The notes under the pieces were generated by a model. The model did not search any database and was not told the origin of the DNA. It saw only the letters and a list, made by a program, of their open reading frames with translations. Below are positions 1 through 64,000 of a stretch of 64,000 bases of DNA, in pieces. Positions within the stretch are counted from its first letter, which is position 1. The number at the start of each line of letters is the position of its first letter. The stretch is from the NCBI GenBank assembly GCA_963816185.1, contig CAWFJJ010000028.1:64001-128000 (forward strand), written 5' to 3'. The DNA comes from Thermoanaerobaculia bacterium. GTDB lineage: Bacteria; Acidobacteriota; Thermoanaerobaculia; UBA5066. The position numbers and the translations under genes were made by a program.

Positions 1-359
1 GTTGAATCAGGTTCGCGTCTCGGTACACGGGCTCTCCCATGCGTCCGTCGGCAACCCGGCAGGCGTGGGGGCTCCCCTCACGCAATCGCCCTTCGCCCAG
101 ACGCCCTACGGCGCGGCCGCGTTCGGGGCCGGCTACTCGCCGGGCTTCATCCAGCAGCAGCCTCCAGCCGGGGTTCGCGCCCCAATACCCGGTCGGGATC
201 GGCCAGGGCTTCAATCCCGTGCTCGGCCTGAGCCACACGACCCAGGAGGGCCTCGAGAACCGTCCCGTCTGGACGGACCCGCTGATGGCGGCGCGAATCG
301 CCCAGACCTTCCCGTACCTTTACCTCTCGGTGTCGCCGGCTGTCGGAACGATCTACTAG
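1..359 (+). CDS. Hypothetical G/P/Q/Y-rich protein with two GLSH motifs (5' partial, apparent frameshift near 160)
   Basis: Frame of ORF 2.. reads LNQVRVSVHGLSHAS...GFIQQQ. Protein-like text continues in the frame of ORF 39..359 (LQPGFAPQYPVGIGQGFNPVLGLSHTT...TIY*). Confidence 0.6.
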
Positions 360-416
360 TCCGTTTGAATCCAATCGGGTCAATCCGGCGCCGGGAGGAA
401 GCGAATCAGTGCCAGG

Positions 417-449
417 GGCGGGGCCGCCAGAGTGGCCCCGCCGCTTTCT
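417..449 (+). terminator. GC-rich hairpin, terminator-like
   Basis: GGCGGGGCCGC-CAGA-GTGGCCCCGCC forms an 11-bp stem with one GU pair, followed by GCTTTCT. Confidence 0.45.
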
Positions 450-519
450 CATGAAGACGCGAGACCGGACCACCGCGAGACAGAGCCGTTCGGTCCTCGC
501 GAGCCGAAAAGGAGCGGGT

Positions 520-1065
520 ATGAACAAGAACGTGGAGACCCTTCCGAACACGGGAATCGACGAGACGATCGGACGCATCGAAGATCTCTACCAGAAGGTG
601 ACGGGGACGGCCGTCCCGGCGGGCGATGCCCTCTACGCACCGATCCCGGCCGAGAGAGATCCCGCCGAGCACGTCGAGGAGCAGCTCAACCGCCTGCTCG
701 GAATGCTGGGCGGCTGGGCGTCGCCGTCGAGCCCCGCGTGGGCTCCGCCGATCTCGATCTCGGAGAGCGAATCCGAGATCGTCGTCGACGCCGATCTTCC
801 CGGAGTCGGCCGGGATCAGGTGTCCGTGACGGTGCATGGGAACGCGCTCGTCATCGCCGGTTCGCGCCTGGTCTCGCACAACAACGGGATGCTGTTCAGG
901 CAGAACGAGCGGCCGCTCGGGCCGTTCCGCCGCGTCGTGATGATGCCGGGGATGCGCTCGGGCGAGCCGGTCGCGCAGATGAAGGACGGTGTCCTCGAGA
1001 TCCGCATCCAGAAGGACACCCAGGCGGTGAAGCCCCGTCAGATCGTCGTCAATCACGTTAATTGA
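520..1065 (+). CDS. Hsp20/alpha-crystallin family small heat-shock protein
   Basis: AAAAGGAG RBS before ATG 520; motifs PPISISE, DLPGV, ERPLGPFRR, AQMKDGVLEIRI. Confidence 0.9.
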   Translation: MNKNVETLPNTGIDETIGRIEDLYQKVTGTAVPAGDALYAPIPAERDPAEHVEEQLNRLLGMLGGWASPSSPAWAPPISISESESEIVVDADLPGVGRDQVSVTVHGNALVIAGSRLVSHNNGMLFRQNERPLGPFRRVVMMPGMRSGEPVAQMKDGVLEIRIQKDTQAVKPRQIVVNHVN

Positions 1066-1089
1066 TCGCACGGGTCCCGGGGCGGGGCG

Positions 1090-3054
1090 CCAGTAGCCGA
1101 GCCAGACGTCCTTTCCGAAGGCGTGCACGACGGCCTCGTCGAGATCGGAGACGAACGAGACGATCTCGCGGCTGACGTCGGCCGGAACGAGAGCGCTTCC
1201 TTCGAGCTCGCGGCGGTTCCCCGCGGGGAGGAGGATCTTCGCGAGGTTGCGGTTGTAGGCCCCCCTCACCTTGTACTCGGGCTCGCCGACGGGTTTCACG
1301 ACGAGGACGTCGTGCGCGTCGGCCACGAGGGCGCCCGTCGACGCGATCGTCTGCGGCACGGGCTTGTCGAGGAAAACGGAGAGGAAAGCCAGCGCCGACG
1401 GGAGGCCGGCGGAGAGGCCCCCGGAGGGCTCGTCCTCCTTCGTGACCTTGTACGTGTAGCCGTAGTCGAGAATGTCGCGCGTCGGCTCCGGCCATTTCGC
1501 GCGCGCGTATTCCCGCACCGAGAAAAACGTGTTGCGCACGGCCTGCGTCATCTCGGGCGTGAGATTCCCGAGGATCTCCTCGAGGAATCCCCCGCGGCCG
1601 CGCTCGGCGGGCCGCCGGGCGGCCCAGACCTCGTGCACGAGACCGCGCGGTTTGCCGGAAAGGTGATACACGGCAGCGGCGAGCACGCGTCCCACGGGAT
1701 GCCGCGCCCGTTCCGCGGCGTCCTCGAGGGCCGCGGCACGTTTCGCGCAGCGCTCCGAGTCCGCCGTTCGGCCGAAGATTCCGTGGAACGCCGCGAGCTG
1801 CCGCCAGAGGGACGACCGGAGCGGAGAAGCGTGGAGCGCTGCGTCGAGGCGCTCGAGCGTCGCGCGCGCCGTTTCGGGGCGGCTGAAATAATCCACGACC
1901 GCGCGCGAAGGCTTTTGACCGTGATGCTCCAGAAGCGCGCCGATGATACGGAGATCGCCCGGCGACTTCTGCAGGCTCGCCAGATAGAGCGGAATCGCTT
2001 TCTCGAAAGATCCCTCGAGAGCGGTGAGATCGCCGCGGTACATGAGGCCGAGCGCGTCCTCGTCGTTCCGCAGCAGCTCGGCGGCCCCTCGCCGGTCGTG
2101 GCGGAGGGCGAGTGAGATCGCCCGCTCCCGGGGGAGATCAGGCGCGGCCCGGTCCGCGTCCGGGAAGGTGACCGCGCCGAGCTTGTCGAGGGGGAGATAG
2201 TGTTGCGCGGCGGTCCGGACGACGTCGCCGAACGAGGGACGGTGCATCCGGCGCCGGAAGAGCTCGAGGAAGCGCCGCTCGTAGCCGGCGGCTACTTGCG
2301 TCCGCCCGAGGAGCCGGCAAAGGGACGTCAGGTGCCCCAGCACGGAGACCTTCTCGTAGCTCCTCTCGAAATGCTGGTAGACGTTGACGGCCTTTTCCAG
2401 GAGCTCCTTCGTTCCGATCCGCTCGTAGAGCCGCGCGAGAGCCAGCACGCGGTCGCTGTCGGTCTCGAATCCGCGGTCCTTGCCGAGGGATTCCAGGATG
2501 GAGCGGGCGGAATCGAGGTCGCCCGAGAGCTCGGCGATCCAGGCGTTCGCGAGGACGGCGAGCTTGTAGACGTCGACGTCCGTCGCGCGGTACTTGCGCG
2601 CGATCTCCTCGCAGCGCTTACGCGCCTCGTCCGGACGCTCCTCGAGGAAGAGCCGGAACGCCCTCTCGAGCTCCAGGAGCGCCGCGGGCTTTTTCCAGAA
2701 CTGGAACGGTCCGAGGGCCACGTAGTTTCCGGGGCCGCGCCCGCTTTCCCTCGCGAATTGGAGAAGGGAGCTCAAGTGGATCAGGGCTCCCTGCTCTCGC
2801 GGAGCCTTCTCGTGCACCTGCGTCCAGCAGGCGATCGCCTCGGAGAGCTCTCCGCGCATGTGCTTGATCTTTCCGAGGAGGTCGAGCGCCGTCAGATCCT
2901 CCGGGCGCTCCTCGAGAGCTCCCTCGACCTCAGCTTCCGCGTCGTAGAGCTCGCCGAGCTCGACGAGAATGCTGGCATGTCGAAGGCGGTCGTCCAGGGT
3001 GGTCGAGGTCGCGGGTTGCCCGGAAGCGGCGGCGTCGTTCGTCACGCGCCGCAT
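1090..3054 (-). CDS. TPR-repeat protein with C-terminal Lon-type (S16) Ser-Lys protease domain; 3' end uncertain because the frame stays open to 406
   Basis: N-terminal TPR-like helices (ALDLLGKIKHMRGELSEAIACW; GDLTALEGSFEKAIPLY). C-terminal PSGGLSAG...ASTGAL...VKPVGEPEYKVRGA...KILLPAGN parallels Lon DGPSAG...TGE...PIGGLKEK...VLIP. Confidence 0.8.
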
Positions 3055-3133
3055 TGTAGTGAGCGGAGAGCAAAATTCGAGGGACCACCGCCGGCCAGTC
3101 GGAGGCAAGCCTAGACCACGGCGACGACCTCGA

Positions 3134-4381
3134 TCATCTTGCCGGATCGGAGGGACGTGTGTGCCCCGGCAACAACGGTTCGAGCGCATCCGCCGCTGCC
3201 GCAGAGCCGCCTGCCGCACGAAACGCGTCGGCGATCCGCTCGGCGCCAGCCCGGCATGCGCGGGCGCCCGCCACCGCGGCGCGGAGCCGCGCCGGAGTGA
3301 GCTTCTTCGCCGGCAGGCGCGTCCCCGCGCTCGCGACCTCCACGTGACGGGCGACCTCGAGCTGGTCGCGGCCGAACGGAACCACGCAGACCGGAACCCC
3401 TGCGGCCAGCGCTTTCTGCGTAACGCCCATCCCGCCATGGCACACGACCGCGACAGCTCGCCGGAGGATCGGGCCGTGTGGCACGAACCGTTCGACGCGC
3501 GCGTCAGCGGGCGGCCGGAAACGAGAGGGATCCACGGCGGCGGTCGTCACGACGACGAAGACGTCTTCCCCGGCGAGCGCCTCGAGCGCCACCTCGACCA
3601 GGCGGCCGTCGTCCTGGAACTCGGTCGAGCAGGTCACGAGCACGAGTGGTTTCGTCACGCGCGAGAGCCATGCCGGCGGATCGCCGGGCGGGTCCCAGAA
3701 GCACGGCCCGACGGGCACGACGCTGGGCGGGCGCGCGGGGCACGCGTACTCGAACGGCTCGGCCGTGTAGTACAGGATCCGCGGCGCGGTGCGGCCCAGG
3801 TCCGTCATGTGCGAGAGCGGCGGCAGCCCCACCCGGGCACGGATCGAGTTCAGCGCGGGAAGGTTGCGGTTGACGACGCCGTGGACCAGCTTCGCCATCA
3901 CGGTGTCGCGCAGCCGGCCGAAGAGATCACGGCGCGGCGCCAGACCGGGACCGAACGGCGGCAGCCCCGGCAACCTCCGCGGAAGGAAATACGGCATGAA
4001 GAGCGCCCAGGGCAGGCCCGACCGCTCAGCCACCGCCGCGGCGCCCCAGCAATTGAAATCGACGAGAAGCAGGTCCGGGTGCTCCGTCGCGATCGCGCCC
4101 TCGAGATCCGGGATCTCGTGCCCGGCGCGGGCGACGAACACGCGCACGGCGCGGTCGAGGGCGGCCGCCGGCGATGAAGCGCTCCAGTCGTCGTGCGTCA
4201 CCGCCTCGATCGCCGCGTCGATGGGGCGTGTCCGCAGCCCGGTCGCGGTCATCCGCTCCACCTCGCCCGACAGCGTCATCAACGTGACGTCGTGACCCCG
4301 GTGCACCATCTCGAGGAGCACGGGCACGGTCGGATACAGGTGACCCCGCCCCGGCGACGTGTAGCAGAGTACCTTCGCCAT
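3134..4381 (-). CDS. GT1/MGT-family (UDP-)glycosyltransferase
   Basis: GHLYPT N-terminal motif; FVPHGPIL...VCHGGMG...PFGRDQ UDPGT signature. Confidence 0.9.
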   Translation of the reverse strand: MAKVLCYTSPGRGHLYPTVPVLLEMVHRGHDVTLMTLSGEVERMTATGLRTRPIDAAIEAVTHDDWSASSPAAALDRAVRVFVARAGHEIPDLEGAIATEHPDLLLVDFNCWGAAAVAERSGLPWALFMPYFLPRRLPGLPPFGPGLAPRRDLFGRLRDTVMAKLVHGVVNRNLPALNSIRARVGLPPLSHMTDLGRTAPRILYYTAEPFEYACPARPPSVVPVGPCFWDPPGDPPAWLSRVTKPLVLVTCSTEFQDDGRLVEVALEALAGEDVFVVVTTAAVDPSRFRPPADARVERFVPHGPILRRAVAVVCHGGMGVTQKALAAGVPVCVVPFGRDQLEVARHVEVASAGTRLPAKKLTPARLRAAVAGARACRAGAERIADAFRAAGGSAAAADALEPLLPGHTRPSDPAR

Positions 4382-4980
4382 CACTTGCCTCCATACGCGC
4401 AGAGCGCGTCGATCATTCCGAGCACGACTTCCTCGGCGTCCGCGCGCGGCACGGCGAGATCGCGGCGCAGGAGCTTCCAGACGTACACGTCCGTGAGCGC
4501 GATCAGCTGCGTGCGCCGCCGGGAGCGCGCGCGCCCCCGGAAACGAACCAGCTCGGGTTCGAAGACCCGATCGACCCACTCGGCGTGCGTCCGGCGTCCT
4601 TCCCGCGCGATCGCGGCGATCTGGGGGATTCGCTCCTCCTGCTCGAGCAGGCGCATCACGGTCCGTCCCCAACGCTCGTAGTGGTCGAAGAGGTTCTTCA
4701 TCGCGGAGGCGGGATTCCGGACCGGCGAGGCGCCGCGTTGCGCCAGGATCTGCGCCCGTCCCTCTCGTACGGCGGCGACGAAGAGGCCTTCCTTCGAGCC
4801 GAACCGGCGTAGCACCGTCTGGACCGTGACTCCCGCGCGCGTCGCGGCCGCATGGACCGTGATCCGGTCGTATGGCCGCTCGGCGAAGAGCTCCTGCATC
4901 GCGTTCACGATCCGCCGGGCCGTCTCGGCCGCTGCGTCGGCGCGCGCGCGCATCCGGTAGGGTCGCCGCTTAGATTTCAT
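4381..4980 (-). CDS. TetR/AcrR family regulator
   Basis: HTH region ITVHAAATRAGVTVQTVLRRFGSKEGL; stop overlaps the GT start codon. Confidence 0.9.
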   Translation of the reverse strand: MKSKRRPYRMRARADAAAETARRIVNAMQELFAERPYDRITVHAAATRAGVTVQTVLRRFGSKEGLFVAAVREGRAQILAQRGASPVRNPASAMKNLFDHYERWGRTVMRLLEQEERIPQIAAIAREGRRTHAEWVDRVFEPELVRFRGRARSRRRTQLIALTDVYVWKLLRRDLAVPRADAEEVVLGMIDALCAYGGK

Positions 4981-4996
4981 ATTAGTTATACTAATA
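4980..4996. promoter_or_regulatory. Palindromic TetR operator candidate TATTAGT-TAT-ACTAATA
   Basis: Perfect 7-bp inverted repeat abutting the TetR ATG and containing a -10-like TATAAC on the minus strand. Confidence 0.65.
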
Positions 4997-5068
4997 CGAA
5001 TAGAAGCGAAGGTCGTGAACAACACGAGGGATAAGGCGACCGCACGCGGGCTGGCCTGGAGCTGAGGT

Positions 5069-5773
5069 TCAGTTCGCGACGCCGTCCTCTTGCAGGCGGT
5101 CCGCGAGAGCCGTGACCGTGCTCCGCGCGAGGTGACGGCTCATTGGAAACTCGGCGTCGCGGTTCGTGACGACGCCCTTCCAGATCTCGAGGTCGCCGTC
5201 GAGGGCCGTCAGGCTCGCGACGAAACGGGTTTGGATTTGCGTGGAGCCGGGGATTCCGAACCCGCCCTCGCCTGCGAGATCGGGGTAATGCTTCACGGCC
5301 ACCCCGTTCAGCCGGACGACGAGAAGGCCGTCGAAGCCCTCCTTCCGCGCCCGTTTGCGCAAGTCCACTTCGTCCAGGAGCGCCTTCACCTCCACGAGGC
5401 GCGGCCCCGACGGCCTACGGTTCCTCGCGTTCCAGAGGGCCTCGGCGGTTCCGCGCGACGCCGAGCGTCCGAGCCGGCGTTCGAGCGCTGCGATCTGAAT
5501 GGAAACGGAGTAGCCTGCCCCTTCGGCGAAGCTGTCGAGCGTGCCCTGCAGCGCCACCGTCTCGTACGACGCGGCCGGGTGCAGCGATGCGAGGCGAGCC
5601 ACGAGCGTGTCCTCTGCGACGCGGCGCGACGCGCCGGACAACTCGACGACGACGAGCGTGCGCGTGAAGGCGGGCGCGGGCTGCGGGAGGCGGGACCGGC
5701 TCTCTACGGAGATCGAGGAGCAGGCGGCCATGGTCAGCGTGGAGAGAGCCAAAAGGGCCGCAAAGAGCCTCAT
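5069..5773 (-). CDS. Hypothetical lipoprotein
   Basis: MRLFAALLALSTLTMAAC lipobox-like signal; AGGAGG RBS. Confidence 0.65.
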   Translation of the reverse strand: MRLFAALLALSTLTMAACSSISVESRSRLPQPAPAFTRTLVVVELSGASRRVAEDTLVARLASLHPAASYETVALQGTLDSFAEGAGYSVSIQIAALERRLGRSASRGTAEALWNARNRRPSGPRLVEVKALLDEVDLRKRARKEGFDGLLVVRLNGVAVKHYPDLAGEGGFGIPGSTQIQTRFVASLTALDGDLEIWKGVVTNRDAEFPMSRHLARSTVTALADRLQEDGVAN

Positions 5774-5989
5774 GGCGACCTCCTTCTCCAAGAGAGTCTC
5801 CGAATTGAGACTACTCCCTCGGATAGTGCATTTCCCGCGCCAGGAAGAGGTGAGAGCCCCAGTCGGGTCCACGCGTCCGCGCGCTGGATGTCGCCACGAA
5901 CTCGTCCGCGAACTGCGGCGGGTCTTGCGCCCGCTTCCGTCGTCGGAGGCGTAGTGGCGAAAGCGGACTCGAAGAAGGCGAGTTAGAAA

Positions 5990-6066
5990 TGGTGGGCCCG
6001 ACAGGAATCGAACCTGCGACACGCGGTTTAGGAAACCGCTGCTCTATCCAACTGAGCTACGGGCCC
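5990..6066 (-). tRNA. tRNA-Arg(CCT)
   Basis: Minus strand GGGCCCGTAGCTCAGTTGGATAGAGC-AGCGGTTT-CCT-AAACCGC-GTGTCGCAGGTTCGATTCCTGTCGGGCCCACCA; 77 nt with encoded CCA. Confidence 0.97.
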
Positions 6067-6119
6067 GGCCCTGGCGGGGAGTTGATTCTCGCATGCCGTA
6101 TTCGACAGAATGGCTCCCG

Positions 6120-6479
6120 GTGAAGAGGAAGAAGCACGAGGTCCCGGACCCCGGAACGAAGGAACACCGCAGGGGAAGCCGGGCCAAGGCCGTGATCCCC
6201 ATCGGCGTTCGCGTGGGCGGGCGTCCTCTGACCGCGGGCTGCACGCTCAACGTGGGAGAGAGCGGGGCGCTGCTCATCTGTTCAGAGGACCTCGACGTCG
6301 GCACCGAGATGCAGGTCACGAACCTCAAGTCCGACGAGTTCTTCACCTGCCGCGTGGTGCGGCGCGCCGGCTTCCACGAATCGGGCCGGTTCGGGCTCGG
6401 AGTGGAGATCCTGAACCCGGACCGTGAAACGGCCGACGCCCTCTCGGCGGCCGAGCGGGACAAGAAGAAGAGACGCTAG
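6120..6479 (+). CDS. PilZ-domain (c-di-GMP binding) protein
   Basis: RRGSR (RxxxR) and NVGESG (D/NxS/GxxG) motifs; start is GTG 6120 or ATG 6093. Confidence 0.75.
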   Translation: MKRKKHEVPDPGTKEHRRGSRAKAVIPIGVRVGGRPLTAGCTLNVGESGALLICSEDLDVGTEMQVTNLKSDEFFTCRVVRRAGFHESGRFGLGVEILNPDRETADALSAAERDKKKRR

Positions 6480-6481
6480 CC

Positions 6482-6730
6482 TCACGCGGAGATCTGCCGC
6501 GGTGAGTCCGACTTCTCGGACTTGAGGTGAACGAGGTGGATCACCTTGCTCGCGCGCACCGCGGCCGTGGCGCCAAGCGGCAGGAAGTCGTCCTCCTGGC
6601 GTGCGACGTACTTCGCGAAGCCGTCCGTTACCTCCGTGACGTCGTCGAGCTCGTGGAACATCTCGAATTCGACCGGTTCCGGCAGACCTTCCACAATGAG
6701 CCGAAAGGTGTGCAGGTAGTTGTGTTCCAT
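6482..6730 (-). CDS. Small acidic hypothetical protein (82 aa)
   Basis: GGAGG RBS, natural amino-acid composition and codon usage. Confidence 0.7.
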   Translation of the reverse strand: MEHNYLHTFRLIVEGLPEPVEFEMFHELDDVTEVTDGFAKYVARQEDDFLPLGATAAVRASKVIHLVHLKSEKSDSPRQISA

Positions 6731-6795
6731 GTGGGGCCTCCGGCGTTGATTGTCGCGCAGGCCGCGATTCGGAGAGGCGTCGTATCGTTAGGCGC

Positions 6796-8418
6796 TTGAA
6801 AGAGGCTTCCGGTTCCCTTCGGATCCCCGTCCTTCTCGCCGCGGCGGCGGCTCTGATCTACATGGTCGCCGCGGTGGGGCGCGACTTCTGGGCGCCCGAC
6901 GAGCCTGATTTCGCCGAGCAGGTGCGCGAGATGCTCGAGCGAAAGAGCGTTCTCCTGCCGTATCAGAACGGAAAGCCGTACTCGGAGAAGCCGATCTTCT
7001 TCTACTGGGCGGTGGCGGCGACGACGCCGCTCTCCGGGGGCGACGTGAGGCCCTTCGCGACGCGCCTGCCGTCGGTTCTCGCCGGCGCGGCCCTCGTTTT
7101 TTGCGCCGCGGCTTTCGCGGGCAGGCGCGGGGGAGACCGCGAGGCCCTCGTCGCGGGCGCGGCGACCGCCGTCGCGCCGATCGTCTTCTGGCAGGGACAG
7201 TTCCTTCAGGTCGACGCTCTCTTTTCCTGTTTGCTGATGCTCAGTCTGGTTTCGGTGTTTTTCTTAGAAGGTGAAGAGAGGCACGGCACGCGCTGGCTCT
7301 GGGCGCTGCGTTTTTCGATCGCGCTCGCCGTGCTGACCAAGGGCCCGCTGGCGATCGTCTTGGTGGGATTGGTCGTCCTCTCCCGCTGCGCGATGGCCAG
7401 GTCCTTGCGGCTCCTTGGCCGTCTGCAACCCATTCGAAGCATCCTCGTCTTTCTTCTCCTCGTGGTCCCCTGGTACTACCTTGCGGCGCGCGCCGGCGGC
7501 CCGACGTACGCCTACGACCTCGTCGTGAATCAGAACTGGAACCGCTTTTTCCGGGCCTTCGACCACATCCAGCCGTGGTGGTTCTATCTCGAGAGCATCT
7601 GGAGCGACTTCTTCCCGTGGACGGCGCTCGCGCTCGGAGCGCCCTTCGTGCTCGCCCGCGCGGGCCTCCTTCGCGAGCGGCCGGAGCTGCGGTTCGCCGT
7701 GACCGCCGCCGCGGTGATCTTCGTGTTCCTCTCCGTTTCGCAGTCCAAGCAGGGCAAGTACCTGCTCCCCGCTTATCCGTTCGCGGCGGTTCTCGTGGCG
7801 GCGCTCGCGGCGGAAGCGGAACGCAAAGCCGCGACGGGCGGAGGCGGCCTGCTCCGGGCCGTGCGCGCCTGGATCGCGCTCGCCGCGATCGTCCTCTTCG
7901 TCGGGGCGATCGCGCTCGCACCGGCCGTGCACCGGTTCGCGGCCGAACAGGCAGGCCTCGTGCCGTTCGCCGCGATTCCGATCGGCCTCGGGGCCGCCGC
8001 GACGCTCGTCATCCTGGCCGGGCGGCGGCTTGAAATAGTCCCCGCGATGCTCGCTCTCGCCGCGACTCTCGCGGCGGGGGAGGTCGCGGCGGGCGCCGTG
8101 GTATTCCCGGCGATCGATACCCTGAAGACGGGAAGGCCCTTTTACGAGCGCCTGCGTCCGCTTGTTTCACACGGCGAGCCCCTCGCCTACTTCGGAGACA
8201 CGTACCGCTGCTATCCGATCCTCGTTCTCCGGCGGAAGACCGAGCACTTCAGGAGCGACGCCGCGCTCGCGGAATGGATCGAGAGAACCCCCGGAGCCCT
8301 CGTGCTCGTGGACGAGAGCGAGCGGAGGCACTGGAGGGACGGCCGTCTCTCGCGACTCGTCGTCCTGGACCGGCAGCGGGTGGGCGGCGACGAGGCGCTG
8401 CTCCTGGGACGGCCATGA
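6796..8418 (+). CDS. ArnT/PMT-like GT-C glycosyltransferase
   Basis: PDEPDF, YSEKP, RLPS, LTKGP, K..KYLLP motifs; many TM segments. Confidence 0.9.
   Translation: MKEASGSLRIPVLLAAAAALIYMVAAVGRDFWAPDEPDFAEQVREMLERKSVLLPYQNGKPYSEKPIFFYWAVAATTPLSGGDVRPFATRLPSVLAGAALVFCAAAFAGRRGGDREALVAGAATAVAPIVFWQGQFLQVDALFSCLLMLSLVSVFFLEGEERHGTRWLWALRFSIALAVLTKGPLAIVLVGLVVLSRCAMARSLRLLGRLQPIRSILVFLLLVVPWYYLAARAGGPTYAYDLVVNQNWNRFFRAFDHIQPWWFYLESIWSDFFPWTALALGAPFVLARAGLLRERPELRFAVTAAAVIFVFLSVSQSKQGKYLLPAYPFAAVLVAALAAEAERKAATGGGGLLRAVRAWIALAAIVLFVGAIALAPAVHRFAAEQAGLVPFAAIPIGLGAAATLVILAGRRLEIVPAMLALAATLAAGEVAAGAVVFPAIDTLKTGRPFYERLRPLVSHGEPLAYFGDTYRCYPILVLRRKTEHFRSDAALAEWIERTPGALVLVDESERRHWRDGRLSRLVVLDRQRVGGDEALLLGRP
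7258..7442. repeat. Paired inverted motif locus A
   Basis: Left TTCTTAGAAGGTGAA 7261-7275; degenerate right arm ACCCATTCGAAGCAT (core 7433-7441). Confidence 0.6.
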
Positions 8419-9128
8419 CGGAGCTCCGCGACGCGCTCGTGTTCGGGGAGGCCTCCGAGCGCTACCCCGGACGGCACGAGGTCGTGAACGCGACGTTCGA
8501 GCGCGGCGGCGAGCGGATTCCGGTCGTCGTCAAGAAGGTGCCGCTCGACTTCCGGCAGCGCCTGACGGCGCCCAAGGCCTTACGCTCTTTCGCCACGGCT
8601 CGGGCCCTTCTCGCCCGTTCTCTTCCCACACCCGAGCCACTGGCAGCCGAGGTCGTCGGCCAGGAGAGCTGGTACGTGGCGCGCCGGGTCGAAGGGGCGT
8701 CGCAGATCCGCGCCTGGTTTCTCCACCGGGACGACCCCCGGCGGCCCCCTCCACCGCTGCCGTTCTCGTTCGAGGAGGTCGTCGAGGCCCTCGGAAAGCT
8801 GGGGCGGCGGATGCACGACGCGGGGGTCTTCTTCCGCGATTTCACCGACGGGAACGTTCTCGTGACGGACCAGGAGGGGACGCTCCGACTCTGGCTCGTG
8901 GATCTCAACCGGGCCCGAGTGGGCGAGGTCCCGGTTCCCAGGTTGCTTCGTTACCGGGATCTCGCTCGCCCAGGGTTGAATCGCCCCGAGGACGTCAACC
9001 TCCTTCTTTCCAGCTATTTCCTGCCGGATCCACCTCCGGTTCGGGCGATCCGCGCGGTGCGCTGGCTCCGCCGAAGGATCGTTCTGTGGGACGGTTTCAA
9101 GGCCTTTGCGAGACCCTGGAGAAAGTGA
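8415..9128 (+). CDS. LPS kinase (Kdo/WaaP/InaA-like)
   Basis: VVVKK, PTPEPLA, MHDAGVFFRDFTDGNVL, LVDLN; ATGA overlap with ArnT. Confidence 0.8.
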   Translation: MTELRDALVFGEASERYPGRHEVVNATFERGGERIPVVVKKVPLDFRQRLTAPKALRSFATARALLARSLPTPEPLAAEVVGQESWYVARRVEGASQIRAWFLHRDDPRRPPPPLPFSFEEVVEALGKLGRRMHDAGVFFRDFTDGNVLVTDQEGTLRLWLVDLNRARVGEVPVPRLLRYRDLARPGLNRPEDVNLLLSSYFLPDPPPVRAIRAVRWLRRRIVLWDGFKAFARPWRK

Positions 9129-9145
9129 GGGTGGCGGAGAGGCCG

Positions 9146-9172
9146 TAAACCATGGGAGCGAAAATTGCGTCC
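9146..9172 (+). promoter_or_regulatory. ECF-type promoter candidate TAAAC-N17-CGTC
   Basis: AAC...CGT spacing typical of ECF promoters, directly upstream of an ECF sigma gene. Confidence 0.45.
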
Positions 9173-9281
9173 AATCGGAGTGAGCGGAACCGCGTTGGCC
9201 TCTGTCCTGACCTTTCCCGCAAGAGATGGCACCGAGAAAGTCGCTCGTCATGAAAGATCCGCGAGAGAGGCGGTGCGACCC

Positions 9282-9881
9282 GTGAGCGCCGACGAGCGTG
9301 CTGCAAAGCGGGCGCGCGAGTCCGAGATCCTCGCCCGCGTCGTCGCGGGCGACGTGGACGCTTTCGAGTATTTCGTCGTCACGTACCAGAAACGCATCAC
9401 GCGTTTCGTCTACACGCTCCTGCGCGATTCGGCCGACGCCGACGGCATCGCTCAGGACGTCTTCGTGAAAGCCTTTCGAGCGCTGCCCGAGTTCCAGGGG
9501 CAGTCGGCTTTCGAGACGTGGCTCACGCGCATCGCGATCAACTCCGTTCGCGACCACATCCGCCGCCGCAGGGCCGTCGTGTCGTTCTCGGAGCTGCACT
9601 CCGACCCGGACGACGACGGCCCCGAGCTTCCGGCCGCGTTCGATCCGGCGGACGGCACGTCGCCCGAGCGCGACCTCCTCTCGCGGGACATCAGGCGCCG
9701 GATCGCCGAGGCGCTCGTGGCCCTTTCGCCGCGTCAGCGCGCGGTTTTCGTCATGAAACATTACGAGGAGAAGTCCATCGCCGAGATCGGGGAAGCGACG
9801 GGCCTCGACGAGGGGACGATCAAGTCACACCTCTTTCGCGCGGCCCGCAAGCTGCGCGAGCGTCTGGAGGATCTCCGATGA
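9282..9881 (+). CDS. ECF RNA polymerase sigma factor
   Basis: Region 2 QDVFVKAF...FETWLTRIAIN; region 4 LSPRQRAVF...EIGE...GTIKSHLFRA. Start GTG 9273 or 9282. Confidence 0.92.
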   Translation: MSADERAAKRARESEILARVVAGDVDAFEYFVVTYQKRITRFVYTLLRDSADADGIAQDVFVKAFRALPEFQGQSAFETWLTRIAINSVRDHIRRRRAVVSFSELHSDPDDDGPELPAAFDPADGTSPERDLLSRDIRRRIAEALVALSPRQRAVFVMKHYEEKSIAEIGEATGLDEGTIKSHLFRAARKLRERLEDLR

Positions 9882-10423
9882 GCCCGAGCCGCCACCTCAC
9901 TCCCGACGAGATCGTCGAGCGTGTCTTCCCCGTCGACGACCGCGCCGGCGCTTCACCCGAGCACCTCGCGACGTGCGCCGCCTGCCAGGAGCGAGTCGCC
10001 GCCCTGCACGACGCGTGGCTCCTCGACCGCGGCGCCGTGAGCGGAGCCGTGGACGATCTGCCGTCCGGTTTCTGGGAGGCGCAGGCCGCGGCCACGATGG
10101 CCCTCGTGCGCGCCGCCGTCCCGTCGGACGCGCCCGTGCCCGACGTGCGCGTCTTTCCGTCGCGGATGCGCGGCATCCTCCGGCATCCGGCCCTCGCCCT
10201 CTCGAGTCTCGCGGCCGCCCTGCTCCTCGTGGGCGGGCTCTCGGCTCTGCGGTCCGGTTCGACGGCGCCCCCCGTGCAGACGGCGGCCGTGAAGACGATC
10301 GAAGTCCGGGAGAAGACTCCTTCCGCCGTGAACGACGCCTCCGACGACGAACTGCTGGTTTCGGTCGACCGCACCCTCGAGGACTCCTCGCTCGCCGGCC
10401 TCGTCGTGGAAGAGACGTTGTGA
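9878..10423 (+). CDS. Zinc-binding (ZAS) anti-sigma factor, single TM
   Basis: HLATCAAC (HxxxCxxC), TM helix, ATGA overlap with sigma. Confidence 0.8.
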   Translation: MSPSRHLTPDEIVERVFPVDDRAGASPEHLATCAACQERVAALHDAWLLDRGAVSGAVDDLPSGFWEAQAAATMALVRAAVPSDAPVPDVRVFPSRMRGILRHPALALSSLAAALLLVGGLSALRSGSTAPPVQTAAVKTIEVREKTPSAVNDASDDELLVSVDRTLEDSSLAGLVVEETL

Positions 10424-10448
10424 GCCACGTTGTGAGCCACGTTGTGAG
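10415..10448 (+). repeat. 12-bp tandem repeat ACGTTGTGAGCC x2.8
   Basis: Units at 10415, 10427 and 10439 (partial). Confidence 0.9.
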
Positions 10449-11016
10449 AGAGGTCCTGAGCCGCGCGACGAGAGCCGCCGGGAGAGGTCTCGCGGCGGCC
10501 TCGTTCGCATTTTTCACTCTCGTCCCTGCGCACCCCGCGGTCGCCCAGATGCCGGAGGCGCCCCCGGGCAAATGGTGGAAGCGGCCGCTCATCGTGCGGA
10601 TGCTCAATATCACCCCCGAGCAGCAGGCGAAGCTGGAGGACATCTTCTCCCGCCGCCGGCGCGAGTTCGTGGATCTCAAGGCCGACGTCGAGCACCACCA
10701 GATCGACGTCGAGGAGCTCGTCGCCAAGAAGGACTCCGATCCCCGGAAAGTCTCGGCGGCCGTCGACGCGCTGGAACAATCGAGGCTCAAGCTGCGCAAG
10801 GCGTTCACGATGATGTTCCTCGAGCAGAAGGACGTCTTGACGGCCGCGCAGTGGCAGCAGATCCTCGACCGGCGCGAGGAATGGCGCCGACAGCGCCTGA
10901 TGGAGCGACGCGGCGCCGCGAGGGGCGAATTTTCGCCTGGCGCCGAAACGGGACCGGGCGCGGGCCGCGATCGGCCCCCACAGCGGCCAACGGACCAGAG
11001 ACCTCCGGACAAGTAG
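10420..11016 (+). CDS. Spy/CpxP/ZraP-like periplasmic protein
   Basis: Signal peptide ending AVA-Q; KWWK; LNITPEQQAKL and LTAAQWQ (LTxxQ) motifs. Confidence 0.8.
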   Translation: MSHVVSHVVREVLSRATRAAGRGLAAASFAFFTLVPAHPAVAQMPEAPPGKWWKRPLIVRMLNITPEQQAKLEDIFSRRRREFVDLKADVEHHQIDVEELVAKKDSDPRKVSAAVDALEQSRLKLRKAFTMMFLEQKDVLTAAQWQQILDRREEWRRQRLMERRGAARGEFSPGAETGPGAGRDRPPQRPTDQRPPDK

Positions 11017-11018
11017 CC

Positions 11019-11879
11019 TCAGGGAGCCGGAGAGCCGAGGGCCCTCGGTGCCCCTCCGCGTCCGCGTGCGGCCGCGAGCGCGAAGAGCGCGAGGAGCCCG
11101 GGCAGGGCGAGAAAGACCGCGTAGGGGATGCGCGAGCCGCCCGCCTGAAGGCGGTACTGAAGAGCAGTGGCGCCCGCGACGAGGAGCGCGCCCGGCACGA
11201 GGCGCAGCGGCTTCCAACGCGCGAAGACGACGAGCGCGAGCGCGAGGAACCCGCGTCCCGCGGTCACACCCTCGACGAAGGTGGGTGACACCGTGAGGAC
11301 GAGGAGAGCGCCGCCCAAAGCGCCGAGCCCGCCCGCCGCGATCGCAGCGGCCGTGCGCACGGCGACGACCGAGCCTCCCGTCGCCGCGAGCGCGAGCGGG
11401 TTCTCGCCGGCGGCCACGAGAGAGAGGCCGGGCCGTGTTCGCGTGAGAAAGATCTCCAGGGCGACCGGAACGAGAAAAGCGGCGAAGGCCGCCGCCGGCA
11501 GACCGAGAGCGAGAGGCGGGAGCGTCCTGATCTCGAGCACCGAGCCCGTCGCCCCGGCGAGCAGCTGGTAGAAGAACGCGGTTCCGCCCGCCGCGACGAG
11601 ATTCCACGCGGTGCCGACGAGAATGGGATCTGCCCGGCCTGCCACCGAAAAGAGGGCGAATGCCGCTCCCGCGAGAAAGCCCGCGAAGGCGGCGGCGAGA
11701 AACGCGGCCTCAGGGCCGGCCCCGGAGCGCGCCGCGGCGAACGCCGTAAAGGCCCCGACGAGCATCGTGCCCTCGAGTCCGATCTGGATCGACCCCGCTC
11801 GCTCGAGGAGCAGCTCGCCCGCCGCCGCGAGAAGGAGCGGCGCGGCGAGGAGAAGGGCTACGGTGAGGAAGCCGCTCAT
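11019..11879 (-). CDS. Nucleoside/sugar ABC transporter permease
   Basis: ERAG..IGLEG, GENP, GRGFLALA motifs. Confidence 0.88.
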   Translation of the reverse strand: MSGFLTVALLLAAPLLLAAAGELLLERAGSIQIGLEGTMLVGAFTAFAAARSGAGPEAAFLAAAFAGFLAGAAFALFSVAGRADPILVGTAWNLVAAGGTAFFYQLLAGATGSVLEIRTLPPLALGLPAAAFAAFLVPVALEIFLTRTRPGLSLVAAGENPLALAATGGSVVAVRTAAAIAAGGLGALGGALLVLTVSPTFVEGVTAGRGFLALALVVFARWKPLRLVPGALLVAGATALQYRLQAGGSRIPYAVFLALPGLLALFALAAARGRGGAPRALGSPAP

Positions 11880-12898
11880 GCAGCCTTCCGCGCCACACGT
11901 GCACGCGCCGCGAGAACCGCGAGGACGAGGACGCCGGGTACGATCGTGGCGAGCGCGCTCGGGACGCCCGTGTCGCGCTGCATCGCGGACGAGCCGGCGC
12001 CGAGGGCGGCGAACAGGATCGCCGAAGCCGCGGCCGCAAGAGGCTGCGACCCGCCGAGGAGCGCTGCGGCGATCCCCGTGTAGCCGGCGCCTGCCGCGAA
12101 GGGATCGTAGAGACGGCCCGTTACGGCGAGCACCTCGAGGCCCCCCGCGAGGCCTGCGAGCGCACCAGATGCTGCGAACGCGAGGAGCCGAAGTCGAGCG
12201 TGGGGAAGGCCGATCGCCCGTGCGGCTGCCGGCGCGAGCCCGGTGGCGCGCAGCTTCAGGCCGAACGGCGTCCATTCGAGGAGGAGCGCCGCGAAGAGCG
12301 CGACCGCCGCTGCGATGAGGATCGCCGCCGTGACGCTGCTGCCCGCCGCGAGAGGCGCGAGGCGCACGGCGTCCGGCAGGACGCGGCTCTGCGGATAGTC
12401 GCCCCCCGGATCCTGCAGAGCCCCGCGCACGAGGCCGCTCACGGCGGCGGCGGCGACGAGGTTCAGGAGAATCGTCGAGAGAACTTCCGGGACCCCGCGC
12501 CGCGCTTCGAGGTACGCGGCCGGCAAGACCCAGAGCGCTCCCGCAAGCGCCGCCGCGGCGAGAAGAACGGCGCGCACGACGAGAGGGCTTCCGGCCAGCA
12601 GGGGGCCTACCGCCGCCGCGGCCACGGCGCCTGCGAGAAACTGTCCCTCGAGACCGATGTTCAGAACGCCGGCGCGGAACGCGAGGCTCGCGCCGACTGC
12701 CGTGAGGACGAGGGCGGTCGCGCGGGCCAGCGTTTCGCCGAGCGCCGCCTTGGAGCCCGCCGCGCCTTCGGCGAGGGCGCGAACGGCGTCGAGAGGTGAC
12801 GCTCCCGCGAGAAGGGCGAGGCCGACGAGCGCTGCCGCGGCGGCCGAGAGGACGGCAGCCGCGACCGCGAACCGCCGAGCGGCCGATTCCCTCCTCAT
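11876..12898 (-). CDS. Nucleoside/sugar ABC transporter permease
   Basis: FRAGVLNIGLEGQ, EVLSTILLN, GYTGIAAALLG. Confidence 0.88.
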   Translation of the reverse strand: MRRESAARRFAVAAAVLSAAAAALVGLALLAGASPLDAVRALAEGAAGSKAALGETLARATALVLTAVGASLAFRAGVLNIGLEGQFLAGAVAAAAVGPLLAGSPLVVRAVLLAAAALAGALWVLPAAYLEARRGVPEVLSTILLNLVAAAAVSGLVRGALQDPGGDYPQSRVLPDAVRLAPLAAGSSVTAAILIAAAVALFAALLLEWTPFGLKLRATGLAPAAARAIGLPHARLRLLAFAASGALAGLAGGLEVLAVTGRLYDPFAAGAGYTGIAAALLGGSQPLAAAASAILFAALGAGSSAMQRDTGVPSALATIVPGVLVLAVLAARARVARKAA

Positions 12899-14496
12899 CC
12901 TTCGAGCCCGGCCATCAGGCGTCCGAGCGTGGCAAGGGGCGTCGCGGGCTCGAGAGAACCCGACAGTCCGCCGCGGTAGACGACGCGAATCGGCGCGCCG
13001 AAGAGCTGCGCTTCGTCCGGATCCGCCGTGACGACGAGGGCGGCGGTCCCGGAGCGGCAGGCGTCGAGGATCCGGCTTCTGACGGCGGCAGCGGAAGCGA
13101 GATCGAGGCCCCGCGTCGGATGGACGGCGACGAGAAGCCCGGGACGGAGCGCGAGCTCGCGCGCGAGAACGGCCTTCTGCTGGTTCCCGCCCGAGAGGGA
13201 GCCCGCCGGGGCGTCGGAAGAGGAGTAGCGAACGCCGAACGCGCTCAGCCGCGCCTCGGCAAGCGCACGCATCGCCGTGCGGTCGAGGAAGATCCTGCCG
13301 GGAGGATTCGGGAGCGCGAGATTCTCCTCGAGGGACAGCGCCGCGACGAGGCCTTCCTCACGCCGGTCCGCAGGCACGAAGGCCCCGCCCGCGGCGCGAA
13401 ACGCGAGCGGGTCGCCCGAGGACGGCAGCGGGACGCCGCCGACCTCGACGCGTCCCGAGAAGGGCTCGAGTCCCGCGATCGCACGGGCGATCGTGTCTGC
13501 GCCGTTCCCGTCGATCGCGAGGAGGACGAGAAGCTCGCCGGAGGAGAGGGAAAGAGAAACTCTTTCTGCTCGGACTCTTCGCGCCTGCTCTGGTGCGAAG
13601 CCGGTGAGCGCGAGGCCCGGGAAATACGGCCCTTGGCCGGAGCGGTCCTCGAGCGGCACGCTGCCCTCTTCACCTTCTAAAGGATCTTTCTCTTTCTCTT
13701 CTTCTTTCCCTGTTATGAAGCCCTCCGCGTTCGCAAGCAGAAGTCCCCCGATCTCCTGCGGCGTCGTCTCGCTCGTTCGGCAGGTCTTGACCGACCGCCC
13801 CCGGGCGAGGAGCGTGAGCCGGTCGGCGCCCGCGAAGACCTCGGCGAGGCGGTGCGTGATGAGGACGACGGCGGCGCCGGCGCCGACGCGTTTTCTGAGG
13901 GACGCGAAGAGCGCCGCCGTTTCGTCGGGAGAAAGGACAGCCGTCGGCTCGTCGAGGATGAGGATGGCCGGGTCGCCGGCGAGCGCACCCGCGATCTCGA
14001 TGCGCTGGCGCGTTCCGACGGGCAACGCGTCGGCGCGGGCGTCCGCATCGCCGAGCTCGAGCCCGAACGCCTGCCCGAGGCGTGCGACACGGGCGCGCCG
14101 CGACGCGGCGGATTCGAAGAGAGGCGCCGCGGGATCGAGGAACGCGAGATTGTCGGCGACGCTCGCCGCACCGATCAGGAGATCGTGCTGCGGCACGAGA
14201 ACGAGCCCGGCGTGGCGGGCGTCGCGAGCGCCGCGAAACGACACGGGTGATCCGGCTCGCAAGATCTCGCCCGAATCGGCCACGAGCCTCCCCGCGGCGA
14301 TCGACACGAGGGTGGATTTCCCCGCGCCGTTCTCGCCGAGGAGGGCGTGGATTTCGCCGGGGAAGACGACGAGATCTGCTTCGGAAAGAGCCTGGGTGTC
14401 GCCGAAGCGCTTCGAGATGCGGCGGAGCTCGAGAGACGGGAGAGAAGACGAAGACGGAGACGAAGAGGAAGATTTCTTAGAAGGGTGTGCGGGCAT
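12895..14496 (-). CDS. Sugar/nucleoside ABC ATPase (two NBDs)
   Basis: GENGAGKST, LDEPT, LSGGNQQK. Start 14496 or 14541, both inside motif locus C. Confidence 0.9.
   Translation of the reverse strand: MPAHPSKKSSSSSPSSSSLPSLELRRISKRFGDTQALSEADLVVFPGEIHALLGENGAGKSTLVSIAAGRLVADSGEILRAGSPVSFRGARDARHAGLVLVPQHDLLIGAASVADNLAFLDPAAPLFESAASRRARVARLGQAFGLELGDADARADALPVGTRQRIEIAGALAGDPAILILDEPTAVLSPDETAALFASLRKRVGAGAAVVLITHRLAEVFAGADRLTLLARGRSVKTCRTSETTPQEIGGLLLANAEGFITGKEEEKEKDPLEGEEGSVPLEDRSGQGPYFPGLALTGFAPEQARRVRAERVSLSLSSGELLVLLAIDGNGADTIARAIAGLEPFSGRVEVGGVPLPSSGDPLAFRAAGGAFVPADRREEGLVAALSLEENLALPNPPGRIFLDRTAMRALAEARLSAFGVRYSSSDAPAGSLSGGNQQKAVLARELALRPGLLVAVHPTRGLDLASAAAVRSRILDACRSGTAALVVTADPDEAQLFGAPIRVVYRGGLSGSLEPATPLATLGRLMAGLEG
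13669..13710. repeat. Motif locus B (right arm plus CT tract; left arm not clear)
   Basis: TTCACCTTCTAAAGGATCTTTCTCTTTCTCTTCTTC in the inter-NBD linker. Confidence 0.55.
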
Positions 14497-14575
14497 CTGC
14501 GCAAGGGAACCGCCCCAGCCGCGCCTGTGGGCAGAGCCCATTCACCCTTCTAAGAATCTTCGCGCCGAAGGCGCG
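14470..14575. repeat. Paired inverted motif locus C
   Basis: GATTTCTTAGAAGGGTG (core 14474) ... TTCACCCTTCTAAGAATCTT (core 14548), then hairpin CGCGCC-GAA-GGCGCG. Confidence 0.85.
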
Positions 14576-14606
14576 CGGTCTTCTCTTCGGATGTTCTTTC
14601 GCTGTC

Positions 14607-15587
14607 TCAGAAGTTTCCCCTCGGCACGATGAGCGTCCCTGCCTTGATCTTCTCTTCTGTTGTTTTCGCCTCCTCGACGACTGGAGGCGGGATCTTCGCG
14701 AGCGCAGCCGGATTCCACACGAAAGAGATCACGCCGCTCGAGAGGCCGTAGCGGAGCGGCTGGCCGTCGAACTTCCCGTCCTTCACGCGGCGCGCGGTCT
14801 CGACGAACGCGCGGGGCATGTCGATGACGGCCGAGGCGAGGACTGCCGGCGAGAGCGCGTTCTGGTCCTTGTTCGTACCGAAGGCCCAGATCGCACGCTC
14901 TTCGGCGCCCTTGAAGACGCCGAGGGCCGCGGCATCGGCGTTCTGGAAGAGGAAATCGCAGCCCCGGTCCGCCAGCGCGAGCGCCGCCGTTTTCGCCCCC
15001 GCGACGTCTTCGAACGAGCCCGTGAAGACGGGCTGTGCCGTTCCGCCGGGATGTCCGGCCGCGAAGCCCGCCTCGTACGCGAGGAACGTGGACTTGATCG
15101 ACGGAAGCTCGACACCGCCGACCATGCCCGCCTTGCCGGTCTTCGTCATTCGGCCCGAGACGAGACCGCACAGATACGCCGCCTGCTCGAGCTCGAAGAC
15201 GATGGGCGCGAGGTTCGGCCCCGTGCGCGAGCCGGACGTCGTCACGAAGATCGTCTTCGGATATTCCTTCGCGACGCGCTCCGCCGCGTCCTGGAACTCG
15301 AAGCCGTGGCCGAACACGAGGCGCGTGCCCTTCGCCGCGTAGGCTCGAAACTGCTCCTCGAATTCCGAGGGCGACTTCACCTGCACGTGCGAGACGGACG
15401 CGCCAAGCTCCTTCTCGATCGCCTTGAGACCGTCGTACGCTCCCGCGTTCCAGCCGGCGTCCGAGATGGGTCCCGGCGTCAGGAGGGCGACGCTGAAGCG
15501 GGCGGACCGGGCGGGCGTTTCGCCCCGGCCGCAGGCGGCGAGGACGAGAGAAGCGACGGTGAGGAGGACCGGAGGTGTTGGCTTCAT
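14607..15587 (-). CDS. BMP/PnrA-family ABC substrate-binding lipoprotein
   Basis: LAAC lipobox; ISDAGWNAGAYDGL, GHGFEF motifs. Confidence 0.9.
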   Translation of the reverse strand: MKPTPPVLLTVASLVLAACGRGETPARSARFSVALLTPGPISDAGWNAGAYDGLKAIEKELGASVSHVQVKSPSEFEEQFRAYAAKGTRLVFGHGFEFQDAAERVAKEYPKTIFVTTSGSRTGPNLAPIVFELEQAAYLCGLVSGRMTKTGKAGMVGGVELPSIKSTFLAYEAGFAAGHPGGTAQPVFTGSFEDVAGAKTAALALADRGCDFLFQNADAAALGVFKGAEERAIWAFGTNKDQNALSPAVLASAVIDMPRAFVETARRVKDGKFDGQPLRYGLSSGVISFVWNPAALAKIPPPVVEEAKTTEEKIKAGTLIVPRGNF

Positions 15588-15622
15588 GTCTCGATTATGC
15601 CGTCGAGACCTATGATCGAAAG

Positions 15623-16225
15623 GTGTCGCTCCATCTCGACGCGGCGGCCCGTAAGAGCATCCTCGACTTCGTCCGGCCTCTCTCCGTCGGGATCGACGGC
15701 GTCACGAACTTCGGCTTCGTGGAGAGGAGGCTGAGGATTTCGGACTTCTTAGAAGGTGAAGAGGGAAGGGGCGATGTGGCGGGAGAGGCTGGAGCGGATC
15801 CGGCGCGCCTCTTTCTCCTGGGCGCTTTCGCCGGCCTCCCATCGGCTCGGCGCATCACACCCGACGGCCGCGAGGCTCTGCTCCTGCGCTCTCTGCATAT
15901 TCCATTCGAAGAAATCTCTTCTCTTTCTCTTTCTCTCTCCCGCCTCGAGTCTTCGCCTGAATCGCCCGAAGAGAGAATCGTCCACGACGCGATGCTCCTC
16001 GAATCCGTCGGCGCGTACGGAGTCACGCAGCTTCTCGTCGCCGGGGCGCGCGAGCGGATGACGCTCGCCGAGATGGCGCAGGAGATCGAGGAGAAGATGG
16101 AATCGGCGCGGTTCGCGACGGAGGCCGGCCGGCGCCTCGCGGCCGATCGCGTCGCCTTCGCGACCCAGTTCGCGCGGAAGCTCGCCGAGGAGGCGCGGGA
16201 GTTCGAGCCCGTCGCACCGGGTTGA
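15623..16225 (+). CDS. Degenerate HD-domain (YedJ-like) protein
   Basis: IVHDAMLLESVGAYG and FATEAGRRLAADR resemble the HD C-terminal motifs; TATGAT -10 box 7 bp before the GTG. Confidence 0.6.
   Translation: MSLHLDAAARKSILDFVRPLSVGIDGVTNFGFVERRLRISDFLEGEEGRGDVAGEAGADPARLFLLGAFAGLPSARRITPDGREALLLRSLHIPFEEISSLSLSLSRLESSPESPEERIVHDAMLLESVGAYGVTQLLVAGARERMTLAEMAQEIEEKMESARFATEAGRRLAADRVAFATQFARKLAEEAREFEPVAPG
15746..15940. repeat. Paired inverted motif locus D
   Basis: TTCTTAGAAGGTGAA 15746-15760 ... TTCCATTCGAAGAAAT (core 15905), then a long CT tract. Confidence 0.75.
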
Positions 16226-16236
16226 CCTCCAGGGGC

Positions 16237-17033
16237 TCACTCCCCGCCCGGCGTCGATCTCCCTGCATCCACGGTGACGACCTGGCCGGTCATCGACCGG
16301 TTCTCGAGCACGACGATCGCCATGGCGGTGAGGTCTTCGACGTTCACTTTGCGTGCGAGAGGCGTCCTGGCGACGAGGGCCGCGACCGCCTCGGCGCTCA
16401 TCTCCGCGGGCGGCAGGACGACTCCCGGGGCGAGCGCGTTCACCCGCACCTCGGGGCCGAGGGCGACGGCGAGGTTGCGCACGAGAGCGTTGATCGCCGC
16501 CTTGGCGGCCGAGTGCGGGATGTGCGACGGCCACGCCTGCGTCGCCGCGACGTCGGAGATGAAGAGGATCGATCCCTGCGCGGCGCGGAGCGCCGGCAGA
16601 GCAGCCTGCGCGAGGAAGAATGCGGCGCGGGGGCCGGCGCGAAAAACCGCCTCCCAGTCGGCGAGGCGACACGGAAGAGAAGGGCTTCGGGATCCACGGA
16701 GACGCGGCGTGAACGAGGGCATCGAGGCGGGGGGAAGAGCGCGAGAGATGCGGCGAAGAGGAAGAGAGAAGAGAGACGAAGAGAAGATTTCTTCGAATAG
16801 TTTGTGCGGCGCGTCGTCAGTGGCGAGATCGACGTGGAAGGCTTCGGCGCGGATGCCCTCTTTCCTTCTAAGAAGAATTTCCACCGCCGGCCTGCCGCTT
16901 CGGCACGGCTCGTGTAGGAAGTCAGAGCGATCGAATAGCCCTCGTCTGCCAACGCCTTCGCGAACTCGAAGCCGAGCCGCTTCGCCCCGCCCGTGACGAG
17001 GGCGACCTTCGCGGCGTTCCTCGCGTCCGTCAC
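16237..17033 (-). CDS. SDR oxidoreductase (pteridine reductase/FolM-like), several frameshifts 16650-16900
   Basis: ALVTGGAKRLG in one frame, LDALVHAAS in another, HSAAKA...RVNALAPG...MTGQVVTVDAG in a third. Confidence 0.75.
16755..16880. repeat. Paired inverted motif locus E
   Basis: GA tract, ATTTCTTCGAATAG (core 16789) ... TTTCCTTCTAAGAAGAA (core 16866). Confidence 0.75.
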
Positions 17034-17545
17034 GGCGCCGCAGCCTCGGGCCCGGGCGGGACGGCGGTGGCGGCTTCGTCCATGAGCTGGTTCGTTTCCG
17101 CCATCGCCACGACCTCGCGGCCGAGGGCCACGACGTGAATGAGCACGCAGAGGACCGCGGCGACGAGGTGCAGAGAGGCGGGTGTCTTTCCCGTGTGCGC
17201 GGTGACGCCGAGAAGGCCCGCGGCCAGCGCGGAGAGCGGAGCGAAAGTACAGAGGGCCGACGTCCTCATCTTGAAATGACGCACGCGGGCCAGGATGAAG
17301 TCCCGTCCGGCCGCGTCCGGGCGCTTCGACGCGGCCTCCTTGAGGAGCTTTCCCGTGCCGATGAAGAAGAAAAGGATCATCGACTGCGTGAAGAGGGAGA
17401 AGAGCACCGTCGGAATCGCGACCGCGATGTGACGTGCGGCCGTGACCGATCCGCCGAGCGCGTGCGAAAGGGCCCAGCCGGACGCCGCGGACAGGAAGAG
17501 CCCCACGAGCGTGAAAATCGAAAGAAGCGTGAGCGCCAACGCCAC
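17030..17545 (-). CDS. Hypothetical membrane protein (about 4 TM)
   Basis: Hydrophobic helices with conserved-looking FFIGTGK; overlaps the SDR start. Confidence 0.7.
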
Positions 17546-17599
17546 GGGCTCCCACTATAATCCGTGCGGTTTACGCACAGAGTGCCGGGAGGCCGCGCC

Positions 17600-19402
17600 A
17601 TGACGCCAAGGACGCTCGTCGACATCTTCCGCAACCTGGCGGACACGCCGAAGCCGGATCTGCTTCTCTACAAGCAGGGCGGGAAGTGGATTCCCATCAG
17701 CACGGCCGAGTTCATGGACCGCGTCAAGGCCCTCTCGTCGGCGCTCGAAGGCCTCGGCGTGAAGCCGGGCGGCCGGGTGGCTCTTCTCTCGGAGAACCGG
17801 CCCGAGTGGGCGATCGTCGACTTCGCTTGCCAGTGCTACGGCGCCGTGCTCGTGCCGATCTTCCCCACGATGGTCGCCGAGCAGGCCGCGTACCTCCTCA
17901 AGGACTCCGGAGCGACCGTGGCGTTCGCGTCGACGCCCGGCCAGGCGGCGAAGATCCTCGGCGCGCAACAGGCGTCTCCCGAAGTGAAGCAGACGTTGAA
18001 GCACGTGATCGTCTTCGAGACCTCCCCACAGCCCGGCACGACCCCGTACGCCGACGTCGTCGAGAAAGGCCGGGGCGCGTACGCGGCCGACCCGTCCGCG
18101 TTCGAGAAACGCGCCGACGCGCGCCAGCCCTCCGACCTCGCGACGCTCATCTACACCTCGGGCACCACGGGCGAGCCGAAAGGCGCGATGCTCACGCAGA
18201 GCAACTTCGTCTCGAACGTCATCGCGGGCTGCTCGGTCCTGCCGTTCGACTCCTCGGCGGTCGCGCTGTCGTTCCTCCCGCTCGCGCACGTCTTCGAGCG
18301 AATGCTCGAGTACTGCTATTACAACCGCGCCGCGACCATCGCGTTCGCGGAGTCCATCGACAAGCTGCGCGACAACCTCTCGGAGGTGAACCCGCACCTT
18401 TTCGGCGCCGTCCCCCGCGTCTACGAGAAGGTCTACGGACGCGTGCAGGAGAACCTCTCGAAGTCCTCGCCCGCCAAGCGGAAGATCTTCGAGAAGGCAG
18501 TCGAGGTCGGCAAGAAGGCTACGGAGCTGCGTGCACGGAAGAAGACGCCGGACTTCGCGCTCGCACTCCAGCTCTTCATCTACGAGCGCCTCGTCTACCG
18601 CAAGGTGCGCGCGGCCCTCGGAACGCGCTTCCGGTTCGCCGTGTCAGGCGGTGCGCCGCTGGCCCGCGAGCTGGCCGAGTTCTTCTGGGCGGTCGGCGTC
18701 GAGGTCTACGAGGGATACGGCCTCACGGAGACGAGCCCGGTCATCGCCGTGAATTGTCCGTCGGCGTGGCGGCTCGGGGCCGTCGGCAAGATCCTGCCCG
18801 GCGTCGAGTGCCGCATCGCGCCGGACGGGGAGATCCTGACGCGCGGCCCGCACATCATGAAGGGCTATTTCGGGAAGCCGAAGGAGACCGCCGACGCGAT
18901 CGACGCGGACGGCTGGTTCCACACGGGCGACATCGGCCGGATCGACGAGGACGGCTTCCTCATGATCACGGACCGGAAGAAGGAGATCCTCGTCAACTCG
19001 AACGGCAAGAACGTCGCCCCCGCGCCGATCGAGGGATTCCTCAAGGGCCATCCCTTCGTCTCGCTCCCGGTCCTCATCGGCGACCGCCGGAAATACCTGT
19101 CGTGTCTCTTCGTGCCGAACTTCGACAAGCTCGCGAGCTGGGCGAAGGAAAACGGCCTCGGGAGCCTCCCCATGGAGGACCTCGTGGCAGAGCCGCGGGT
19201 CGTCGCCATCTTCCAGAGCGCGATCGACGAGTGGAACGCGGGCAAGCCGCACGAAATGCTCATCAACCGGTTCGTGATCCTGCCCCGCGACCTCACGATC
19301 GAGAGCGGCGAGCTGACGCCGACGCTCAAGGTGAAGCGCCGCATCGTGGACCAGCACTTCAAGCACCTGATCGACGGGATGTACGAGGGAACGGCGGCCT
19401 GA
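17600..19402 (+). CDS. fadD: Long-chain fatty-acid--CoA ligase
   Basis: [40 protein letters not shown]; TATAAT at 17556. Confidence 0.93.
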
Positions 19403-19431
19403 GCTCTCTCGGACGGGTGGATCACGAGCGC

Positions 19432-20388
19432 ATGCGCGTCGTCGTCGCTCTCGGGGGAAACGCCTTGCTCCGCAGGGGCGAGGCGATGACGGTCGAGCGG
19501 CAGCGCGCGAACGTGCGCCGGGCCGCCGAGGCGCTCGCCCCGGTCGCGCGGGATCATGAGCTCGTCATCTCGCACGGGAACGGCCCGCAGGTGGGTCTTC
19601 TCGCTCTCCAGGCCGAGTCGGGGCTCGACGCCGCGCACTTCCCGCTCGACGTTCTCGGAGCCCAGACGGAGGGAATGATCGGCTACATGATCGAGCAGGA
19701 GCTCGGAAACCTCCTGCCGTTCGAGAAGCCCTTCGCGACGCTCTTGACGATGGTGGAGGTCGATCCCGCCGATCCCGCTTTCGCGAAGCCCGATAAGCCG
19801 ATCGGTCCCGTCTACGCGGAAGAGGACGCGCGACGCCTCGGGAAGGAGCGCGGCTGGTCGGTCGCGCGAGACGGCAACGGGTGGCGTCGCGTCGTCGCAT
19901 CGCCCCTGCCGAAGCGAATCTTCGAGATCCGTCCCGTGAAATGGCTTCTCGAAAAAGGCACGATCGTGATTTGCGGGGGAGGAGGCGGGATCCCGACCAT
20001 CTACGGCGAGCACGGAAAGCTGCAGGGCGTCGAGGCCGTGATCGACAAGGACCGTGCGGCGGCGCTCCTCGCGCAGCAGCTCGAGGCCGACTTCTTCATC
20101 ATGGCGACGGACGTTCCGGCCGTCCTCGTCGGCTGGGGGACGCCGGACGCACGCGCCATACGCCGCGCCTCGCCCGCCGCGCTCTCACGCTTCGACTTCG
20201 CCTCCGGCTCGATGGGGCCGAAGGTGGAGGCGGCCAAGGACTTCGCCGAGCGGACCGGGAGGACCGCCGCCATCGGCGCCCTTGAGGACATCCCGCACAT
20301 CCTCGGCGGCGAGGCAGGCACGCTCGTCTCCAACGACGTCGCCACGATCGAGTGGGCTCCGTCGCAGGAGACGCTCTTCCAGGAATGA
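19432..20388 (+). CDS. arcC: Carbamate kinase
   Basis: [35 protein letters not shown]. Confidence 0.95.
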
Positions 20389-20411
20389 CTTCCGAGGTCA
20401 ACGGGCCTCGT

Positions 20412-22760
20412 TCACGCCTGCCAGCGCCAGTCCCTCACCTCGGGCATGTCCTCGCCGGTCCGGCGCACCCATTTGCCGTGATCCTCGCGCTTCGCGACGA
20501 GGCGCTCGCGCACCGCGGCCGCTCTCCCGCGAAGGCCCGGGACACGGTCGATGACGTCCATCGCGAGCCGGAACCGGTCGAGGTCGTTCAGGACGCACAT
20601 GTCGAAGGGCGTCGTCGTCGTACCCTCCTCCTTGTAGCCCCGTACGTGCAGGTTGTCGTGGTTCCGGCGCCGGTACGTGAGTTCGTGGATCAGCGACGGA
20701 TAGCCGTGAAACGCGAAGAGGATCGGGCGGTCCGTCGTGAAGAGGCGGTCGAAGTCAGCGTCGGAGAGACCGTGCGGGTGCTCGGAGGGGGGCTGGAGGC
20801 GCATGAGGTCCACGACGTTCACGAACCGGATGCGCAGGTCGGGCACCTCACGCCTGAGAATCGACACGGCCGCGAGCGCTTCGAGCGTAGGGACGTCGCC
20901 CGCCGCCGCGACGACGACGTCCGGCAGGCCGTCGTGGCTCGCCCATTCCCAGACGCCGATGCCCGCCGCCGCGTGCCGGGCCGCGGCCTCCATGTCCAGC
21001 CACTGGGGCGCGGGCTGCTTGCCGGCGACGACGACGTTGACGTATTGGCGGCTCCGAAGGCAGTGGTCGGTCACGGAGAGGAGCGTGTTCGCGTCGGGCG
21101 GGAGGTAGATGCGGATGACCTCGGCCTTCTTGTTCGCGACGTGGTCGAGGAACCCCGGGTCCTGGTGCGAGAAGCCGTTGTGGTCCTGGCGCCAGACGTG
21201 CGACGACAGCAGGATGTTGAGCGAGGCGATCGGCTTCCGCCACGGAATGCGGTTCGTCGTCTTCAGCCACTTCGCGTGCTGATTGAACATCGAATCCACG
21301 ATGTGGATGAACGCCTCGTAGCAGGAGAAGAAGCCATGGCGGCCGGTGAGGAGGTAGCCCTCGAGCCAGCCCTCGCATTGGTGCTCGGAGAGCATCTCGA
21401 GGACTCGCCCGTCGGGCCCGACGTGGTCGTCGGTCGGCAGGAGCTCTGCGAGCGACAGGCGATCGGTCACGTCGAAGACGGAGTCCCACCGGTTCGACGT
21501 CGTCTCGTCGGGCGAGAAGACCCGGAAGTTGCGCGCGCTCGCGTTTCGCGCGAAGACCTCCTCGAGGAATCGGCCCTGCACGCGCGTCGCCTCCGCGTCG
21601 GACGCGCCCGGCTTCGGGACGTCCACCGCGAACGCGCGGAAGTCGGGGAGCGCGAGATCGACGAGGAGAGCTCCGCCGTTCGCATGCGGATTTGCCCCCA
21701 TCCGCTTTTCTCCCTTCGGCGCGAGCGCGAAGAGCTCCTGCCGGAGGCGGCCTCCCTCGTCGAAGAGGTCTCGGGGCCGATAGCTCCGCATCCAGTCCTC
21801 GAGGAGCCGCAGGTGCTCGGGGTTCTCGCGGACCCTGTCGAGAGGCACCTGGTGCGCCCGCCACGTCCCCTCGACGGGCTTGCCGTCCACGATCTTCGGG
21901 CCCGTCCATCCCTTCGGCGAGGCAAGTACGATCATCGGCCAGCGCGGCCGGCCGGCTTTCCCCGACGCGCGCGCACGCGTCTGGACATCCCGGACGGAGT
22001 CGAGCGCCCGGTCGAGTGTGTCCGCCATGAGCCGGTGCATCGTCCGCGGGTCTGCGCCTTCGACGAAGAGGGGGTCCCAGCCATAGCCGCGCATCAGGTC
22101 CGCGAGCTCGCCGCGGGGGATCCGCGCGAGGACGGTCGGGCCCGCGATCTTGTAGCCGTTCAGGTGGAGGATGGGAAGAACCGCGCCGTCGCGCACGGGG
22201 TTCAGGAACTTGTTCGAGTGCCAGCTCGTCGCGAGAGGGCCCGTCTCCGCCTCGCCGTCGCCGACGACGCAGGCGACGAGGAGCCCGGGGTTGTCGAACG
22301 CGGCGCCGAATGCGTGCGAAAGGGAATATCCCAGCTCGCCGCCTTCGTGGATGGAGCCGGGCGTCTCGGGTGCCACGTGGCTCGGCACGCCACCGGGGAA
22401 CGAGAATTGCCTGAAGAGGCGGCGCATTCCCTCCTCGTCTTGAGAAACGCGCGGGTAGACCTCGCTGTACGTCCCCTCGAGGTACGTATTCGCGACGAGC
22501 CCGGGCCCGCCGTGGCCGGGGCCCGTCACGTAGAGCACCGAGAGGTCGCGCTCGACGATCGCGCGGTTGAGGTGGACGTAGACGAAGTTCAGGCCCGGCG
22601 TCGTGCCCCAGTGTCCGAGGAGCCGCCGCTTGACGTGGTCGAGGGCGAGGGGCGACTTCAGGAGCGGGTTGTCCATGAGATAGATCTGGCCGACGGACAG
22701 GTAGTTCGCGGCGCGCCAGTACGCGTCCATCTTCGAGAGGAGATCTTCAGGCGGGCTCAT
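20412..22760 (-). CDS. xfp: Xylulose-5-P/fructose-6-P phosphoketolase
   Basis: [41 protein letters not shown]. Confidence 0.97.
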
Positions 22761-23860
22761 GAGGCGGGATTCTCCTTGTGAAGCACGGCGAGCGTGTGGC
22801 GTGCGATGACGTCTTCCTCGTCCGTGGGGATGACGAACGTCTTGACGCGCGCCCCCGGCGCGGTGATTCGAATGTCGTTCCGGCGGTTCGCTCCCTCCTC
22901 GAGGGCCACGCCGAGGAAGGAGAGGCCGTCCGCGATTCTCCGTCGCATCTCCGGCTGGTTTTCCCCGATCCCCGCCGTGAAGACGAGGCCGTCCAGACCT
23001 CCGAGGGCGGCTGCCATCGCGGCGGCCTGCTTGACGGCCGTGTAGACGAAAAGGTCGACGGCGAGCCGGGCGGACGGCGTTCCGGCGGCGAGAATCTCGC
23101 GCAGGTCGGCGCTCGTCTCCGAGAGCGCGAGCAGGCCCGACTCCTTCCAGAGAAGGCGTGCGATCCGCTCCCTGTCCCAGCCGCGGTCGAGGAGCCAGAG
23201 GACGACGCCGGCGTCGAGGGAGCCGGGGCGCGTCGACATGACGAGACCGTCGAGCGCCGTGAACGTCATCGTGGAGTCCACGCTTCTCCCGTTCCGGAGG
23301 GCGCAGAGACTCGCGCCGAAGCCGAGGTGGGCGGCGACGACGCGCCCCTTCGCGACTTCGGGATCGATTTCTGAGAGGCGGCTCGCGATGTACTCGTACG
23401 ACAGGCCGTGAAATCCGTAGCGGCGGACGCCGGCCTCGCGGAGCGCCCGCGGCAGGGCCACGATGTCGGCGACGTCCGGGTGGCCGCGGTGGAACGACGT
23501 GTCGAAGCAGGCCACGTGAAGCGCCGACGGATACCGGGTGCGGGCGGTGCGGAAGGCGCCGAGGCTCAGGGGCTGGTGAAGCGGGTCGAGGGCGACGAGT
23601 CCTTCGAGCGCCTCGAGGACGCTCTCGTCGACCGTTGTGGGCCCGACGAAATCCGCGCCGCCGTGGACGATCCGGTGGCCGACGGCGGACGGACTTCCGC
23701 CCTCGAGATGTCGCTCGAGGAGCCTTGCGACGGGGTCGAGGTCATTGCCGTCGACTTTGCCTCTCACGAGAGCGATCAACGTGTCGTCGTCATCGGCCCG
23801 GTACGCGGCGTACTTCAGCGTCGAGGAGCCGGCGTTCAGGACGAGCAGGGAGGCGTCCAC
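22757..23860 (-). CDS. ackA: Acetate/propionate kinase
   Basis: [40 protein letters not shown]. Confidence 0.95.
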
Positions 23861-23887
23861 GGCACCGTCACAGTGCGGGACGCGCGG

Positions 23888-25570
23888 TCAGCGCTCCCGC
23901 CCGGCGGGAACGGGCTCGGCGGCCCCGAGAAGCGCCCGGGCCTCTTCGAGCGGCGCGTCGTCCCGGATCGAATCGAGGGGGAAGCGGGCGAAGCGCACGG
24001 CGGCGTGCCGGAAAGGGTGCCCGTCGGGCAGGCGCGAGGCCTCCGCGACGAGGAGCGCGGCCTCGAGGGCGTGGCCCACCGTCAGGGCGAACCGCCGCGC
24101 GCCGGCCTCGAGCACCGTCGTGTCCGGGACGCGGGAGAGCCAGGCCGCGGCATGCCGAACGGCCTCCGAGGCGCTCCGGGCCGCCGAACCGAGCAGTCCC
24201 GCGGCTCCCGCGACGCACCGCGAGACCTCGTGCTCGACGGGAGCGAGGCCTCCGACCTTCGTGAGCGCCCGGAGGAGGTCGAGGGCGAGGACGTTCGTCG
24301 TCCCCTCCCAGAGCGGCAGGACCTGAGCGTCTCTGAGGAGCCGCGGAAGGCCCGTGTCCTCGACGTATCCGGCCCCGCCGAAGGCCTCGAGGGCCTCGCT
24401 CGCGACGACGATGGCCTGCTTTCCCGTCGTCAGCTTTGCGATCGGCGTCAGGATCCGAAGGAGCGCGGCCTCTCCCTCGGAGAGGGCATCGTTCTCCTCC
24501 CGCCCGAGGAGCTCGACGACCCGGAATGTGAGGAGGAACGCCCCGGCGTAGAGCGCCTCGAGATCCGCGAGGGTCTCTCGGTGGAGCGGCTTTTCGGAGA
24601 GCGGCGCTCCGAAGGCGACCCGCTTCGCCGCATAGTCGCGGGCGAGGTCGAGGGCCCTTCTCATCCCGGAAACCGCGGCAACCGCGTTCCACGTCCGCGT
24701 CATGTTCAGCATCGTCGTGATGTTCTTGACGCCGTTCGAGAGACCTTTCACGGGGACCGCCCGGGCCCCGACGACGTCGAGCTCCGCGGTCGGCAGCATC
24801 CGCGTCCCGAGCTTGTCCTTCAGCCGGTGGATGACGAGGCCGTTCGGGTCGCCCGCCTCGTCGCGAGTCTCGAGATAGAAGAGAGCGAGGCCTTTCCCGC
24901 CCGGCGGATTCCCCTCGGGACGGGCCAGCGTCATGGCCATCTCCGCCGTCGTCGCCGACGTGAACCACTTGGTTCCGTAAAGCCGCCAGGTGTCGCCTTC
25001 GAGCCGGGCCACGGTTTCGCTCGCGGCCACGTCGGAGCCCCCGATCCGCTCGGTCATCCACTGGCCCGAGGTCCAGGCGCGGGCGGGATCGCGCGCGGTC
25101 AGGCGCGGCAGCACCCGGGCGGCGAGGTCGGCGTTGCCGGAGACGAAGAGGGTCCTCGCCGCGCCGTCGGTCATCGCGAGCGGGCAGGAGGTGACGCCGG
25201 AAGAGGGTTCGAAGATGTGGACGAGCGCAAACTGGTGGAGGCGTGAGAAGCGGCCGTGCCGCCGTTCGTAGGGAAGGGCGACGAGGCCCTTCTCGGCCGA
25301 GATCCGGAGGGTCTCCTTCCAGAGGCGCGTCAGCTCGATCCGGTCGACTCGGCGTCCCCACGGGTCCCACGAGGTCAGGACGGGGACCGACGCCTCATCC
25401 TCCCGGAGAAGCTGGTGGAGCGGCCCGCCCGAGAGAGCCCCCATCTCCCGGAGAGACGGCTCGATGTCCCGAAAGACCTCGGCCGGGAGGTGGTTCTCGA
25501 GGAAGGTGCGGAGGACGACGTCGCTCTCGTACGTGTTGCCGAGCGCCGGGGGAGCCTGGATGAAGGACAT
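23888..25570 (-). CDS. Acyl-CoA dehydrogenase (AidB/ACAD11-like)
   Basis: [30 protein letters not shown]. Confidence 0.9.
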
Positions 25571-25711
25571 GGTGCCTCTACGTTATCCCACTTGCCTCGG
25601 CATTCGTGATCCCGGGAGACGCGCTCCCTGTCATTTGCATCAGGGAGTTGCCCTACGGAACGTGGCACGATCAATCTGGCGGGAACCGAGTTCCCGGCAG
25701 CGGGGGCAATT

Positions 25712-26839
25712 GTGTCGAGAGGCTGGCGAGCGCTGTTCCTTGCCTTTCTGACGGCGGGGCTTCTGACGGCCTGCAAAGAGAGAGGCACGCCCGGGGGCGC
25801 CAACAAGAAGGCCGCGCGAAGCCTGGCGGTCCGCACCGCGCCCGTCGTGGCGCGTGACGTCGTCTACAAGGTCCAGGCCCTGGGTTCCCTCGAGCCCGAG
25901 GAGTCGGTGCAGATCACGGCCCAGGTGAATGGCGCCGTCAACGAAGTGCTCTTTCACGCCGGGGACACGGTCACGGCGGACACCGTTCTGGCGAGGATCG
26001 ATCCCGACCGATATCGCCTCGAGGCCGAGCGCGCGGAGGCCACGCACCGCAAGTCCGTCGCGGACTGGAAGCGGGCCGAATCGGACCTCGCGCGGCGAGA
26101 GGCGCTTGCGCGCGAGAACCTTGTGGCCGAGGAGGAGCTGAACCGCGCGCGCAAGGAGACGGAACGCCTGGCAGCCGACGCGGCCTCGGCCAAGGCGTCG
26201 GCGGAGATCGCGGTCCAGAATGTCAAGCATTCCATCGTGCGCTCGCCGCGCGCCGGAGAGCTCAACACGCGCACGGTCGAGCCCGGGCAGTTCGTCCAGG
26301 TCGGGCACGTCCTGGCGACACTCGTCGACCTTCGGCGGTTGCGCCTTCGCTTTCGCGTCTCGGAGTCCGAGTCTCTGAAGACCCGTGAAGGCGGGGCGGT
26401 CGCCTTCACGGTCGCGTCCCTCGGCCCGACCGCGTTCAAGGCCCGGGTCTACCACGTCAGCGGAATCGCCGATCCCGCCACGCGCCAGGTCGAGGTCCTC
26501 GCCTGGGTGGACAACCCCGGCGTGCTCAAGCCGGGATTCTTCGCCGAGGTGGCCCTGTCCACCGCGACGAACAGGAACGCCGTCGTCGTCGCGGAGGGGG
26601 CCGTGCAGGCGACCGAGCGCGGCTTCGTCGTCTACGTCGTGGAGAACGGGATCGCGAAGGAGAGGACGGTGAAGATCGGCATGCGGACCGGGGACGGGTC
26701 CGTCGAAATCCTGTCCGGCCTGACGATCGGCGAGACCATCGTCGTCGAAGGCTCGGATCGTCTCGCTGACGGCATGCCGGTGGAGGCCGTGGCGGAAGCC
26801 GGAGAGCAGCCGTCTCCCTCGAAGGAGGCGGCACGGTGA
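25712..26839 (+). CDS. RND efflux membrane-fusion lipoprotein
   Basis: LLTAC lipobox, coiled hairpin, LKPGFF, EILSGL..GE.IV. Confidence 0.9.
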   Translation: MSRGWRALFLAFLTAGLLTACKERGTPGGANKKAARSLAVRTAPVVARDVVYKVQALGSLEPEESVQITAQVNGAVNEVLFHAGDTVTADTVLARIDPDRYRLEAERAEATHRKSVADWKRAESDLARREALARENLVAEEELNRARKETERLAADAASAKASAEIAVQNVKHSIVRSPRAGELNTRTVEPGQFVQVGHVLATLVDLRRLRLRFRVSESESLKTREGGAVAFTVASLGPTAFKARVYHVSGIADPATRQVEVLAWVDNPGVLKPGFFAEVALSTATNRNAVVVAEGAVQATERGFVVYVVENGIAKERTVKIGMRTGDGSVEILSGLTIGETIVVEGSDRLADGMPVEAVAEAGEQPSPSKEAAR

Positions 26840-29800
26840 AGGCCCCGGGGAACGGCTCGGAGGCTCGGGAGGACCCCGCCGCCATCGCGACCGGGATGAC
26901 CCTGGCCGACATTTCCATCCGCAACCACGTCTTCGCGTGGATCCTCATGGTGGCGCTGATCGGATTCGGCGTCCTCTGCTACACGGGCTTCGGAAGCGTC
27001 TTCCGCGGACTGGGCGTCAGCCAGAACCCTGACGTCGACTTTCCGATCGTGACGGTCTCGATCACCTGGGAGGGAGCGTCGCCCGAGATCATGGAGACGG
27101 ACGTCGTCGACGTGCTCGAGGACGCCTGCTCGACCGTCGAGGGGGTCCAGCAGATGTCGTCGACGGCCCGCCAGGGTGGGGCGAGCCTCACGCTCGAGTT
27201 CGACCTCGGGCGGAACATCGACGCCGCGCTCCAGGACGTCCAGACGAAGGTTTCGGAGGCCGCCCGCCACCTCCCCCGCGAGATCGATCCGCCGACAATC
27301 TCCAAGACGAATCCCGAGGACCAGCCGATCATCCGGCTCGCCCTGTTCGGCGACCGGCCGCCGACGTTTCTCGCCGACTACGTCAGGAACGTCGTCCGGC
27401 CGCAGCTCCAGATGATCCCGGGGATCGGCGAGATCCACGTCTTCGGATTCCGCGACCGGAACGTCCGCGTCTGGTACGACGCCTCGCGCCTCGAGGCGCA
27501 GGGCCTCACCGTGCTCGACGTCAACCGCGCGATCCTGCGCGAGCACCAGGAGGTCCCGGCCGGTCGCATCGAGGGCAAGGAGCGTGAGATGAACGTCCGC
27601 GCTCAGGGCGAGGCGATCGACCTCTCGTCGTTCGGCAACCTCGTCGTGACGTACGTGAACGGCGCCCCGGTGCGCCTGAAGGACGTCGCGGTGGTCGAGG
27701 ACGGCCTCGAGGACCGCCGGCGGCTCAACCGCGCGATGGGCGAGTCGTCGATCGGCTTCGGCATCACGAAGATGCGGGGCGCCAACGCCGTCCAGGTCGG
27801 CCGGGACGTCAAAGAGAAGATCGAGTCCATGCGGTCCCAGCTGCCGCAGGGCCTGCGGCTCGAGGTCAACTGGGACACCACCGTCTTCATCGAGCGCTCG
27901 ATCAACGAGATCCTCCTCACGCTCGTCCTGGCGGCGCTCCTGACGGGCCTCGTCTGCTGGCTCTTCCTCGGGTCGTGGTCGACGACCGTCAACGTCCTCC
28001 TCGCGATCCCGACCTCGATCCTGGGGACCTTCATCGTCATCTACGTCTTCGGCTTCACCCTGAACACCTACACCGTGCTCGGCCTGACTCTCGTCGTCGG
28101 CATCGTCGTGGACGACGCGATCATGGTGCTCGAGAACATCTACCGGCACCGCGAGATGGGAGAAGGGAAGGTCAGGGCCGCGTCGTCCGGCGCGCGCGAG
28201 ATCACGTTCGCGGCGGCGGCCACGACGCTCGCCATCGTCTCGATCTTCCTCCCAGTCGCCTTCATGAAGGGGATCATCGGGAAATTCTTCTTCCAGTTCG
28301 GCGTCACGATCTCGGTCGCCGTCGTCCTCTCCCTGCTCGAGGCGCTCACCCTCGCACCGATGCGCTGCTCGCGGTTCCTCCAGGTCGAGCATCGGGGCCG
28401 CCTCGGCCTGACGATGGACAGTCTCTTCCGGAGGCTCTCCGCGCTCTACCTGCGATCGCTCGGCCCGGCCCTGCGCCACCGGACCTGGCTGCTGCTGGGC
28501 AGCCTCGCCTTCTTTCTCCTGTCGCTCGTCTCGGTCGGCTTCCTGCGCCAGGAGTTCATCCCGAGCCAGGACATGAGCCGCTTCACGATCCGGTTCCAGA
28601 CGCCGGTCGGGACGAGTCTCGACGCGACCGACCGTTACTTCCGGCAGATCGAGTCGTTCCTGATGTCGCGCCCCGAGGTCACGCTCTTCGCCGGAAGCGT
28701 CGGCGGCACCGACGTCAATTTCGGGCAGGCCTACGTCAACATGAAGGCTCCGCGCGAGAGGCCCGTCGACGAAAAGCTCGGGCGGCGGCTGACCCAGCTC
28801 GAGTTCATGGACGTCGTCCGCCGGCATGTCGCCACGATCCCCGGCGGCCGGATCGTGCTCCAGGACATCTCGCAGACCGGATTCAGCGCCTCGCGCGGTG
28901 GAGGCTTTCCGGTCGAGTTCAACGTGCGGGGCCGCGACTGGAACGTGCTTGCGGCCTCCGCCCGAAAGATCGCCGAAGAGATGCGGCAATCGGGCCTTAT
29001 CACCGATGTCGATACCGACTATCAGGTGGGAATGCCCGAGGCCCAGGTCGTGCCCGACCGCGACCGCGCCGCCGATCTCGGTGTGAGCATGGCGTCCATC
29101 GGCGAGACCGTGAACGCCGCAATCGGCGGCGTCCGCGTCGCGAAGTTCAAGGACAAGGGGCGGCGCTTCGACATCCGCGGCCGGCTGCTGCAGGACCAGC
29201 GTCAGCGCCCCGAGGACATCGGACGCCTGCTCGTGAGGACGACGAGCGGCGAGGTCGTCCGGCTCGGCCAGCTGATCCGGATCGCGCAGGAGCCGACTTT
29301 GCAGGCCATCACGCGCCGCGACCGCGAGCGCGCGATCTCGATCTACGCGAACGTCGCGACCGGGGCGTCGCAGGCCGTGGCCGTCGAGCGTTCATTGGCC
29401 ATCGCGCGCTCGATACTCCCAGACGGTTACCGTGCCGTGCCGGCGGGGAGCACGAAGGCCTTTCGGGAGTCGTTCGATTCGCTGTGGTTCGCCTTCGCGC
29501 TCGGCATTCTGATCGCCTACATGGTCCTGGCTTCGCAGTTCAACTCCTTCTGGCACCCCCTCATCGTGCTGCTCGCGTTACCCTTCTCCATTAGCGGAGC
29601 GCTCTTCGCGCTGTGGCTCGGAGGCCAGAGCCTGAACGTCTACAGCCTGCTCGGGTTGATCCTGTTGGTCGGCATCGCGAAGAAGAACTCGATCATGCTG
29701 GTCGACTTCACGAACCAGGTTCGCCGCCGGGGCGTTCCGTGCCGGGACGCCCTGCTAGAGGCCTGCCCGATCCGGCTGCGCCCGATCCTCATGACGTCGA

Positions 29801-30003
29801 TCGCCATGATCGTCGGCGCTCTCCCGCCGGCGCTGGCCATCGGCGCCGGTGCAGAGCTTCAGCGGCCCATGGCTCTCGCGCTCGTCGGCGGCATGGCCCT
29901 TTCGACGCTGCTCACTCTTTATGTCGTGCCGGCCGCCTACAGCGCGGTGAACGACGCGTTGGAGTGGAAAGGGGTGCGGGGCTTCGCTGACAGCCGACCG
30001 TAA
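26836..30003 (+). CDS. RND efflux permease (AcrB/MdtBC family); alternative start 26896
   Basis: PDVDFP, GIVVDDAIMVLEN, GIAKKNSI, RLRPILMTS. Confidence 0.95.
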   Translation: MKAPGNGSEAREDPAAIATGMTLADISIRNHVFAWILMVALIGFGVLCYTGFGSVFRGLGVSQNPDVDFPIVTVSITWEGASPEIMETDVVDVLEDACSTVEGVQQMSSTARQGGASLTLEFDLGRNIDAALQDVQTKVSEAARHLPREIDPPTISKTNPEDQPIIRLALFGDRPPTFLADYVRNVVRPQLQMIPGIGEIHVFGFRDRNVRVWYDASRLEAQGLTVLDVNRAILREHQEVPAGRIEGKEREMNVRAQGEAIDLSSFGNLVVTYVNGAPVRLKDVAVVEDGLEDRRRLNRAMGESSIGFGITKMRGANAVQVGRDVKEKIESMRSQLPQGLRLEVNWDTTVFIERSINEILLTLVLAALLTGLVCWLFLGSWSTTVNVLLAIPTSILGTFIVIYVFGFTLNTYTVLGLTLVVGIVVDDAIMVLENIYRHREMGEGKVRAASSGAREITFAAAATTLAIVSIFLPVAFMKGIIGKFFFQFGVTISVAVVLSLLEALTLAPMRCSRFLQVEHRGRLGLTMDSLFRRLSALYLRSLGPALRHRTWLLLGSLAFFLLSLVSVGFLRQEFIPSQDMSRFTIRFQTPVGTSLDATDRYFRQIESFLMSRPEVTLFAGSVGGTDVNFGQAYVNMKAPRERPVDEKLGRRLTQLEFMDVVRRHVATIPGGRIVLQDISQTGFSASRGGGFPVEFNVRGRDWNVLAASARKIAEEMRQSGLITDVDTDYQVGMPEAQVVPDRDRAADLGVSMASIGETVNAAIGGVRVAKFKDKGRRFDIRGRLLQDQRQRPEDIGRLLVRTTSGEVVRLGQLIRIAQEPTLQAITRRDRERAISIYANVATGASQAVAVERSLAIARSILPDGYRAVPAGSTKAFRESFDSLWFAFALGILIAYMVLASQFNSFWHPLIVLLALPFSISGALFALWLGGQSLNVYSLLGLILLVGIAKKNSIMLVDFTNQVRRRGVPCRDALLEACPIRLRPILMTSIAMIVGALPPALAIGAGAELQRPMALALVGGMALSTLLTLYVVPAAYSAVNDALEWKGVRGFADSRP

Positions 30004-30055
30004 CCCCTTCCGAGCGAGGACCCCTGCGCCGTACGAGCCTGCCGTTTGAGCTCGC

Positions 30056-30105
30056 TTGACACGGGCGTGGGCGCGGCCTAGGCTACTGAGTGATGGCTCA
30101 TTCAG
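30056..30105 (+). promoter_or_regulatory. Sigma70 promoter TTGACA-N17-TAGGCT plus operator palindrome CTGAGTGA-TGGC-TCATTCAG
   Basis: -35 at 30056, -10 at 30079; palindrome 30086-30105 covers the start codon. Confidence 0.75.
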
Positions 30106-30926
30106 CGGGTCGCGACGGGCTTCCCGAGTCGGCTCTCGCGGCGTCGGACGAGGAACGCGCTCCCGTCGGTGCAGACCCCGAAAAGCGCCGGCGCATTCTC
30201 GAGGCCGCCGTGCGGACGTTCGGCCGGCGCGGGTTCCACGAGGCCCGTATCGCCGAGATCGCGGCCGCGGCAAAGGTGGCCGAGGGCACCGTCTACCTCT
30301 ATTTCCGCAACAAGGAAGATCTCCTGGGCGTCGTGTTCGACGAGTCGATGGACGGGGTTCTCGAGAAGGGCCGCGCGCTGGCTCGGTCGAAGGCGCCCGC
30401 CGGCGAGCGGCTCACGGCGCTCGTGGACCTCCATCTCCAGTTCATCGGCTCGGACCGCGACCTTGCGTCGGTCTTCCAGATCGAGCTCAGGCGTAGCGCC
30501 CGGCTCGTCGAGCGCTTTTCGCGGAGCAAGCTCGTCGAGTATTTCCGCCTCCTCGGCAGCGTCCTGCGTGACGGCATCGCGCGCGGGGAGTTCCGCCGCG
30601 GCCTCGACCCCCGTCTCGCCGTGCGCATTCTCTTCGGCGCCGCCGACGAGATCCTCTCGGAGTGGCTGCTGTCGGGAGACAAGAAGCCGATCGCGGACGC
30701 ACGTCAACTGGTCGGGACGCTTCTCGACGGGTTCGCTGGAGAGGGACAAAGGGAATCTGCTTCGAAAGGGAAGACGGCGGCGGGCGGGCCCCGTACGCGC
30801 CGAGGAACGCAGCAGTTTTCCGCCGCGCGCCTCCGGAATTCACCCTTCGAAGTACGCGCCGAAGGCGCGAACAACGGTACGAAGCACGGCAAGGTGGCCT
30901 CAATGCGCAGGAGTAAACCCCAGTGA
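30093..30926 (+). CDS. TetR-family fatty-acid regulator (FadR/YsiA-like) with C-terminal extension
   Basis: IAAAAKVAEGTVYLYFRNKEDL, VFQIELR; heads the beta-oxidation operon. Confidence 0.88.
   Translation: MAHSAGRDGLPESALAASDEERAPVGADPEKRRRILEAAVRTFGRRGFHEARIAEIAAAAKVAEGTVYLYFRNKEDLLGVVFDESMDGVLEKGRALARSKAPAGERLTALVDLHLQFIGSDRDLASVFQIELRRSARLVERFSRSKLVEYFRLLGSVLRDGIARGEFRRGLDPRLAVRILFGAADEILSEWLLSGDKKPIADARQLVGTLLDGFAGEGQRESASKGKTAAGGPRTRRGTQQFSAARLRNSPFEVRAEGANNGTKHGKVASMRRSKPQ
30755..30869. repeat. Paired inverted motif locus F
   Basis: ATCTGCTTCGAAAGGGAA (core 30758) ... TTCACCCTTCGAAGTA (core 30846), then CGCGCC-GAA-GGCGCG. Confidence 0.75.
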
Positions 30927-32179
30927 GCAAATCCGCATTCGTCGTTCATGGAGCCCGGACGCCTTTCGCGCGCGCCGGCACGGACTTCACCGGCGTCTCC
31001 GCCGTCGACCTCGGCCGCACGGCCGCCGTCGAGGCGATGGCCCGCGCGGGTATCGAGCCCGCCGCGATCGATCAGGCCATCTTCGGAAATATCGCGACGC
31101 CCAGCGACGCGGCGAACATCGCGCGGATCATCGCGCTCCGCGCCGGCGTCCCGAAGGAAAGGCCAGCGCACTCGGTCTCGCGCAACTGCGCCTCCGGGAT
31201 CGAATCGGTCGTGGAGGCCGCGCGCCTCATCGCGACGGGCGAAGCGGACGTCGTTCTCGCGGGCGGCGTCGAGAACATGACGCAGATCCCGTTTCTCTAC
31301 CGCGACGGCGTCAAGGAGGTCTTCGCGAAGGCCGGAATGTCCAAGACCGCCGGCCAGAGGGTGTCGGCGTTCTCGAAGATGCCGTGGAAGGACCTCTTCA
31401 ACCCGGTCATCGGCCTCAAGCAGGGGCTGAAGGACCCCGTGTGCGACCTCGGCATGGGGGACACCGCCGAGATCCTCGCGAAAGAAGGCCGCCTCACGCG
31501 CGAGGCGCAGGACGCCTTCGCGCTGCGCTCGCACCACCGCGCCACGGCGGGCCGCGCGAGGCTGGCCGAGGAGATCGTCCCCGTGCCCGTCCCGCCGGAC
31601 TACGACCGCGTTCTCACGCTCGACAACGGCGTCCGCGAGAACCAGACGATGGAAGCTCTCGCGAAGCTCCGTCCTTTCTTCGACCGGAAATTCGGGAGCG
31701 TCACGGCGGGGAACTCCTCCCAGATCACGGACGGCGGCGCGGCCGTCGTGGTCGCCTCCGAGGAGTACGTGACGAAGCATTCCTTGAAGCCCCTCGGCCG
31801 TATCTCCGGCTGGGGCTTCGCGGGCCTCGAGCCTGAGCGCATGGGCCTCGGGCCCTCGCGCTCGACACCGATCGCTCTGAAGAAGGCCGGCCTCTCGATG
31901 AAGGACGTGGGCCTCGTCGAGATCAACGAGGCGTTCGCGGCCCAGGTCCTCGCGAATCTCGACGCGTTCGCGAAGTCTCCCGAGCTCGGAGAGATCGCGG
32001 ACGACATCCTCAACGTGAACGGCGGCGCGATCGCCCTCGGGCATCCGGTCGGAGCCTCGGGGACGCGCCTCATCCTGACGGTCCTTCTCGAGATGCGCCG
32101 CCGAAAGGTCGCGCACGGCCTCGCGACGCTCTGCGTCGGGGGCGGGCAGGGCGCGTCGATCCTCCTGGAGGCGGTCTGA
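30923..32179 (+). CDS. fadI: 3-ketoacyl-CoA thiolase
   Basis: RNCASG, NEAFA, GAIALGHPVGASG, LCVGGGQG. Confidence 0.92.
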   Translation: MSKSAFVVHGARTPFARAGTDFTGVSAVDLGRTAAVEAMARAGIEPAAIDQAIFGNIATPSDAANIARIIALRAGVPKERPAHSVSRNCASGIESVVEAARLIATGEADVVLAGGVENMTQIPFLYRDGVKEVFAKAGMSKTAGQRVSAFSKMPWKDLFNPVIGLKQGLKDPVCDLGMGDTAEILAKEGRLTREAQDAFALRSHHRATAGRARLAEEIVPVPVPPDYDRVLTLDNGVRENQTMEALAKLRPFFDRKFGSVTAGNSSQITDGGAAVVVASEEYVTKHSLKPLGRISGWGFAGLEPERMGLGPSRSTPIALKKAGLSMKDVGLVEINEAFAAQVLANLDAFAKSPELGEIADDILNVNGGAIALGHPVGASGTRLILTVLLEMRRRKVAHGLATLCVGGGQGASILLEAV

Positions 32180-34458
32180 TGTCCACTCTCGTCGACGAAA
32201 CCGTTCCCGCCACGGCTCCGGCCGGCTCGCTGTCACCCTTCCGGCTCACCGTCGAGCCGGATGGCCTCGCGCTCCTCGTCTTCGACACGCCGGGCGAGAA
32301 GGTGAACAAGTACTCGACCCCCGTCATGAAGGAGTTCGAGAGCGTCGTCGACGGCCTCGCCGCGCGGACGGACGTGAAAGCGCTCCTCTTTCTCTCGGCC
32401 AAGCCGGGAGTCTTCATCGCCGGCGCGGACGTGAACGAGATCGCCAAGGCCGACCAGAACGCGGATCCCGAGATGATCCGGGCCGGGCACCGGATCTTCA
32501 ACAAGCTCGCGAACCTGCCTTTTCCCACGGTCGCCGCGATCGGCGGCGCGTGCGTGGGCGGGGGCTGCGAAACCGCTCTCGCGATGGACTGGCGGCTGGC
32601 GTCCGACTCGCCCAAGACCCAGATCGGCCTCCCGGAGATCAAGCTCGGCATCCTGCCGGCGTGGGGCGGCACGACCCGTCTCCCGCGCATGATCGGCCTC
32701 GCGAACGCCCTCGACGTCATCCTTGCGGGGAAGGTCCTCGACGGCAAGCGCGCGAAGAGGATCGGCCTCGTGGACGAGGTCGTCCCGGCGACCATCCTCG
32801 AAGACTGGGCGAAGACGTTCGCCCGCGGGAAGTTCGGGACGAAGAAGCGCTCGAACGCGGGTCCGGGCGGCGCGCCGGCGCGCGTCCGCGAGCCGAAGCT
32901 CGTGGAGAAGCTCCTCGAAGGGCCCGGAAAGAGCATCGTCTTCTCGAAAGCTCGCCAGTCGGTCCTGAAGGAGACGAAGGGCCAGTACCCGGCGCCTCTC
33001 GCCGCCCTCTCCGTCATCGAGAAAGGATTCGGCGAGGATTTCAAGAAGGCGCTCGAATTCGAGGTCGAAGGCATCAGGTCTCTCATCGGCACGCCGGTCA
33101 TGCGGAGTCTCGTGGGCCTCTTCTTCCGAATGGAAGAGGTCAAGAAGGAGACGGGCGTGGAAGCGCTCGGGGCTCCGGGCGCCGGCATCAAGCCGCGGAA
33201 GATCGCGCGCATTGGCGTCCTGGGCGCGGGCGCCATGGGAGGCGGCATCGCCCAGCTCGCCGCCGACAAGGGCTACCCGACGCGCATGAAGGACATCAAG
33301 GCCGAGGCGCTGGCGCTCGGATATGCGCAGGCGGCGCGTATCTGGAAGGAGCTGCTCAAGAAGCGCCGGATGACCCGCGCCGATTTCGCGAGGAAGATGG
33401 CGCTCCTGAGCGGATCGCTCGAGTACGCGGGCTTCGAGGGCTGCGACATCACGATCGAAGCGGTGCTCGAGAAGATGGCCGTCAAGCAGGCGGTGCTGGC
33501 CGACTGGGAGCACGTCGCTCCCGCGAAGGCGATCTTCGCCTCCAACACCTCGACCCTTCCGATCACCGAGATCGCGTCGAAGGCGGCGCACCCCGAACGC
33601 GTCGTGGGGATGCACTTCTTCAACCCCGTGAACAAAATGCCTCTCGTCGAGGTCATCTACGGCGCGAAGACCGACCCCGAAGTGACGGCGACGATCTTCG
33701 ACCTCGCGAAGAAGCTGGGGAAGACGCCGGTCGTCGTCAAGGACTCGCCCGGCTTCCTCGTGAACCGCATCCTGAGCCCTTACATCGGCGAGGCGGCGCG
33801 GCTCCTGCTCGAAGGCAGCTCGATGGAGTCCGTCGATCAGGCGATGCGCGCGTTTGGAATGCCGGTGGGCCCGATCGAGCTCCTCGACGACGTCGGGATC
33901 GACGTCGCCGCCAAGGCCGGCGGGACGATGTCGGCCGCCTTCCCGGCGCGCATGCCTGCGGATCCGACTCTCGAAAAGCTCGTCGACGCGGGGCGACTCG
34001 GGCGGAAGGCGAAGAAGGGATTTTATTTCTACGAAAGGGAAAAGAGGGGCGGCCCCGATCCGGACGCATACCGCGATCTCGGACTCTCTTCACCTTCAAA
34101 GAATCCGAGTCTTTCTTCCTCCGAGATCCAGGACCGCCTGGTCCTCCCGATGATCAACGAGGCGGCCTTTTGCCTCGCGGAAGGCATCGTCGCGCGCCCC
34201 GCGAAGCTCGACCTCGCGATGATCTTCGGTACCGGCTTCCCGCCCTTCCGCGGCGGCCTGTGCGCGTACGCGGATTCCCTGCGGCGCGAAGGCGGTCGTC
34301 GAGGGCCTCGAGAAGCTCGCGCCGAGAAGGGTCCGCGCTTCACACCCGCCCCGCTTCTGGTGGAGATGGCCGAAGACCGAGAGAGAGAGATTTCTTCGAA
34401 TGTCGTGCGAGGGTCGGCAGCGCAAGACCACATTCACCTTCTAAGAAACACGCTCTGA
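32179..34458 (+). CDS. fadJ: Fatty-acid oxidation complex alpha subunit (enoyl-CoA hydratase/3-hydroxyacyl-CoA DH)
   Basis: FIAGAD, GLPEIKLG, GAGAMGGG, GMHFFNPV, GTGFPPFRGG; compensating indels near 34280-34320. Confidence 0.92.
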   Translation: MSTLVDETVPATAPAGSLSPFRLTVEPDGLALLVFDTPGEKVNKYSTPVMKEFESVVDGLAARTDVKALLFLSAKPGVFIAGADVNEIAKADQNADPEMIRAGHRIFNKLANLPFPTVAAIGGACVGGGCETALAMDWRLASDSPKTQIGLPEIKLGILPAWGGTTRLPRMIGLANALDVILAGKVLDGKRAKRIGLVDEVVPATILEDWAKTFARGKFGTKKRSNAGPGGAPARVREPKLVEKLLEGPGKSIVFSKARQSVLKETKGQYPAPLAALSVIEKGFGEDFKKALEFEVEGIRSLIGTPVMRSLVGLFFRMEEVKKETGVEALGAPGAGIKPRKIARIGVLGAGAMGGGIAQLAADKGYPTRMKDIKAEALALGYAQAARIWKELLKKRRMTRADFARKMALLSGSLEYAGFEGCDITIEAVLEKMAVKQAVLADWEHVAPAKAIFASNTSTLPITEIASKAAHPERVVGMHFFNPVNKMPLVEVIYGAKTDPEVTATIFDLAKKLGKTPVVVKDSPGFLVNRILSPYIGEAARLLLEGSSMESVDQAMRAFGMPVGPIELLDDVGIDVAAKAGGTMSAAFPARMPADPTLEKLVDAGRLGRKAKKGFYFYEREKRGGPDPDAYRDLGLSSPSKNPSLSSSEIQDRLVLPMINEAAFCLAEGIVARPAKLDLAMIFGTGFPPFRGGLCAYADSLRREGGRRGPREARAEKGPRFTPAPLLVEMAEDREREISSNVVRGSAAQDHIHLLRNTL
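34024..34120. repeat. Paired inverted motif locus G
   Basis: ATTTCTACGAAAGGGAA (core 34027) ... TTCACCTTCAAAGAAT (core 34095). Confidence 0.7.
34379..34449. repeat. Paired inverted motif locus H
   Basis: (GA)n ATTTCTTCGAATG (core 34392) ... TTCACCTTCTAAGAAA (core 34439). Confidence 0.8.
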
Positions 34459-34467
34459 GGAGCCGAA

Positions 34468-36251
34468 ATGTCCACCGTCAAGGAAGAGACCCCGTCAAGA
34501 CCGAAACCGCCGAAATCGAGTCCTTCCTGAAAGCGATGTTTCAGGGCCACATCGCGGAGGATCTCGTCTTTCCGTTCCCCGAGGTCCCGCAGGACGTGAA
34601 GGAGACCGTGGAGGCGTTTGCCGGCGCCTATGCGGAGTTCGACGCGGCCCATCTCGACTCCGAGAAGATCGACGCGGCTCACTTCTTCCCGCGCGAGGCC
34701 GTGAAGGCCATGGGCGAGCTGGGAGTCCTCGGCATGACGATTCCCGAGGAATACGGCGGCAGCGGCTTCTCGTCGGCGGCGTACTGCCGGATGACGGAGA
34801 CGATCGCGCCGCTGGATGCCTCCGCCTCCATCGTCGTCGGAGCTCACCTGTCGATCGGCTGCAAGCCGGTCGTTCTCTTCGGAAACGAGGTTCAGAAGAA
34901 GAAGTGGCTGCCGGACCTCGCGAGCGGAAAGCTGGTCGCGGCTTTCTGCCTCACGGAGCCGGAAGCCGGCTCGGACGCGGGCTCGCTCAAGACGACCGCC
35001 GTCTACGACCCCGCCACGAACGAGTACGTCCTGAACGGCACGAAGCAGTGGATCTCGAACGGAGGCTTCGCGCGCTTCTTCACCGTGTTCGCGCGCATCC
35101 CTTCCGACATCGCCGAGAAGGACAAGCACAAGGAAATCTCCTGCTTCGCGGTGGTCGCGAACGAAGACGGCTCCCTGCCCGGCCTCTCGCGCGGCCCCGA
35201 GGAGAAGAAGCTCGGCCTGTGCGCGTCGTCGACCTGCCAGGTCATCCTCGAGAACTGCCGCATCCCGGCCGCCAACCTCATCGGCGAGAAGGGCCATGGC
35301 TTCAAGATCGCCCTCGAGACCTTGAACACGGGCCGCACGTCGCTCGGCGCCGGATCCGTCGGCGGCTCGAAGATGATGCTCAAGCTCGCGGTCGACCACG
35401 CGACGCAGCGCAGGCAGTTCAAGACCCGCATCGCAGACTTCGAGATGATCCGCCACAAGATCACGCGGATGACGGCGACGACCTATGCCCTCGAGTCGAT
35501 GGTCTACCTGACCGCGAGCCTCGTCGACCGGAACGTCGGCGACTACTCGCTCGAGGGCGCCTGCTGCAAGGTGTTCGGGACCGAGGTCCTGTGGCAGAAC
35601 ATCAACGACAGCCTGCAGATCGCCGGCGGCAACGGCTTCATGAACGAGTACCCGTACGGGCGCGCGCTGCGCGACAGCCGCATCAACATGATCTTCGAGG
35701 GCACGAACGAGATCCTGCGCCTCCTCCTCGCCCTCTCGGGCATGAAGGAGCTCGGCGATTCTCTGAAAGAGGTCCAGAGCGCGCTGAGGAGCCCGCTCGC
35801 GCAGCGCGGAGTCCTCACCGAGTACGCCCACAAACGCCTCAAAGGCGTCATCACGCACGACAAGCTCACGAAGGTGCACCCGTCTCTCGCGCCGGAGGCT
35901 GATCAGGTCGGGCGGTACGCGGGCGTCTTCGCGAATGCGTGCGAGACGATCCTGAGAAAGCACGGGAAGAAGGTCGTCGACCGCGAGTACCAGCAGGAGC
36001 GTCTCGCCGACGTCCTCATCGACCTCTTCGCCCAGATCGCGACGCTCTCCCGCGTGACGGCTTCGATCGCAAAGAAGGGCGAGGAAAAGGCTGCCGGGGA
36101 GATCGAGATCGCGCGCTGGTTCTGCCAGCAGGCCAGGCACCGCATCGTCGCGAACCTCAAGGCCCTCGACAAGAACCGCGACAGGGACTGCACGTCGATC
36201 AGCGACCGGGTGTACGAGGCGGGCGGCTACCCATACGATCTCTGGGCTTAG
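34468..36251 (+). CDS. fadE: Acyl-CoA dehydrogenase (ACAD9/VLCAD-like FadE), frameshift near 34490
   Basis: GAGGAG RBS then MSTVKEETP; continues in the frame with FCLTEPEAGSD, GTKQWISNG, RDSRINMIFEGTNEI. Confidence 0.88.
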
Positions 36252-36293
36252 GACTTTCGCGCGTCGAGCGAATGCAGAGTATCGAGTGAAGTT

Positions 36294-36400
36294 GTTTTTC
36301 TTAGAATGGTAATGAGGCCCAGGGCGCGCCGCGTCGTCACCGCGGATGACGAACGGCGTGGCACGTCGCAGCGCTCTTCCTCTCCTTCATTCATAGAAAC
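36294..36400. repeat. Paired inverted motif locus I
   Basis: TTTTTCTTAGAATGGTAA (core 36298) ... CCTTCATTCATAGAAAC (core 36390). Confidence 0.65.
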
Positions 36401-37343
36401 TCTTTCGGTCCCCACTCCCTTTCCCGTCGGGCCGGTCAACGTCCATGTGATCCTGCGCGATCCCATGACGCTCATCGACAGCGGGCCGCTGACGGAGGAG
36501 GCCTGGGACGCGCTCGAAGCGGGCCTGAAGAGGTTCGGCCGCAAGGTTTCCGACGTGAAGCGCGTGCTGCTCACCCACGGCCATCAGGACCATTTCGGCC
36601 TCGCGGAGAAGGTGGCCGGCGCTTCGGGCGCGACGCTGTATGGCGGGAGGCTCGACCGTCACAATTTCCGGCAGGAGCGCAGCCACGGGCTGCTCCTCGA
36701 GGACATGGCCCGCGCGGGCTTCGGTCTCCTTCCGCGCCTCGCGGTCGTCGCCTCCGTCGCGGCCGTCGACCGCTTCGCGAAGCCGCTCGAGGTGTGGGAC
36801 GCGCTCTCGGGCGGGGAAATTCTGCCGGGCGACGGCTGGAGCGTCGTCGTGCGGTCGACGCCCGGTCATACGCCCGGCAGCCTCACGTTCGAGATCCCCG
36901 AAGCAGGCGTCCTCTTCACGGGCGACACCGTCCTCAAAGAGATCACGCCGAACGCGGTCGTCGACGAGGACCCCGAGAAGTCCGGCAGCCCTTTTCGCAG
37001 CGTCACGCGCTATTTCGAGACGCTCGACGAGCTCGGGAGGACGAGCGGGGATGCCAAGCTCCTCACCGGCCACGGCGCGCCCATCCCGGACTGGCACGCC
37101 CACAAGAGCAGGCTCGACCGGCGCTACGGCCTGCGGATCGATCAGATCGTGCGGCAGCTCGCAAAAGGCCCGGCCACTGTGCGCGATCTCGTGGCCGCGA
37201 TCTTCCCGCACGTGAAAACGCTGAACGTTTTCCTCGCCTACAGCGAGATCTTCGGCTTCCTGATGTACCTCGAGGACGCGGGGCGGGTCGAGAAGCTCGT
37301 CGAGGAGACGCGCGACCTCTACCGGCTCCTGCCCACCGCCTGA
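36306..37343 (+). CDS. MBL-fold metallo-hydrolase (start uncertain)
   Basis: VPTPFPVGPVN, THGHQDHFG, TPGHT, FTGD, GHG. Confidence 0.88.
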   Translation: MVMRPRARRVVTADDERRGTSQRSSSPSFIETLSVPTPFPVGPVNVHVILRDPMTLIDSGPLTEEAWDALEAGLKRFGRKVSDVKRVLLTHGHQDHFGLAEKVAGASGATLYGGRLDRHNFRQERSHGLLLEDMARAGFGLLPRLAVVASVAAVDRFAKPLEVWDALSGGEILPGDGWSVVVRSTPGHTPGSLTFEIPEAGVLFTGDTVLKEITPNAVVDEDPEKSGSPFRSVTRYFETLDELGRTSGDAKLLTGHGAPIPDWHAHKSRLDRRYGLRIDQIVRQLAKGPATVRDLVAAIFPHVKTLNVFLAYSEIFGFLMYLEDAGRVEKLVEETRDLYRLLPTA

Positions 37344-38053
37344 TCAGCGGCAGCGGATTTGGAGCGATGAGGCCGTGTCCTCGCCCACCTGCGTGTTGTT
37401 CAGGTTGTTGTCCCTTTCGCGGAATTCGGTGCGCCTGCCGCGGTAGTCGGGGTGTTCGTAGAGGATCGCCACGCATCCCGGAGAGACGTCGATCGAGCTC
37501 GCCATGCGGCTGCCGAATCGCGTGCGATCGAGGTCCGGGACGTCGCCATCGAAGAACTGGCTCGGGCCGCGCGCCTCGCGGTCGCGGTAGAGGACGGCGC
37601 CTCGGGGCGACTCGGGGGAGGCCCGTATTCGGGCCGCCCCGGAGACCCGGGCCGATAAGGACGATCCTCGTGCCAGTCGGGGTGGTAATGGGTTTCGGGG
37701 CCGGAATGCCGGCAGTTGACCCGCAGCGACGAGGCGGTGTCCTCGCCCACGGCGGTGTTCGAGAGGTCGTTGTCGGGAGCGCGAAACTCGGCGCGCCGGC
37801 CGCCGAAGCGGGGCTTCTCGTAGAGCACGGCGACGCAGCCGGGCGGCACGGCGATCGAGCTCGCCCTCCGGCTGCCGAACTGCGTGTACCGGAGGTCCGG
37901 CACGTCGTCGTAGAAGGTCTGGGAGGGCCCCCGCAAGGAACGATCCCGGAAGAGGGTCACACCCTGCGCCGGCGCAGGCCGGGCGCCTGCTACAGCCGCG
38001 AGAACGAGCAGGGCAGAGGACAGGGCTCGGAGGAGGGCTGTACTTTTCTCCAC
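37344..38053 (-). CDS. Secreted two-domain beta/gamma-crystallin protein, frameshift near 37610
   Basis: Signal peptide; domain 1 VTLFRD...ASSIAVPPGC.AVLYE...DTASSLRVNC; domain 2 in shifted frame AVLYRD...ASSIDVSPGC.AILYE...DTASSLQIRCR*. Confidence 0.8.
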
Positions 38054-38113
38054 TCGGGATTCCTCCGTAGTCGGTGCTTACTTTGATATCCTACGTCGCC
38101 GGAGGACCGCCAG

Positions 38114-39031
38114 ATGGCCGATGAAATGAAGGCTTCCACGCCCCTCAGTGCCGGTTCGACCGCTCCCGATTTCACGCTTCCGGCTCGCTCGGGCAAGACG
38201 ATTTCGCTGCATGACTATCGTGGTAGCAAGGACGTTTTGATCTATTTCTATCCGAAAGACGACACGCCCGGGTGCACGCGCGAATCGTGCAGCCTTCGCG
38301 ACTCCTGGAGCGAGCTGCAGGGCGCCGGGATCGAGGTCCTCGGAATCTCGCGCGACGACTCCGCGTCGCACAACGCTTTCGCCGCCAAGTACAACCTGCC
38401 GTTCGAGCTCCTGACGGATGCCGATCACGCCGTGCACGAGGCGTATGGCGCGTGGGGACAGAACCCGAATCCCGCGTGGGGAGTCGGTCCGCTGCGCAAG
38501 TCGTTCCTCGTGGGCAAGGACGGGCAAATCCGCAACGTCTTCGACAAGGTCGACACCGAGCACCACGCCGAGCAGGTGCTACGGGCCGCGGGCATCGCGG
38601 TCGCGCCGAAGCCCGCGCCGGCCCCCGCTCCTGCGCCGGCGCCGAAACCCGCCGCGCCCGCAGCCGCGGCTCCCGCCCCGTCTCCGAAACCGGCGACCCC
38701 GCCTCCCCCGAGGCCGCCTGCCCCGAAGCCGCAGCCCCCGGCGCCTGCCGCTCCGAAGCCGGCAGCTCCGGCGGCCAAGGCTGCTCCTGCAGCCAAGGCT
38801 GCTCCGAAGAAGAAAGCGGCACCCAAGAAGAAGGCCGCCGCGAAAAAGAAGACCGCGAAAAAGAAGACCGCGAAGAAGAAACCCGCGAAAAAGGCCGCTC
38901 CGAAGCGAAAAGCCGCCCGGAAATCCGCCCCGAAGAGGAAAGCGGCGAAGAAGTCCGCACCGAAAAAGAAGAAGGCCGCGAAGAAGTCTCGCAAGGCTGC
39001 GAAGAAATCGGCGAAGCGGAAGAAACGCTAA
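38114..39031 (+). CDS. bcp: BCP-type peroxiredoxin fused to a Pro/Ala linker and Lys/Ala-rich histone-H1-like tail
   Basis: APDFTL, YFYPKDDTPGCTRESC; about 150-aa tail of PAP and AAKK repeats. Confidence 0.9.
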   Translation: MADEMKASTPLSAGSTAPDFTLPARSGKTISLHDYRGSKDVLIYFYPKDDTPGCTRESCSLRDSWSELQGAGIEVLGISRDDSASHNAFAAKYNLPFELLTDADHAVHEAYGAWGQNPNPAWGVGPLRKSFLVGKDGQIRNVFDKVDTEHHAEQVLRAAGIAVAPKPAPAPAPAPAPKPAAPAAAAPAPSPKPATPPPPRPPAPKPQPPAPAAPKPAAPAAKAAPAAKAAPKKKAAPKKKAAAKKKTAKKKTAKKKPAKKAAPKRKAARKSAPKRKAAKKSAPKKKKAAKKSRKAAKKSAKRKKR

Positions 39032-39111
39032 CGCTGAAGAAGCGCTGAGCCGCGACGAGGGCAGGACGCGGCGCTCGCCGTGTCCTGCCGAGCGGATTCT
39101 GGAAAGATCAC

Positions 39112-39825
39112 ATGTCCCAACGACTCACGAAACAACAGATGAAGACCGATCAGCTTCAGCACGCGCTGACGGATGCGCGCGACTATGTCGCCACGCACCG
39201 GTCCCAGACGACGCGCTGGGCGCTGATCGCCGGCGGCGCCGTCCTCGTCGTCGGCGCCATCTGGGGCGGAATCGTTCTCAGAAACGGCCGCCTCGCCGCG
39301 CGGCTCTCTTCCGCGCTCGCGCTGTTCGACGCGCCGCTCGCGTCCGACGCAGCCACGGCGCCCGGTGCGCGCGTCTTCAAGGACGTCGCCGAGCGGACCG
39401 CCGCGGCGAAAGCGGAGCTCGCCGCGCTCGTGAAGGACGCGCCGTCTTCGCCGGCCGGCCGCGCCGCGGCGGTCATCGTGCTGTCGCTCGACGGCCCGAA
39501 AGCGGCGACGGGCGCGAACCTCGACGCGGCGAAGGCCTTCGCGAAATCCGAAAGCGGAACGGTCGCGGCCGGAGTCGCCGCGGTCGCGGCGATCGACGCC
39601 CAGGCGGCGGCGGGCCGCCCGAAGGAAGCTCTCGAGACGGCGAAGAGGTACCTCGAGGCCAGCGACTCGCCCGTCTCGAAGGACGTTCTCGTCTTCACGA
39701 TGGCGCGTCTCTACGAGCAGACGGGACAGAACGTCGAGGCGAAGAGCTTCTACCAGCGCCTCGTGACGGACTTCCCGGATTCACCCCTCCGGACCGACGC
39801 ACAGCAGAAGCTCGCAAACCTCTAA
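39112..39825 (+). CDS. YfgM-like membrane-anchored TPR protein
   Basis: RLTKQQMKTD N-terminus, one TM helix, C-terminal TPR ending FPDSP. Confidence 0.75.
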   Translation: MSQRLTKQQMKTDQLQHALTDARDYVATHRSQTTRWALIAGGAVLVVGAIWGGIVLRNGRLAARLSSALALFDAPLASDAATAPGARVFKDVAERTAAAKAELAALVKDAPSSPAGRAAAVIVLSLDGPKAATGANLDAAKAFAKSESGTVAAGVAAVAAIDAQAAAGRPKEALETAKRYLEASDSPVSKDVLVFTMARLYEQTGQNVEAKSFYQRLVTDFPDSPLRTDAQQKLANL

Positions 39826-39831
39826 CGCGCC

Positions 39832-41004
39832 GTGAAGCGTCGCGTCATCGTGATCGTCTGCGACGGCCTCGGCGTCGGGGCGGCTCCGGACGCCGCGCTG
39901 TTCGGGGACGAGGGCAAGAAGACGCTTCAGCACGTCCTCCGCGACGGCAGACCGCGTCTCCCGAACCTGACGGGCCTCGGCCTCCTGCACACGATGTACG
40001 CCGACGCGCCCGCCGGCCTGCCCGCGCCCACGGGCGCCTTCGGTCGTCTCGCCGAGGCCAGCGCCGGGAAGGACACGACGACCGGACATTGGGAGCTGAT
40101 GGGGCTGACGCTCGACGTGGCCTTTCCGCTCTATCCCGACGGCTTCCCTCCCGAGGTCGTCGAGCCCTTCGAGAGGGCGATCGAACGGAAAGTGCTGTGG
40201 AACAAGCCTGCGTCGGGGACGACGATCCTCGAGCAGTTCGGCGACGAGCACGTGAGGACCGGGCGGCCGATCCTCTATACCTCAGGCGACTCCGTGTTCC
40301 AGATCGCCGCGCACGAGGACGTCGTTCCGATCGACACGTTGTACGCGTGGTGCCGGATCGCGCGGGAGATCCTGAGGCCCCCGCACCAGGTCGGCCGCGT
40401 CATCGCCCGGCCGTTCGTGGGGTCGAACGGAAAGTACCAGCGCACGCACCGCCGCAAGGATTTCTCCGTTCCGCCGTCCGGCGAGACGCTGCTCGACCGC
40501 GCGGTCCTGCACGACCTCAAGGTGCACGCCCTCGGAAAGATCGAGGACATCTTCTCCGGGCACGGGATCTCGACGGCGGTGCACACCGTCTCGAACCGCG
40601 ACGGCATCGAGAAGACGATCTCGGCCATCCGCGACCGCCACGACGACCTCGTCTTCACGAACCTCGTCGACTTCGACACGAAATACGGACACCGCAACGA
40701 CGTCGTCGGCTACGCCAAGTGCCTCGAGGAGCTCGACTCCTTCATGCCCGAGATGGTGGGCGCTCTTCGCCCGGGCGATCTGCTCATGCTCTCCGCGGAC
40801 CACGGGGGCGACCCCTGCGACACGTCCACCGATCACACACGGGAGTACGTGCCGATGGTCGCGGCGGGGCCGGACGTGGCGGGGGGCGCCGACGTCGGCA
40901 CGCGCAGGACGTTCGCCGACCTCGGCGCGACCGCGGCCGAGCATCTCGGCGTCCCGCCTCTGGGGGGCACGAGCTTCCTCCGCGCGATCAGTCCCGCGGC
41001 CTGA
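39832..41004 (+). CDS. deoB: Phosphopentomutase
   Basis: CDGLGVG, GKDTTTGHWE, NLVDFDTKYGHRND, ADHGGDP, DHTREYVP. Confidence 0.95.
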   Translation: MKRRVIVIVCDGLGVGAAPDAALFGDEGKKTLQHVLRDGRPRLPNLTGLGLLHTMYADAPAGLPAPTGAFGRLAEASAGKDTTTGHWELMGLTLDVAFPLYPDGFPPEVVEPFERAIERKVLWNKPASGTTILEQFGDEHVRTGRPILYTSGDSVFQIAAHEDVVPIDTLYAWCRIAREILRPPHQVGRVIARPFVGSNGKYQRTHRRKDFSVPPSGETLLDRAVLHDLKVHALGKIEDIFSGHGISTAVHTVSNRDGIEKTISAIRDRHDDLVFTNLVDFDTKYGHRNDVVGYAKCLEELDSFMPEMVGALRPGDLLMLSADHGGDPCDTSTDHTREYVPMVAAGPDVAGGADVGTRRTFADLGATAAEHLGVPPLGGTSFLRAISPAA

Positions 41005-42322
41005 CGGTCCCGTCGTCGCGGTAGATTTTTCCGTCCTTCATGACGAAGCGGACCCGCTCGAGAACCTTCACGTCCTTCAGCGGGTCGCCGTCCACCGCGA
41101 CGACGTCTGCGAGCGCGCCCGGCGCGATGACGCCGAGCTCGCCGGAGTGTCCGAGCATCTCGGCGGCCTTCGACGTCGCCGCCTGGATCGCCTGCATCGG
41201 TGTCATCCCGAACTCGACCATACGGGGAAACTCCTGGGCGATCGGCTCGCTCCACGAGAAACCGCCGACGTCGGTCCCGAAGACGATCTTCACCCCGGCC
41301 TTGACGGCCTTCTCGAGCGACGGCCCGTGCAGGGCCGCGCGTTTGCGGTCGCGCTCGCCGGCCGGCGTTCCCGCGGGAGCCCACCCTTCGTAGTAGACGC
41401 TCATCGTCGGGCAGTACCAGGTGCCTTGCCGCACCATCTGCGCGACGGCCGCGTCGTCGAGCTCGAGTCCGTGCTCGATCGAGTCGCAGCCCCCGTCGAG
41501 GGCACGGCGGAGCCCCACGCCGTTGTAGGCGTGGCACGCGACCTTTCGCCCCCAGCCATGCGCCTCGTCCACGATCGCCCGGATCTCCTCGAGCGTGAGG
41601 GTCGGCTGCGAGACGAGGTTGCCCTGCCGATCCAGCCAGGAGCGGTGCGTCATGTAGACCTTGATCCAGTCGGCGCCGTGGTCGAGCTGCTCGCGCGCCG
41701 CCTTGCGCGCCTCGACCGGCCCATCCACGATCTGCACTCCCTTCGGCACCGTGATCTCGGGCGCGTAGCCCTCGAGCGGGTAGCCGCCTGTCGTCGAGAT
41801 CGCCCGCGTGACGACGAACATGCGCGGTCCCGGGATGTATCCCGCCTCGATGGCCTCCTTGATCCCGACGTCGCCGTAGCCCGCTCCTTCCGTCTCGACG
41901 TCCCGGATCGTCGTGAACCCCTGCTCGAGCGCGCGGCGCGCGGATACGGTCGCGCGCGCGGCCCGAAACGCCACCGGGTGCTTCAGGAGCTGAGCGTCGT
42001 AGCCGCCCTCGGCCGGGTCCTCGCCCTGCAGAAAGATGTGCGTGTGGCTGTCGATGAGGCCCGGCAGGACCGTGGATCGACCGAGGTCGACGATGCGCGC
42101 CCCTTCCGGCAGCTTCACCGTCGCGGCGTCGCCGACGCTCTCGATGCGATTCCCGCGCACGACGACGACCTGGTCCCTTCGGGGTGCGGTCGAGACCCCG
42201 TCGATCAGGACGCCGGCGCGGATCACGGTCGCGGCGGCCGCGGGCACCGCGGGCCCGGCGGCGATGAGCGGCGCTTCCGGGAGCACGAGACACAGGATGG
42301 CGGCGACGCGCGCGAGACGCAT
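40988..42322 (-). CDS. Secreted amidohydrolase (Xaa-Pro dipeptidase-like)
   Basis: Signal peptide; PGLIDSHTH, GADWIK, SIEHG, FGTD. Confidence 0.88.
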   Translation of the reverse strand: MRLARVAAILCLVLPEAPLIAAGPAVPAAAATVIRAGVLIDGVSTAPRRDQVVVVRGNRIESVGDAATVKLPEGARIVDLGRSTVLPGLIDSHTHIFLQGEDPAEGGYDAQLLKHPVAFRAARATVSARRALEQGFTTIRDVETEGAGYGDVGIKEAIEAGYIPGPRMFVVTRAISTTGGYPLEGYAPEITVPKGVQIVDGPVEARKAAREQLDHGADWIKVYMTHRSWLDRQGNLVSQPTLTLEEIRAIVDEAHGWGRKVACHAYNGVGLRRALDGGCDSIEHGLELDDAAVAQMVRQGTWYCPTMSVYYEGWAPAGTPAGERDRKRAALHGPSLEKAVKAGVKIVFGTDVGGFSWSEPIAQEFPRMVEFGMTPMQAIQAATSKAAEMLGHSGELGVIAPGALADVVAVDGDPLKDVKVLERVRFVMKDGKIYRDDGTVRPRD

Positions 42323-42479
42323 GCGACTCTCCTCCGGTGCGCGAGTCTTGCTCGATCACGCTTCGGACGCAATCGAGCGCCGGAGCCGGCCGACCGCGTT
42401 CCTCTCATTGCGGTGCGGTCTGCTTCTATACTGCGACCAGATCTCACATGACGAATGCACCGGCGCCGGGAGACTCCTG

Positions 42480-42917
42480 ATGAGCGATTCCGTGGATCCC
42501 CGCACACTCGACCTCTTCGAGACGAGCCTCGCGAGGTGCGAGGCGCGGCCGGACTTCCTGGACCTGTTCTACACGAAGTTCATGGCCTCGTCGCCCGAGG
42601 TCGCCGTGAAATTCGCGGGAACGGACTTCGTGCGGCAGAAGCGCGCCCTGAAAGCCTCCTTCCATCACCTTCTTCTCGTCGCTCAGGACCGCAAACAGAC
42701 GCCGGACGCGTATCTTTCGGACGTCGCGACGCGCCATGGATCCGGGCAGCTCAGGATCGGAGCCAGCCTCTACGACTTCTGGCTCGACAGCCTTCTCGAG
42801 ACCGTGAAGGAGCGCGATCCGGAGTGGTCCCTCGAGGTCGACCACGCGTGGGAGGCCGTCATGATGGTCGGCATCCACTATCTCTGCCAGAGCTACCACG
42901 GCCGGCACGGGACGTGA
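42480..42917 (+). CDS. Single-domain globin
   Basis: FYTKF..SSPEV..KF..TDF.RQ, proximal H (ATRH), LYDFWLDSLL. Confidence 0.8.
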   Translation: MSDSVDPRTLDLFETSLARCEARPDFLDLFYTKFMASSPEVAVKFAGTDFVRQKRALKASFHHLLLVAQDRKQTPDAYLSDVATRHGSGQLRIGASLYDFWLDSLLETVKERDPEWSLEVDHAWEAVMMVGIHYLCQSYHGRHGT

Positions 42918-44146
42918 CGGCCGTTCTCGCCGTCATAGCCTTTCTCTGGCTGCTCCGCGCGGCGAACGTCGCGCTGAGCTTTGCCCTGATTCCCCGGCTC
43001 GCGCCGGCGCCCCGGAGAGAGGCCGGCGTACCCTTCGTGTCGATCGTCGTTCCGGCGCGAAACGAAGAGCGCGACGTCGGGGACGCGACGCGCAGCAAGT
43101 GCATGCAGGACGACCCGTCCTTCGAGGTCGTCGTCGTGGACGACCGGTCCTCGGACGGCACGCGCCGCATCCTCGCGGGCCTCGAGCGCGAATTCCCGAA
43201 GGTCCTCTCGGTCGTCGACGGAGTCGAGCCGCCGCCCGACTGGCTCGGCAAGCCGCACGCGCTGGACGAGGGGGCACGTGCGGCACGCGCGCGGGCGTCC
43301 TCCGAATGGCTGATCTTCTCGGACGCCGACGTGCACTTCGCGCCGGACCTCCTGGCCCGCGCATTCACGCACGCGGAGCGCGAGCGCCTCGACTTCCTGA
43401 GCCTATTCCCGGCGCTCGAGATGAAGTCGTTCGGGGAGAGGCTCATGACGCCGTCCGATCGCGAACGTCGGGTTCTGCTACCTGCCCGGCTGGCTGATGA
43501 ATCGTTCCGCGGGCGCGCTCCTTCGGCGGGGGAGCAGGCGTCTTCAACCTCGTACGACGTGACCTCTTCGACAGGATCGGCGGGCACGCGGCCCTGAGAG
43601 AGCTCGGTCGTCGACGACATCCAGCTCGGCCGCAACGCGCGATTGGCCGGCGGCCGGACCGGAGGCGCGTGGGCGCTCGACGCCGTCTCCGTGCGCATGT
43701 ACCACGGCTTTCGGGAGACCGCGAAAGGGTTCGCCAAGAACGGCTATTACGGAATTGGCGCAAACGTGCCCGCGGCGGTGCTTTGCCTTCTGCTGTTTTT
43801 CTTAGAAGGTGAATTGGCATACGGCGTACTCGCCGGTGGCGCGCTCGAGTGGGGTGCACGGCACGCCGGCGCTGCGGGCGCGGCATTTTCCGACAGCCGC
43901 GTCCTCGCACCCGCCCTGTTCACTTTCAAAGAAATCCTCTTCTCCTTCTTGATTGTCGCGCTGACGCTTCTCGTGCGCGGGGCTCTGCACATGAAGCTCC
44001 GTTATTCGTGGCTCGGAGTCGTCCTGCATCCCGTATGGATCGCCGCGGTCACCGGCATTTTCGCGTGGTCGACGTTCGTGAACGGCGTGCTCGGGAGGAA
44101 CGAGTGGCGCGGGCGCGTGCGCGACGCCGGGACGCTCGAGTTCTGA
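42914..44146 (+). CDS. GT2 membrane glycosyltransferase (HpnB/CrtQ-like), frameshifts 43450-43600
   Basis: VPARNEE, VDDRSSDGT, WLGKPHA, FSDAD; GGH and VVDD appear in shifted frames; MYHG and WRGR at the C-terminus. Confidence 0.78.
43796..43950. repeat. Paired inverted motif locus J
   Basis: TTTTTCTTAGAAGGTGAA (core 43799) ... TTCACTTTCAAAGAAAT (core 43925), then a CT tract. Confidence 0.8.
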
Positions 44147-44213
44147 GCCTGGCCGCCGTCGGCCGGCCGGCCGTGGAGTATTCTTCGGCCGCTTTCGACA
44201 ATCGGAGGTCTTC

Positions 44214-45461
44214 GTGGAGCGATTCACCGGACTGATCGGTCTGACGGTCGTGCTCGTCGTGGCGCTCGCCCTTTCGAAGAACCGGCGAGCGATCCGCTGG
44301 CGCACCGTCGGCTGGGCATTCGCGCTCCAGATGGCCTTCGGGCTCGTCGTTCTCTACTGGGAGCGCGGCAAGCAGGCGCTGGAGTCGTTCTCGAACGGCG
44401 TCTCGCAGGCCATCGCGTTCGCCGACCAGGGCTCGGGCTTCCTCTTCGGATGGCTCGCAGGACCGATGGACGCGCTCGGCGAGAAGACGGGAATGCCGTA
44501 CAGGGGCTTCATCTTCGCGTTCAAGGTGCTCCCGATCATCATCTTCATCTGCGCGTTCTTCTCGATCCTCTACCACTTCGGCATCATCCAGGTGATCGTG
44601 AGGGGCATGGCGTGGGGGATGCAGAAGACGATGAAGGTCTCGGGCGCCGAGGCGCTGTGCGTGGCGGCGAACGTCTTCATCGGCCAGACGGAGGCGCCCG
44701 TTCTGATCGCGCCCTACATCGCGACGATGACGACGTCCGAGCTTCTCACGATGATGACGGGGGGGATGGCGCACGTGTCGGGCGCGGTCATGCTGGCCTA
44801 CGTGACGATGGGGGCGCCGCTGAAGTACCTCATCACGGCTTCCGTGATGGCGGCCCCGGGCACGTTTCTCATCTCGAAGATCCTGTGGCCCGAGACCGAG
44901 ACGCCCACCACGATGGGCACGGTGAAGATGCAGGTCGAGAAGACGAGCGCGAACTTCATCGACGCGGCGGCGAGCGGCGCCTCGCAGGGCATGATGCTCG
45001 TCCTCAACATCTCGGCGATGCTCATTTCCTTCGTGGCGCTCATCGCGATGCTGAACGGGTTCCTCGGGTGGGCCGGGCACTTCTGGGGCGATCCGGCCTT
45101 CTCCCTCCAGACGATCTTCGGATGGGTGCTGGGGCCGCTCGCCTGGAGCCTGGGGGCGCCGAAACAGGACATGGCGACCGTGGGCAATCTCATCGCGAAC
45201 AAGACCGTCATCAACGAGTTCTTCGCCTTCTCGATGATGAAGGACGTCGTCGGCTCGCTTTCGGAGAAGGGAAAGGTCATCGCGACCTTCGCCTTGTGCG
45301 GCTTCGCGAACTTCTCGTCGATCGGCATCCAGATCGGCGGGATCGGCGGTCTCGCGCCGTCGCGCAAATCCGACCTCGCGCGGCTCGGCTTCCGCGCGCT
45401 TCTGGCCGGATCGCTCGTGAGCTTCATGACGGCCGCGATCGCCGGCATCCTGATGAGCTAG
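44214..45461 (+). CDS. nupC: CNT-family nucleoside transporter
   Basis: FIGQTEAP, NEFFAF, ALCGFANFSSIGI. Confidence 0.93.
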   Translation: MERFTGLIGLTVVLVVALALSKNRRAIRWRTVGWAFALQMAFGLVVLYWERGKQALESFSNGVSQAIAFADQGSGFLFGWLAGPMDALGEKTGMPYRGFIFAFKVLPIIIFICAFFSILYHFGIIQVIVRGMAWGMQKTMKVSGAEALCVAANVFIGQTEAPVLIAPYIATMTTSELLTMMTGGMAHVSGAVMLAYVTMGAPLKYLITASVMAAPGTFLISKILWPETETPTTMGTVKMQVEKTSANFIDAAASGASQGMMLVLNISAMLISFVALIAMLNGFLGWAGHFWGDPAFSLQTIFGWVLGPLAWSLGAPKQDMATVGNLIANKTVINEFFAFSMMKDVVGSLSEKGKVIATFALCGFANFSSIGIQIGGIGGLAPSRKSDLARLGFRALLAGSLVSFMTAAIAGILMS

Positions 45462-45471
45462 GAGGCACGCC

Positions 45472-46368
45472 ATGGATTCCAGGCTCTCGGCCGCCGCGGA
45501 GTGGCTGCGCGGGCGGCTCCCACACCCGCCGCTCGTCGGCGTCATCCTGGGCTCGGGCCTCGGCGACTTCGCCGACGGCGTCGACGAGCGCATCACGATC
45601 CCGTACGGAGACATCCCGGGATTTCCGGCGTCGGCCGTGATCGGGCACGCGGGGACGTTCGTGGCGGGCACGGTGCGGGGCGTGCCGACGGTCGTCCTCT
45701 CCGGGCGCGTCCACTATTACGAGGGCCACCCCATGCCGGCCGTCGTCTTTCCGGCACGCGTCCTCGGTCTTCTCGGCTGCCGAACGGTCATCGTGACGAA
45801 TGCCGCCGGCGGCATCGACAGGAGTTTCAAGTCCGGCAACCTCATGCTCATCGAGGATCACATCAACCTGTTCGGCACGAATCCCCTCGTGGGCGTGAAC
45901 GACGAGGACCTCGGGCCGCGCTTTCCCGACATGTCGGACGCCTACCGCAAGGACCTCCGCTCTCTCGCGCTCGCCGTCGCGAAACGGCAGCGAATCGCGC
46001 TGAAACACGGCGTCTATGTCGGAGTTCACGGCCCCTCGTACGAGACGCCGGCCGAGATCCGGGCTCTTCGCACCTGGGGTGCGGATGCGGTCGGCATGTC
46101 CACGGTGCCCGAAGTCATCGCGCTCAACCAGATGGGAGTCGGCGTTCTCGGCATCTCGTGCATCACGAACATGGCCGCCGGCGTGCTGAAGCAGAAGCTC
46201 GACCACCGGGAAGTTCTCGAGACGACGCAGCGGGTGAAAGGAGATTTCGTCCGCCTTCTGACCTTCCTCGTCCAGGCGCTCGGGACCGGGCGATCGGGAG
46301 CGACGGAAGACGCGTTCGTTCCGGCCTCGCGCGCCGTGGGTCGCGGGAAAAAGGCGAAGAAGAAGTGA
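45472..46368 (+). CDS. punA: Purine nucleoside phosphorylase (trimeric)
   Basis: ILGSGLG, GRVHYYEG, GPSYETPAE, VGMSTVPE. Confidence 0.94.
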   Translation: MDSRLSAAAEWLRGRLPHPPLVGVILGSGLGDFADGVDERITIPYGDIPGFPASAVIGHAGTFVAGTVRGVPTVVLSGRVHYYEGHPMPAVVFPARVLGLLGCRTVIVTNAAGGIDRSFKSGNLMLIEDHINLFGTNPLVGVNDEDLGPRFPDMSDAYRKDLRSLALAVAKRQRIALKHGVYVGVHGPSYETPAEIRALRTWGADAVGMSTVPEVIALNQMGVGVLGISCITNMAAGVLKQKLDHREVLETTQRVKGDFVRLLTFLVQALGTGRSGATEDAFVPASRAVGRGKKAKKK

Positions 46369-46785
46369 GCGCGACGCGGCCCCTCACGGCGGACGAGGAA
46401 AAGCGCCTCGTCGACGCGGCGCGGAAGGCGCGGGAAAACGCTTCGGCCCCGTACTCGGGTTTTCTGGTCGGCGCCGCGCTGCTCGCGGAGGACGGCACGA
46501 TCTTCGGCGGCTGCAACGTCGAATCCGCGTCGTACGGCCTGACCGTCTGCGGCGAGCGGACGGCCGTGTTCAAGGCGATCTCGGAGGGAGCGCGGAAGTT
46601 CCGCGCCGTCGCCGTCGTGACGGACTCCGATCCGCCCGCGTCACCCTGCGGCGCGTGCCGGCAGGTGCTCTGGGACCAGTGCCGGGACATCGACGTGATT
46701 CTCGCGACGCCCGCGCGCGTCGTGAGCCGCATGCGGCTCTCGACGCTGCTCCCGCTGGCTTTCGAGTTCGGGGGGTCCGAAGTGA
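46365..46785 (+). CDS. cdd: Cytidine deaminase (homotetrameric); stop reached only with a 1-nt correction in the G run at 46770
   Basis: APYSGFLVGAAL, NVESASYGLTVCGER, PCGACRQ, LLPLAF. Confidence 0.88.
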
Positions 46786-48240
46786 GATGCGCCTCGGTCA
46801 TTGCTTCGGTCTGGGCCGCCGTCATCCTCGCGGCACCGCCGCTTGCGGCTGCCGAACCCGCCCACGCGGCTTCTAAGAAATCCCCGGTTTCCCGGGTCTC
46901 TTCGGTCGATACCCTCGATCACGGCCGCGCACGTCCTGACGATGGACGGCTCGGATCGCGTCTTTTCTCCCGGTGCGGTGGCGATCAAGGGCGGCGCGAT
47001 CGTCGCGGTCGGCGCTCCGTCAGATCTCCTTCGTCTCTATTCTCCGAAGCAGAGGATTTCCCGTGCCCATTCGGTCGTCCTGCCGGGGCTGATCAACACG
47101 CACACGCACGCCGCGATGAACCTGCTGCGCGGCATCGCGGACGACCTCCCGCTCATGGACTGGCTGACGAAGTTCATCTTTCCGGCCGAGGCGAAGAACG
47201 TCTCGCCCGGCTTCGTGAAGGCCGGAACGCTCCTCGCGTGCGCGGAGATGGTCCGCGGCGGCACGACGACGTTCGCCGACATGTACTACTACGAATCGGA
47301 CGTCGCGGCGGCGGTGGACACGTGCGGGATGCGCGCCGTCCTGGGCGAGACGTGGCTCGACTTCCCCGTACCCGACCACAAGGACCTCGCCGATTCGATC
47401 AAGGTGACCCGCGCCTTCCTCGAGAAATGGAAGGGCCACCCGCGCATCATCGCGGCCGTCGCCCCGCACGCGCCGTATACGAACGCGAAGGAGTCTCTCC
47501 AGGCTGCGAAGGCTCTTGCGGACGAGTTTCACGCCCCGCTCCTCATTCACCTTTCCGAAACACGCGACGAGCAGAAGCAGCTCGCGGGGAAGTATGGGAC
47601 GACGCCCACGAACTGGCTCGAATCGATCGGCTTCCTGGGTCCGAACGTCCTCGCGGCCCACTGCGTCTGGTGCGACGCGGACGACCTCCGCCTCCTTTCC
47701 GAGCGGCACGTCGGCCTCTCGCACAACCCCGAGTCGAACATGAAGCTCGGGTCCGGGGTCGCGCCCGTCGTGGCGGCGCGTCGCGTCGGCATCGCCGTCG
47801 GCCTCGGGACGGACGGCGTCGCGGGCTCGAACAACGACCTCGACATGTGGGAGGCGATGGACTTCGCCGGGAAGCTCGCGAAAGTCTCTTCGATGGACCC
47901 GACGGTGCTGCCGGCGAGAGACCTCCTCCGGATGGCGACGATCGAGGGCGCGCGGGCGATGAAGATGGACGATCGCATCGGCTCGCTCGAGAGGGGGAAG
48001 CGAGCGGATCTCGTGGCGGTGGACCTCGTCCGGGCGGGGACGCAACCCGTGTGGGACCTGTTCTCGACCCTCGTCTACGTCGTCAAGGAAAGTGACGTCT
48101 CGCTCACGATGGTGGAAGGACGCGTCCTCTGGGACGGCAAACGCGTCACGTCTCTCGACGAGGCGAAGGTCATCCGGGACGCCGAGGCGTGGCGGAAGAG
48201 GATCGCGGCGTCGCTCACGGCGCCCGCCGCGGCGAAATGA
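46782..48240 (+). CDS. MtaD/DadD-like nucleoside deaminase (amidohydrolase) with signal-like N-terminus, frameshift near 46918
   Basis: PGLINTHTH, APHAPYT, HLSET, HNPESNMKL, LGTDG. Confidence 0.85.
46866..46882. repeat. Motif locus K (right-arm core only)
   Basis: TTCTAAGAAAT at 46871, encoding SKKS. Confidence 0.5.
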
Positions 48241-49547
48241 GCCTCTTCGTCCGGACGATCGTGAAGAAGCGCGACGGCGGCGAGCTGTCGGAAGGCGAGA
48301 TCGGCGCGTTCGTCACAGGCGTTACGGACGGCACGATCACCGACGAGCAGGCGGCCGCGTTCCTCATGGCGGTCTGCTGCCGGGGAATGACGACCGCCGA
48401 GGCGGCCGCTCTGACGTTCGCGATGATGAGGTCGGGAGAGACCTGGGATCTGACGCGGCACGGCTTCGTCGCGGACAAGCACTCGACGGGTGGCGTGGGC
48501 GACAAGGTCACGCTCGTCCTCGCGCCGCTCCTCGCCGCGGTCGGCGTCAGGGCCGGCATGATGTCGGGGCGCGGCCTCGGTCACACGGGCGGCACGCTCG
48601 ACAAGCTCGAGGCGATCCCCGGGTTCCGGACGGCGCTGCCGAAGGCGGAATTCGACCGCCTCCTCGACACCGTCGGGTGCGCGCTCATCGGCCAGACCGA
48701 CTCGATCGCTCCCGCCGATCGGCGCCTCTACGCGCTGCGCGACGTGACGGGCACGGTCGAATCGATCCCTCTCATCACCGCGTCGATCCTTTCCAAGAAG
48801 CTCGCCACCGGTGCCTCCGCCGTCGTTTTCGACGTGAAGACCGGAAACGGCGCGTTCATGGCGGATCCGAAGGACGCCGAGCGACTCGGCAAGGCGCTCG
48901 TCGAGACGACGCGTGCGACGGGCCGCAAGGCCTCCGGCTACCTGACCGCGATGGATCGCCCTCTCGGCGAGGCCGTCGGAAATGCGAACGAAGTCGAAGA
49001 GTCGATCCGCATGCTCGGCGGGGAAGGGCCGGCCGACCTGCGCGAGAACGTGCTTCTCCTTGGCGCGGACCTCGTTCTCGCCGCTGGTCTCGAGACGAGT
49101 CCGAAGGAGGCGCGGAGGCGGCTCAACGCCGCTCTGTCCGACGGCCGAGCTCTGGAGGTCTTCCGGAAGGTCGTCGCGGCACAGGGCGGCGACGCGGGCG
49201 TCTGCGACGATCCGAAGCGGCTCCCACAGCCCGTTTCGCGGCGCGAGGTCCCGGCGCCTGCCTCAGGCGTGGTCGCCCGCATCGCGACGCGCGAAATCGG
49301 GCTCCTCGCGATCGAGCTTGGCTGCGGCCGCTCGAAGAGAGATGACGTCATCGATCCGGCTTCCGGCTTCCGCGTGAAGAAGAAGCCCGGTGATGGCGTA
49401 GAGAAGGGCGAGCCTCTCCTCGTCGTGGAGCTCGGTAAGGCCGCGAAACCGAACGCGACCTTCTACGATCGGCTCGCGGCCTGCTTCGCGATCGGTCCCG
49501 CCGGAACAAGAGTCGAGCCGCTGCCGTTCGTCGTGGGGACGCTCTGA
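48237..49547 (+). CDS. pdp: Pyrimidine-nucleoside/thymidine phosphorylase
   Basis: KKRDG, DKHSTGGVGDK, SGRGLGHTGGTLDKLE. Confidence 0.94.
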   Translation: MSLFVRTIVKKRDGGELSEGEIGAFVTGVTDGTITDEQAAAFLMAVCCRGMTTAEAAALTFAMMRSGETWDLTRHGFVADKHSTGGVGDKVTLVLAPLLAAVGVRAGMMSGRGLGHTGGTLDKLEAIPGFRTALPKAEFDRLLDTVGCALIGQTDSIAPADRRLYALRDVTGTVESIPLITASILSKKLATGASAVVFDVKTGNGAFMADPKDAERLGKALVETTRATGRKASGYLTAMDRPLGEAVGNANEVEESIRMLGGEGPADLRENVLLLGADLVLAAGLETSPKEARRRLNAALSDGRALEVFRKVVAAQGGDAGVCDDPKRLPQPVSRREVPAPASGVVARIATREIGLLAIELGCGRSKRDDVIDPASGFRVKKKPGDGVEKGEPLLVVELGKAAKPNATFYDRLAACFAIGPAGTRVEPLPFVVGTL

Positions 49548-49554
49548 GGCGGCC

Positions 49555-49583
49555 TTGAATTTTTGTGCTACAGATAGCACAAT
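49555..49583 (+). promoter_or_regulatory. TA promoter TTGAAT-N17-CACAAT with operator TTGTGCTA-CAGA-TAGCACAA
   Basis: Perfect 8-bp inverted repeat 49563-49582 between the -35 and -10 boxes. Confidence 0.75.
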
Positions 49584-49589
49584 GTCGTC

Positions 49590-49826
49590 ATGAAGAAGGC
49601 GGGAATCCGGGAGGCGCGCCAGGACCTCTCGGTGCTCATCGAGGACGTCAAAAAAGGGCGCGAGATCGTCATCACGGACCGCGGGCGGCCCGTGGCGCGG
49701 CTCGTCCCGGCGTCCCGTCTCTCCTCTGGAGCATTTCCGGACCTCTCGGCATTCCGGCGCACGATGCCGCGGCTGACCCCGGCACTCTCCCGTTCCATCT
49801 CGCGCGATCGTGGCGACCGCCTCTAG
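49590..49826 (+). CDS. Phd/YefM antitoxin
   Basis: IREARQDLS...GREIVITDRGRPVARL. Confidence 0.9.
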   Translation: MKKAGIREARQDLSVLIEDVKKGREIVITDRGRPVARLVPASRLSSGAFPDLSAFRRTMPRLTPALSRSISRDRGDRL

Positions 49827-50286
49827 ACGCCGGCCGGGGCCGCTCCTCGCGGGCCCGCTCTATTTGGACGCGAGCGCTTTGGTCAAGCTCTACCTCCCGG
49901 AGCCCGAGAGCGACGACTTGAACCGCCTCCTCATGGGACGCCACGACGTCGTGGTTTCGGACCTGGCCATCACCGAGATCGTGTCTTCCCTTTGTCGGCG
50001 GCGCCGAGAGGGCTCGCTGACGACGGCCGTCGTGTCGCGCCTGCACCGCGCGCTCCTCGGGCACATCGAGGTGGGTCTTTACCGCCGTTTCGAGCTGATT
50101 CCCGCGGCCCATCGAGAGGCGGAGAGGCTCCTGATCTCCGTGGGGACTGTCCCCCTTCGGGCTTTGGACGCTCTCCACCTGGCGCTGGCGCTCGGCGCCG
50201 AGGCGGCCTCTCTTTTGACCTGGGATCAGCGCCTGGGCGCGGCTGCCCGGGCGGTCGGCCTAGGCGTCTTTCCGGAAGGCGCATGA
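49810..50286 (+). CDS. vapC: VapC PIN-domain toxin
   Basis: YLDASALVKLY, LRALDALHLA, TWDQRL. Confidence 0.9.
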   Translation: MATASRRRPGPLLAGPLYLDASALVKLYLPEPESDDLNRLLMGRHDVVVSDLAITEIVSSLCRRRREGSLTTAVVSRLHRALLGHIEVGLYRRFELIPAAHREAERLLISVGTVPLRALDALHLALALGAEAASLLTWDQRLGAAARAVGLGVFPEGA

Positions 50287-52967
50287 GCCTCCCTTCCGGC
50301 TCGCGGCTAGGCCCTTACGAGATCCTCGCCCCCATTGGCGCGGGCGGGATGGGCGAGGTCTACCGGGCCAGGGACCCGCGCCTCGAACGAATGGTCGCCC
50401 TAAAGGTTCTGCCGGAAGAGCTCTTCGAAGACAAAGAAAGGGTCGTGCGCTTCGAGCGGGAGGCAAAGTCGCTCGCCGCGCTGAATCACCCGAACGTCGC
50501 GGCCATCTACTCATTCGAGGAGAGTGGGGGCCGGCACATCCTCGTCATGGAGCTCGTCTCGGGCGAGACGCTGCGCGAGCGCCTGAAGGCTGGAGGACCG
50601 CCCGCCCGGACGACGCTCGATGTCGGCGCGCAGATCGCGCGCGGCCTCGCCGCGGCTCACGAGAAAGGCATCGTTCACCGCGACCTGAAGCCGGAGAACG
50701 TCGTCCTGTCGAAGGACGGCCGCGTCAAGATCCTCGATTTCGGCCTCGCGAAGCTCTCGCCGCGGGTCGGGGCCGAAGAGGACCTCACGTCGGCCGGGAC
50801 GCAGTCGCTCCTCACCGATGCGGGCGCCGTGTTCGGGACGGCGGGCTACATGTCTCCGGAGCAGGTGCGGGGCGAGCCCGTCGACACCCGCTCCGACATA
50901 TTCAGCTTGGGGACGATCCTCTACGAGCTGCTGTCCGGGGAGAACCCGTTCCGGAAAGGCACGTCCGCCGAGACGATGACGGCGATCCTTCTGCAGGAGC
51001 CGCCGCCTCTGTCCGAAGCGCCGGCCCCGCCGCTGCCAGCGCTCGCGGCGATCGTGGCGCGTTGCTTGGAGAAGAAGCGCGAGGCGCGTTTCCAATCCGC
51101 GGCCGATCTGGGGTTCGCGCTGGAGACCTCGTCCGGGTCCTCGTCTCCCGCCGCTACCGGCATTCCGGGCCGCCTGCTCCGTGGTCGTTCTCGTCGGGCG
51201 GTGGCTGGCGCCGTTGCGGCAGGAGTCGCACTCGCCGCGCTTGCGGTGGGGCTCCTGCGAACGCGCACGCCGCAGGTTGCCGCCAGAGGGGCGATTCGGT
51301 TCTCCGTGGCACCTCCGGCGAACGGCGCCTTCGCGTACTGGCTGGAGGCCAGCTTCCTGGCGATGTCGCCCGACGGATCGCAGCTCGCGTACGTGGCCTG
51401 GGACCACGCGGGCGACCTGGGCGGCCGGGCCGCAAGGGTGTTTCCGACAGGGGGACGGCGCGTGTGGCTTCGGCCGCTGTCCACGCTAAAGGCCCGGCCG
51501 CTGGCCGGGACACAGGATGCCTCGTCGGTCTTTTGGTCGCCCGACGGCCATTCGATCGCCTTCTTCGCGGAAGGCAAGCTGAAGCGCCTCGACCTCCCGG
51601 AAGGCTCACCGGTCACGATCTGCGACGTGCCCACCGGCGTCGGCAGGTCGGGAACGTGGGGCCGCAGCGGCGACATTCTCTTCGCCAGCGTCCAGGGCGA
51701 GGCGATCTACCGCCTTTCCGCCTCCGGCGGCGTGCCGGTCGCGGTGCTGAAGTCAGACCCCTCGCGCGGCGAGCTGCGCGTCGCCTGGCCCTGGTTCCTG
51801 CCGGACGGAGAGCGGTTTCTCTATCTCGTCAGGCTTCGCGAGGGTTGGAACCTGATGCTCGCGGAGTCCGGAAAACCGGCGCGTGCTCTCACGGCGATGG
51901 CCTCGAGGGTGCAGTTCGTCGACCCGGGATATCTCGTCTTCGCGCGGGAGGGAGCGCTCCTCGGCCAGCGATTCGACTCGCGAACCGGGCGTCTGGCGGG
52001 CGGTCCCTTCTCGATCGCCGAAAGGGTGCGGCACTTCGTCACGACTGGCGCCGCCTCGTTCGCGACGTCCCTCACCGGCGCGCTCGCCTTTCAGTCGCAG
52101 GACGACGTGCAGCGTCTGGTGTGGTTCGACCGGGCCGGGCGGGACGTCGGGACCGTCGGCGCGCCCGGCGAACTTCTCACGGCCGTGATCGCCCCCGATG
52201 GCAGACAGATCCTGTTCGACCGCTCGCCTCCGGGGATCGGGACGGACGTCTGGTCGTTCGATCTCGAAAGATCCGTGGAGACGCGCGTGACCGTGGGGCC
52301 CGACACCCACTCGATGCCCATGTGGCTTCGCGGCGGCAAGAGCGTCGTCTATTCGACCGGGCGGGGACGTCCGCCGCACCTTTTCCGCCGGGACCTCACG
52401 ACCGGGAAGGAAGAGGAGCTCGCCTTGGGCGGAGGCTTTCAGATGGCACTGGACGTCTCGCCCGACGGCCGGTCGCTCGTGTACGGCGAGCGGACCGACC
52501 GCGGCCCGTTCGACTTCTGGATGCTTCCGCTCTCCGGGCAAGGCAAACCGACAGCTCTGCTGCAGTCGCCGTTCAACAAGGACCAGGCGCGTTTTTCGCC
52601 CGACGGCCGCTTCATCGCGTTCATCTCCGACGAGTCCGGAAAGCCCGAGATCTACGTGATGCCCTGTCCGGGGCCGGGCGAGAGGATCCGCATCTCGACC
52701 GGAGGGGCACGGCTCCTGCGCTGGAGCCGCGAGGGCGAGCTTCTCTATCTTTCCAGTGACCTGCGGATGACGTCGGTGCCGGTCCGGACATCTCCTTCAC
52801 TCCAGATCGGCGCTCCGAGGACGCTCTTCGCGCTGAAGGGAGAGCCCTGGGTAAGCTTCGATGTTTCGCCCGACGGGAAGCGATTCCTCGCCATCGTGCC
52901 GGAGGTCGTGGTGGATCAGCTTCCGCTCACGGTCGTCGTGAACTGGCCGTCCGACGTGGAGAAGTAA
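50283..52967 (+). CDS. Hanks-type Ser/Thr kinase with TM and PD40/TolB-like beta-propellers
   Basis: GAGGMGEVY, HRDLKPEN, DFGLA, YMSPEQ; repeated SPDG blades. Confidence 0.93.
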   Translation: MSLPSGSRLGPYEILAPIGAGGMGEVYRARDPRLERMVALKVLPEELFEDKERVVRFEREAKSLAALNHPNVAAIYSFEESGGRHILVMELVSGETLRERLKAGGPPARTTLDVGAQIARGLAAAHEKGIVHRDLKPENVVLSKDGRVKILDFGLAKLSPRVGAEEDLTSAGTQSLLTDAGAVFGTAGYMSPEQVRGEPVDTRSDIFSLGTILYELLSGENPFRKGTSAETMTAILLQEPPPLSEAPAPPLPALAAIVARCLEKKREARFQSAADLGFALETSSGSSSPAATGIPGRLLRGRSRRAVAGAVAAGVALAALAVGLLRTRTPQVAARGAIRFSVAPPANGAFAYWLEASFLAMSPDGSQLAYVAWDHAGDLGGRAARVFPTGGRRVWLRPLSTLKARPLAGTQDASSVFWSPDGHSIAFFAEGKLKRLDLPEGSPVTICDVPTGVGRSGTWGRSGDILFASVQGEAIYRLSASGGVPVAVLKSDPSRGELRVAWPWFLPDGERFLYLVRLREGWNLMLAESGKPARALTAMASRVQFVDPGYLVFAREGALLGQRFDSRTGRLAGGPFSIAERVRHFVTTGAASFATSLTGALAFQSQDDVQRLVWFDRAGRDVGTVGAPGELLTAVIAPDGRQILFDRSPPGIGTDVWSFDLERSVETRVTVGPDTHSMPMWLRGGKSVVYSTGRGRPPHLFRRDLTTGKEEELALGGGFQMALDVSPDGRSLVYGERTDRGPFDFWMLPLSGQGKPTALLQSPFNKDQARFSPDGRFIAFISDESGKPEIYVMPCPGPGERIRISTGGARLLRWSREGELLYLSSDLRMTSVPVRTSPSLQIGAPRTLFALKGEPWVSFDVSPDGKRFLAIVPEVVVDQLPLTVVVNWPSDVEK

Positions 52968-52988
52968 CCCTTCGTTTATCCTCCGGCC

Positions 52989-55070
52989 GTGCTGTACAGG
53001 CTCGAAAACGTCCGCAAGAGCTTCGGGACGAAGGACGTCCTTCTGGACGCCACGTGGCAGCACGATCCGGGGCGGATCGTGGGCCTCGTGGGGCGGAACG
53101 GCGCCGGCAAGTCGACCGTCCTGAAGATCGTCCAGGGGCTCGTGGAGCCCGACGGTGGCAAGCTGCACGTCGCGGGCGGAACTACGTTCGCGTCGCTCGA
53201 CCAGGCGGTCGAGCCCGAAGGCGACGAGCCGCTTCGGGCATTCGTGGCGCGCGCCCAGGAGCCGCTTCTCGCGCTGGAGCGCGAGATGCGCCGCCTCGAG
53301 GAGGCGATCGCCACGCACGGCGCCGACGGCGACCGCGGGGCGCTCGACGCGCTCCTGGCCGAGCACGACGACGTGCGCGAGCACTTCGAAAGAGCGGGCG
53401 GTTACGAGGCGGACGCGCGCGTGGACCGGGTGCTGATGGGCGTCGGGCTCGCGCGCGCGCTCTGGGAGAGGCCCGTGGGCGAGCTGTCGGGCGGGCAGAA
53501 ACATCGCGCGCAGATCGCCCGGCTCCTCCTGACGGACGCCTCGGTTCTCCTCCTCGACGAGCCCACGAACCATCTCGACGTCGACGGAATCGAGTTCCTC
53601 GAGACCTGGATCGTGGAGCGGAAGGCGAACGCCGGCCTCTCGGCGCTCGTCGTCTCCCACGACCGCCGCCTTCTCGATGCCGTCGCGGACCGGATCGTCG
53701 AGGTCGCGCACGGCCGTCTCGAAGACTACCCGGGCGACTACGCTACCTACCGCAAGCTCAAGGCCGAGCGCGAGCGTCTCCGCGCGAAGGAGGCCGAGAA
53801 GCAGCGGCAGATGATCGAGCGGACCGAAGAGTTCATCCGCCGGAACATCGCCGGCCAGAAGACGAAGCAGGCGCGCTCGCGGCGCACGATGCTCGCGCGG
53901 ATCGAGCGAATCGAGGCGCCGCGGGAGGATGCGAACGAGGTCTCGATCCGGTTCGAGGAGGCGCGCATCTCCGGAGGGCGCGTGCTCGAGGCGAAGAAGG
54001 TCGTGCCCGGCTACCGGGAGACGGGACCGCTTCTTCAGCCCGTGTCGTTCCTCCTCCGCCGCGGGGACCGCCTCGCGCTCTGGGGCCCGAACGGCTGCGG
54101 CAAGACCACGCTTCTGAAGACGCTCGCGCGCGTACTCCCTCCGATCTCCGGCTCGGCCGTGCCGGGTACCGGAGTCCTCACCGGCTACTACGACCAGGAG
54201 ATGGGCGACCTTCCGGTCGAGGCGACGGCGCTCGACGCGGTGATGGATCTCGATCCCACGATGAAGGAAAGCGAGGCACGCGATTTCCTCGCGCTCTTCG
54301 ATTTCCGCGGCGACGAGGTCTTCCAGCGAATCGCGACTCTCTCGGGCGGCGAGAAAGGGCGCCTCTCGCTCGCACGCATCGTCTTCGGCGGCGCGAACTT
54401 CCTCCTGCTGGACGAGCCCACGAACCACCTCGACCTCGACGCCCGCGAGCAGCTCGAGGACGCGCTGGAGGCTTTCGAGGGCGCGATCATCTTCGTAAGC
54501 CACGACCGCTGGTTCGTGGACCGCATCGCGACGGAGATTCTCGAGATCGCGCCCGGAGGCGCGGTCGAGCTGCACCCGGGCAACTATTCGGATCTCGTGA
54601 AGAGGAAGAAGGAAATTCTTGCTCCCTCGCGGGACGACTCGGCGGAGCGCGGCGACCTACGGTGGGGCTCGGGAAACGCTGTTTCTTCTTCGAAGGGGAA
54701 GAGAGACAAAGATTCTTCGAAGGGCAAGACCGGTCGCGGCGCACCCCGCACCGCTGGAGCGCAGCCCGCTGCTTCCGCTGGACACACACCTTCTAAGAAA
54801 TCCTCGTCTTCTTCCGACCGCGCCGCCGAACGGCGGCGCGCAAAGAACGAGAGAATCCTCGCCGTGCTGGAAGAGGAGATTGCGCGTCTCGAGGAGGAGA
54901 TCCGCTCGCTCGATCTTTCCCTCGCGAACCCCGACGTCTTCCGCGACGGGGACAAGGTCCGGCAGGTGAAGTCCGCTCGCGAGCAGGCTCGCAGGACCCT
55001 CGAGGCGAAGCTGTGGGATTGGGAGGAGACCTCCCGCAAGCTTCAGACGAGCGCCGAGGTCCCGGCGTGA
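52989..55070 (+). CDS. ABC-F family ATPase (Uup/YdiF-like)
   Basis: Two NBDs (GRNGAGKST; GPNGCGKTT; LDEPTNHLD twice) and a C-terminal coiled coil. Confidence 0.93.
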   Translation: MLYRLENVRKSFGTKDVLLDATWQHDPGRIVGLVGRNGAGKSTVLKIVQGLVEPDGGKLHVAGGTTFASLDQAVEPEGDEPLRAFVARAQEPLLALEREMRRLEEAIATHGADGDRGALDALLAEHDDVREHFERAGGYEADARVDRVLMGVGLARALWERPVGELSGGQKHRAQIARLLLTDASVLLLDEPTNHLDVDGIEFLETWIVERKANAGLSALVVSHDRRLLDAVADRIVEVAHGRLEDYPGDYATYRKLKAERERLRAKEAEKQRQMIERTEEFIRRNIAGQKTKQARSRRTMLARIERIEAPREDANEVSIRFEEARISGGRVLEAKKVVPGYRETGPLLQPVSFLLRRGDRLALWGPNGCGKTTLLKTLARVLPPISGSAVPGTGVLTGYYDQEMGDLPVEATALDAVMDLDPTMKESEARDFLALFDFRGDEVFQRIATLSGGEKGRLSLARIVFGGANFLLLDEPTNHLDLDAREQLEDALEAFEGAIIFVSHDRWFVDRIATEILEIAPGGAVELHPGNYSDLVKRKKEILAPSRDDSAERGDLRWGSGNAVSSSKGKRDKDSSKGKTGRGAPRTAGAQPAASAGHTPSKKSSSSSDRAAERRRAKNERILAVLEEEIARLEEEIRSLDLSLANPDVFRDGDKVRQVKSAREQARRTLEAKLWDWEETSRKLQTSAEVPA
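54682..54815. repeat. Paired inverted motif locus L (two left arms)
   Basis: TTCTTCGAAGGGGAA (54686), TTCTTCGAAGGGCAA (54713) ... CACACCTTCTAAGAAAT (core 54791). Confidence 0.85.
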
Positions 55071-56347
55071 GCGCGGATTCGACGCCGCGCCCCGGCACGG
55101 CCTCGATCCTGGCCGTCGGCAGCGAGCTGCTCGGCACGGCGCGTCTCGACACGAACTCGCTGTACCTCACGAGCCGGCTCGACGCCCTCGGGATCTCCGT
55201 CGTGCGGAAGACTTGCGTCGGCGACGAGTGGGCCGACCTTCTCGCCGAGATCCGCCTCGCGCTGGAGCGCGCCCCGCTCCTCGTCGTGACGGGCGGGCTC
55301 GGGCCGACGGACGACGACCGCACGAAGGAAGCCGTCGCGAAGGTGCTGGGCCGCGCCCTCGTGCGCGACGAGGAGATCCTCCTGCGCCTCAAGGAGCGCT
55401 TCCGCCGGCGCGGCCTCGAGATGCCGAAGGTGAACGAGAAGCAGGCCGACGTCATCGAGGGCGCCGTCGTCCTTCAGAACCAACGCGGGTCCGCTCCGGG
55501 CTTTCTCGTGGCGGCGGGATCCTCGACCGCCGTCCTCCTGCCCGGCGTTCCGCTCGAGATGAAGGCGATGTGGGCCGATGCCGTCGAGCCCCTTCTCGGG
55601 CGGGGCGCGGCGGCCGGCGTGCATCGGCGCACTCTGAAGATCGCGGCGATGGCGGAGAGCCTCGTGGAAACGCTCGTCAAGCCCGTCTACGCGGCTTATC
55701 CCGACGTCCCTTTCACGATTCTGGCCGCGCCCGGCGAAGTGCAGCTCCAGTTCGCGGCGCGCGGAACTCTCGAAGAGGCGTCGCATGTCCTCGACCGCAT
55801 CGAGGCCGACTTCCACAAGGCGCTGTCGGGCGAGATCTTCGGCCGCGACGACGACACGCTCGAAGGAGTCGCGGGCGACCTCCTCCGCGCGAAGGGCCAG
55901 ACGCTCGCGCTCGCGGAGTCGTGCACCGGAGGCCAGCTCGCGGGGCGCGTCACGGACGTCCCTGGCTCGTCGGATTACTTCCTCGGCGCCGCCGTGACGT
56001 ACGCGAATGCCGCGAAAACCGACCTCGTCGGCGTCTCGGCGGCCACGCTCGAGCGGCATGGGGCCGTCTCGGAGGAGACCGCGCGCGAGATGGCGCTCGG
56101 CGCGCGCAAGAGATTCGGCGCCACGATCGGCCTCGCGACGACGGGCATCGCGGGGCCCGGCGGCGGCACGCCGGAGAAGCCGGTCGGCACCGTTCACGTC
56201 GCGCTCGACGCGGCAGACGGAACGCGACTCCACAGGAAGCTTCTCCTGCCGGGCGAACGCTCGCTCATCCGGCGCTGGACGACCTCGACCGCGCTCGGAA
56301 TGCTGCGCAAGCACCTCCTCGGCCTCGCCGGCGGAGGTCGCCGGTGA
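55067..56347 (+). CDS. cinA: CinA (MCF + NMN deamidase PncC)
   Basis: GSELL..DTN, GGLGPTDDD, AESCTGG, TTGIAGPGGG. Confidence 0.93.
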   Translation: MSADSTPRPGTASILAVGSELLGTARLDTNSLYLTSRLDALGISVVRKTCVGDEWADLLAEIRLALERAPLLVVTGGLGPTDDDRTKEAVAKVLGRALVRDEEILLRLKERFRRRGLEMPKVNEKQADVIEGAVVLQNQRGSAPGFLVAAGSSTAVLLPGVPLEMKAMWADAVEPLLGRGAAAGVHRRTLKIAAMAESLVETLVKPVYAAYPDVPFTILAAPGEVQLQFAARGTLEEASHVLDRIEADFHKALSGEIFGRDDDTLEGVAGDLLRAKGQTLALAESCTGGQLAGRVTDVPGSSDYFLGAAVTYANAAKTDLVGVSAATLERHGAVSEETAREMALGARKRFGATIGLATTGIAGPGGGTPEKPVGTVHVALDAADGTRLHRKLLLPGERSLIRRWTTSTALGMLRKHLLGLAGGGRR

Positions 56348-56943
56348 CGCGCGAGATCGTTTCCCTCGTCGCGGCTTACCTGCTTGGATCGATCTCCTTC
56401 GCGATCATCCTCGTCCGCGTGTTTCGCGGCGTGGACGTCAGGCACGAGGGCTCGGGCAACGCGGGCGCCACGAACGTGCTCCGCACGTCGGGGAAGCGGC
56501 TCGCGACGCTGACGATGCTTCTCGACGTCGGGAAGGGCGCCGCCGCGGTGCTCTTGATGCAGTCCGCCACGTACGATCCGCGCTGGCTCGGGGCGGCTGC
56601 GTGCGCCGCCGTGCTCGGGCACGTTTTCCCGATCTGGTTCGGGCTCCGCGGAGGCAAGGGCGTCGCGACGGCGATCGGAGGGTTTTCCGTTCTGTGCCCG
56701 CTCGCGGTGCTCGCGGTCGTGGCGGTCTTCGCCGCCGTAGTCGCCGCGACGCGCTTCGTGTCGCTCGGCTCGATCACGGCGGCCTGCCTGCTGCCGCTCT
56801 CGATGCGGCTGTTGTTCCACGCGCCCGATCCGGAAGTCGCGGCCGCCTCGGCCGTCACGATTCTCCTCATCATCTCGCATCGCGCGAACATCCGGCGGCT
56901 TCTCGAGGGAACCGAGCAGCGCCTCGGACGGAGGGAACGATGA
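56344..56943 (+). CDS. plsY: Glycerol-3-phosphate acyltransferase
   Basis: YLLGSI, GSGNAGATN, LRGGKGVAT, HRANIRRL. Confidence 0.95.
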   Translation: MTREIVSLVAAYLLGSISFAIILVRVFRGVDVRHEGSGNAGATNVLRTSGKRLATLTMLLDVGKGAAAVLLMQSATYDPRWLGAAACAAVLGHVFPIWFGLRGGKGVATAIGGFSVLCPLAVLAVVAVFAAVVAATRFVSLGSITAACLLPLSMRLLFHAPDPEVAAASAVTILLIISHRANIRRLLEGTEQRLGRRER

Positions 56944-57938
56944 CCCGGCTCGCGATCGTCGGGACCGGCGCCTGGGGCACCGCGCTCGCCATCCACGGTG
57001 CGAACAAGGGCCTCGACGTGGCGCTTCTCGGCCGCCGTCCGGAGGTCGTCGAGCGGCTCCGGGCGACGCGCGCTCATCCGGCGCTCTTGGGCGCTCCGCC
57101 GATTCCGCCCCGGGTGTCGATCACAGCCGACGCGCGCGAGGCGTTCTCGGGTGTCTCCGCCGTGCTCTGGTCGGTCTCCGTTCAGGCCACGGCGGCGGAG
57201 CTCGAGCGGCTCGCGCCGCTTTTTCCGCCCGTGCCTCTCGTGGCGACCTCCAAGGGACTCGAGATCGGCTCGCGTCGCCGCACGACCGAGATCATGTCGT
57301 TCGTGACGGGGCGAAAGGACGGCCTCGCCGCGCTGTCGGGCCCGACGTTCGCGGCGGAGGTCGCCCGCGGCCTTCCGGCGGCGGCCGTCGTCGCGAGCGC
57401 GGATCCGGAAGTCGCCGCGAAGCTGCAGGAGCTCCTGTCTTCTCCCACCCTGCGCCTGTATCGCTCGGCGGACGTGCTGGGCGTCGAGATCGCGGGAGCC
57501 GCGAAGAACGTCGTGGCGATCGCGGCCGGCCTCGTGGACGGCCTTCGCCTCGGGCACAACACGCGCGCGGCGCTCCTCACGCGGGCGCTCGCCGAGATCC
57601 GGCGGCTCGGCACGCGCATCGGCGGAAGCCCCGAGACGTTTTCGGGCCTCGCGGGCGCGGGTGACCTCATCCTCACCGCGACGGGCGATCTCTCGCGCAA
57701 CCGGCGCGTCGGGCTTGCGCTCGCGTCCGGAAAGTCGCTCTCGGAGGCCGTGGCCGCGCTCTCGGGTGAGGTGGCGGAGGGTGTCGCGACGTCGCCCGTC
57801 CTGCTCGAGCTCTCGGAAAAGGCGGCCGTCGAGATGCCGATCGCCGCGATGGTCGCGTCGATTCTCTCCGGTCAGACGTCGCCCACGGACGCCGTGCGCA
57901 ATCTCATGACGCGCGCGCTCAAAGAGGAGAAGGTCTGA
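56940..57938 (+). CDS. gpsA: NAD(P)H glycerol-3-phosphate dehydrogenase
   Basis: GTGAWGTA, SKGLE, KNVVAIAAG, GDLILT, SRN. Confidence 0.95.
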   Translation: MTRLAIVGTGAWGTALAIHGANKGLDVALLGRRPEVVERLRATRAHPALLGAPPIPPRVSITADAREAFSGVSAVLWSVSVQATAAELERLAPLFPPVPLVATSKGLEIGSRRRTTEIMSFVTGRKDGLAALSGPTFAAEVARGLPAAAVVASADPEVAAKLQELLSSPTLRLYRSADVLGVEIAGAAKNVVAIAAGLVDGLRLGHNTRAALLTRALAEIRRLGTRIGGSPETFSGLAGAGDLILTATGDLSRNRRVGLALASGKSLSEAVAALSGEVAEGVATSPVLLELSEKAAVEMPIAAMVASILSGQTSPTDAVRNLMTRALKEEKV

Positions 57939-58027
57939 GCGAGGATTCGGCTCCCGCGGCCGTCCGCGTACCGGTTCCCGGCTCGCAGATCGTCGTTCCT
58001 CCGGGGCTCGGGCTCTCCTACGCCCGG

Positions 58028-58972
58028 GTGAACGCGCCCGGCGAAGAACCTCCTCCGGAGACGGGCCTCGTGGACGTGGCTGTTCTCGACATGCACCACG
58101 GCTACGCGAATCTCGGGCACGCGTCGATCGTGGAGAGCCTCCTCAACTACGCTCACGACGCGCGGCAGCGCCGCCCCGGCGCGCCGGCGGTTCGCGTCAT
58201 CAGCTACGACGTGCGCCGGGGTCTCGCCGTGCCGGCCTTTCCCGCGCGATTCCCGCTCGTGGTCGGCTCGGGCGGCCCCGGCGCGCTCGACCCACGCGAC
58301 AACGACGGCGCGTCGGCCGCTTCGCAGGGCGTCCTCGAGAAGCCCGAATGGGAAGCCCCTCTCTTCCGTTTCTTCGACGGCGTGCTCGCGAGCCCGGGTA
58401 CCGCGATGCTCGGCATCTGTCATTCCTTCGGCGTTCTCGCACGGTGGGCCGGAGTCGCCCGCGCGGTCCTGCGGGGGCCGGAGAGGGGAGGCAAGAGTGC
58501 CGGCGTCGTCACGAACGTCCTCACGGACGACGCCTGGGCCCACCCTTTTTTCGGCGACTACTTTGCCGAGAACGGCGGCCCCCAGGTCAAGGTGCTCGAC
58601 AGCCGGCTCTTCGACCTTCTTCCGACGGGCTCGGGCACGGCGCGGCCGCTTGGCTTCGACAGTGACGGCCCGGGGACGGGACGCGGCGAAGCCGTGACAA
58701 TGTTCGAGTTCGCACGCATGGCGGGCGGCAGCGTCCCGCGCATCTGGGGCGTGAACCACCATCCCGAGATCGGCGACGTAGGCCTCCAGCGCGAGCGACT
58801 CGAACGGCTGAGGGAGAACGGCGGCGTCTCCCGGGAGTGGTATCAGGAGCGTCTCTCGGCCCTCGCCGCGTGGAACGCGTCCGCCGCGACGGAGCAGGGC
58901 CTCCAGCGCACGACACGCTGGACGTTCGAGCTACCGCTGCGCTGCCACCTCGAGCGCGCACTGGAGTGGTAG
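58028..58972 (+). CDS. Class I glutamine amidotransferase-like protein
   Basis: SGGPG, LGICHSF (nucleophile Cys), NHHPE (His-Glu). Confidence 0.75.
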   Translation: MNAPGEEPPPETGLVDVAVLDMHHGYANLGHASIVESLLNYAHDARQRRPGAPAVRVISYDVRRGLAVPAFPARFPLVVGSGGPGALDPRDNDGASAASQGVLEKPEWEAPLFRFFDGVLASPGTAMLGICHSFGVLARWAGVARAVLRGPERGGKSAGVVTNVLTDDAWAHPFFGDYFAENGGPQVKVLDSRLFDLLPTGSGTARPLGFDSDGPGTGRGEAVTMFEFARMAGGSVPRIWGVNHHPEIGDVGLQRERLERLRENGGVSREWYQERLSALAAWNASAATEQGLQRTTRWTFELPLRCHLERALEW

Positions 58973-59056
58973 GGCCTGGTGCTTATTAGCGAAGCGAGTC
59001 CGTTGCCCATCATCCTTCGCCGTTAGTGCGCCGTTGACGCCTACACTTCAGGGTGG

Positions 59057-61382
59057 ATGCCAAGCACGTGTTTCAAGGGGAGGCGGATCGCGCTCCTGAG
59101 CCGCGCGTGCAGCAGTCCTGTCTTCGCCATGGCCTTGCTCGTCGGCCTTCCGTCGGCCGCGGTTCGCGCCGCCGAGAATCCCTATTCCATCCTTCACTCG
59201 TTCCAGGGCGGGGAGAGCAACCCTCTGAATCTGACATCGGATGGCCGTCAGGGCCGACGGCACAGGATTCCAGCGCCTTCACGCGTTTTCCGGCGCGAAT
59301 GACGGCCGCATTCCAGCGTCCACTCTGATTCTCGACGGCTTCGGGCACCTCTTCGGAACGGCGGGCGGTGGTGCTGCGGGCGGCGGTACCCTCTTTTCGA
59401 TCGGTATAGATGGGGGCTTTCAGGTTCTGCACGCGTTTGCGGGTGGCGTGAGCGACGGAAGCTCTCCAGGATCGCTCACCCTGGGCGACTCGGGGACGCT
59501 GTACGGAACGACCGGCGCCGGAGGGTCGTCCGACTTCGGCACGGTCTTCAGGCTCAGGACGGACGGGACTCGCTTCGAGATCCTTCACTCTTTCGCGGGC
59601 GGCGCGAGCGACGGAAGACTCCCGGACGACGTGCTTCTTCTGGACGACTCGGGCAACCTCTACGGCACGACGGGAGCGGGAGGCCAGCCGCCTATCGTTT
59701 CCTTCGGGAGCATCGACGACGGCGCCGGTACTATCTTCCGGATCAAGACGGACGGAACGGGCTACCAGCTCCTTCGGGCGTTTCCGTCCGGCACGAGGTA
59801 CGCGGCCTCTGCCTCTCCCTCTGGTCCCCTCGTCACGGACGGATCAGGGAACCTGTACGGGGTGACATACGGCGGGGGCTCGTCAAACAGCGGGACCGTG
59901 TACCGGATCGGGATGAATGGCTCAGATTTTCTGATCCTCCACTCGTTCTCCGGAGGCTCGATCGACGGCAAGTATCCGGTCGGACGTCTGGCACTCGATC
60001 GACTGGGGAATCTCTTTGGGATGACGCAAGGCGATTCTGCTGGCGTCCCGGCGACCATCTTCACGGTCGGAACGGACGGGACCGGCTTCCAGCTCCTGCA
60101 CACCTTTGGCGATCCGAACGAGGGGCTCTCGCCTGCGGGTTCCCTGATCCTGGATGGCCCAGGAACGCTTTTCGGAGCGATGTCCTACGGAGGCACGACG
60201 AAGGCGGGCACCATCTTCAGCGTCAAGACCGACGGAAGCGTCTTTCGGGTTCGGTATACGTTCGTGGGATTCTTGAACGACGGCAAAAGCCCGGGGGCCG
60301 TGATCTCGGACGGCTCGGGTTACGTCTACGGAGTGTCCTTTGGGGGTCTTTCGGACTCGGGTACCGTCTACAGGATCAGGTCGGATGGCACCGGCTTCCA
60401 GCTTCTGCACTCGTTCGCCGACGAAACGGGTTGGCCGTCTACGCCCCTGATCATGGGCCGCGCGGGGAACCTCTACGGGATGACGAGCGGAAGTCCGTCG
60501 AGCTTCGGCACCATCTTCAAAATGAGGACGGACGGGACCGGCTTCCAGACCCTCCACACCTTCCTCGGTGACCCAAGTGACGGTAACTACCCTGACCGGG
60601 CTCTGGTCCTGGACGACGCGGACAACCTGTACGGGACGACGCCCCGCGGAGGAACTTACGACCTGGGCACCATCTTCACGCTGAAGGCGGACGGGACCGA
60701 ATACCGGCTTCTTCACTCGTTCGGGTCCGCGCCTGTCTCGAGCGAATGGGGGGGCACGTTGCCTTCTTCCCTGCTCCTGGACGGCTCGGGAGGTCTCCTC
60801 GGGACGACAGCGTTCGCGGGGCCGGGGAACCGCGGCATCGTCTTCAAGCTGAAAACAGACGGCACAGGCTTCGACGTCCTGCACGCGTTCACCGATGGTA
60901 CGGACGATGGATCGGAGCCGCTGAGCTCACTCACCGTGGACGGGGCTGGGAACATATATGGAACCACGAGCCTCGGCGGTTCGTCGAACGCCGGCACCCT
61001 CTTCAAGATGAAGACTGACGGGACGAGCTTTCAGCTGCTGCACTCGTTCGCCTACACCAGCGACGGGTCCATCCCCAGTGTGCCGGTGATCCTGGACGGG
61101 CGCGGCAACCTCTACGGAACGGCATGGACCGGGGGACCGTCAGGCCTCGGAACAGTCTTCACGGTGAGAGCGGACGGGACCGGCTTTCAGATCCTGCACG
61201 CGTTCGGTGGCGACGAGAGCGACGGACAGAATCCGGTCTCGCTTTTCCTGGAATCAGGGACCCTTTTTGGAACGACATCGGGTGGAGGCGCTGGCGGCCT
61301 CGGCACCGTATTCGCACTTGGAGTTGGCGTGCATCGCGGGGTCGTCACGCCCGGGCCTTTCGTCCCAGTGAGGAAACGATGA
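59057..61382 (+). CDS. Secreted tandem-repeat beta-propeller protein (GloVer-like repeats), frame break near 59243
   Basis: Signal-like N-terminus in ORF 59057; about 14 repeats of LH[SAT]F...G.LYG.T..GG...GT[VI]F...DG. Confidence 0.8.
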
Positions 61383-61405
61383 ATCCGCCTCGCGCTCGGC
61401 AACTC

Positions 61406-61822
61406 TCACCCGGGTTCCCACGGGTCGAGGATTTCGAGCCCGGGGAAGGAGTAGTCCGCTCGGTTGCGGGTGACGAGCCGCAGCCCGTGGACGAGCGCGG
61501 TCGCCGCGATGAGCGAGTCGACGGCGGGTACTGTTCGGCCCGCTGCTGCGACGAGCCTACCCCACTGGTCCGCGACCGCGGTGTCGACGGGAAGAATGCG
61601 ACCCTCGAACCAGGCGGGAATCTCCGACTCGAGCCAGTCACGGAGGCTGTCTTTTCGCGCTCCACTATGGAGCTTTTCTATCCCTTTCCTGATCTCACCG
61701 AGTGTGAGCACGCTGACGAAGAGAGAGAGTCCTCCGGCTGACTTGAGCCAGCGAACGACACCCTCATCCGGCCGCGGACGAGTCGCCTCGGAGATGACGT
61801 TCGTGTCTACCAGGAAGCTCAT
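61406..61822 (-). CDS. vapC: VapC/FitB PIN-domain toxin
   Basis: LVDTNVISE, TLGEIRKG, DSLIAATA, LVTRN..D. Confidence 0.92.
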   Translation of the reverse strand: MSFLVDTNVISEATRPRPDEGVVRWLKSAGGLSLFVSVLTLGEIRKGIEKLHSGARKDSLRDWLESEIPAWFEGRILPVDTAVADQWGRLVAAAGRTVPAVDSLIAATALVHGLRLVTRNRADYSFPGLEILDPWEPG

Positions 61823-62067
61823 AGCTCGATATCGCGCGCGGGCGACTTGTCGCGCTCGAGATCGAGATCCGCTCCGACGAGCGGAGACCTCCTAAGAAAC
61901 TCGTAGAGAGAAAGCTGTTTCCTTTTCTTCAGCCGCTCGTACTCGGCGATCGAAAGCACGACGGCCGCCGGCTCACCGCGGACGCTGATCTCCTGCGGCG
62001 CCTCTCGGGCCGACTTGACGACTTCGCTGAGCCGGGCCTTCGCTTCCTGGAGCTGCCAACGTCGCAT
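61819..62067 (-). CDS. Phd/YefM antitoxin
   Basis: WQLQEAKARLSEVV...PQEISVRG. Confidence 0.92.
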   Translation of the reverse strand: MRRWQLQEAKARLSEVVKSAREAPQEISVRGEPAAVVLSIAEYERLKKRKQLSLYEFLRRSPLVGADLDLERDKSPARDIEL

Positions 62068-62078
62068 GGGGGACCTCC

Positions 62079-62126
62079 GACTAGTCCGTCTAGTCAGAGG
62101 CTATCTCCCGCAAAGGGCGGCGTCAA
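62079..62126 (-). promoter_or_regulatory. TA promoter TTGACG-N17-TAGCCT and operator GACTAG-N5-CTAGTC
   Basis: -35 at 62126-62121, -10 at 62103-62098; palindrome 62079-62095. Confidence 0.65.
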
Positions 62127-62133
62127 TTCCTCG

Positions 62134-62487
62134 TCAACCGACGCCCTTCTTCGCGTCTTCGCTCGCACCTGGCAGCAGGCCGTGCAGGTCGCAGTGGCCG
62201 GCGTGCGGGTGGTGGAGGGCGCCCGCGACGTCGTAATCCACGTGGTCGCCGTGGGGCACTCCCTCGTGCCCGCAGGTGGGCCCGTGCGTCTCCCCGCACT
62301 CGACGGGCGCGCAACAGCCCGGGCGCGTGTGATCCACCTCGAGCCGGTGCTCGTCGAGGTGGCCCTCATGGGGTGCGTGCAGGTGTCCGTCGTGGAGATA
62401 GTCCGCGTGGTCGCCGTGGCGCACGGCCTTGTGGCCGCAGCTCGGCCCGTGCTCGTGTTCGTGGCGGTGGTGCTCACGGCAGGGCAC
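62134..62487 (-). CDS. His/Cys-rich putative metal-binding protein
   Basis: Two repeats HGPxCGHxxVxHGDHxDY..G.LH.PH.GH; GGAGG RBS. Confidence 0.8.
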   Translation of the reverse strand: MPCREHHRHEHEHGPSCGHKAVRHGDHADYLHDGHLHAPHEGHLDEHRLEVDHTRPGCCAPVECGETHGPTCGHEGVPHGDHVDYDVAGALHHPHAGHCDLHGLLPGASEDAKKGVG

Positions 62488-62554
62488 GACAGGCCTCCCC
62501 GCATATCCTCGCGCGCCGGAACGCGCGGGTCAACCGTGGGATAATTTTTTTCGG

Positions 62555-63436
62555 ATGCAGAAATTCTCGCGGGTTCTGCTCGCCGTCTGCCTCGGCGCGG
62601 CGGCGGCGCGGGGAGAGCCCGCTTCGGGACGGTGGGTGGCGGCGGCGACGATCGCTCCCCTCGCGAGCCTCGCGGCGACGGTCGCGGGGCCGGGCTGGGA
62701 GGTCCGGACCGTCATTCCGCCGGGCGTGTCTCCCCACGTCTTCGAGCCGGCACCGCGCGACGTCAAGCGCTTCGCCCCGGCTCGCCTCCTCGTCACCGTG
62801 GGCGCGGGCTACGACGACTGGGCCGGAAAGCTCGTCGCCGCGTGCGCGTCGCGTGCCCTGATCCACGACGCTGGAGCCTCCGTGGGAATCCTTGCGGGCG
62901 GGGAGGAGCACGAAGGCGAGATCGGGCGCGATCCGCACTGGTGGCTGTCTCCGAAGCTCGCCGGGCGCTCGCTCGCGCCGCTGGCGGAGAGTTTCGCGAC
63001 CCTCGATCCGGGCGGAGCGGCCGGCTATCGGAGGCGTGCCCGCGACGAACAGGCCGCGCTTCTCGCTCTCGAGGGCGAGCTGTCCGCGCTGCTCGCTCCG
63101 GTGAAGGGACGGCCGATCGTCGCCGCGCACAACTCGTGGGCGTACTTCGCGGCCGACTTCGGCCTCGAGAACGGCGGCGCGATCGAGACGGTGCCGGGCC
63201 GCGAGCCGACTCCACGAGACATCAAGAGGCTTCTGGACCTCATCCGGGTCCGCGACGTCCGGGTCGTCTTCGCAGAACCGCAATTCCCGCTGCCTGCCGC
63301 GCGCATCCTGGCCTCTTACGCGGGAATTCGTGTCGCCCTCGTGGATCCGATCGGAGGGGTACCGGGACGCCTGGACTATATCGCCACCTTGTTGTTCGAC
63401 GCGCACGCATTCCGCGACGGCCTCGGCACGCCATGA
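62555..63436 (+). CDS. znuA: Zn/Mn ABC substrate-binding protein
   Basis: Signal peptide; SPHVFEP, DPHWWLSP, AHNSWAYF. Confidence 0.88.
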   Translation: MQKFSRVLLAVCLGAAAARGEPASGRWVAAATIAPLASLAATVAGPGWEVRTVIPPGVSPHVFEPAPRDVKRFAPARLLVTVGAGYDDWAGKLVAACASRALIHDAGASVGILAGGEEHEGEIGRDPHWWLSPKLAGRSLAPLAESFATLDPGGAAGYRRRARDEQAALLALEGELSALLAPVKGRPIVAAHNSWAYFAADFGLENGGAIETVPGREPTPRDIKRLLDLIRVRDVRVVFAEPQFPLPAARILASYAGIRVALVDPIGGVPGRLDYIATLLFDAHAFRDGLGTP

Positions 63437-64000
63437 GCGTCGGCGCGCGCTTCGAGGGCGTGGGTGTGACGTTCGGAGGCAGGCCGGTCGTCGAGGGAGC
63501 CGCCTTCGAAATCCGCCCGGGCGAGCGCACGGCGATCCTCGGGCCGAACGGCGGTGGCAAGACGACGCTCATGCGCGTTCTCCTTGGACTTCTCGAGCCG
63601 GATCGGGGCCGAGTCGTCTTCCTCGAGAACGGCCGGGACATCGCGCGCCCGCGCATCGGCTACCTCTCGCAGCGCTCGACGCTCACCGCGGATGCGCCGC
63701 TGTCGGGATGCGACCTCGTCGCTCTGACCCTCGCGCCCGCCGCCGGCTTTCGGCGGCTTCGCGGAGTTCGGGAAGAGGCGCACGCGGCGCTGACGCGCGC
63801 GGGACTCCCTCGCGACAAGGTGGATCTGCCGGTCGGGCGCCTTTCGGGAGGACAGCGCCAGAGGGTCCTTCTCGCGCGTGCGATCGCCGGCGCGCCGCCT
63901 CTTCTCGTCCTCGACGAGCCCGACACGGCTCTCGACGCCGAAGGTCTCGCGACCCTCCGGCGGCTCGTGGCCGAGGAGATCGCCGCGGGACGGACGGTCG
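63433..64000 (+). CDS. znuC: Metal ABC ATPase (3' partial)
   Basis: GPNGGGKTT, LSGGQRQRVLLARA, LDEP; ATGA overlap with znuA. Confidence 0.85.
   Translation, partial: MSVGARFEGVGVTFGGRPVVEGAAFEIRPGERTAILGPNGGGKTTLMRVLLGLLEPDRGRVVFLENGRDIARPRIGYLSQRSTLTADAPLSGCDLVALTLAPAAGFRRLRGVREEAHAALTRAGLPRDKVDLPVGRLSGGQRQRVLLARAIAGAPPLLVLDEPDTALDAEGLATLRRLVAEEIAAGRTV

Follow-up and report, generated by a model that had tools for sequence, protein, structure and literature searches.

A short asymmetric motif arranged as inward-facing pairs in an uncultured genus of soil Acidobacteria

In a soil bacterium from an uncultured Acidobacteria genus, one 15–20 base motif forms about 300 inward-facing pairs, which sit both intergenically and within genes and enclose DNA that is unrelated from pair to pair. 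The arrangement matches no repeat family described so far. What reads these sites, and at which level? The question was raised by a sequence-only reading of a 64,000-nucleotide stretch of this genome (hereafter the window), which listed ten pairs and two apparent singletons and proposed as candidates paired sites for a looping or wrapping nucleoid protein, cruciform or long-stem RNA elements, or substrates of a site-specific enzyme. We examined the motif in the whole genome (G000) and in its relatives.

Abundance, orientation and spacing of the motif

The exact 9-mer TTCTTAGAA that had been singled out occurs 10 times in the window (starts at 7261, 14474, 14548, 15746, 16866, 34439, 36298, 43799, 46871 and 54791, as claimed), where 100 dinucleotide shuffles predict 0.04 copies, and 337 times across the 5.09 Mb of G000. 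A degenerate 15-mer allowing up to two mismatches is likewise enriched over background, with 13 occurrences in the window against 0.18 expected. Each arm is asymmetric and has about 16–20 well-defined bases, (A/T)TTTCTT(A/C)GAAGG(T/G)GAA(G/T)RGGG, followed on its outer side by about 25 additional purine-rich bases. The GGTGAA tails point inward in the printed sequence of all ten pairs and both singletons, and the GA-rich tracts outside left arms and CT-rich tracts outside right arms that had been reported for the window recur genome-wide, in a logo of 337 sites and in 165 oriented elements. The motif system is genuine, is not a product of chance and resides at the nucleotide level. With up to one mismatch, the 15-mer is present in 48–258 copies in each of 28 genomes of the genus (28/28) and in 2–30 copies in each of eight genomes of a second genus (8/8); 26 genomes of eight other genera and 12 genomes of two other families (including the unpublished G019) hold 0–1 copy.

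An inward partner lies 40–300 bp away for 78–85% of 614 strong arms, compared with 2–5% in the outward control; the 78% (versus 2% outward) refers to partners scoring at least 16 within that distance. Orientation is non-random genome-wide, as neighbours within 400 bp in G000 are inward in 307 cases, outward in 20 and tandem in 65 + 65, and at 108 loci of other genomes 169 are inward and 8 outward. Thus the pair is the unit of the system and inward pairing is obligate. The logos of upstream and downstream arms are identical among the 165 elements located between same-strand genes, which shows that the arms are symmetric with respect to transcription. Core-to-core spacing in G000 shows a lower limit near 64 bp and peaks sharply at 74–78 bp; among 106 pairs re-found with an exact-arm pattern, whose gap range admits only 56–86 bp, 58 are spaced by 74–77 bp. 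The suggestion of 10.5-bp phasing was not borne out: the signal in G000 (p = 0.005) is due to the single mode at 74–78 bp and disappears without it (p = 0.54), and helical phasing is absent from the other genomes (p = 0.33).

The interiors had been described as unrelated between copies, which holds for 246 of the 307 pairs, each with no relative among the others, and fails for 61, most of which belong to one paralogous family read by eye as protein kinase. A small true subfamily with alignable interiors comprises 22 of 116 canonical elements, with about six members in G000 by nhmmer, four of them from the training set. At orthologous non-coding elements, with one shortened G011 element left out of the ranges, arms are 72–91% identical and interiors 45–79%.

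Elements of the window and their genic settings

Several arms of the ten listed pairs are weak: those at 7433 (right), 30758/30846 (both) and 34027 (left). The coordinates of the pairs are collected in Table 1. Six of the ten lie inside open reading frames (ORFs), a point missed in the earlier reading, and a seventh possibly does. Genome-wide, 81 of 140 testable pairs are placed in frame and stop-free within ORFs, compared with 8 of 616 control gaps, and at least a quarter of all pairs are in frame inside ORFs; intergenic elements fall between same-strand genes in 165 of 204 cases (897 of 1377 background gaps), between divergent genes in 25 and between convergent genes in 14. These coding and non-coding counts are rough because the gene model is a home-made HMM applied to a frameshifted assembly.

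Table 1. Paired and solitary arms in the window
Feature	Coordinates	Spacing (bp)	Arms and setting
Pair 1	7258..7441		Perfect left arm TTTTTCTTAGAAGGTGAAGAG; right arm degenerate, ~7430–7441
Solo right arm	13660..13700		TTCACCTTCTAAAGGATC plus CT-rich tail
Pair 2	14434..14600		GA-rich and CT-rich outer flanks; intergenic
Pair 3	15743..15913	159	Inside conserved ORF 15575–16225 (+), no Pfam family
Pair 4	16749..16880	77	Within minus-strand short-chain dehydrogenase (SDR) gene
Pair 5	30755..30854		Both arms weak; tail of TetR-family ORF 30090–30926, past its Pfam domains
Pair 6	34024..34103	68	In fadB (32179–34458, +), linker after first 3HCDH C-terminal domain
Pair 7	34389..34450	47	Junction of fadB 3′ end and acyl-CoA dehydrogenase gene
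Pair 8	36295..36398		Right-arm core TTCATAGAA; intergenic, between acyl-CoA dehydrogenase gene and metallo-beta-lactamase-fold gene
Pair 9	43796..43933	126	Within ORF 43643–44146 (+), no Pfam family
Solo right arm	46868..46882		Upstream of or within N-terminal part of amidohydrolase ORF 46801–48240 (+)
Pair 10	54683..54799		Doubled left arm (54686, 54713); in ABC-F ATPase ORF 52989–55070 (+)

Arms inside genes are conserved at the nucleotide level. Pair 1 is found in a PMT-family glycosyltransferase ORF (6796–8418, +; Pfam PMT match at residues 13–230, the pair at about residues 156–215), and its left arm, TTC TTA GAA GGT/GGG GAA, is kept in six of six genomes, continuing with GAG in all five relatives. 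In codon usage TTA accounts for 0.1% of Leu, GGT for 5.8% of Gly and GAA for 18% of Glu. Both arms of pairs 3 and 4 are likewise present in five of five relatives. Pairs 3 (...DFLEGEEG... and ...IPFEEI...) and 9 (...FFLEGE... and ...FTFKEI...) read in the same frame on both sides without a stop, and the G003 orthologue of pair 9 differs by 15 bp. Pair 10 (residues 566–604) falls in the linker that joins the second ABC domain of its protein to the C-terminal domain, reads ...SSKGK... and ...PSKKSSSS..., and is followed in the same open frame by the Pfam ABC_tran_CTD match (residues 619–680); the segments in G011 and G003 differ by 15 and 6 bp. In pair 4, the GA-rich tract reads as a Phe/Ser/Leu-rich insert, the Pfam adh_short_C2 match begins downstream and the Rossmann N-terminus is encoded upstream in a different frame. 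Judged by translation, what the SDR and kinase-like pairs enclose appears to be native domain sequence. Pair 5 is possibly translated, because the segments in the four genomes that hold it (177, 165, 168 and 192) differ by multiples of 3; the G003 and G001 segments measure only 48 bp.

In fadB, the arms of pair 6 (translated as GFYFYERE ... SSPSKN) are native sequence in rare codons and are kept across the genus, the right arm in all 20 genus genomes aligned. Since fadB orthologues in five motif-free sister genera have the same length, with a difference of one residue, this pair is not an insertion and appears to have arisen in situ. At the fadB 3′ junction, the left arm of pair 7 constitutes the last fadB codons in 20 of 20 aligned genomes (mostly FFE plus stop), and its interior and right arm are present in 10 and absent from 10.

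Intergenic elements vary among relatives. Pair 2 lies in a minus-strand row of ABC-transporter genes, flanked by the genes for a PnrA/Bmp-like binding protein and an ABC ATPase; it is found in G017, G001, G014 and G038 with length differences that are not multiples of 3, and it is missing from G011 and G003, where the residual bases differ and the GA-rich and CT-rich flanks have disappeared along with it. Pair 8 occurs in G011 (shorter), G003 and G038 and is absent from G014 and G001, and contigs from relatives’ RNA libraries carry a shorter and different interior at this site. Assembled contigs showed neither inversion nor excision of elements, an outcome uninformative about either process. 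Of the two apparent singletons, the arm at 13675 is alone in G000 and has a left partner in four of five relatives (G011, G014, G001 and G038; the orthologous segment in G003 is 44 bp), and its partner in G000 has decayed. The arm at 46871, placeable in two of five relatives, has a left partner in one of these, G003, 137 bp upstream, and the two G003 arms enclose an ATG-started stretch read by eye as a signal peptide.

Candidate explanations for the paired arms

We tentatively favour, with less than even confidence, the explanation that the arms are paired recognition sites for one putative DNA-binding factor, and that selection holds them in place. Of the candidates first proposed, two are the best, though still hypothetical, readings: the arms may be paired sites bound by a looping or wrapping protein, or substrates on which a site-specific enzyme acts. 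One lineage-specific, sequence-specific factor acting in trans would read each asymmetric arm. We infer that it is a protein, most likely one that binds DNA and engages two inward-facing arms simultaneously, that its target is DNA and not RNA, and that it synapses both sites; candidates would be a nucleoid protein, a recombinase or a domesticated transposase. The DNA between the arms would serve only as a spacer of at least about 55 bp between cores, with 66–68 bp preferred (74–78 bp core-to-core), and would be free to drift whether it is inserted DNA or native sequence, including coding sequence. Since the ancestor of the two related genera, sites would have been retained locus by locus, whether selection or a drive acting on the motif was responsible, and new ones may arise in situ through point substitution, even within conserved proteins. 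Against this reading, looping predicts helical phasing, and none is left once the main spacing mode is removed.

A somewhat unlikely alternative is that the elements are old miniature non-autonomous mobile elements, whose arms would be terminal inverted repeats served in trans by a putative transposase, whose interiors would have diverged beyond recognition, and which also sit in frame inside genes as Rickettsia palindromic elements do. The length mode, the small subfamily with related interiors and the differences in presence and absence among species are as expected of a mobile-element family, with inverted termini and a canonical size class, a fadB junction filled in half of the genomes, the 14474 element (pair 2) present in four and missing from two of six relatives, flanks that vanish with it, an excess of in-frame, stop-free pairs over control gaps, and confinement to two genera. 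However, 246 of the 307 interiors lack any relative in G000, so recent copies are absent. The arms are nonetheless near-perfect and, at orthologous loci, more strongly conserved than the interiors. The fadB pair and the apparently native SDR and kinase-like interiors also speak against insertion. Reading two filled/empty sites by eye revealed no target-site duplication beyond a possible TGAG at the fadB junction. As had been noted, the window holds no transposase or recombinase among the 20 of its ORFs that were scanned with Pfam. A Y1 transposase is absent from G000, and IS4/IS5-type transposases (7 of 28 genus genomes) do not follow the distribution of the motif, the lone G000 copy having 42-bp ends unrelated to the arms. 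Inward arm pairs 0.4–6 kb apart number 31 against 17 outward, and the six inspected enclose ORFs judged by eye to be housekeeping.

Action at the RNA level is unlikely. Here, in every transcript that spans a pair, the 5′ arm UUUCUUAGAAGG would pair with the 3′ arm CCUUCUAAGAAA in a 12–16 bp stem enclosing the interior, and a sequence-specific RNA-binding protein or nuclease reading this stem could affect mRNA stability or processing or mask a Shine-Dalgarno (SD)-like site, as REP sequences do in operons. UUUCUUAGAAGG reads as a strong SD-like AGAAGGUGA and CCUUCUAAGAAA resembles the anti-SD end of 16S rRNA, the right arm being similar to the organism’s 16S 3′ end (GATCACCTCCTTT|CTAAGGGATC; 4-base gap). 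Invariant cores from any two arms make a 12-bp helix, the inward orientation yields the order 5′ SD-like to 3′ anti-SD-like on either strand, and the purine-rich 5′ and pyrimidine-rich 3′ flanks could pair loosely via G.U. The modest enrichment in same-strand gaps would also suit such a role, as would the occupied operon junctions (e.g. binding-protein gene/ATPase gene and fadB/acyl-CoA dehydrogenase gene). In the core region (−2 to +11), picked post hoc after seeing the data, wobble-compatible differences exceed A.C-type ones (129 versus 92), a weak hint of RNA pairing.

The stem itself, whether cruciform or RNA, is nevertheless disfavoured, because covariation, element-specific pairing and a G.U bias are all lacking. 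Across 183 elements, left arms match their own right arms to the same degree as permuted ones, whichever position is considered (largest excess +0.07), and an arm pairs equally well with the arms of other elements. Duplex energies for own versus permuted partners are −24.2 versus −23.7 kcal/mol for inner flanks (p = 0.13) and −18.2 versus −17.2 kcal/mol for outer flanks (p = 0.027). RNAalifold recovers an invariant base of 12 bp and nothing else, without a single compensatory pair among 18 aligned members in either orientation. Over all tested positions of the sense strand, wobble-compatible and A.C-type differences number 684 and 665 (p = 0.62), interiors do not fold better than shuffles (mean z −0.57, compared with −0.22 for control DNA), and no Rfam family was matched even at E up to 1. 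The solo arm in the PMT gene is conserved as a nucleotide sequence with no good partner to pair with, and elements also occur between divergent and convergent genes. Within a pair, the arms represent one motif in two independent copies.

It is very unlikely that molecular drive created the system, with an uptake, repair or gene-conversion bias favouring the 15-mer and point mutation accumulating copies wherever tolerated, genes included: genus-wide over-representation that thins in the neighbouring genus, strand balance (62 and 70 motif counts in G000), conserved rare-codon copies in genes and the in situ origin in fadB would fit, but the pairing of most arms, the 64-bp floor, the 74–78 bp mode and a density of roughly one arm every 5 kb (956 genome-wide at PWM score ≥16) do not, and DNA uptake sequences act singly and are mostly solitary, their inverted pairs a few bases apart being terminators.

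Comparison with known systems

Uptake sequences, Rickettsia palindromic elements (RPE), REP/RAYT, classical MITEs and Rfam families each disagree with the motif in a feature that was tested, and parS, matS and Chi are provisionally set aside, since none of them would be expected as obligate inward pairs at some 300 loci. Like the REP/BIME sequences of enterobacteria and pseudomonads, the motif occurs as hundreds of short, lineage-specific copies in inverted pairs, is found for the most part at gene ends or between the genes of an operon, and has no coding capacity. At least a quarter of the pairs described here, by contrast, are in frame inside ORFs. In addition, the single arm is not a hairpin-forming palindrome, partners are at least 64 bp apart rather than adjacent, and a Y1/RAYT gene is absent from G000 and present in only 2 of the 18 genus genomes searched, in agreement with the earlier failure to match REP or BIME.

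RPE are inverted-repeat elements of about 100–150 bp, located intergenically and, as here, in frame in protein-coding genes, where they are translated as an extra or linker peptide; to our knowledge they have no transposase. RPE copies are similar over their entire length, whereas here the ends alone are alike and the fadB pair is not an insertion. The uptake sequences of Pasteurellaceae (USS) and Neisseriaceae (DUS) are genus-enriched short motifs on both strands, sometimes in inverted pairs, which arise by point mutation and lie inside genes despite unusual codons. They share these traits with the present motif, which differs in its obligate pairing, fixed orientation, long spacer of minimum length and roughly five times lower density; the motif is not known to be linked to competence. 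Correia elements, the MITEs of Neisseria, have terminal inverted repeats, measure near 100–150 bp, vary among relatives and occupy gene boundaries, much as the present elements do. The earlier failure to match MITEs stands for the classical kind, however, since copies differ in their interiors and neither a cognate transposase nor a cognate insertion sequence was found; moreover, target-site duplication is not clear at two sites, and arms are more conserved than interiors at orthologous sites.

The internal eliminated sequences of Paramecium provide a comparison of operation only. They belong to a eukaryotic germline system with precise excision, whereas excision was not seen among our assembled contigs, coding interiors are native, needed protein sequence and lengths have no 10-bp periodicity. 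Those sequences are many short, single-copy segments in coding and non-coding DNA, with a conserved inverted end-consensus selected for one trans-acting enzyme, drifting interiors and a sharp minimum length. Conserved inverted ends, drifting interiors and a minimum length are among the features that the paired arms described here have in common with them.

Genome-wide pairing of the arms

The sequence-only reading of the window claimed ten copies, a strong enrichment, of the 9-mer TTCTTAGAA, and this count is confirmed: there are 10 copies in the window (66-70% G+C), compared with 0.04 expected, and a degenerate 15-mer is found 13 times with at most two mismatches, compared with 0.18 expected. 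Across the assembly that holds the window (5.09 Mb in 30 contigs), the 9-mer recurs in 337 copies. When these 337 sites are read towards the partner site, their logo consists of ~25 purine-rich bases, then A(A/T)T TTCTT(A/C)GAA GG(G/T)GAA, and then a G-rich stretch, and thus the GA-rich outer flanks described from the window extend to the genome. A weight matrix built for this motif, here called an arm, recovers 956 arms in the genome at a score of at least 16 (296 with the reversed matrix) and 790 at a score of at least 20 (114 with the reversed matrix).

The inward-facing pair of arms is the unit of the family. Neighbouring arms no more than 400 bp apart in the genome face inward in 307 cases, outward in 20 and in tandem in 65 + 65, and therefore the inward orientation reported for the window holds genome-wide; at 108 loci of other genomes, the corresponding counts are 169, 8 and 23 + 28. 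An inward partner with a score of at least 16 stands 40-300 bp from 78% of the 614 strong arms, and from 85% when a looser partner score is accepted, whereas the outward control yields 2% and 5%, respectively. Core-to-core spacings of the 204 pairs that a home-made coding model places outside genes start near 64 bp, peak at 74-78 bp, have a median of 93 bp and trail off beyond 200 bp. Of 106 pairs with exact arms, 58 are spaced 74-77 bp apart, as counted with a search pattern whose gap range allows 56-86 bp. Helical phasing of the spacings is not supported.

A metagenome scan for longer spacings returned 41 stretches, of which 22 are AT-rich and unrelated and 19 are GC-rich. Fourteen of the AT-rich stretches, with a spacing of 109, align as one locus. 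On metagenome contigs (loci L171-L208), the exact paired pattern matches one AT-rich locus of ~37% G+C from an unrelated organism, a locus that recurs in many such contigs, and this chance match is a caution against raw pattern counts in metagenomes. Spacings in the GC-rich stretches cluster at 94-96 bp (9/19), but these stretches may be orthologues of one another, and we therefore draw no conclusion on spacing from them.

With at most one mismatch, the 15-mer is present in 28/28 genomes of the window's genus (48-258 copies per genome) and in 8/8 genomes of a second genus of the family (2-30 copies per genome), compared with 4/26 genomes of eight other genera of the family (0-1 copy per genome) and 2/12 genomes of two other families of the order (0-1 copy; one of the 12, G019, is unpublished). 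A reversed-pattern control gives 0-3 matches per strand. As a taxonomic marker, the motif sharply delimits two genera. Inward pairs in the second genus lie 80-89 bp apart among the coordinates listed. A paired-pattern scan of species-representative genomes gave 108 stretches, and the 80 listed are all from MAGs labelled Acidobacteriota or Thermoanaerobaculia.

Residence in genes and conservation among relatives

The assembly contains frame breaks, and thus simple gene calling misleads and ORF-based annotation of this genome is unreliable. For example, fadB carries a compensated +1/-1 indel pair where ~20 residues depart from five orthologues, and the short-chain dehydrogenase gene is readable only by switching among three frames. 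Such breaks are either assembly indels, perhaps of a long-read MAG, or signs of decaying genes. Gene models were therefore made with a home-made, frame-aware HMM, which is rough. The 204 pairs in its non-coding segments comprise 165 between same-strand genes, 25 in divergent gaps and 14 in convergent gaps, compared with 897, 315 and 165, respectively, among background gaps of at least 120 bp. A promoter or terminator was rejected because the arms have neither an orientation to the flanking genes nor a fixed distance to gene starts; element positions also lend no support, as neither divergent (25/204) nor convergent (14/204) gaps are enriched.

The elements are called non-coding by the HMM partly because their codons are atypical, which has a consequence for annotation: motif stretches inside real genes are miscalled as intergenic by a simple coding model. 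A stricter frame test was applied to 140 pairs, those flanked on either side by DNA that is confidently coding at a distance of 50-160 bp; the other 167 have a non-coding or mixed flank. In 81 of the 140, the flanks share strand and frame without a stop; another 9 are in frame but interrupted by a stop, the frame differs in 38, and the flanks of 12 lie on opposite strands. Among 627 arm-free control gaps of similar size, 616 have coding flanks and only 8 are in frame and open.

Six of the ten window pairs lie inside ORFs, and a seventh is in an ORF tail (see table). The reading frame through the arms, and hence their translation, varies from gene to gene (for example FLEGE, SSKGK and FLRK, or PSKK, FEEI and HLLR), so that it is the DNA and not a peptide that is conserved. 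When 172 arms are entered by the coding frame, 16 supply the gene's stop through the TAG of the core and ~5 through the TGA of the tail. Several protein identities in other contigs were assigned by eye. In a relative, G003, the orthologue of the amidohydrolase region has a full pair; it brackets what looks by eye like the start codon and signal peptide, with the left arm providing an SD-like sequence and the ATG; the window's genome retains only the right arm.

Genes hosting pairs and other features of the window (window coordinates)
Feature	Coordinates	Strand	Description
PMT-family glycosyltransferase gene			Pair within its Pfam match
Conserved 216-residue ORF	15575-16225	+	Hosts pair 3 (15743..15913); without a Pfam family; adjoins ABC-transporter genes; in 5/5 relatives examined
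Short-chain dehydrogenase gene	16237-17000	-	Hosts a pair
fadB	34024..34103 (pair)		Hosts a pair in a linker
fadB, compensated indel pair	near 34250-34330		
fadB junction	34389..34450		3' end of fadB / acyl-CoA dehydrogenase gene
167-residue ORF			Hosts a pair
ABC-F ATPase gene			Pair between second ABC domain and C-terminal domain, in one open frame with Pfam matches on both sides
TetR ORF			Pair in tail; length differences between four genomes are multiples of 3
Pair 8	36295..36398		
Amidohydrolase region	46801-46990		
Ser/Thr kinase gene	50349-52967		PD40 repeats (Pfam, window copy); large paralogous family
RT-15 RNA match	4813-5006	+	Sub-threshold: 26.9 bits (gathering score 82), E = 0.022; distant from elements
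GC-rich hairpins GCGCC-GAAG-GGCGC	14560-14590; 30855-30880		Directly after two right arms

Orthologous non-coding elements in five relatives, which represent one genome per species and are not independent of each other, have arms that are 72-91% identical and interiors that are 45-79% identical (one shortened element of the relative G011 was left out). Interior length varies freely between relatives, and every relative that has an orthologous interior shows it in the same orientation, as seen in contigs. In four sequencing runs (two DNA and two metatranscriptome, with short contigs assembled at low depth), no strand-changing joint is listed at a pair. The contigs of the RNA libraries are mostly 90-95% alike and thus come from relatives, and in two RNA-library runs such contigs carry 21-27 other letters in place of the pair 8 interior.

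Two enzyme genes show how arms are accommodated in coding DNA. The left arm in the PMT gene reads TTC TTA GAA GGT/GGG GAA GAG in 6/6 genomes, where TTA accounts for 0.1% of leucine codons, GGT for 5.8% of glycine codons and GAA for 18% of glutamate codons. The fadB linker has a length equal within one residue in orthologues from five motif-free sister genera, which read ...SPGSS... where the window's genus reads ...SPSKN..., and its right arm is present in 20/20 aligned genomes of the genus. The retention of the PMT arm in rare codons and the unchanged length of the fadB linker together show that arms can arise and persist in native sequence.

Candidate readers of the paired arms

The two arms of an element vary independently. 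At each position between -50 and +34, a left arm matches its own right arm as often as it matches permuted ones (183 elements). Duplex energies of own and permuted partners are -24.2 and -23.7 kcal/mol for the inner flanks (p = 0.13) and -18.2 and -17.2 kcal/mol for the outer flanks (p = 0.027). RNAalifold, applied in either orientation to 18 members of the best-conserved subfamily, recovers only an invariant 12-bp base with 0 compensatory pairs, and interiors are barely more stable than shuffles when folded (mean z of -0.57 versus -0.22 for nearby control DNA). In 165 gene-oriented elements, sense-strand differences of the G.U type (684) equal those of the A.C type (665; p = 0.62). Hairpin function would predict covariation at variable positions, and its absence disfavours this reading; on covariation, duplex energy, RNAalifold, folding z and wobble, a hairpin or cruciform was rejected, and the earlier suggestion of a cruciform or long-stem RNA is disfavoured. 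Elements have no Rfam match even at E values up to 1, and only a tRNA passes its gathering score in the window, where the RT-15 match stays below threshold. The GC-rich hairpins seen after two right arms are unassociated with arms genome-wide (399 hairpins, 18 outward and 19 inward of strong arms).

We propose that one sequence-specific reader would need two inward-facing sites with a minimum of DNA between them and would be indifferent to what separates them. We tentatively favour a DNA-binding protein, such as a nucleoid protein, a recombinase or a domesticated transposase, whose sites might be kept by selection or drive. This reading is favoured because sequence is conserved rather than complementarity, because the arms persist inside genes, because the taxon boundary is sharp and because the element has no polarity relative to transcription, its upstream and downstream arms giving indistinguishable logos. 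A more specific form, which we consider somewhat unlikely, is that the pairs constitute a genome-wide signal, and not a decayed transposon, for a lineage-specific protein that needs two inward 20-base sites at least ~64 bp apart. Selection or drive would then write pairs every ~15 kb by point substitution, even in conserved enzymes, and would override codon usage inside their genes.

An alternative that we judge unlikely is a mobile-element family, which would account for the size mode, for a small subfamily of alike elements and for sites that are filled in some genomes and empty in others. The claim that interiors are unrelated stands for 246 of 307 interiors, which have no blastn relative among the others. 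It fails for the remaining 61, most of which come from a single paralogous gene family (spacing 93 bp), and for a small alignable subfamily: 22 of 116 canonical-length elements (several genomes, auto-oriented) have an alignable interior with slightly different left and right tails, and a profile of this interior finds ~6 elements in the window's genome, 4 of which were used in building it. By eye, the flanks of the 93-bp family (...AIKVLPEEFFEGEE... and ...YSFEEI...) appear to encode a protein kinase. Copies of the window's kinase gene also occur at ~600-620 kb of contig C24, and relatives hold many copies with 66-73% DNA identity to window positions 50283-51136. Several kinase copies elsewhere in the genome have, by eye, arm-like sequences in the N-lobe (LPEEFFEGEE ... 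YSFEEI, 93-bp spacing).

Filled and empty sites were compared at two loci. Four relatives have the element at 14474, among them the three most distant sampled. Two closer relatives lack it, and the bases left behind differ between them, as expected of independent deletions. At the fadB junction, fadB ends with left-arm-like codons in 20/20 genomes (TTC TTC GAA TGA in most), whereas the interior and right arm are present in 10/20 and absent in 10/20. Inspection by eye for target-site duplication found TGAG possibly repeated at the fadB junction and no repeat at 14474. Inward arm pairs 0.4-6 kb apart number 31, versus 17 outward, and the six longest-range inward pairs inspected hold, by eye, ordinary genes and no transposase-like ORF of an autonomous element with arm ends. 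The arm tail may resemble the IS5 terminal repeat. IS4/IS5-type transposases are present in 7/28 genomes of the genus and show no relation to motif load, and the sole DDE_Tnp_1 copy in the window's genome has 42-bp ends unrelated to the arms. In G011, a same-genus relative, an IS4/IS5-type transposase gene with an open frame of 388 residues is repeated nine times without change on contigs C1 and C2, which indicates an active insertion sequence in that genome. The Y1 transposase (PF01797) has 0 matches in the window's genome, which is 95% complete, and is found in 2/18 same-genus genomes versus 8/12 genomes of motif-free genera (the unpublished G019 among the 12). RAYT and IS4/IS5 transposases were thus rejected as cognate enzymes on genome distribution and ends. 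A mobile origin of many copies may nevertheless be compatible with a present function of their ends.

An RNA-level element is less probable still, given the missing covariation, and is suggested by operon-internal positions, by the invariant 12-bp stem, by arms that are SD-like or anti-SD-like and by a weak wobble bias of the core region. This bias (129 G.U-type versus 92 A.C-type differences at positions -2 to +11 alone) is a weak hint only, because the region was picked after the data were seen. When a 4-base gap is allowed, the 3' end and trailer of the organism's own 16S rRNA, GATCACCTCCTTT|CTAAGGGATC (C1:445500-445620), look similar to the right-arm consensus CATTCACCTTCTAAGAAATC, and the left arm correspondingly reads as the strong Shine-Dalgarno-like AGAAGGTGA. 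This likeness could be a coincidence.

Comparison with known dispersed repeats

Dispersed repeats have led to mechanisms before: REP sequences to the RAYT transposases, Correia elements to RNase III processing and uptake sequences to pilin-DNA recognition. A full-text literature search found no paper on the present motif. The statement that it matches no known repeat holds for REP/RAYT and MITE families, each of which fails on tested features. REP and BIME sequences are strictly extragenic, whereas pairs here also lie inside PMT, SDR, fadB and ABC-F ORFs; a REP/BIME system with RAYT was rejected on this residence (81/140 in frame versus 8/616) and on the lack of a Y1 gene. Terminal inverted repeats, evident in both arm logos, are a likeness to MITEs, but MITE copies share internal sequence, whereas 246/307 interiors here have no relative. 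Rickettsia-type palindromic elements also reside in frame within ORFs; they add DNA, whereas the fadB region (one locus compared) is not lengthened, and they differ from the present elements, whose interiors are unique. Integron attC sites have paired boxes with a conserved fold and lie in cassette arrays, whereas these arms lack covariation and are dispersed among housekeeping genes.

We could not match the combination of features to REP, Correia or uptake sequences. It comprises obligate inward pairs with a minimum spacer, non-covarying arms, unique interiors and in-frame residence in proteins, together with arms that at one locus, fadB, arose by substitution within native coding DNA and were afterwards retained across the genus. 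Thermoanaerobaculia are an abundant, uncultured soil lineage, and if one protein reads the sites, they would offer a handle on its chromosome biology. DNA uptake sequences share clade-wide enrichment and occurrence in genes with the arms, but a drive like theirs is very improbable here, as their unit is a single motif whereas the long-spaced inward pair is obligate (78-85% versus 2-5% outward). If the genome-wide paired-site signal is real, it would stand beside uptake sequences or Chi as their pairwise counterpart and might label 'self' DNA or the domains of the chromosome.

Follow-up and report, generated by a model that had tools for sequence, protein, structure and literature searches.

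A 20-letter AT-rich word, TTCTTAGAAGG(TGAAGAGGG), was found to recur in unrelated genes of one Thermoanaerobaculia clade, mostly within ORFs and mostly as two facing copies, which are called arms here. The analysed stretch of 64 kb (the window) contained 8 exact and 6 one-mismatch copies, where 0.27 were expected, and the signal resides in the DNA and not in the protein. The arms may be paired recognition sites on double-stranded DNA for a putative protein, held by DNA-level selection or drive and arising by substitution as well as by module insertion; an approximately even probability (about 0.5) is given to this reading. The evidence was drawn from the window and about 90 kb from relatives.

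The consensus of the arms, approximately 20 bp long, was GAT-TTCTTAGAAGG-TGAAGAGGG. Its 11-mer core gave 14 matches with at most one mismatch (8 exact), compared to 0.27 on average and never more than 2 across 100 dinucleotide-shuffled sequences, and it was the joint commonest 11-mer in the window though it is AT-rich within DNA of 68% GC. When the 15-mer form was searched with up to four mismatches, 24 matches could be observed, compared to 0-6 in 20 shuffles. Copies of the core were present on both strands. The consensus of 18-20 nt is directional, its symmetric part being TTCT-N-AGAA only, and the arms are not palindromic hairpins; many of them are bordered on the outside by a polypurine tract or a small GC hairpin. 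A total of 21 arms was tallied, among which the B-type arms have two to three mismatches and were partly recognised via their flanks. The density was approximately one arm per 3 kb, with a clumped distribution (none at 1-7260 and none at 16875-34026). A further match at 61888 was a chance occurrence within a Phd/YefM antitoxin gene and is not an arm. The arms and one adjoining hairpin were distributed as follows.

7261-7278, forward: ArnT left arm, A type, TTCTTAGAAGGTGAAGAG, exact core, read FLEGEE
7431-7461, reverse: ArnT right arm, B type, degenerate core TGCTTCGAATG at 7431-7441 and purine tract at 7442-7461, read PIRSILVFLLL
13664-13708, reverse: ABC ATPase inter-domain linker, single arm and purine tract (KEEEKEKDPLEGEE)
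14440-14488, forward: Bmp/ABC junction module, right arm and purine tract, HPSKKSSSS in the sense frame
14539-14582, reverse: Bmp/ABC junction module, left arm and adjoining GC hairpin CGCGCC-TTCG-GGCGCG
15746-15765, forward: orf15575 left arm, read DFLEGEE
15903-15940, reverse: orf15575 right arm (TTCTTCGAATG and purine tract), IPFEEISSL
16755-16799, forward: SDR B arm and purine tract, sense reading KLFEEIFSSS...
16855-16874, reverse: SDR A arm, variant TTCTTAGAAGGAAAGAGGG, read ILLRRKEG, in-frame TGA avoided
34027-34047, forward: FadJ linker left arm, degenerate, FYEREKRG
34084-34123, reverse: FadJ linker right arm and purine tract (SSPSKNPSLSSS)
34372-34402, forward: B arm in the C-terminal codons of FadJ, where relatives end GKKFFE
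34428-34447, reverse: A arm between FadJ and the acyl-CoA dehydrogenase gene
36293-36312, forward: A arm overlapping the start of a metallo-beta-lactamase-fold gene
36388-36418, reverse: degenerate facing partner of the 36293 arm (TTCTATGAATG and purine-rich flank), the weakest arm listed
43799-43813, forward: GT2 C-terminal piece, left arm, FFLEGEL
43914-43953, reverse: GT2 right arm and purine tract, LFTFKEILFSF, in a variable-length loop
46869-46879, reverse: single arm, ASKKS, downstream of the cytidine deaminase, in the N-terminal part of an amidohydrolase ORF
54686-54727, forward: ABC-F linker, two tandem arms 27 bp apart, variant TTCTTCGAAGG, read SSK, in-frame TAG avoided
54780-54819, reverse: ABC-F linker facing arm and purine tract, TPSKKSSSSS
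54819-54840: GC hairpin adjoining the ABC-F facing arm, encoding the host peptide DRAAERRRA

Nineteen of the 21 arms fell into nine facing groups, 45-176 bp apart. Thirteen matches were purine-flanked; a strong facing arm lay within 200 bp in 9 of these 13, and none of the flank-defined arms formed a back-to-back pair (0/13), while a facing neighbour is expected by chance at approximately 4% per match by our own estimate. The two arms of a pair were unlike, one being of A type and the other of B type. By our tally, the A arm was upstream on the sense strand in eight of the nine pairs, and the orientation flipped with the gene strand. This bias hints at a link to transcription, which a pure DNA-site model does not predict. 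Interior lengths of 55-65 nt were observed at five loci, both with host sequence in the interior (SDR, 64 nt; FadJ, 55 nt) and without it (ABC junction, 61 nt; ABC-F, 65 nt; ABC linker of relatives, 64 nt). The all-against-all comparison of 15 interiors scored only orthologues and a few 11-13-mers, with no common interior. Hand-worked helical phasing of the pair spacing gave no clear pattern. The ArnT and GT2 interiors were weakly alike (z 8, mononucleotide shuffles), and the ABC-F interior had one 11-mer in common with the junction interior of relative L003; both were treated as GC-rich chance.

The first-pass annotation had reported recurring peptides, and these could be recovered by translation: FFLEGE in ArnT and the GT2 C-terminal piece, DFLEGEE in orf15575, PLEGEE and HPSKKSSSSS in the ABC ATPase, TPSKKSSSSS in ABC-F, SPSKN in FadJ, and ASKKS. 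The last had been assigned to a deaminase, which was incorrect, as it is located past the end of the cytidine deaminase domain (46365 to about 46770), in the next ORF, an amidohydrolase; the HD-like label corresponded to a sub-threshold match only (E 0.002 and 0.0007). The reported use of rare codons in the arms was also evident. TTA accounted for 7 of 16,021 codons (0.4% of Leu), and four of the seven were in the arm zones, which make up 2.2% of codons; TCT (25/88) and GAA (21/204) were also enriched there. One base string was read as FLEGEE, ILLRRKEG, SSKGK, SSPSKK, and IHLLRN, in three frames, and was also found between genes. An identical 18-nt string with codons of 0.4% frequency was present in unrelated genes. 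The variants removed a stop only, TAG being changed to TCG in ABC-F and GGTGA to GGAAA in SDR.

It had been proposed that the motif was written in place and not inserted, with host protein sequence between the arms. Alignment to motif-free orthologues supported an in-place origin for both ArnT arms, the FadJ linker arms, the SDR pair, and the left GT2 arm, all with equal length, whereas arm-bounded gaps at the Bmp/ABC junction pair and the ABC-F arms indicated insertion. The motif-free relatives had GC-rich codons and different residues at the in-place sites. The codon number of ArnT was the same in motif-free L005, L007, L008, and L009; at the left arm, the clade had TTA GAA GGT GAA GAG, compared to CTG GCC GAG GAC GAC or similar in these four relatives, and at the right arm CGA AGC ATC, compared to CGC GGC GCC in the outgroups. 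All six FLEGEE columns were filled in 118 of 120 ArnT homologues. The SDR A arm was in place relative to L007 (ELLKEAGG) and the left GT2 arm relative to P0364 (FAVEGLF). The LAVLTKGP sequence could be confirmed between the ArnT arms, where L180, K182, G183, P184, and L185 were invariant in 28 ArnT sequences. Similarly, the FadJ segment from KGFY to RLVLPMINEA was of near-constant length, within a few residues, in nearly all rows listed of an alignment of 120 homologue clusters with duplicate segments collapsed; larger Ser-tract inserts were seen in two rows, P0177 and P0230. The interiors were host sequence in ArnT, SDR, and FadJ, being homologous and of equal length in motif-free relatives, but not at the ABC junction or in ABC-F. 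Of the two outcomes that the annotation had named as refuting, neither was observed: the peptides were missing from distant orthologues, and the interiors could not be aligned as one element.

The coding copies in ArnT, FadJ, SDR, and the left GT2 arm were located at poorly conserved residues. The AT-rich word lies inside genes with protein length unchanged and therefore represents a DNA-level signal overriding normal codon choice. The claim that the same peptides were forced into unrelated proteins stands for the recurrence of the peptides; the forcing itself was only mild, because the ancestral peptides at the arm sites already resembled the motif translation (xVEEDx, ELLKEAGG, SPGS, and GKKFFE).

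Insertion could be observed at gene junctions and linkers. The N-terminal pair of the ABC ATPase (HPSKK...) at the Bmp/ABC junction was a palindromic module of approximately 140-200 bp, absent from L002. The ABC-F arms (TPSKK...) were in a linker insert of approximately 45 residues, which the outgroups did not have, and a further module was present in the ABC inter-domain linker of relatives. The arm at 13664-13708 had an orthologous arm in L001, L002, L003, and L010, there with facing partners. Arms were also multiplied by a 27-bp tandem duplication, and the polypurine tract of the SDR arm, encoding a Ser tract, contributed 14-20 additional residues relative to L005 and L007. Comparison of the empty site in L002 with the filled sites revealed no visible target-site duplication, the junction being purine-rich and ambiguous. 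The junction module folded with z -4.4 on the sense strand and -6.6 on the antisense strand. Its GC hairpin had three compensatory pairs across four genomes, and one U-A to U-G change in the module is tolerated on the sense strand only. The GC hairpins beside some arms had no GTAG or CGTC tag. An arm serving as ribosome-binding site and start codon (GGTGAATG) would suit two places, the ABC junction and the metallo-beta-lactamase-fold gene start, but does not fit the remaining arms and was rejected as a general reading.

The distribution of the motif followed the clade. With at most one mismatch, 26 matches were obtained in 90.4 kb of six close loci, compared to none in 67.4 kb of L005, L007, L008, L009, and L011 and near zero in the other 69 loci; the top 11-mers of the motif-free relatives included no similar AT-rich word. 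The motif was kept at orthologous sites in relatives with near-saturated synonymous sites (third-position identity at identical residues of 0.54-0.75 in L002, L003, and L010). Compared to L003, at 72% DNA identity, at least 17 of 18 bases were kept in six of nine arm windows but in 8.6% of all 18-nt windows; compared to L010, the values were five of nine and 10.7%. The ArnT left arm kept 16-18 of 18 bases in L001, L002, L003, and L010, and the orf15575 left arm kept 17-18 of 18 in L002, L003, and L010 and 12 of 18 in L001. In the junction module, the arms were 92% identical among four genomes, compared to 60% for the interior. Reverse arms were as conserved as forward arms. Arm conservation is predicted equally by selection and by biased conversion or uptake, and the in-place arms would be compatible with selection as well as with templated overwriting. 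The Rfam scan of the whole window (E up to 1) detected only a tRNA and one weak unrelated match, with none at any arm, and the literature searches with the 11-mer and for repeats of the lineage gave no description of the motif among the matches listed.

Taken as a lineage-specific DNA-level signal, the arms would work as two facing copies, and one protein encoded elsewhere in the genome would recognise the pairs on double-stranded DNA; it is only in duplex DNA that the arms of a pair become equivalent. The kind of protein meant would draw two inverted sites together, as transposases, recombinases, and bridging nucleoid proteins do; the scanned window ORFs (47 + 12 + 4) gave no transposase or recombinase domain. 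In conserved coding segments, the arms arise by base substitutions in place where the ancestral codons were already motif-like, with rare AT-rich codons being used and the motif being bent only where a stop would arise. Gene junctions and inter-domain linkers acquire entire palindromic modules, about 100-200 bp long, which are read through in frame, and 27-bp tandem duplication and tract slippage contribute further. Once present, the arms may be retained by DNA-level purifying selection or by site-directed drive. The motif, its pairing, its restriction to the clade, the two modes of origin, and the excess conservation are observed; binding of the arms by a protein and the effect of such binding are inferred. 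In a bolder form, which we regard as rather improbable, a clade-wide machine would recognise the 20-bp word in facing pairs and either write it into genes by short templated patches or use hundreds of pairs as switches or anchors in housekeeping genes (one-recombinase intragenic inversions or micro-loop anchors). If this were true, the pairs would form a second, positional code over the protein code.

Several other explanations share part of this evidence. Protein-level convergence or chance, by which acidic and Ser/Lys-rich linkers recur with DNA likeness as a by-product, would suit the location of the arms in loops and linkers, regions in which peptides of this kind abound; it is scarcely credible, being refuted by the shuffle counts, by the identical 18-nt string with its rare codons in unrelated genes, and by the reading of one string in three frames and between genes. 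A purely mobile palindromic element (RPE- or MITE-like) inserted in frame everywhere, with the host interiors as cargo or misleading alignments, could explain the three arm-bounded modules that are present or absent between relatives (Bmp/ABC, ABC-F, ABC linker), their long-hairpin architecture, and their in-frame read-through, which resembles that of RPEs in passages of PMC10969869. As the sole explanation, it is refuted for ArnT, SDR, and FadJ, whose interiors are homologous to motif-free relatives at equal length, with L180 and K182-L185 invariant between the ArnT arms, and it stands for the modules only; the interiors of different loci do not align, no target duplication was seen at the empty L002 site, and overall we consider this reading very unlikely. 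Genome-wide intragenic invertons, in which the facing pair would be the inverted repeats of a switch operated by one master recombinase for reversible recoding or silencing of the host gene, are quite unlikely. The pairs have the intragenic inverted repeats and the host sequence between them that such switches require, as described in part of PMC10028968, the arms are conserved while the interiors are free to vary, and all six independent coding pairs stayed open after in-silico flipping of the interior; open frames in all six are expected by chance at about 0.09 (product of per-gene controls), however, and are not evidence. No flipped interior was found at any site in L001, L002, L003, or L010, where the interiors were collinear, consensus assemblies being able to hide a minor form. 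The flipped peptides had no cognate match in local BLAST against 393 homologue proteins, no recombinase was found among the window ORFs scanned, nine switches per 64 kb within housekeeping enzymes would be unprecedented, and a flip would destroy the invariant ArnT segment.

An RNA-level element, in which mRNA processing, pausing, Rho loading, or stability would be signalled by the purine-rich A arm, the pyrimidine-rich B side, or both, would agree with the upstream A arm and its flipping with the gene strand, with the location of several pairs at operon junctions (Bmp/ABC, FadJ/acyl-CoA dehydrogenase, and the metallo-beta-lactamase-fold gene start), and with the sense-strand folding of the junction module and its compensated small hairpin. 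Among the nine pairs folded on both strands, however, only this intergenic module stood out; four of the five coding pairs showed no folding advantage over shuffles (z between -0.5 and 0), and the GT2 pair reached -1.5. No compensatory change was observed in arm-to-arm pairing, no Rfam match was obtained, and reverse arms were equally conserved though their RNA sequence would differ, so that such an element appears unlikely. An uptake-signal-like drive remains a minor possibility, in which a DNA-uptake or recombination machine prefers the word, better-matching variants spread by transformation, and copies accumulate in place where the protein tolerates them. It would fit the in-place origin at poorly conserved residues with length unchanged, as for uptake sequences in passages of PMC2817400, the presence of the clade-limited motif on both strands with orthologous sites kept, and the arm density, known cases being within an order of magnitude. 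Facing groups are not required by uptake, however; moreover, the arms of a pair differ, some copies come as inserted palindromic modules, and the arms use rare codons, whereas preferred codons are described for uptake sequences in those passages. The reading of the arms as paired duplex sites for a putative protein is the one retained here.

The purpose of hyper-abundant intragenic words is a long-standing open question, and the present case narrows the possibilities. A long directional word, facing pairs with preferred spacing, and substitution and insertion side by side point to a protein joining two sites, and the word may be used as a concrete bait for such a factor. The case also shows that, in the enzymes of an uncultured lineage, rare codons and specific residues can become fixed through DNA-level signals, which is relevant for the reading of codon usage, for alignments, and for the spotting of insertions in metagenome-assembled genomes. 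The motif is also a sharp clade marker.

Among known systems, intragenic invertons as described in part of PMC10028968 resemble the ArnT, SDR, FadJ, and GT2 loci in that intragenic inverted repeats flank host sequence. They differ in that the present loci gave no evidence of inversion, about nine loci within 64 kb have one consensus in common, and arm conservation extends across species. A REP unit is a GC-rich palindrome of 20-40 bp with a GTAG or CGTC tag, and a REPIN consists of two inverted copies with a spacer between. The motif shares with REP, REPIN, and BIME elements the inverted copies with a spacer and, beside some arms, a GC-rich hairpin with compensatory changes, and the Bmp/ABC copy lies between a binding-protein gene and ABC genes, which we take to be a classic REP site. 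Unlike REP units and REPINs, the arms are not hairpins, lack the GTAG or CGTC tag, and are mostly intragenic rather than extragenic; the scanned ORFs of the window included no RAYT transposase gene.

The closest analogues were uptake sequences, HIP1, and the Rickettsia palindromic elements (RPEs), none of which fits fully. Uptake sequences have many copies in genes at poorly conserved residues, where they raise the frequency of the encoded peptides, according to passages of PMC2817400. The USS of Pasteurellaceae and DUS of Neisseriaceae are, like the motif, short, hugely over-represented, clade-specific words on both strands with an in-place origin. In comparison, the motif is 18-20 nt long and asymmetric, occurs mostly as facing pairs of unlike arms 45-176 bp apart, uses rare and not preferred codons, and is sometimes carried on inserted palindromic modules. 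HIP1 (GCGATCGC) of cyanobacteria is hyper-abundant and conserved in and between ORFs, from which selection was inferred; according to PMC5861425, no peptide or RNA role was found, its function was still not known after 20 years, and a role in chromosome structure was proposed. The motif sites are likewise conserved between genomes beyond background, whereas HIP1, a perfect palindrome of 8 bp, does not depend on a partner and the motif is long, directional, and paired, with tracts and hairpins. RPEs are palindromic, about 150 bp long, and read through in frame in unrelated metabolic genes, as stated in part of PMC10969869. The ABC junction, ABC linker, and ABC-F modules resemble RPEs and in-frame MITEs, with the facing arms corresponding to terminal inverted repeats. 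RPEs have one interior per family and are insertions, whereas the interiors differ here, and in ArnT, SDR, and FadJ it is the host gene, unchanged in length, that lies between the arms.

The window DNA has a G+C content of 63–72% across its 64 kb, and the nearest relatives of its proteins are metagenomic Thermoanaerobaculia (Acidobacteriota) sequences. The left arm in the ArnT gene, at 7261, reads TTCTTAGAAGG followed by TGAAGAG. The AT-rich 11-mer TTCTTAGAAGG was the joint commonest 11-mer of the window, with eight exact and six one-mismatch matches on both strands; in 100 dinucleotide shuffles, matches averaged 0.27 and never exceeded 2. The consensus of 40 copies, taken from six related loci as well as from the window itself, was (G/A)(A/T)T-TTCTTAGAAGG-TGAAGAGGG. 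Arms could be classified as A-type, TTCTTAGAAGGTGAAGAGGG, or B-type, (GARA)n-GAT-TTCTTCGAATG, the B arms being degenerate matches; arms within one pair were frequently unlike. An Rfam scan gave no match at any copy, and literature searches turned up no account of the word, nor of comparable repeats in the lineage.

Looser matching revealed 21 arms, 19 of which fell into nine facing groups, a plus-strand copy followed by a minus-strand copy 45–176 bp away.

Arms in the window (plus-strand position / minus-strand position)
7261 (+) / 7431 (−), ArnT
14474 (+) / 14546 (−), Bmp/ABC ATPase junction
15746 (+) / 15903 (−), orf15575
16789 (+) / 16864 (−), SDR gene
34027 (+) / 34093 (−), FadJ linker
34392 (+) / 34437 (−), FadJ end
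36298 (+) / 36388 (−), start of MBL-fold gene
43799 (+) / 43923 (−), C-terminal piece of GT2
54686 and 54713 (+) / 54789 (−), ABC-F linker
13673, single arm
46869, single arm
30758–30768 (+), candidate extra arm left out of the count: purine-flanked TGCTTCGAAAG, within the part of the TetR gene that encodes the C-terminal tail

No facing partner of the candidate arm was found within 200 bp. A match at 61888 was rejected as a chance match within an antitoxin gene; the type II toxin-antitoxin pair there (61406–62067, −) consists of a PIN-domain toxin (61406–61822) and a Phd/YefM antitoxin (61819–62067) with overlapping stop and start codons. Among 13 purine-flanked matches, nine had a strong facing arm within 200 bp and none was arranged back-to-back. 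Pair interiors concentrated at 55–65 nt (five different loci).

Relatives were sampled as ArnT loci with 10-kb flanks, and all counts rest on approximately 155 kb of window and related loci. Gene order was conserved among close loci. Allowing at most one mismatch, six loci with 70–86% identical ArnT contained 26 matches in 90.4 kb, and none occurred in the 67.4 kb of L005, L007, L008 and L009 (ArnT 55–62% identity) together with L011, a 10.3-kb locus nearly entirely upstream of ArnT. The remaining 69 loci had nearly zero such matches. In L001, L002, L003 and L010, arms occupied the same positions as in the window, with minor variants such as TTCCTAGAAGG or CTCTTAGAAGG. The genomes are widely diverged; third-codon identity at identical residues was only 0.54–0.75 between the window and L002, L003 and L010. 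At least 17 of 18 bases were nevertheless kept in six of nine arm windows against L003 (8.6% among all 18-nt windows) and in five of nine against L010 (10.7%).

Mid-gene frame changes were observed in several genes: GT2 (42455–44146) was broken into two ORFs, the FadJ C-terminus (approximately 34240–34400) lost and regained its frame, and breaks occurred in SDR (16237–17000), at the 5′ end of the acyl-CoA dehydrogenase gene (34468–34500) and in the amidohydrolase N-terminus (approximately 46780–46950). ArnT of L010 showed the same pattern. These look like long-read assembly indel errors rather than pseudogenes. Owing to the breaks, in-frame statements draw mainly on L001 and L003. The window also carries a PnrA-type nucleoside ABC transporter (9.8–15.6 kb), a nucleoside salvage cluster (44214–49547, +; nucleoside transporter, purine nucleoside phosphorylase, cytidine deaminase, amidohydrolase and thymidine phosphorylase) and a 713-residue protein (59241–61382, +) composed of 13 tandem repeats of the GloVer 'choice-of-anchor' type (TIGR03803, E 7e-134).

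The first-pass annotation proposed that motif pairs were written into existing coding sequence rather than inserted, and this description suits ArnT, the SDR A arm, FadJ and the GT2 left arm, where lengths equal or nearly equal those of relatives. Residues filled all six FLEGEE columns of ArnT in 118 of 120 homologue clusters; 67 of the 120 start FLE, nearly all among closer matches, and distant homologues read FVEEDV, LVELDA or GVWNDP at unchanged length. The clade's codons here are TTC TTA GAA GGT GAA GAG, and four motif-free loci have CTC CTG GCC GAG GAC GAC or similar; at the right arm, the clade has CGA AGC ATC versus CGC GGC GCC in outgroups. The SDR A arm is translated as ILLRRKEG (ELLKEAGG in L007). 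FadJ has SSPSKN...LSSSEIQ in place of ASPGSVS.ISPEALE at near-equal length in homologue clusters, and its B arm at 34392 covers the site of the relatives' C-terminal GKKFFE. GT2 has FFLEGEL where the homologue P0364 reads FAVEGLF. In every one of these four genes, the ancestral peptide resembled the motif's translation beforehand. The further claim that interiors look like host protein agrees with five invariant ArnT residues between the arms (L180 and K182–L185) and by the 22 residues separating the SDR arms, clearly homologous to the outgroup.

Writing without insertion did not account for every site. An intergenic module of approximately 140–200 bp lies between Bmp and the ABC ATPase gene in the window, L001, L003 and L010, ordered as purine tract, GC hairpin, arm, 60–61 nt interior, arm and pyrimidine tract; L002 lacks it, with 11 nt from the Bmp stop to the LELR codons. 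Across the four genomes, its arms were 92% and its interior 60% identical. L005 carries a different hairpin repeat there (18400–18635, two copies of CCTGGGGG-TTTCTCGAT-CCCCCCAGG). The junction appears to be a favoured location for repeats in the two lineages alike. Relatives have a similar module in the ABC inter-domain linker, of which the window retains one arm. The ABC-F arms sit within approximately 45 additional linker residues that outgroups lack, and the SDR Ser tract represents 14–20 added residues. A 27-bp tandem duplication gave L004 and L006 a second ArnT arm copy; the two forward ABC-F arms are likewise spaced by 27 bp. Adjoining an ABC-F arm, a perfect 9-bp GC hairpin (54819–54840) encodes DRAAERRRA, a peptide also present in motif-free outgroups; its palindromic codon choice may reflect either chance or further in-place writing. 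The gene orf15575 (15575–16225, +), 73–77% identical in L001, L002, L003 and L010, is absent in L005 and L007, where Bmp and SDR are adjacent; its sole family match was a sub-threshold HD-type phosphohydrolase.

Arm bases are translated in three frames and also occur between genes. Where the standard word would create a stop, the change was limited to the offending base. TTA accounts for 7 of 16,021 codons, and four of the seven lie within arm zones, which hold 2.2% of codons. Facing arms are the same object solely as duplex DNA. These features, together with the higher conservation of arms than of the interior and the folding and compensatory-change results below, favour a protein that would read double-stranded DNA at two inverted sites. 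No candidate for it was found among the scanned ORFs of the 64-kb window. A role in RNA appears quite unlikely: the arm-to-arm pairs examined showed no compensatory change, and four of five coding pairs folded no better than shuffles (GT2 pair, z −1.5). It is kept alive by the A arm lying upstream on the sense strand in eight of nine pairs. The junction module did fold far better than shuffles (z −4.4 sense, −6.6 antisense), with three compensatory changes in its small hairpin. That the facing pairs are invertons is improbable; no flipped allele was seen among related loci or homologue proteins. Interiors flipped in silico stay open in six of six cases, but the chance expectation of this is approximately 0.09. 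Conservation of the arms is equally predicted by selection and by drive.

REPINs share the geometry of two inverted copies and differ in being extragenic hairpins. Rickettsia palindromic elements, described in PMC10969869 as in-frame palindromic modules, resemble the present ones in this respect; however, they are insertions sharing one interior. HIP1, according to PMC5861425, is likewise conserved within ORFs with no known role, but it is a short perfect palindrome. Uptake sequences, as PMC2817400 describes them, also accumulate in place at tolerant coding positions; they follow preferred codons and need no long-spaced pairs, and the window's arms differ on both points.
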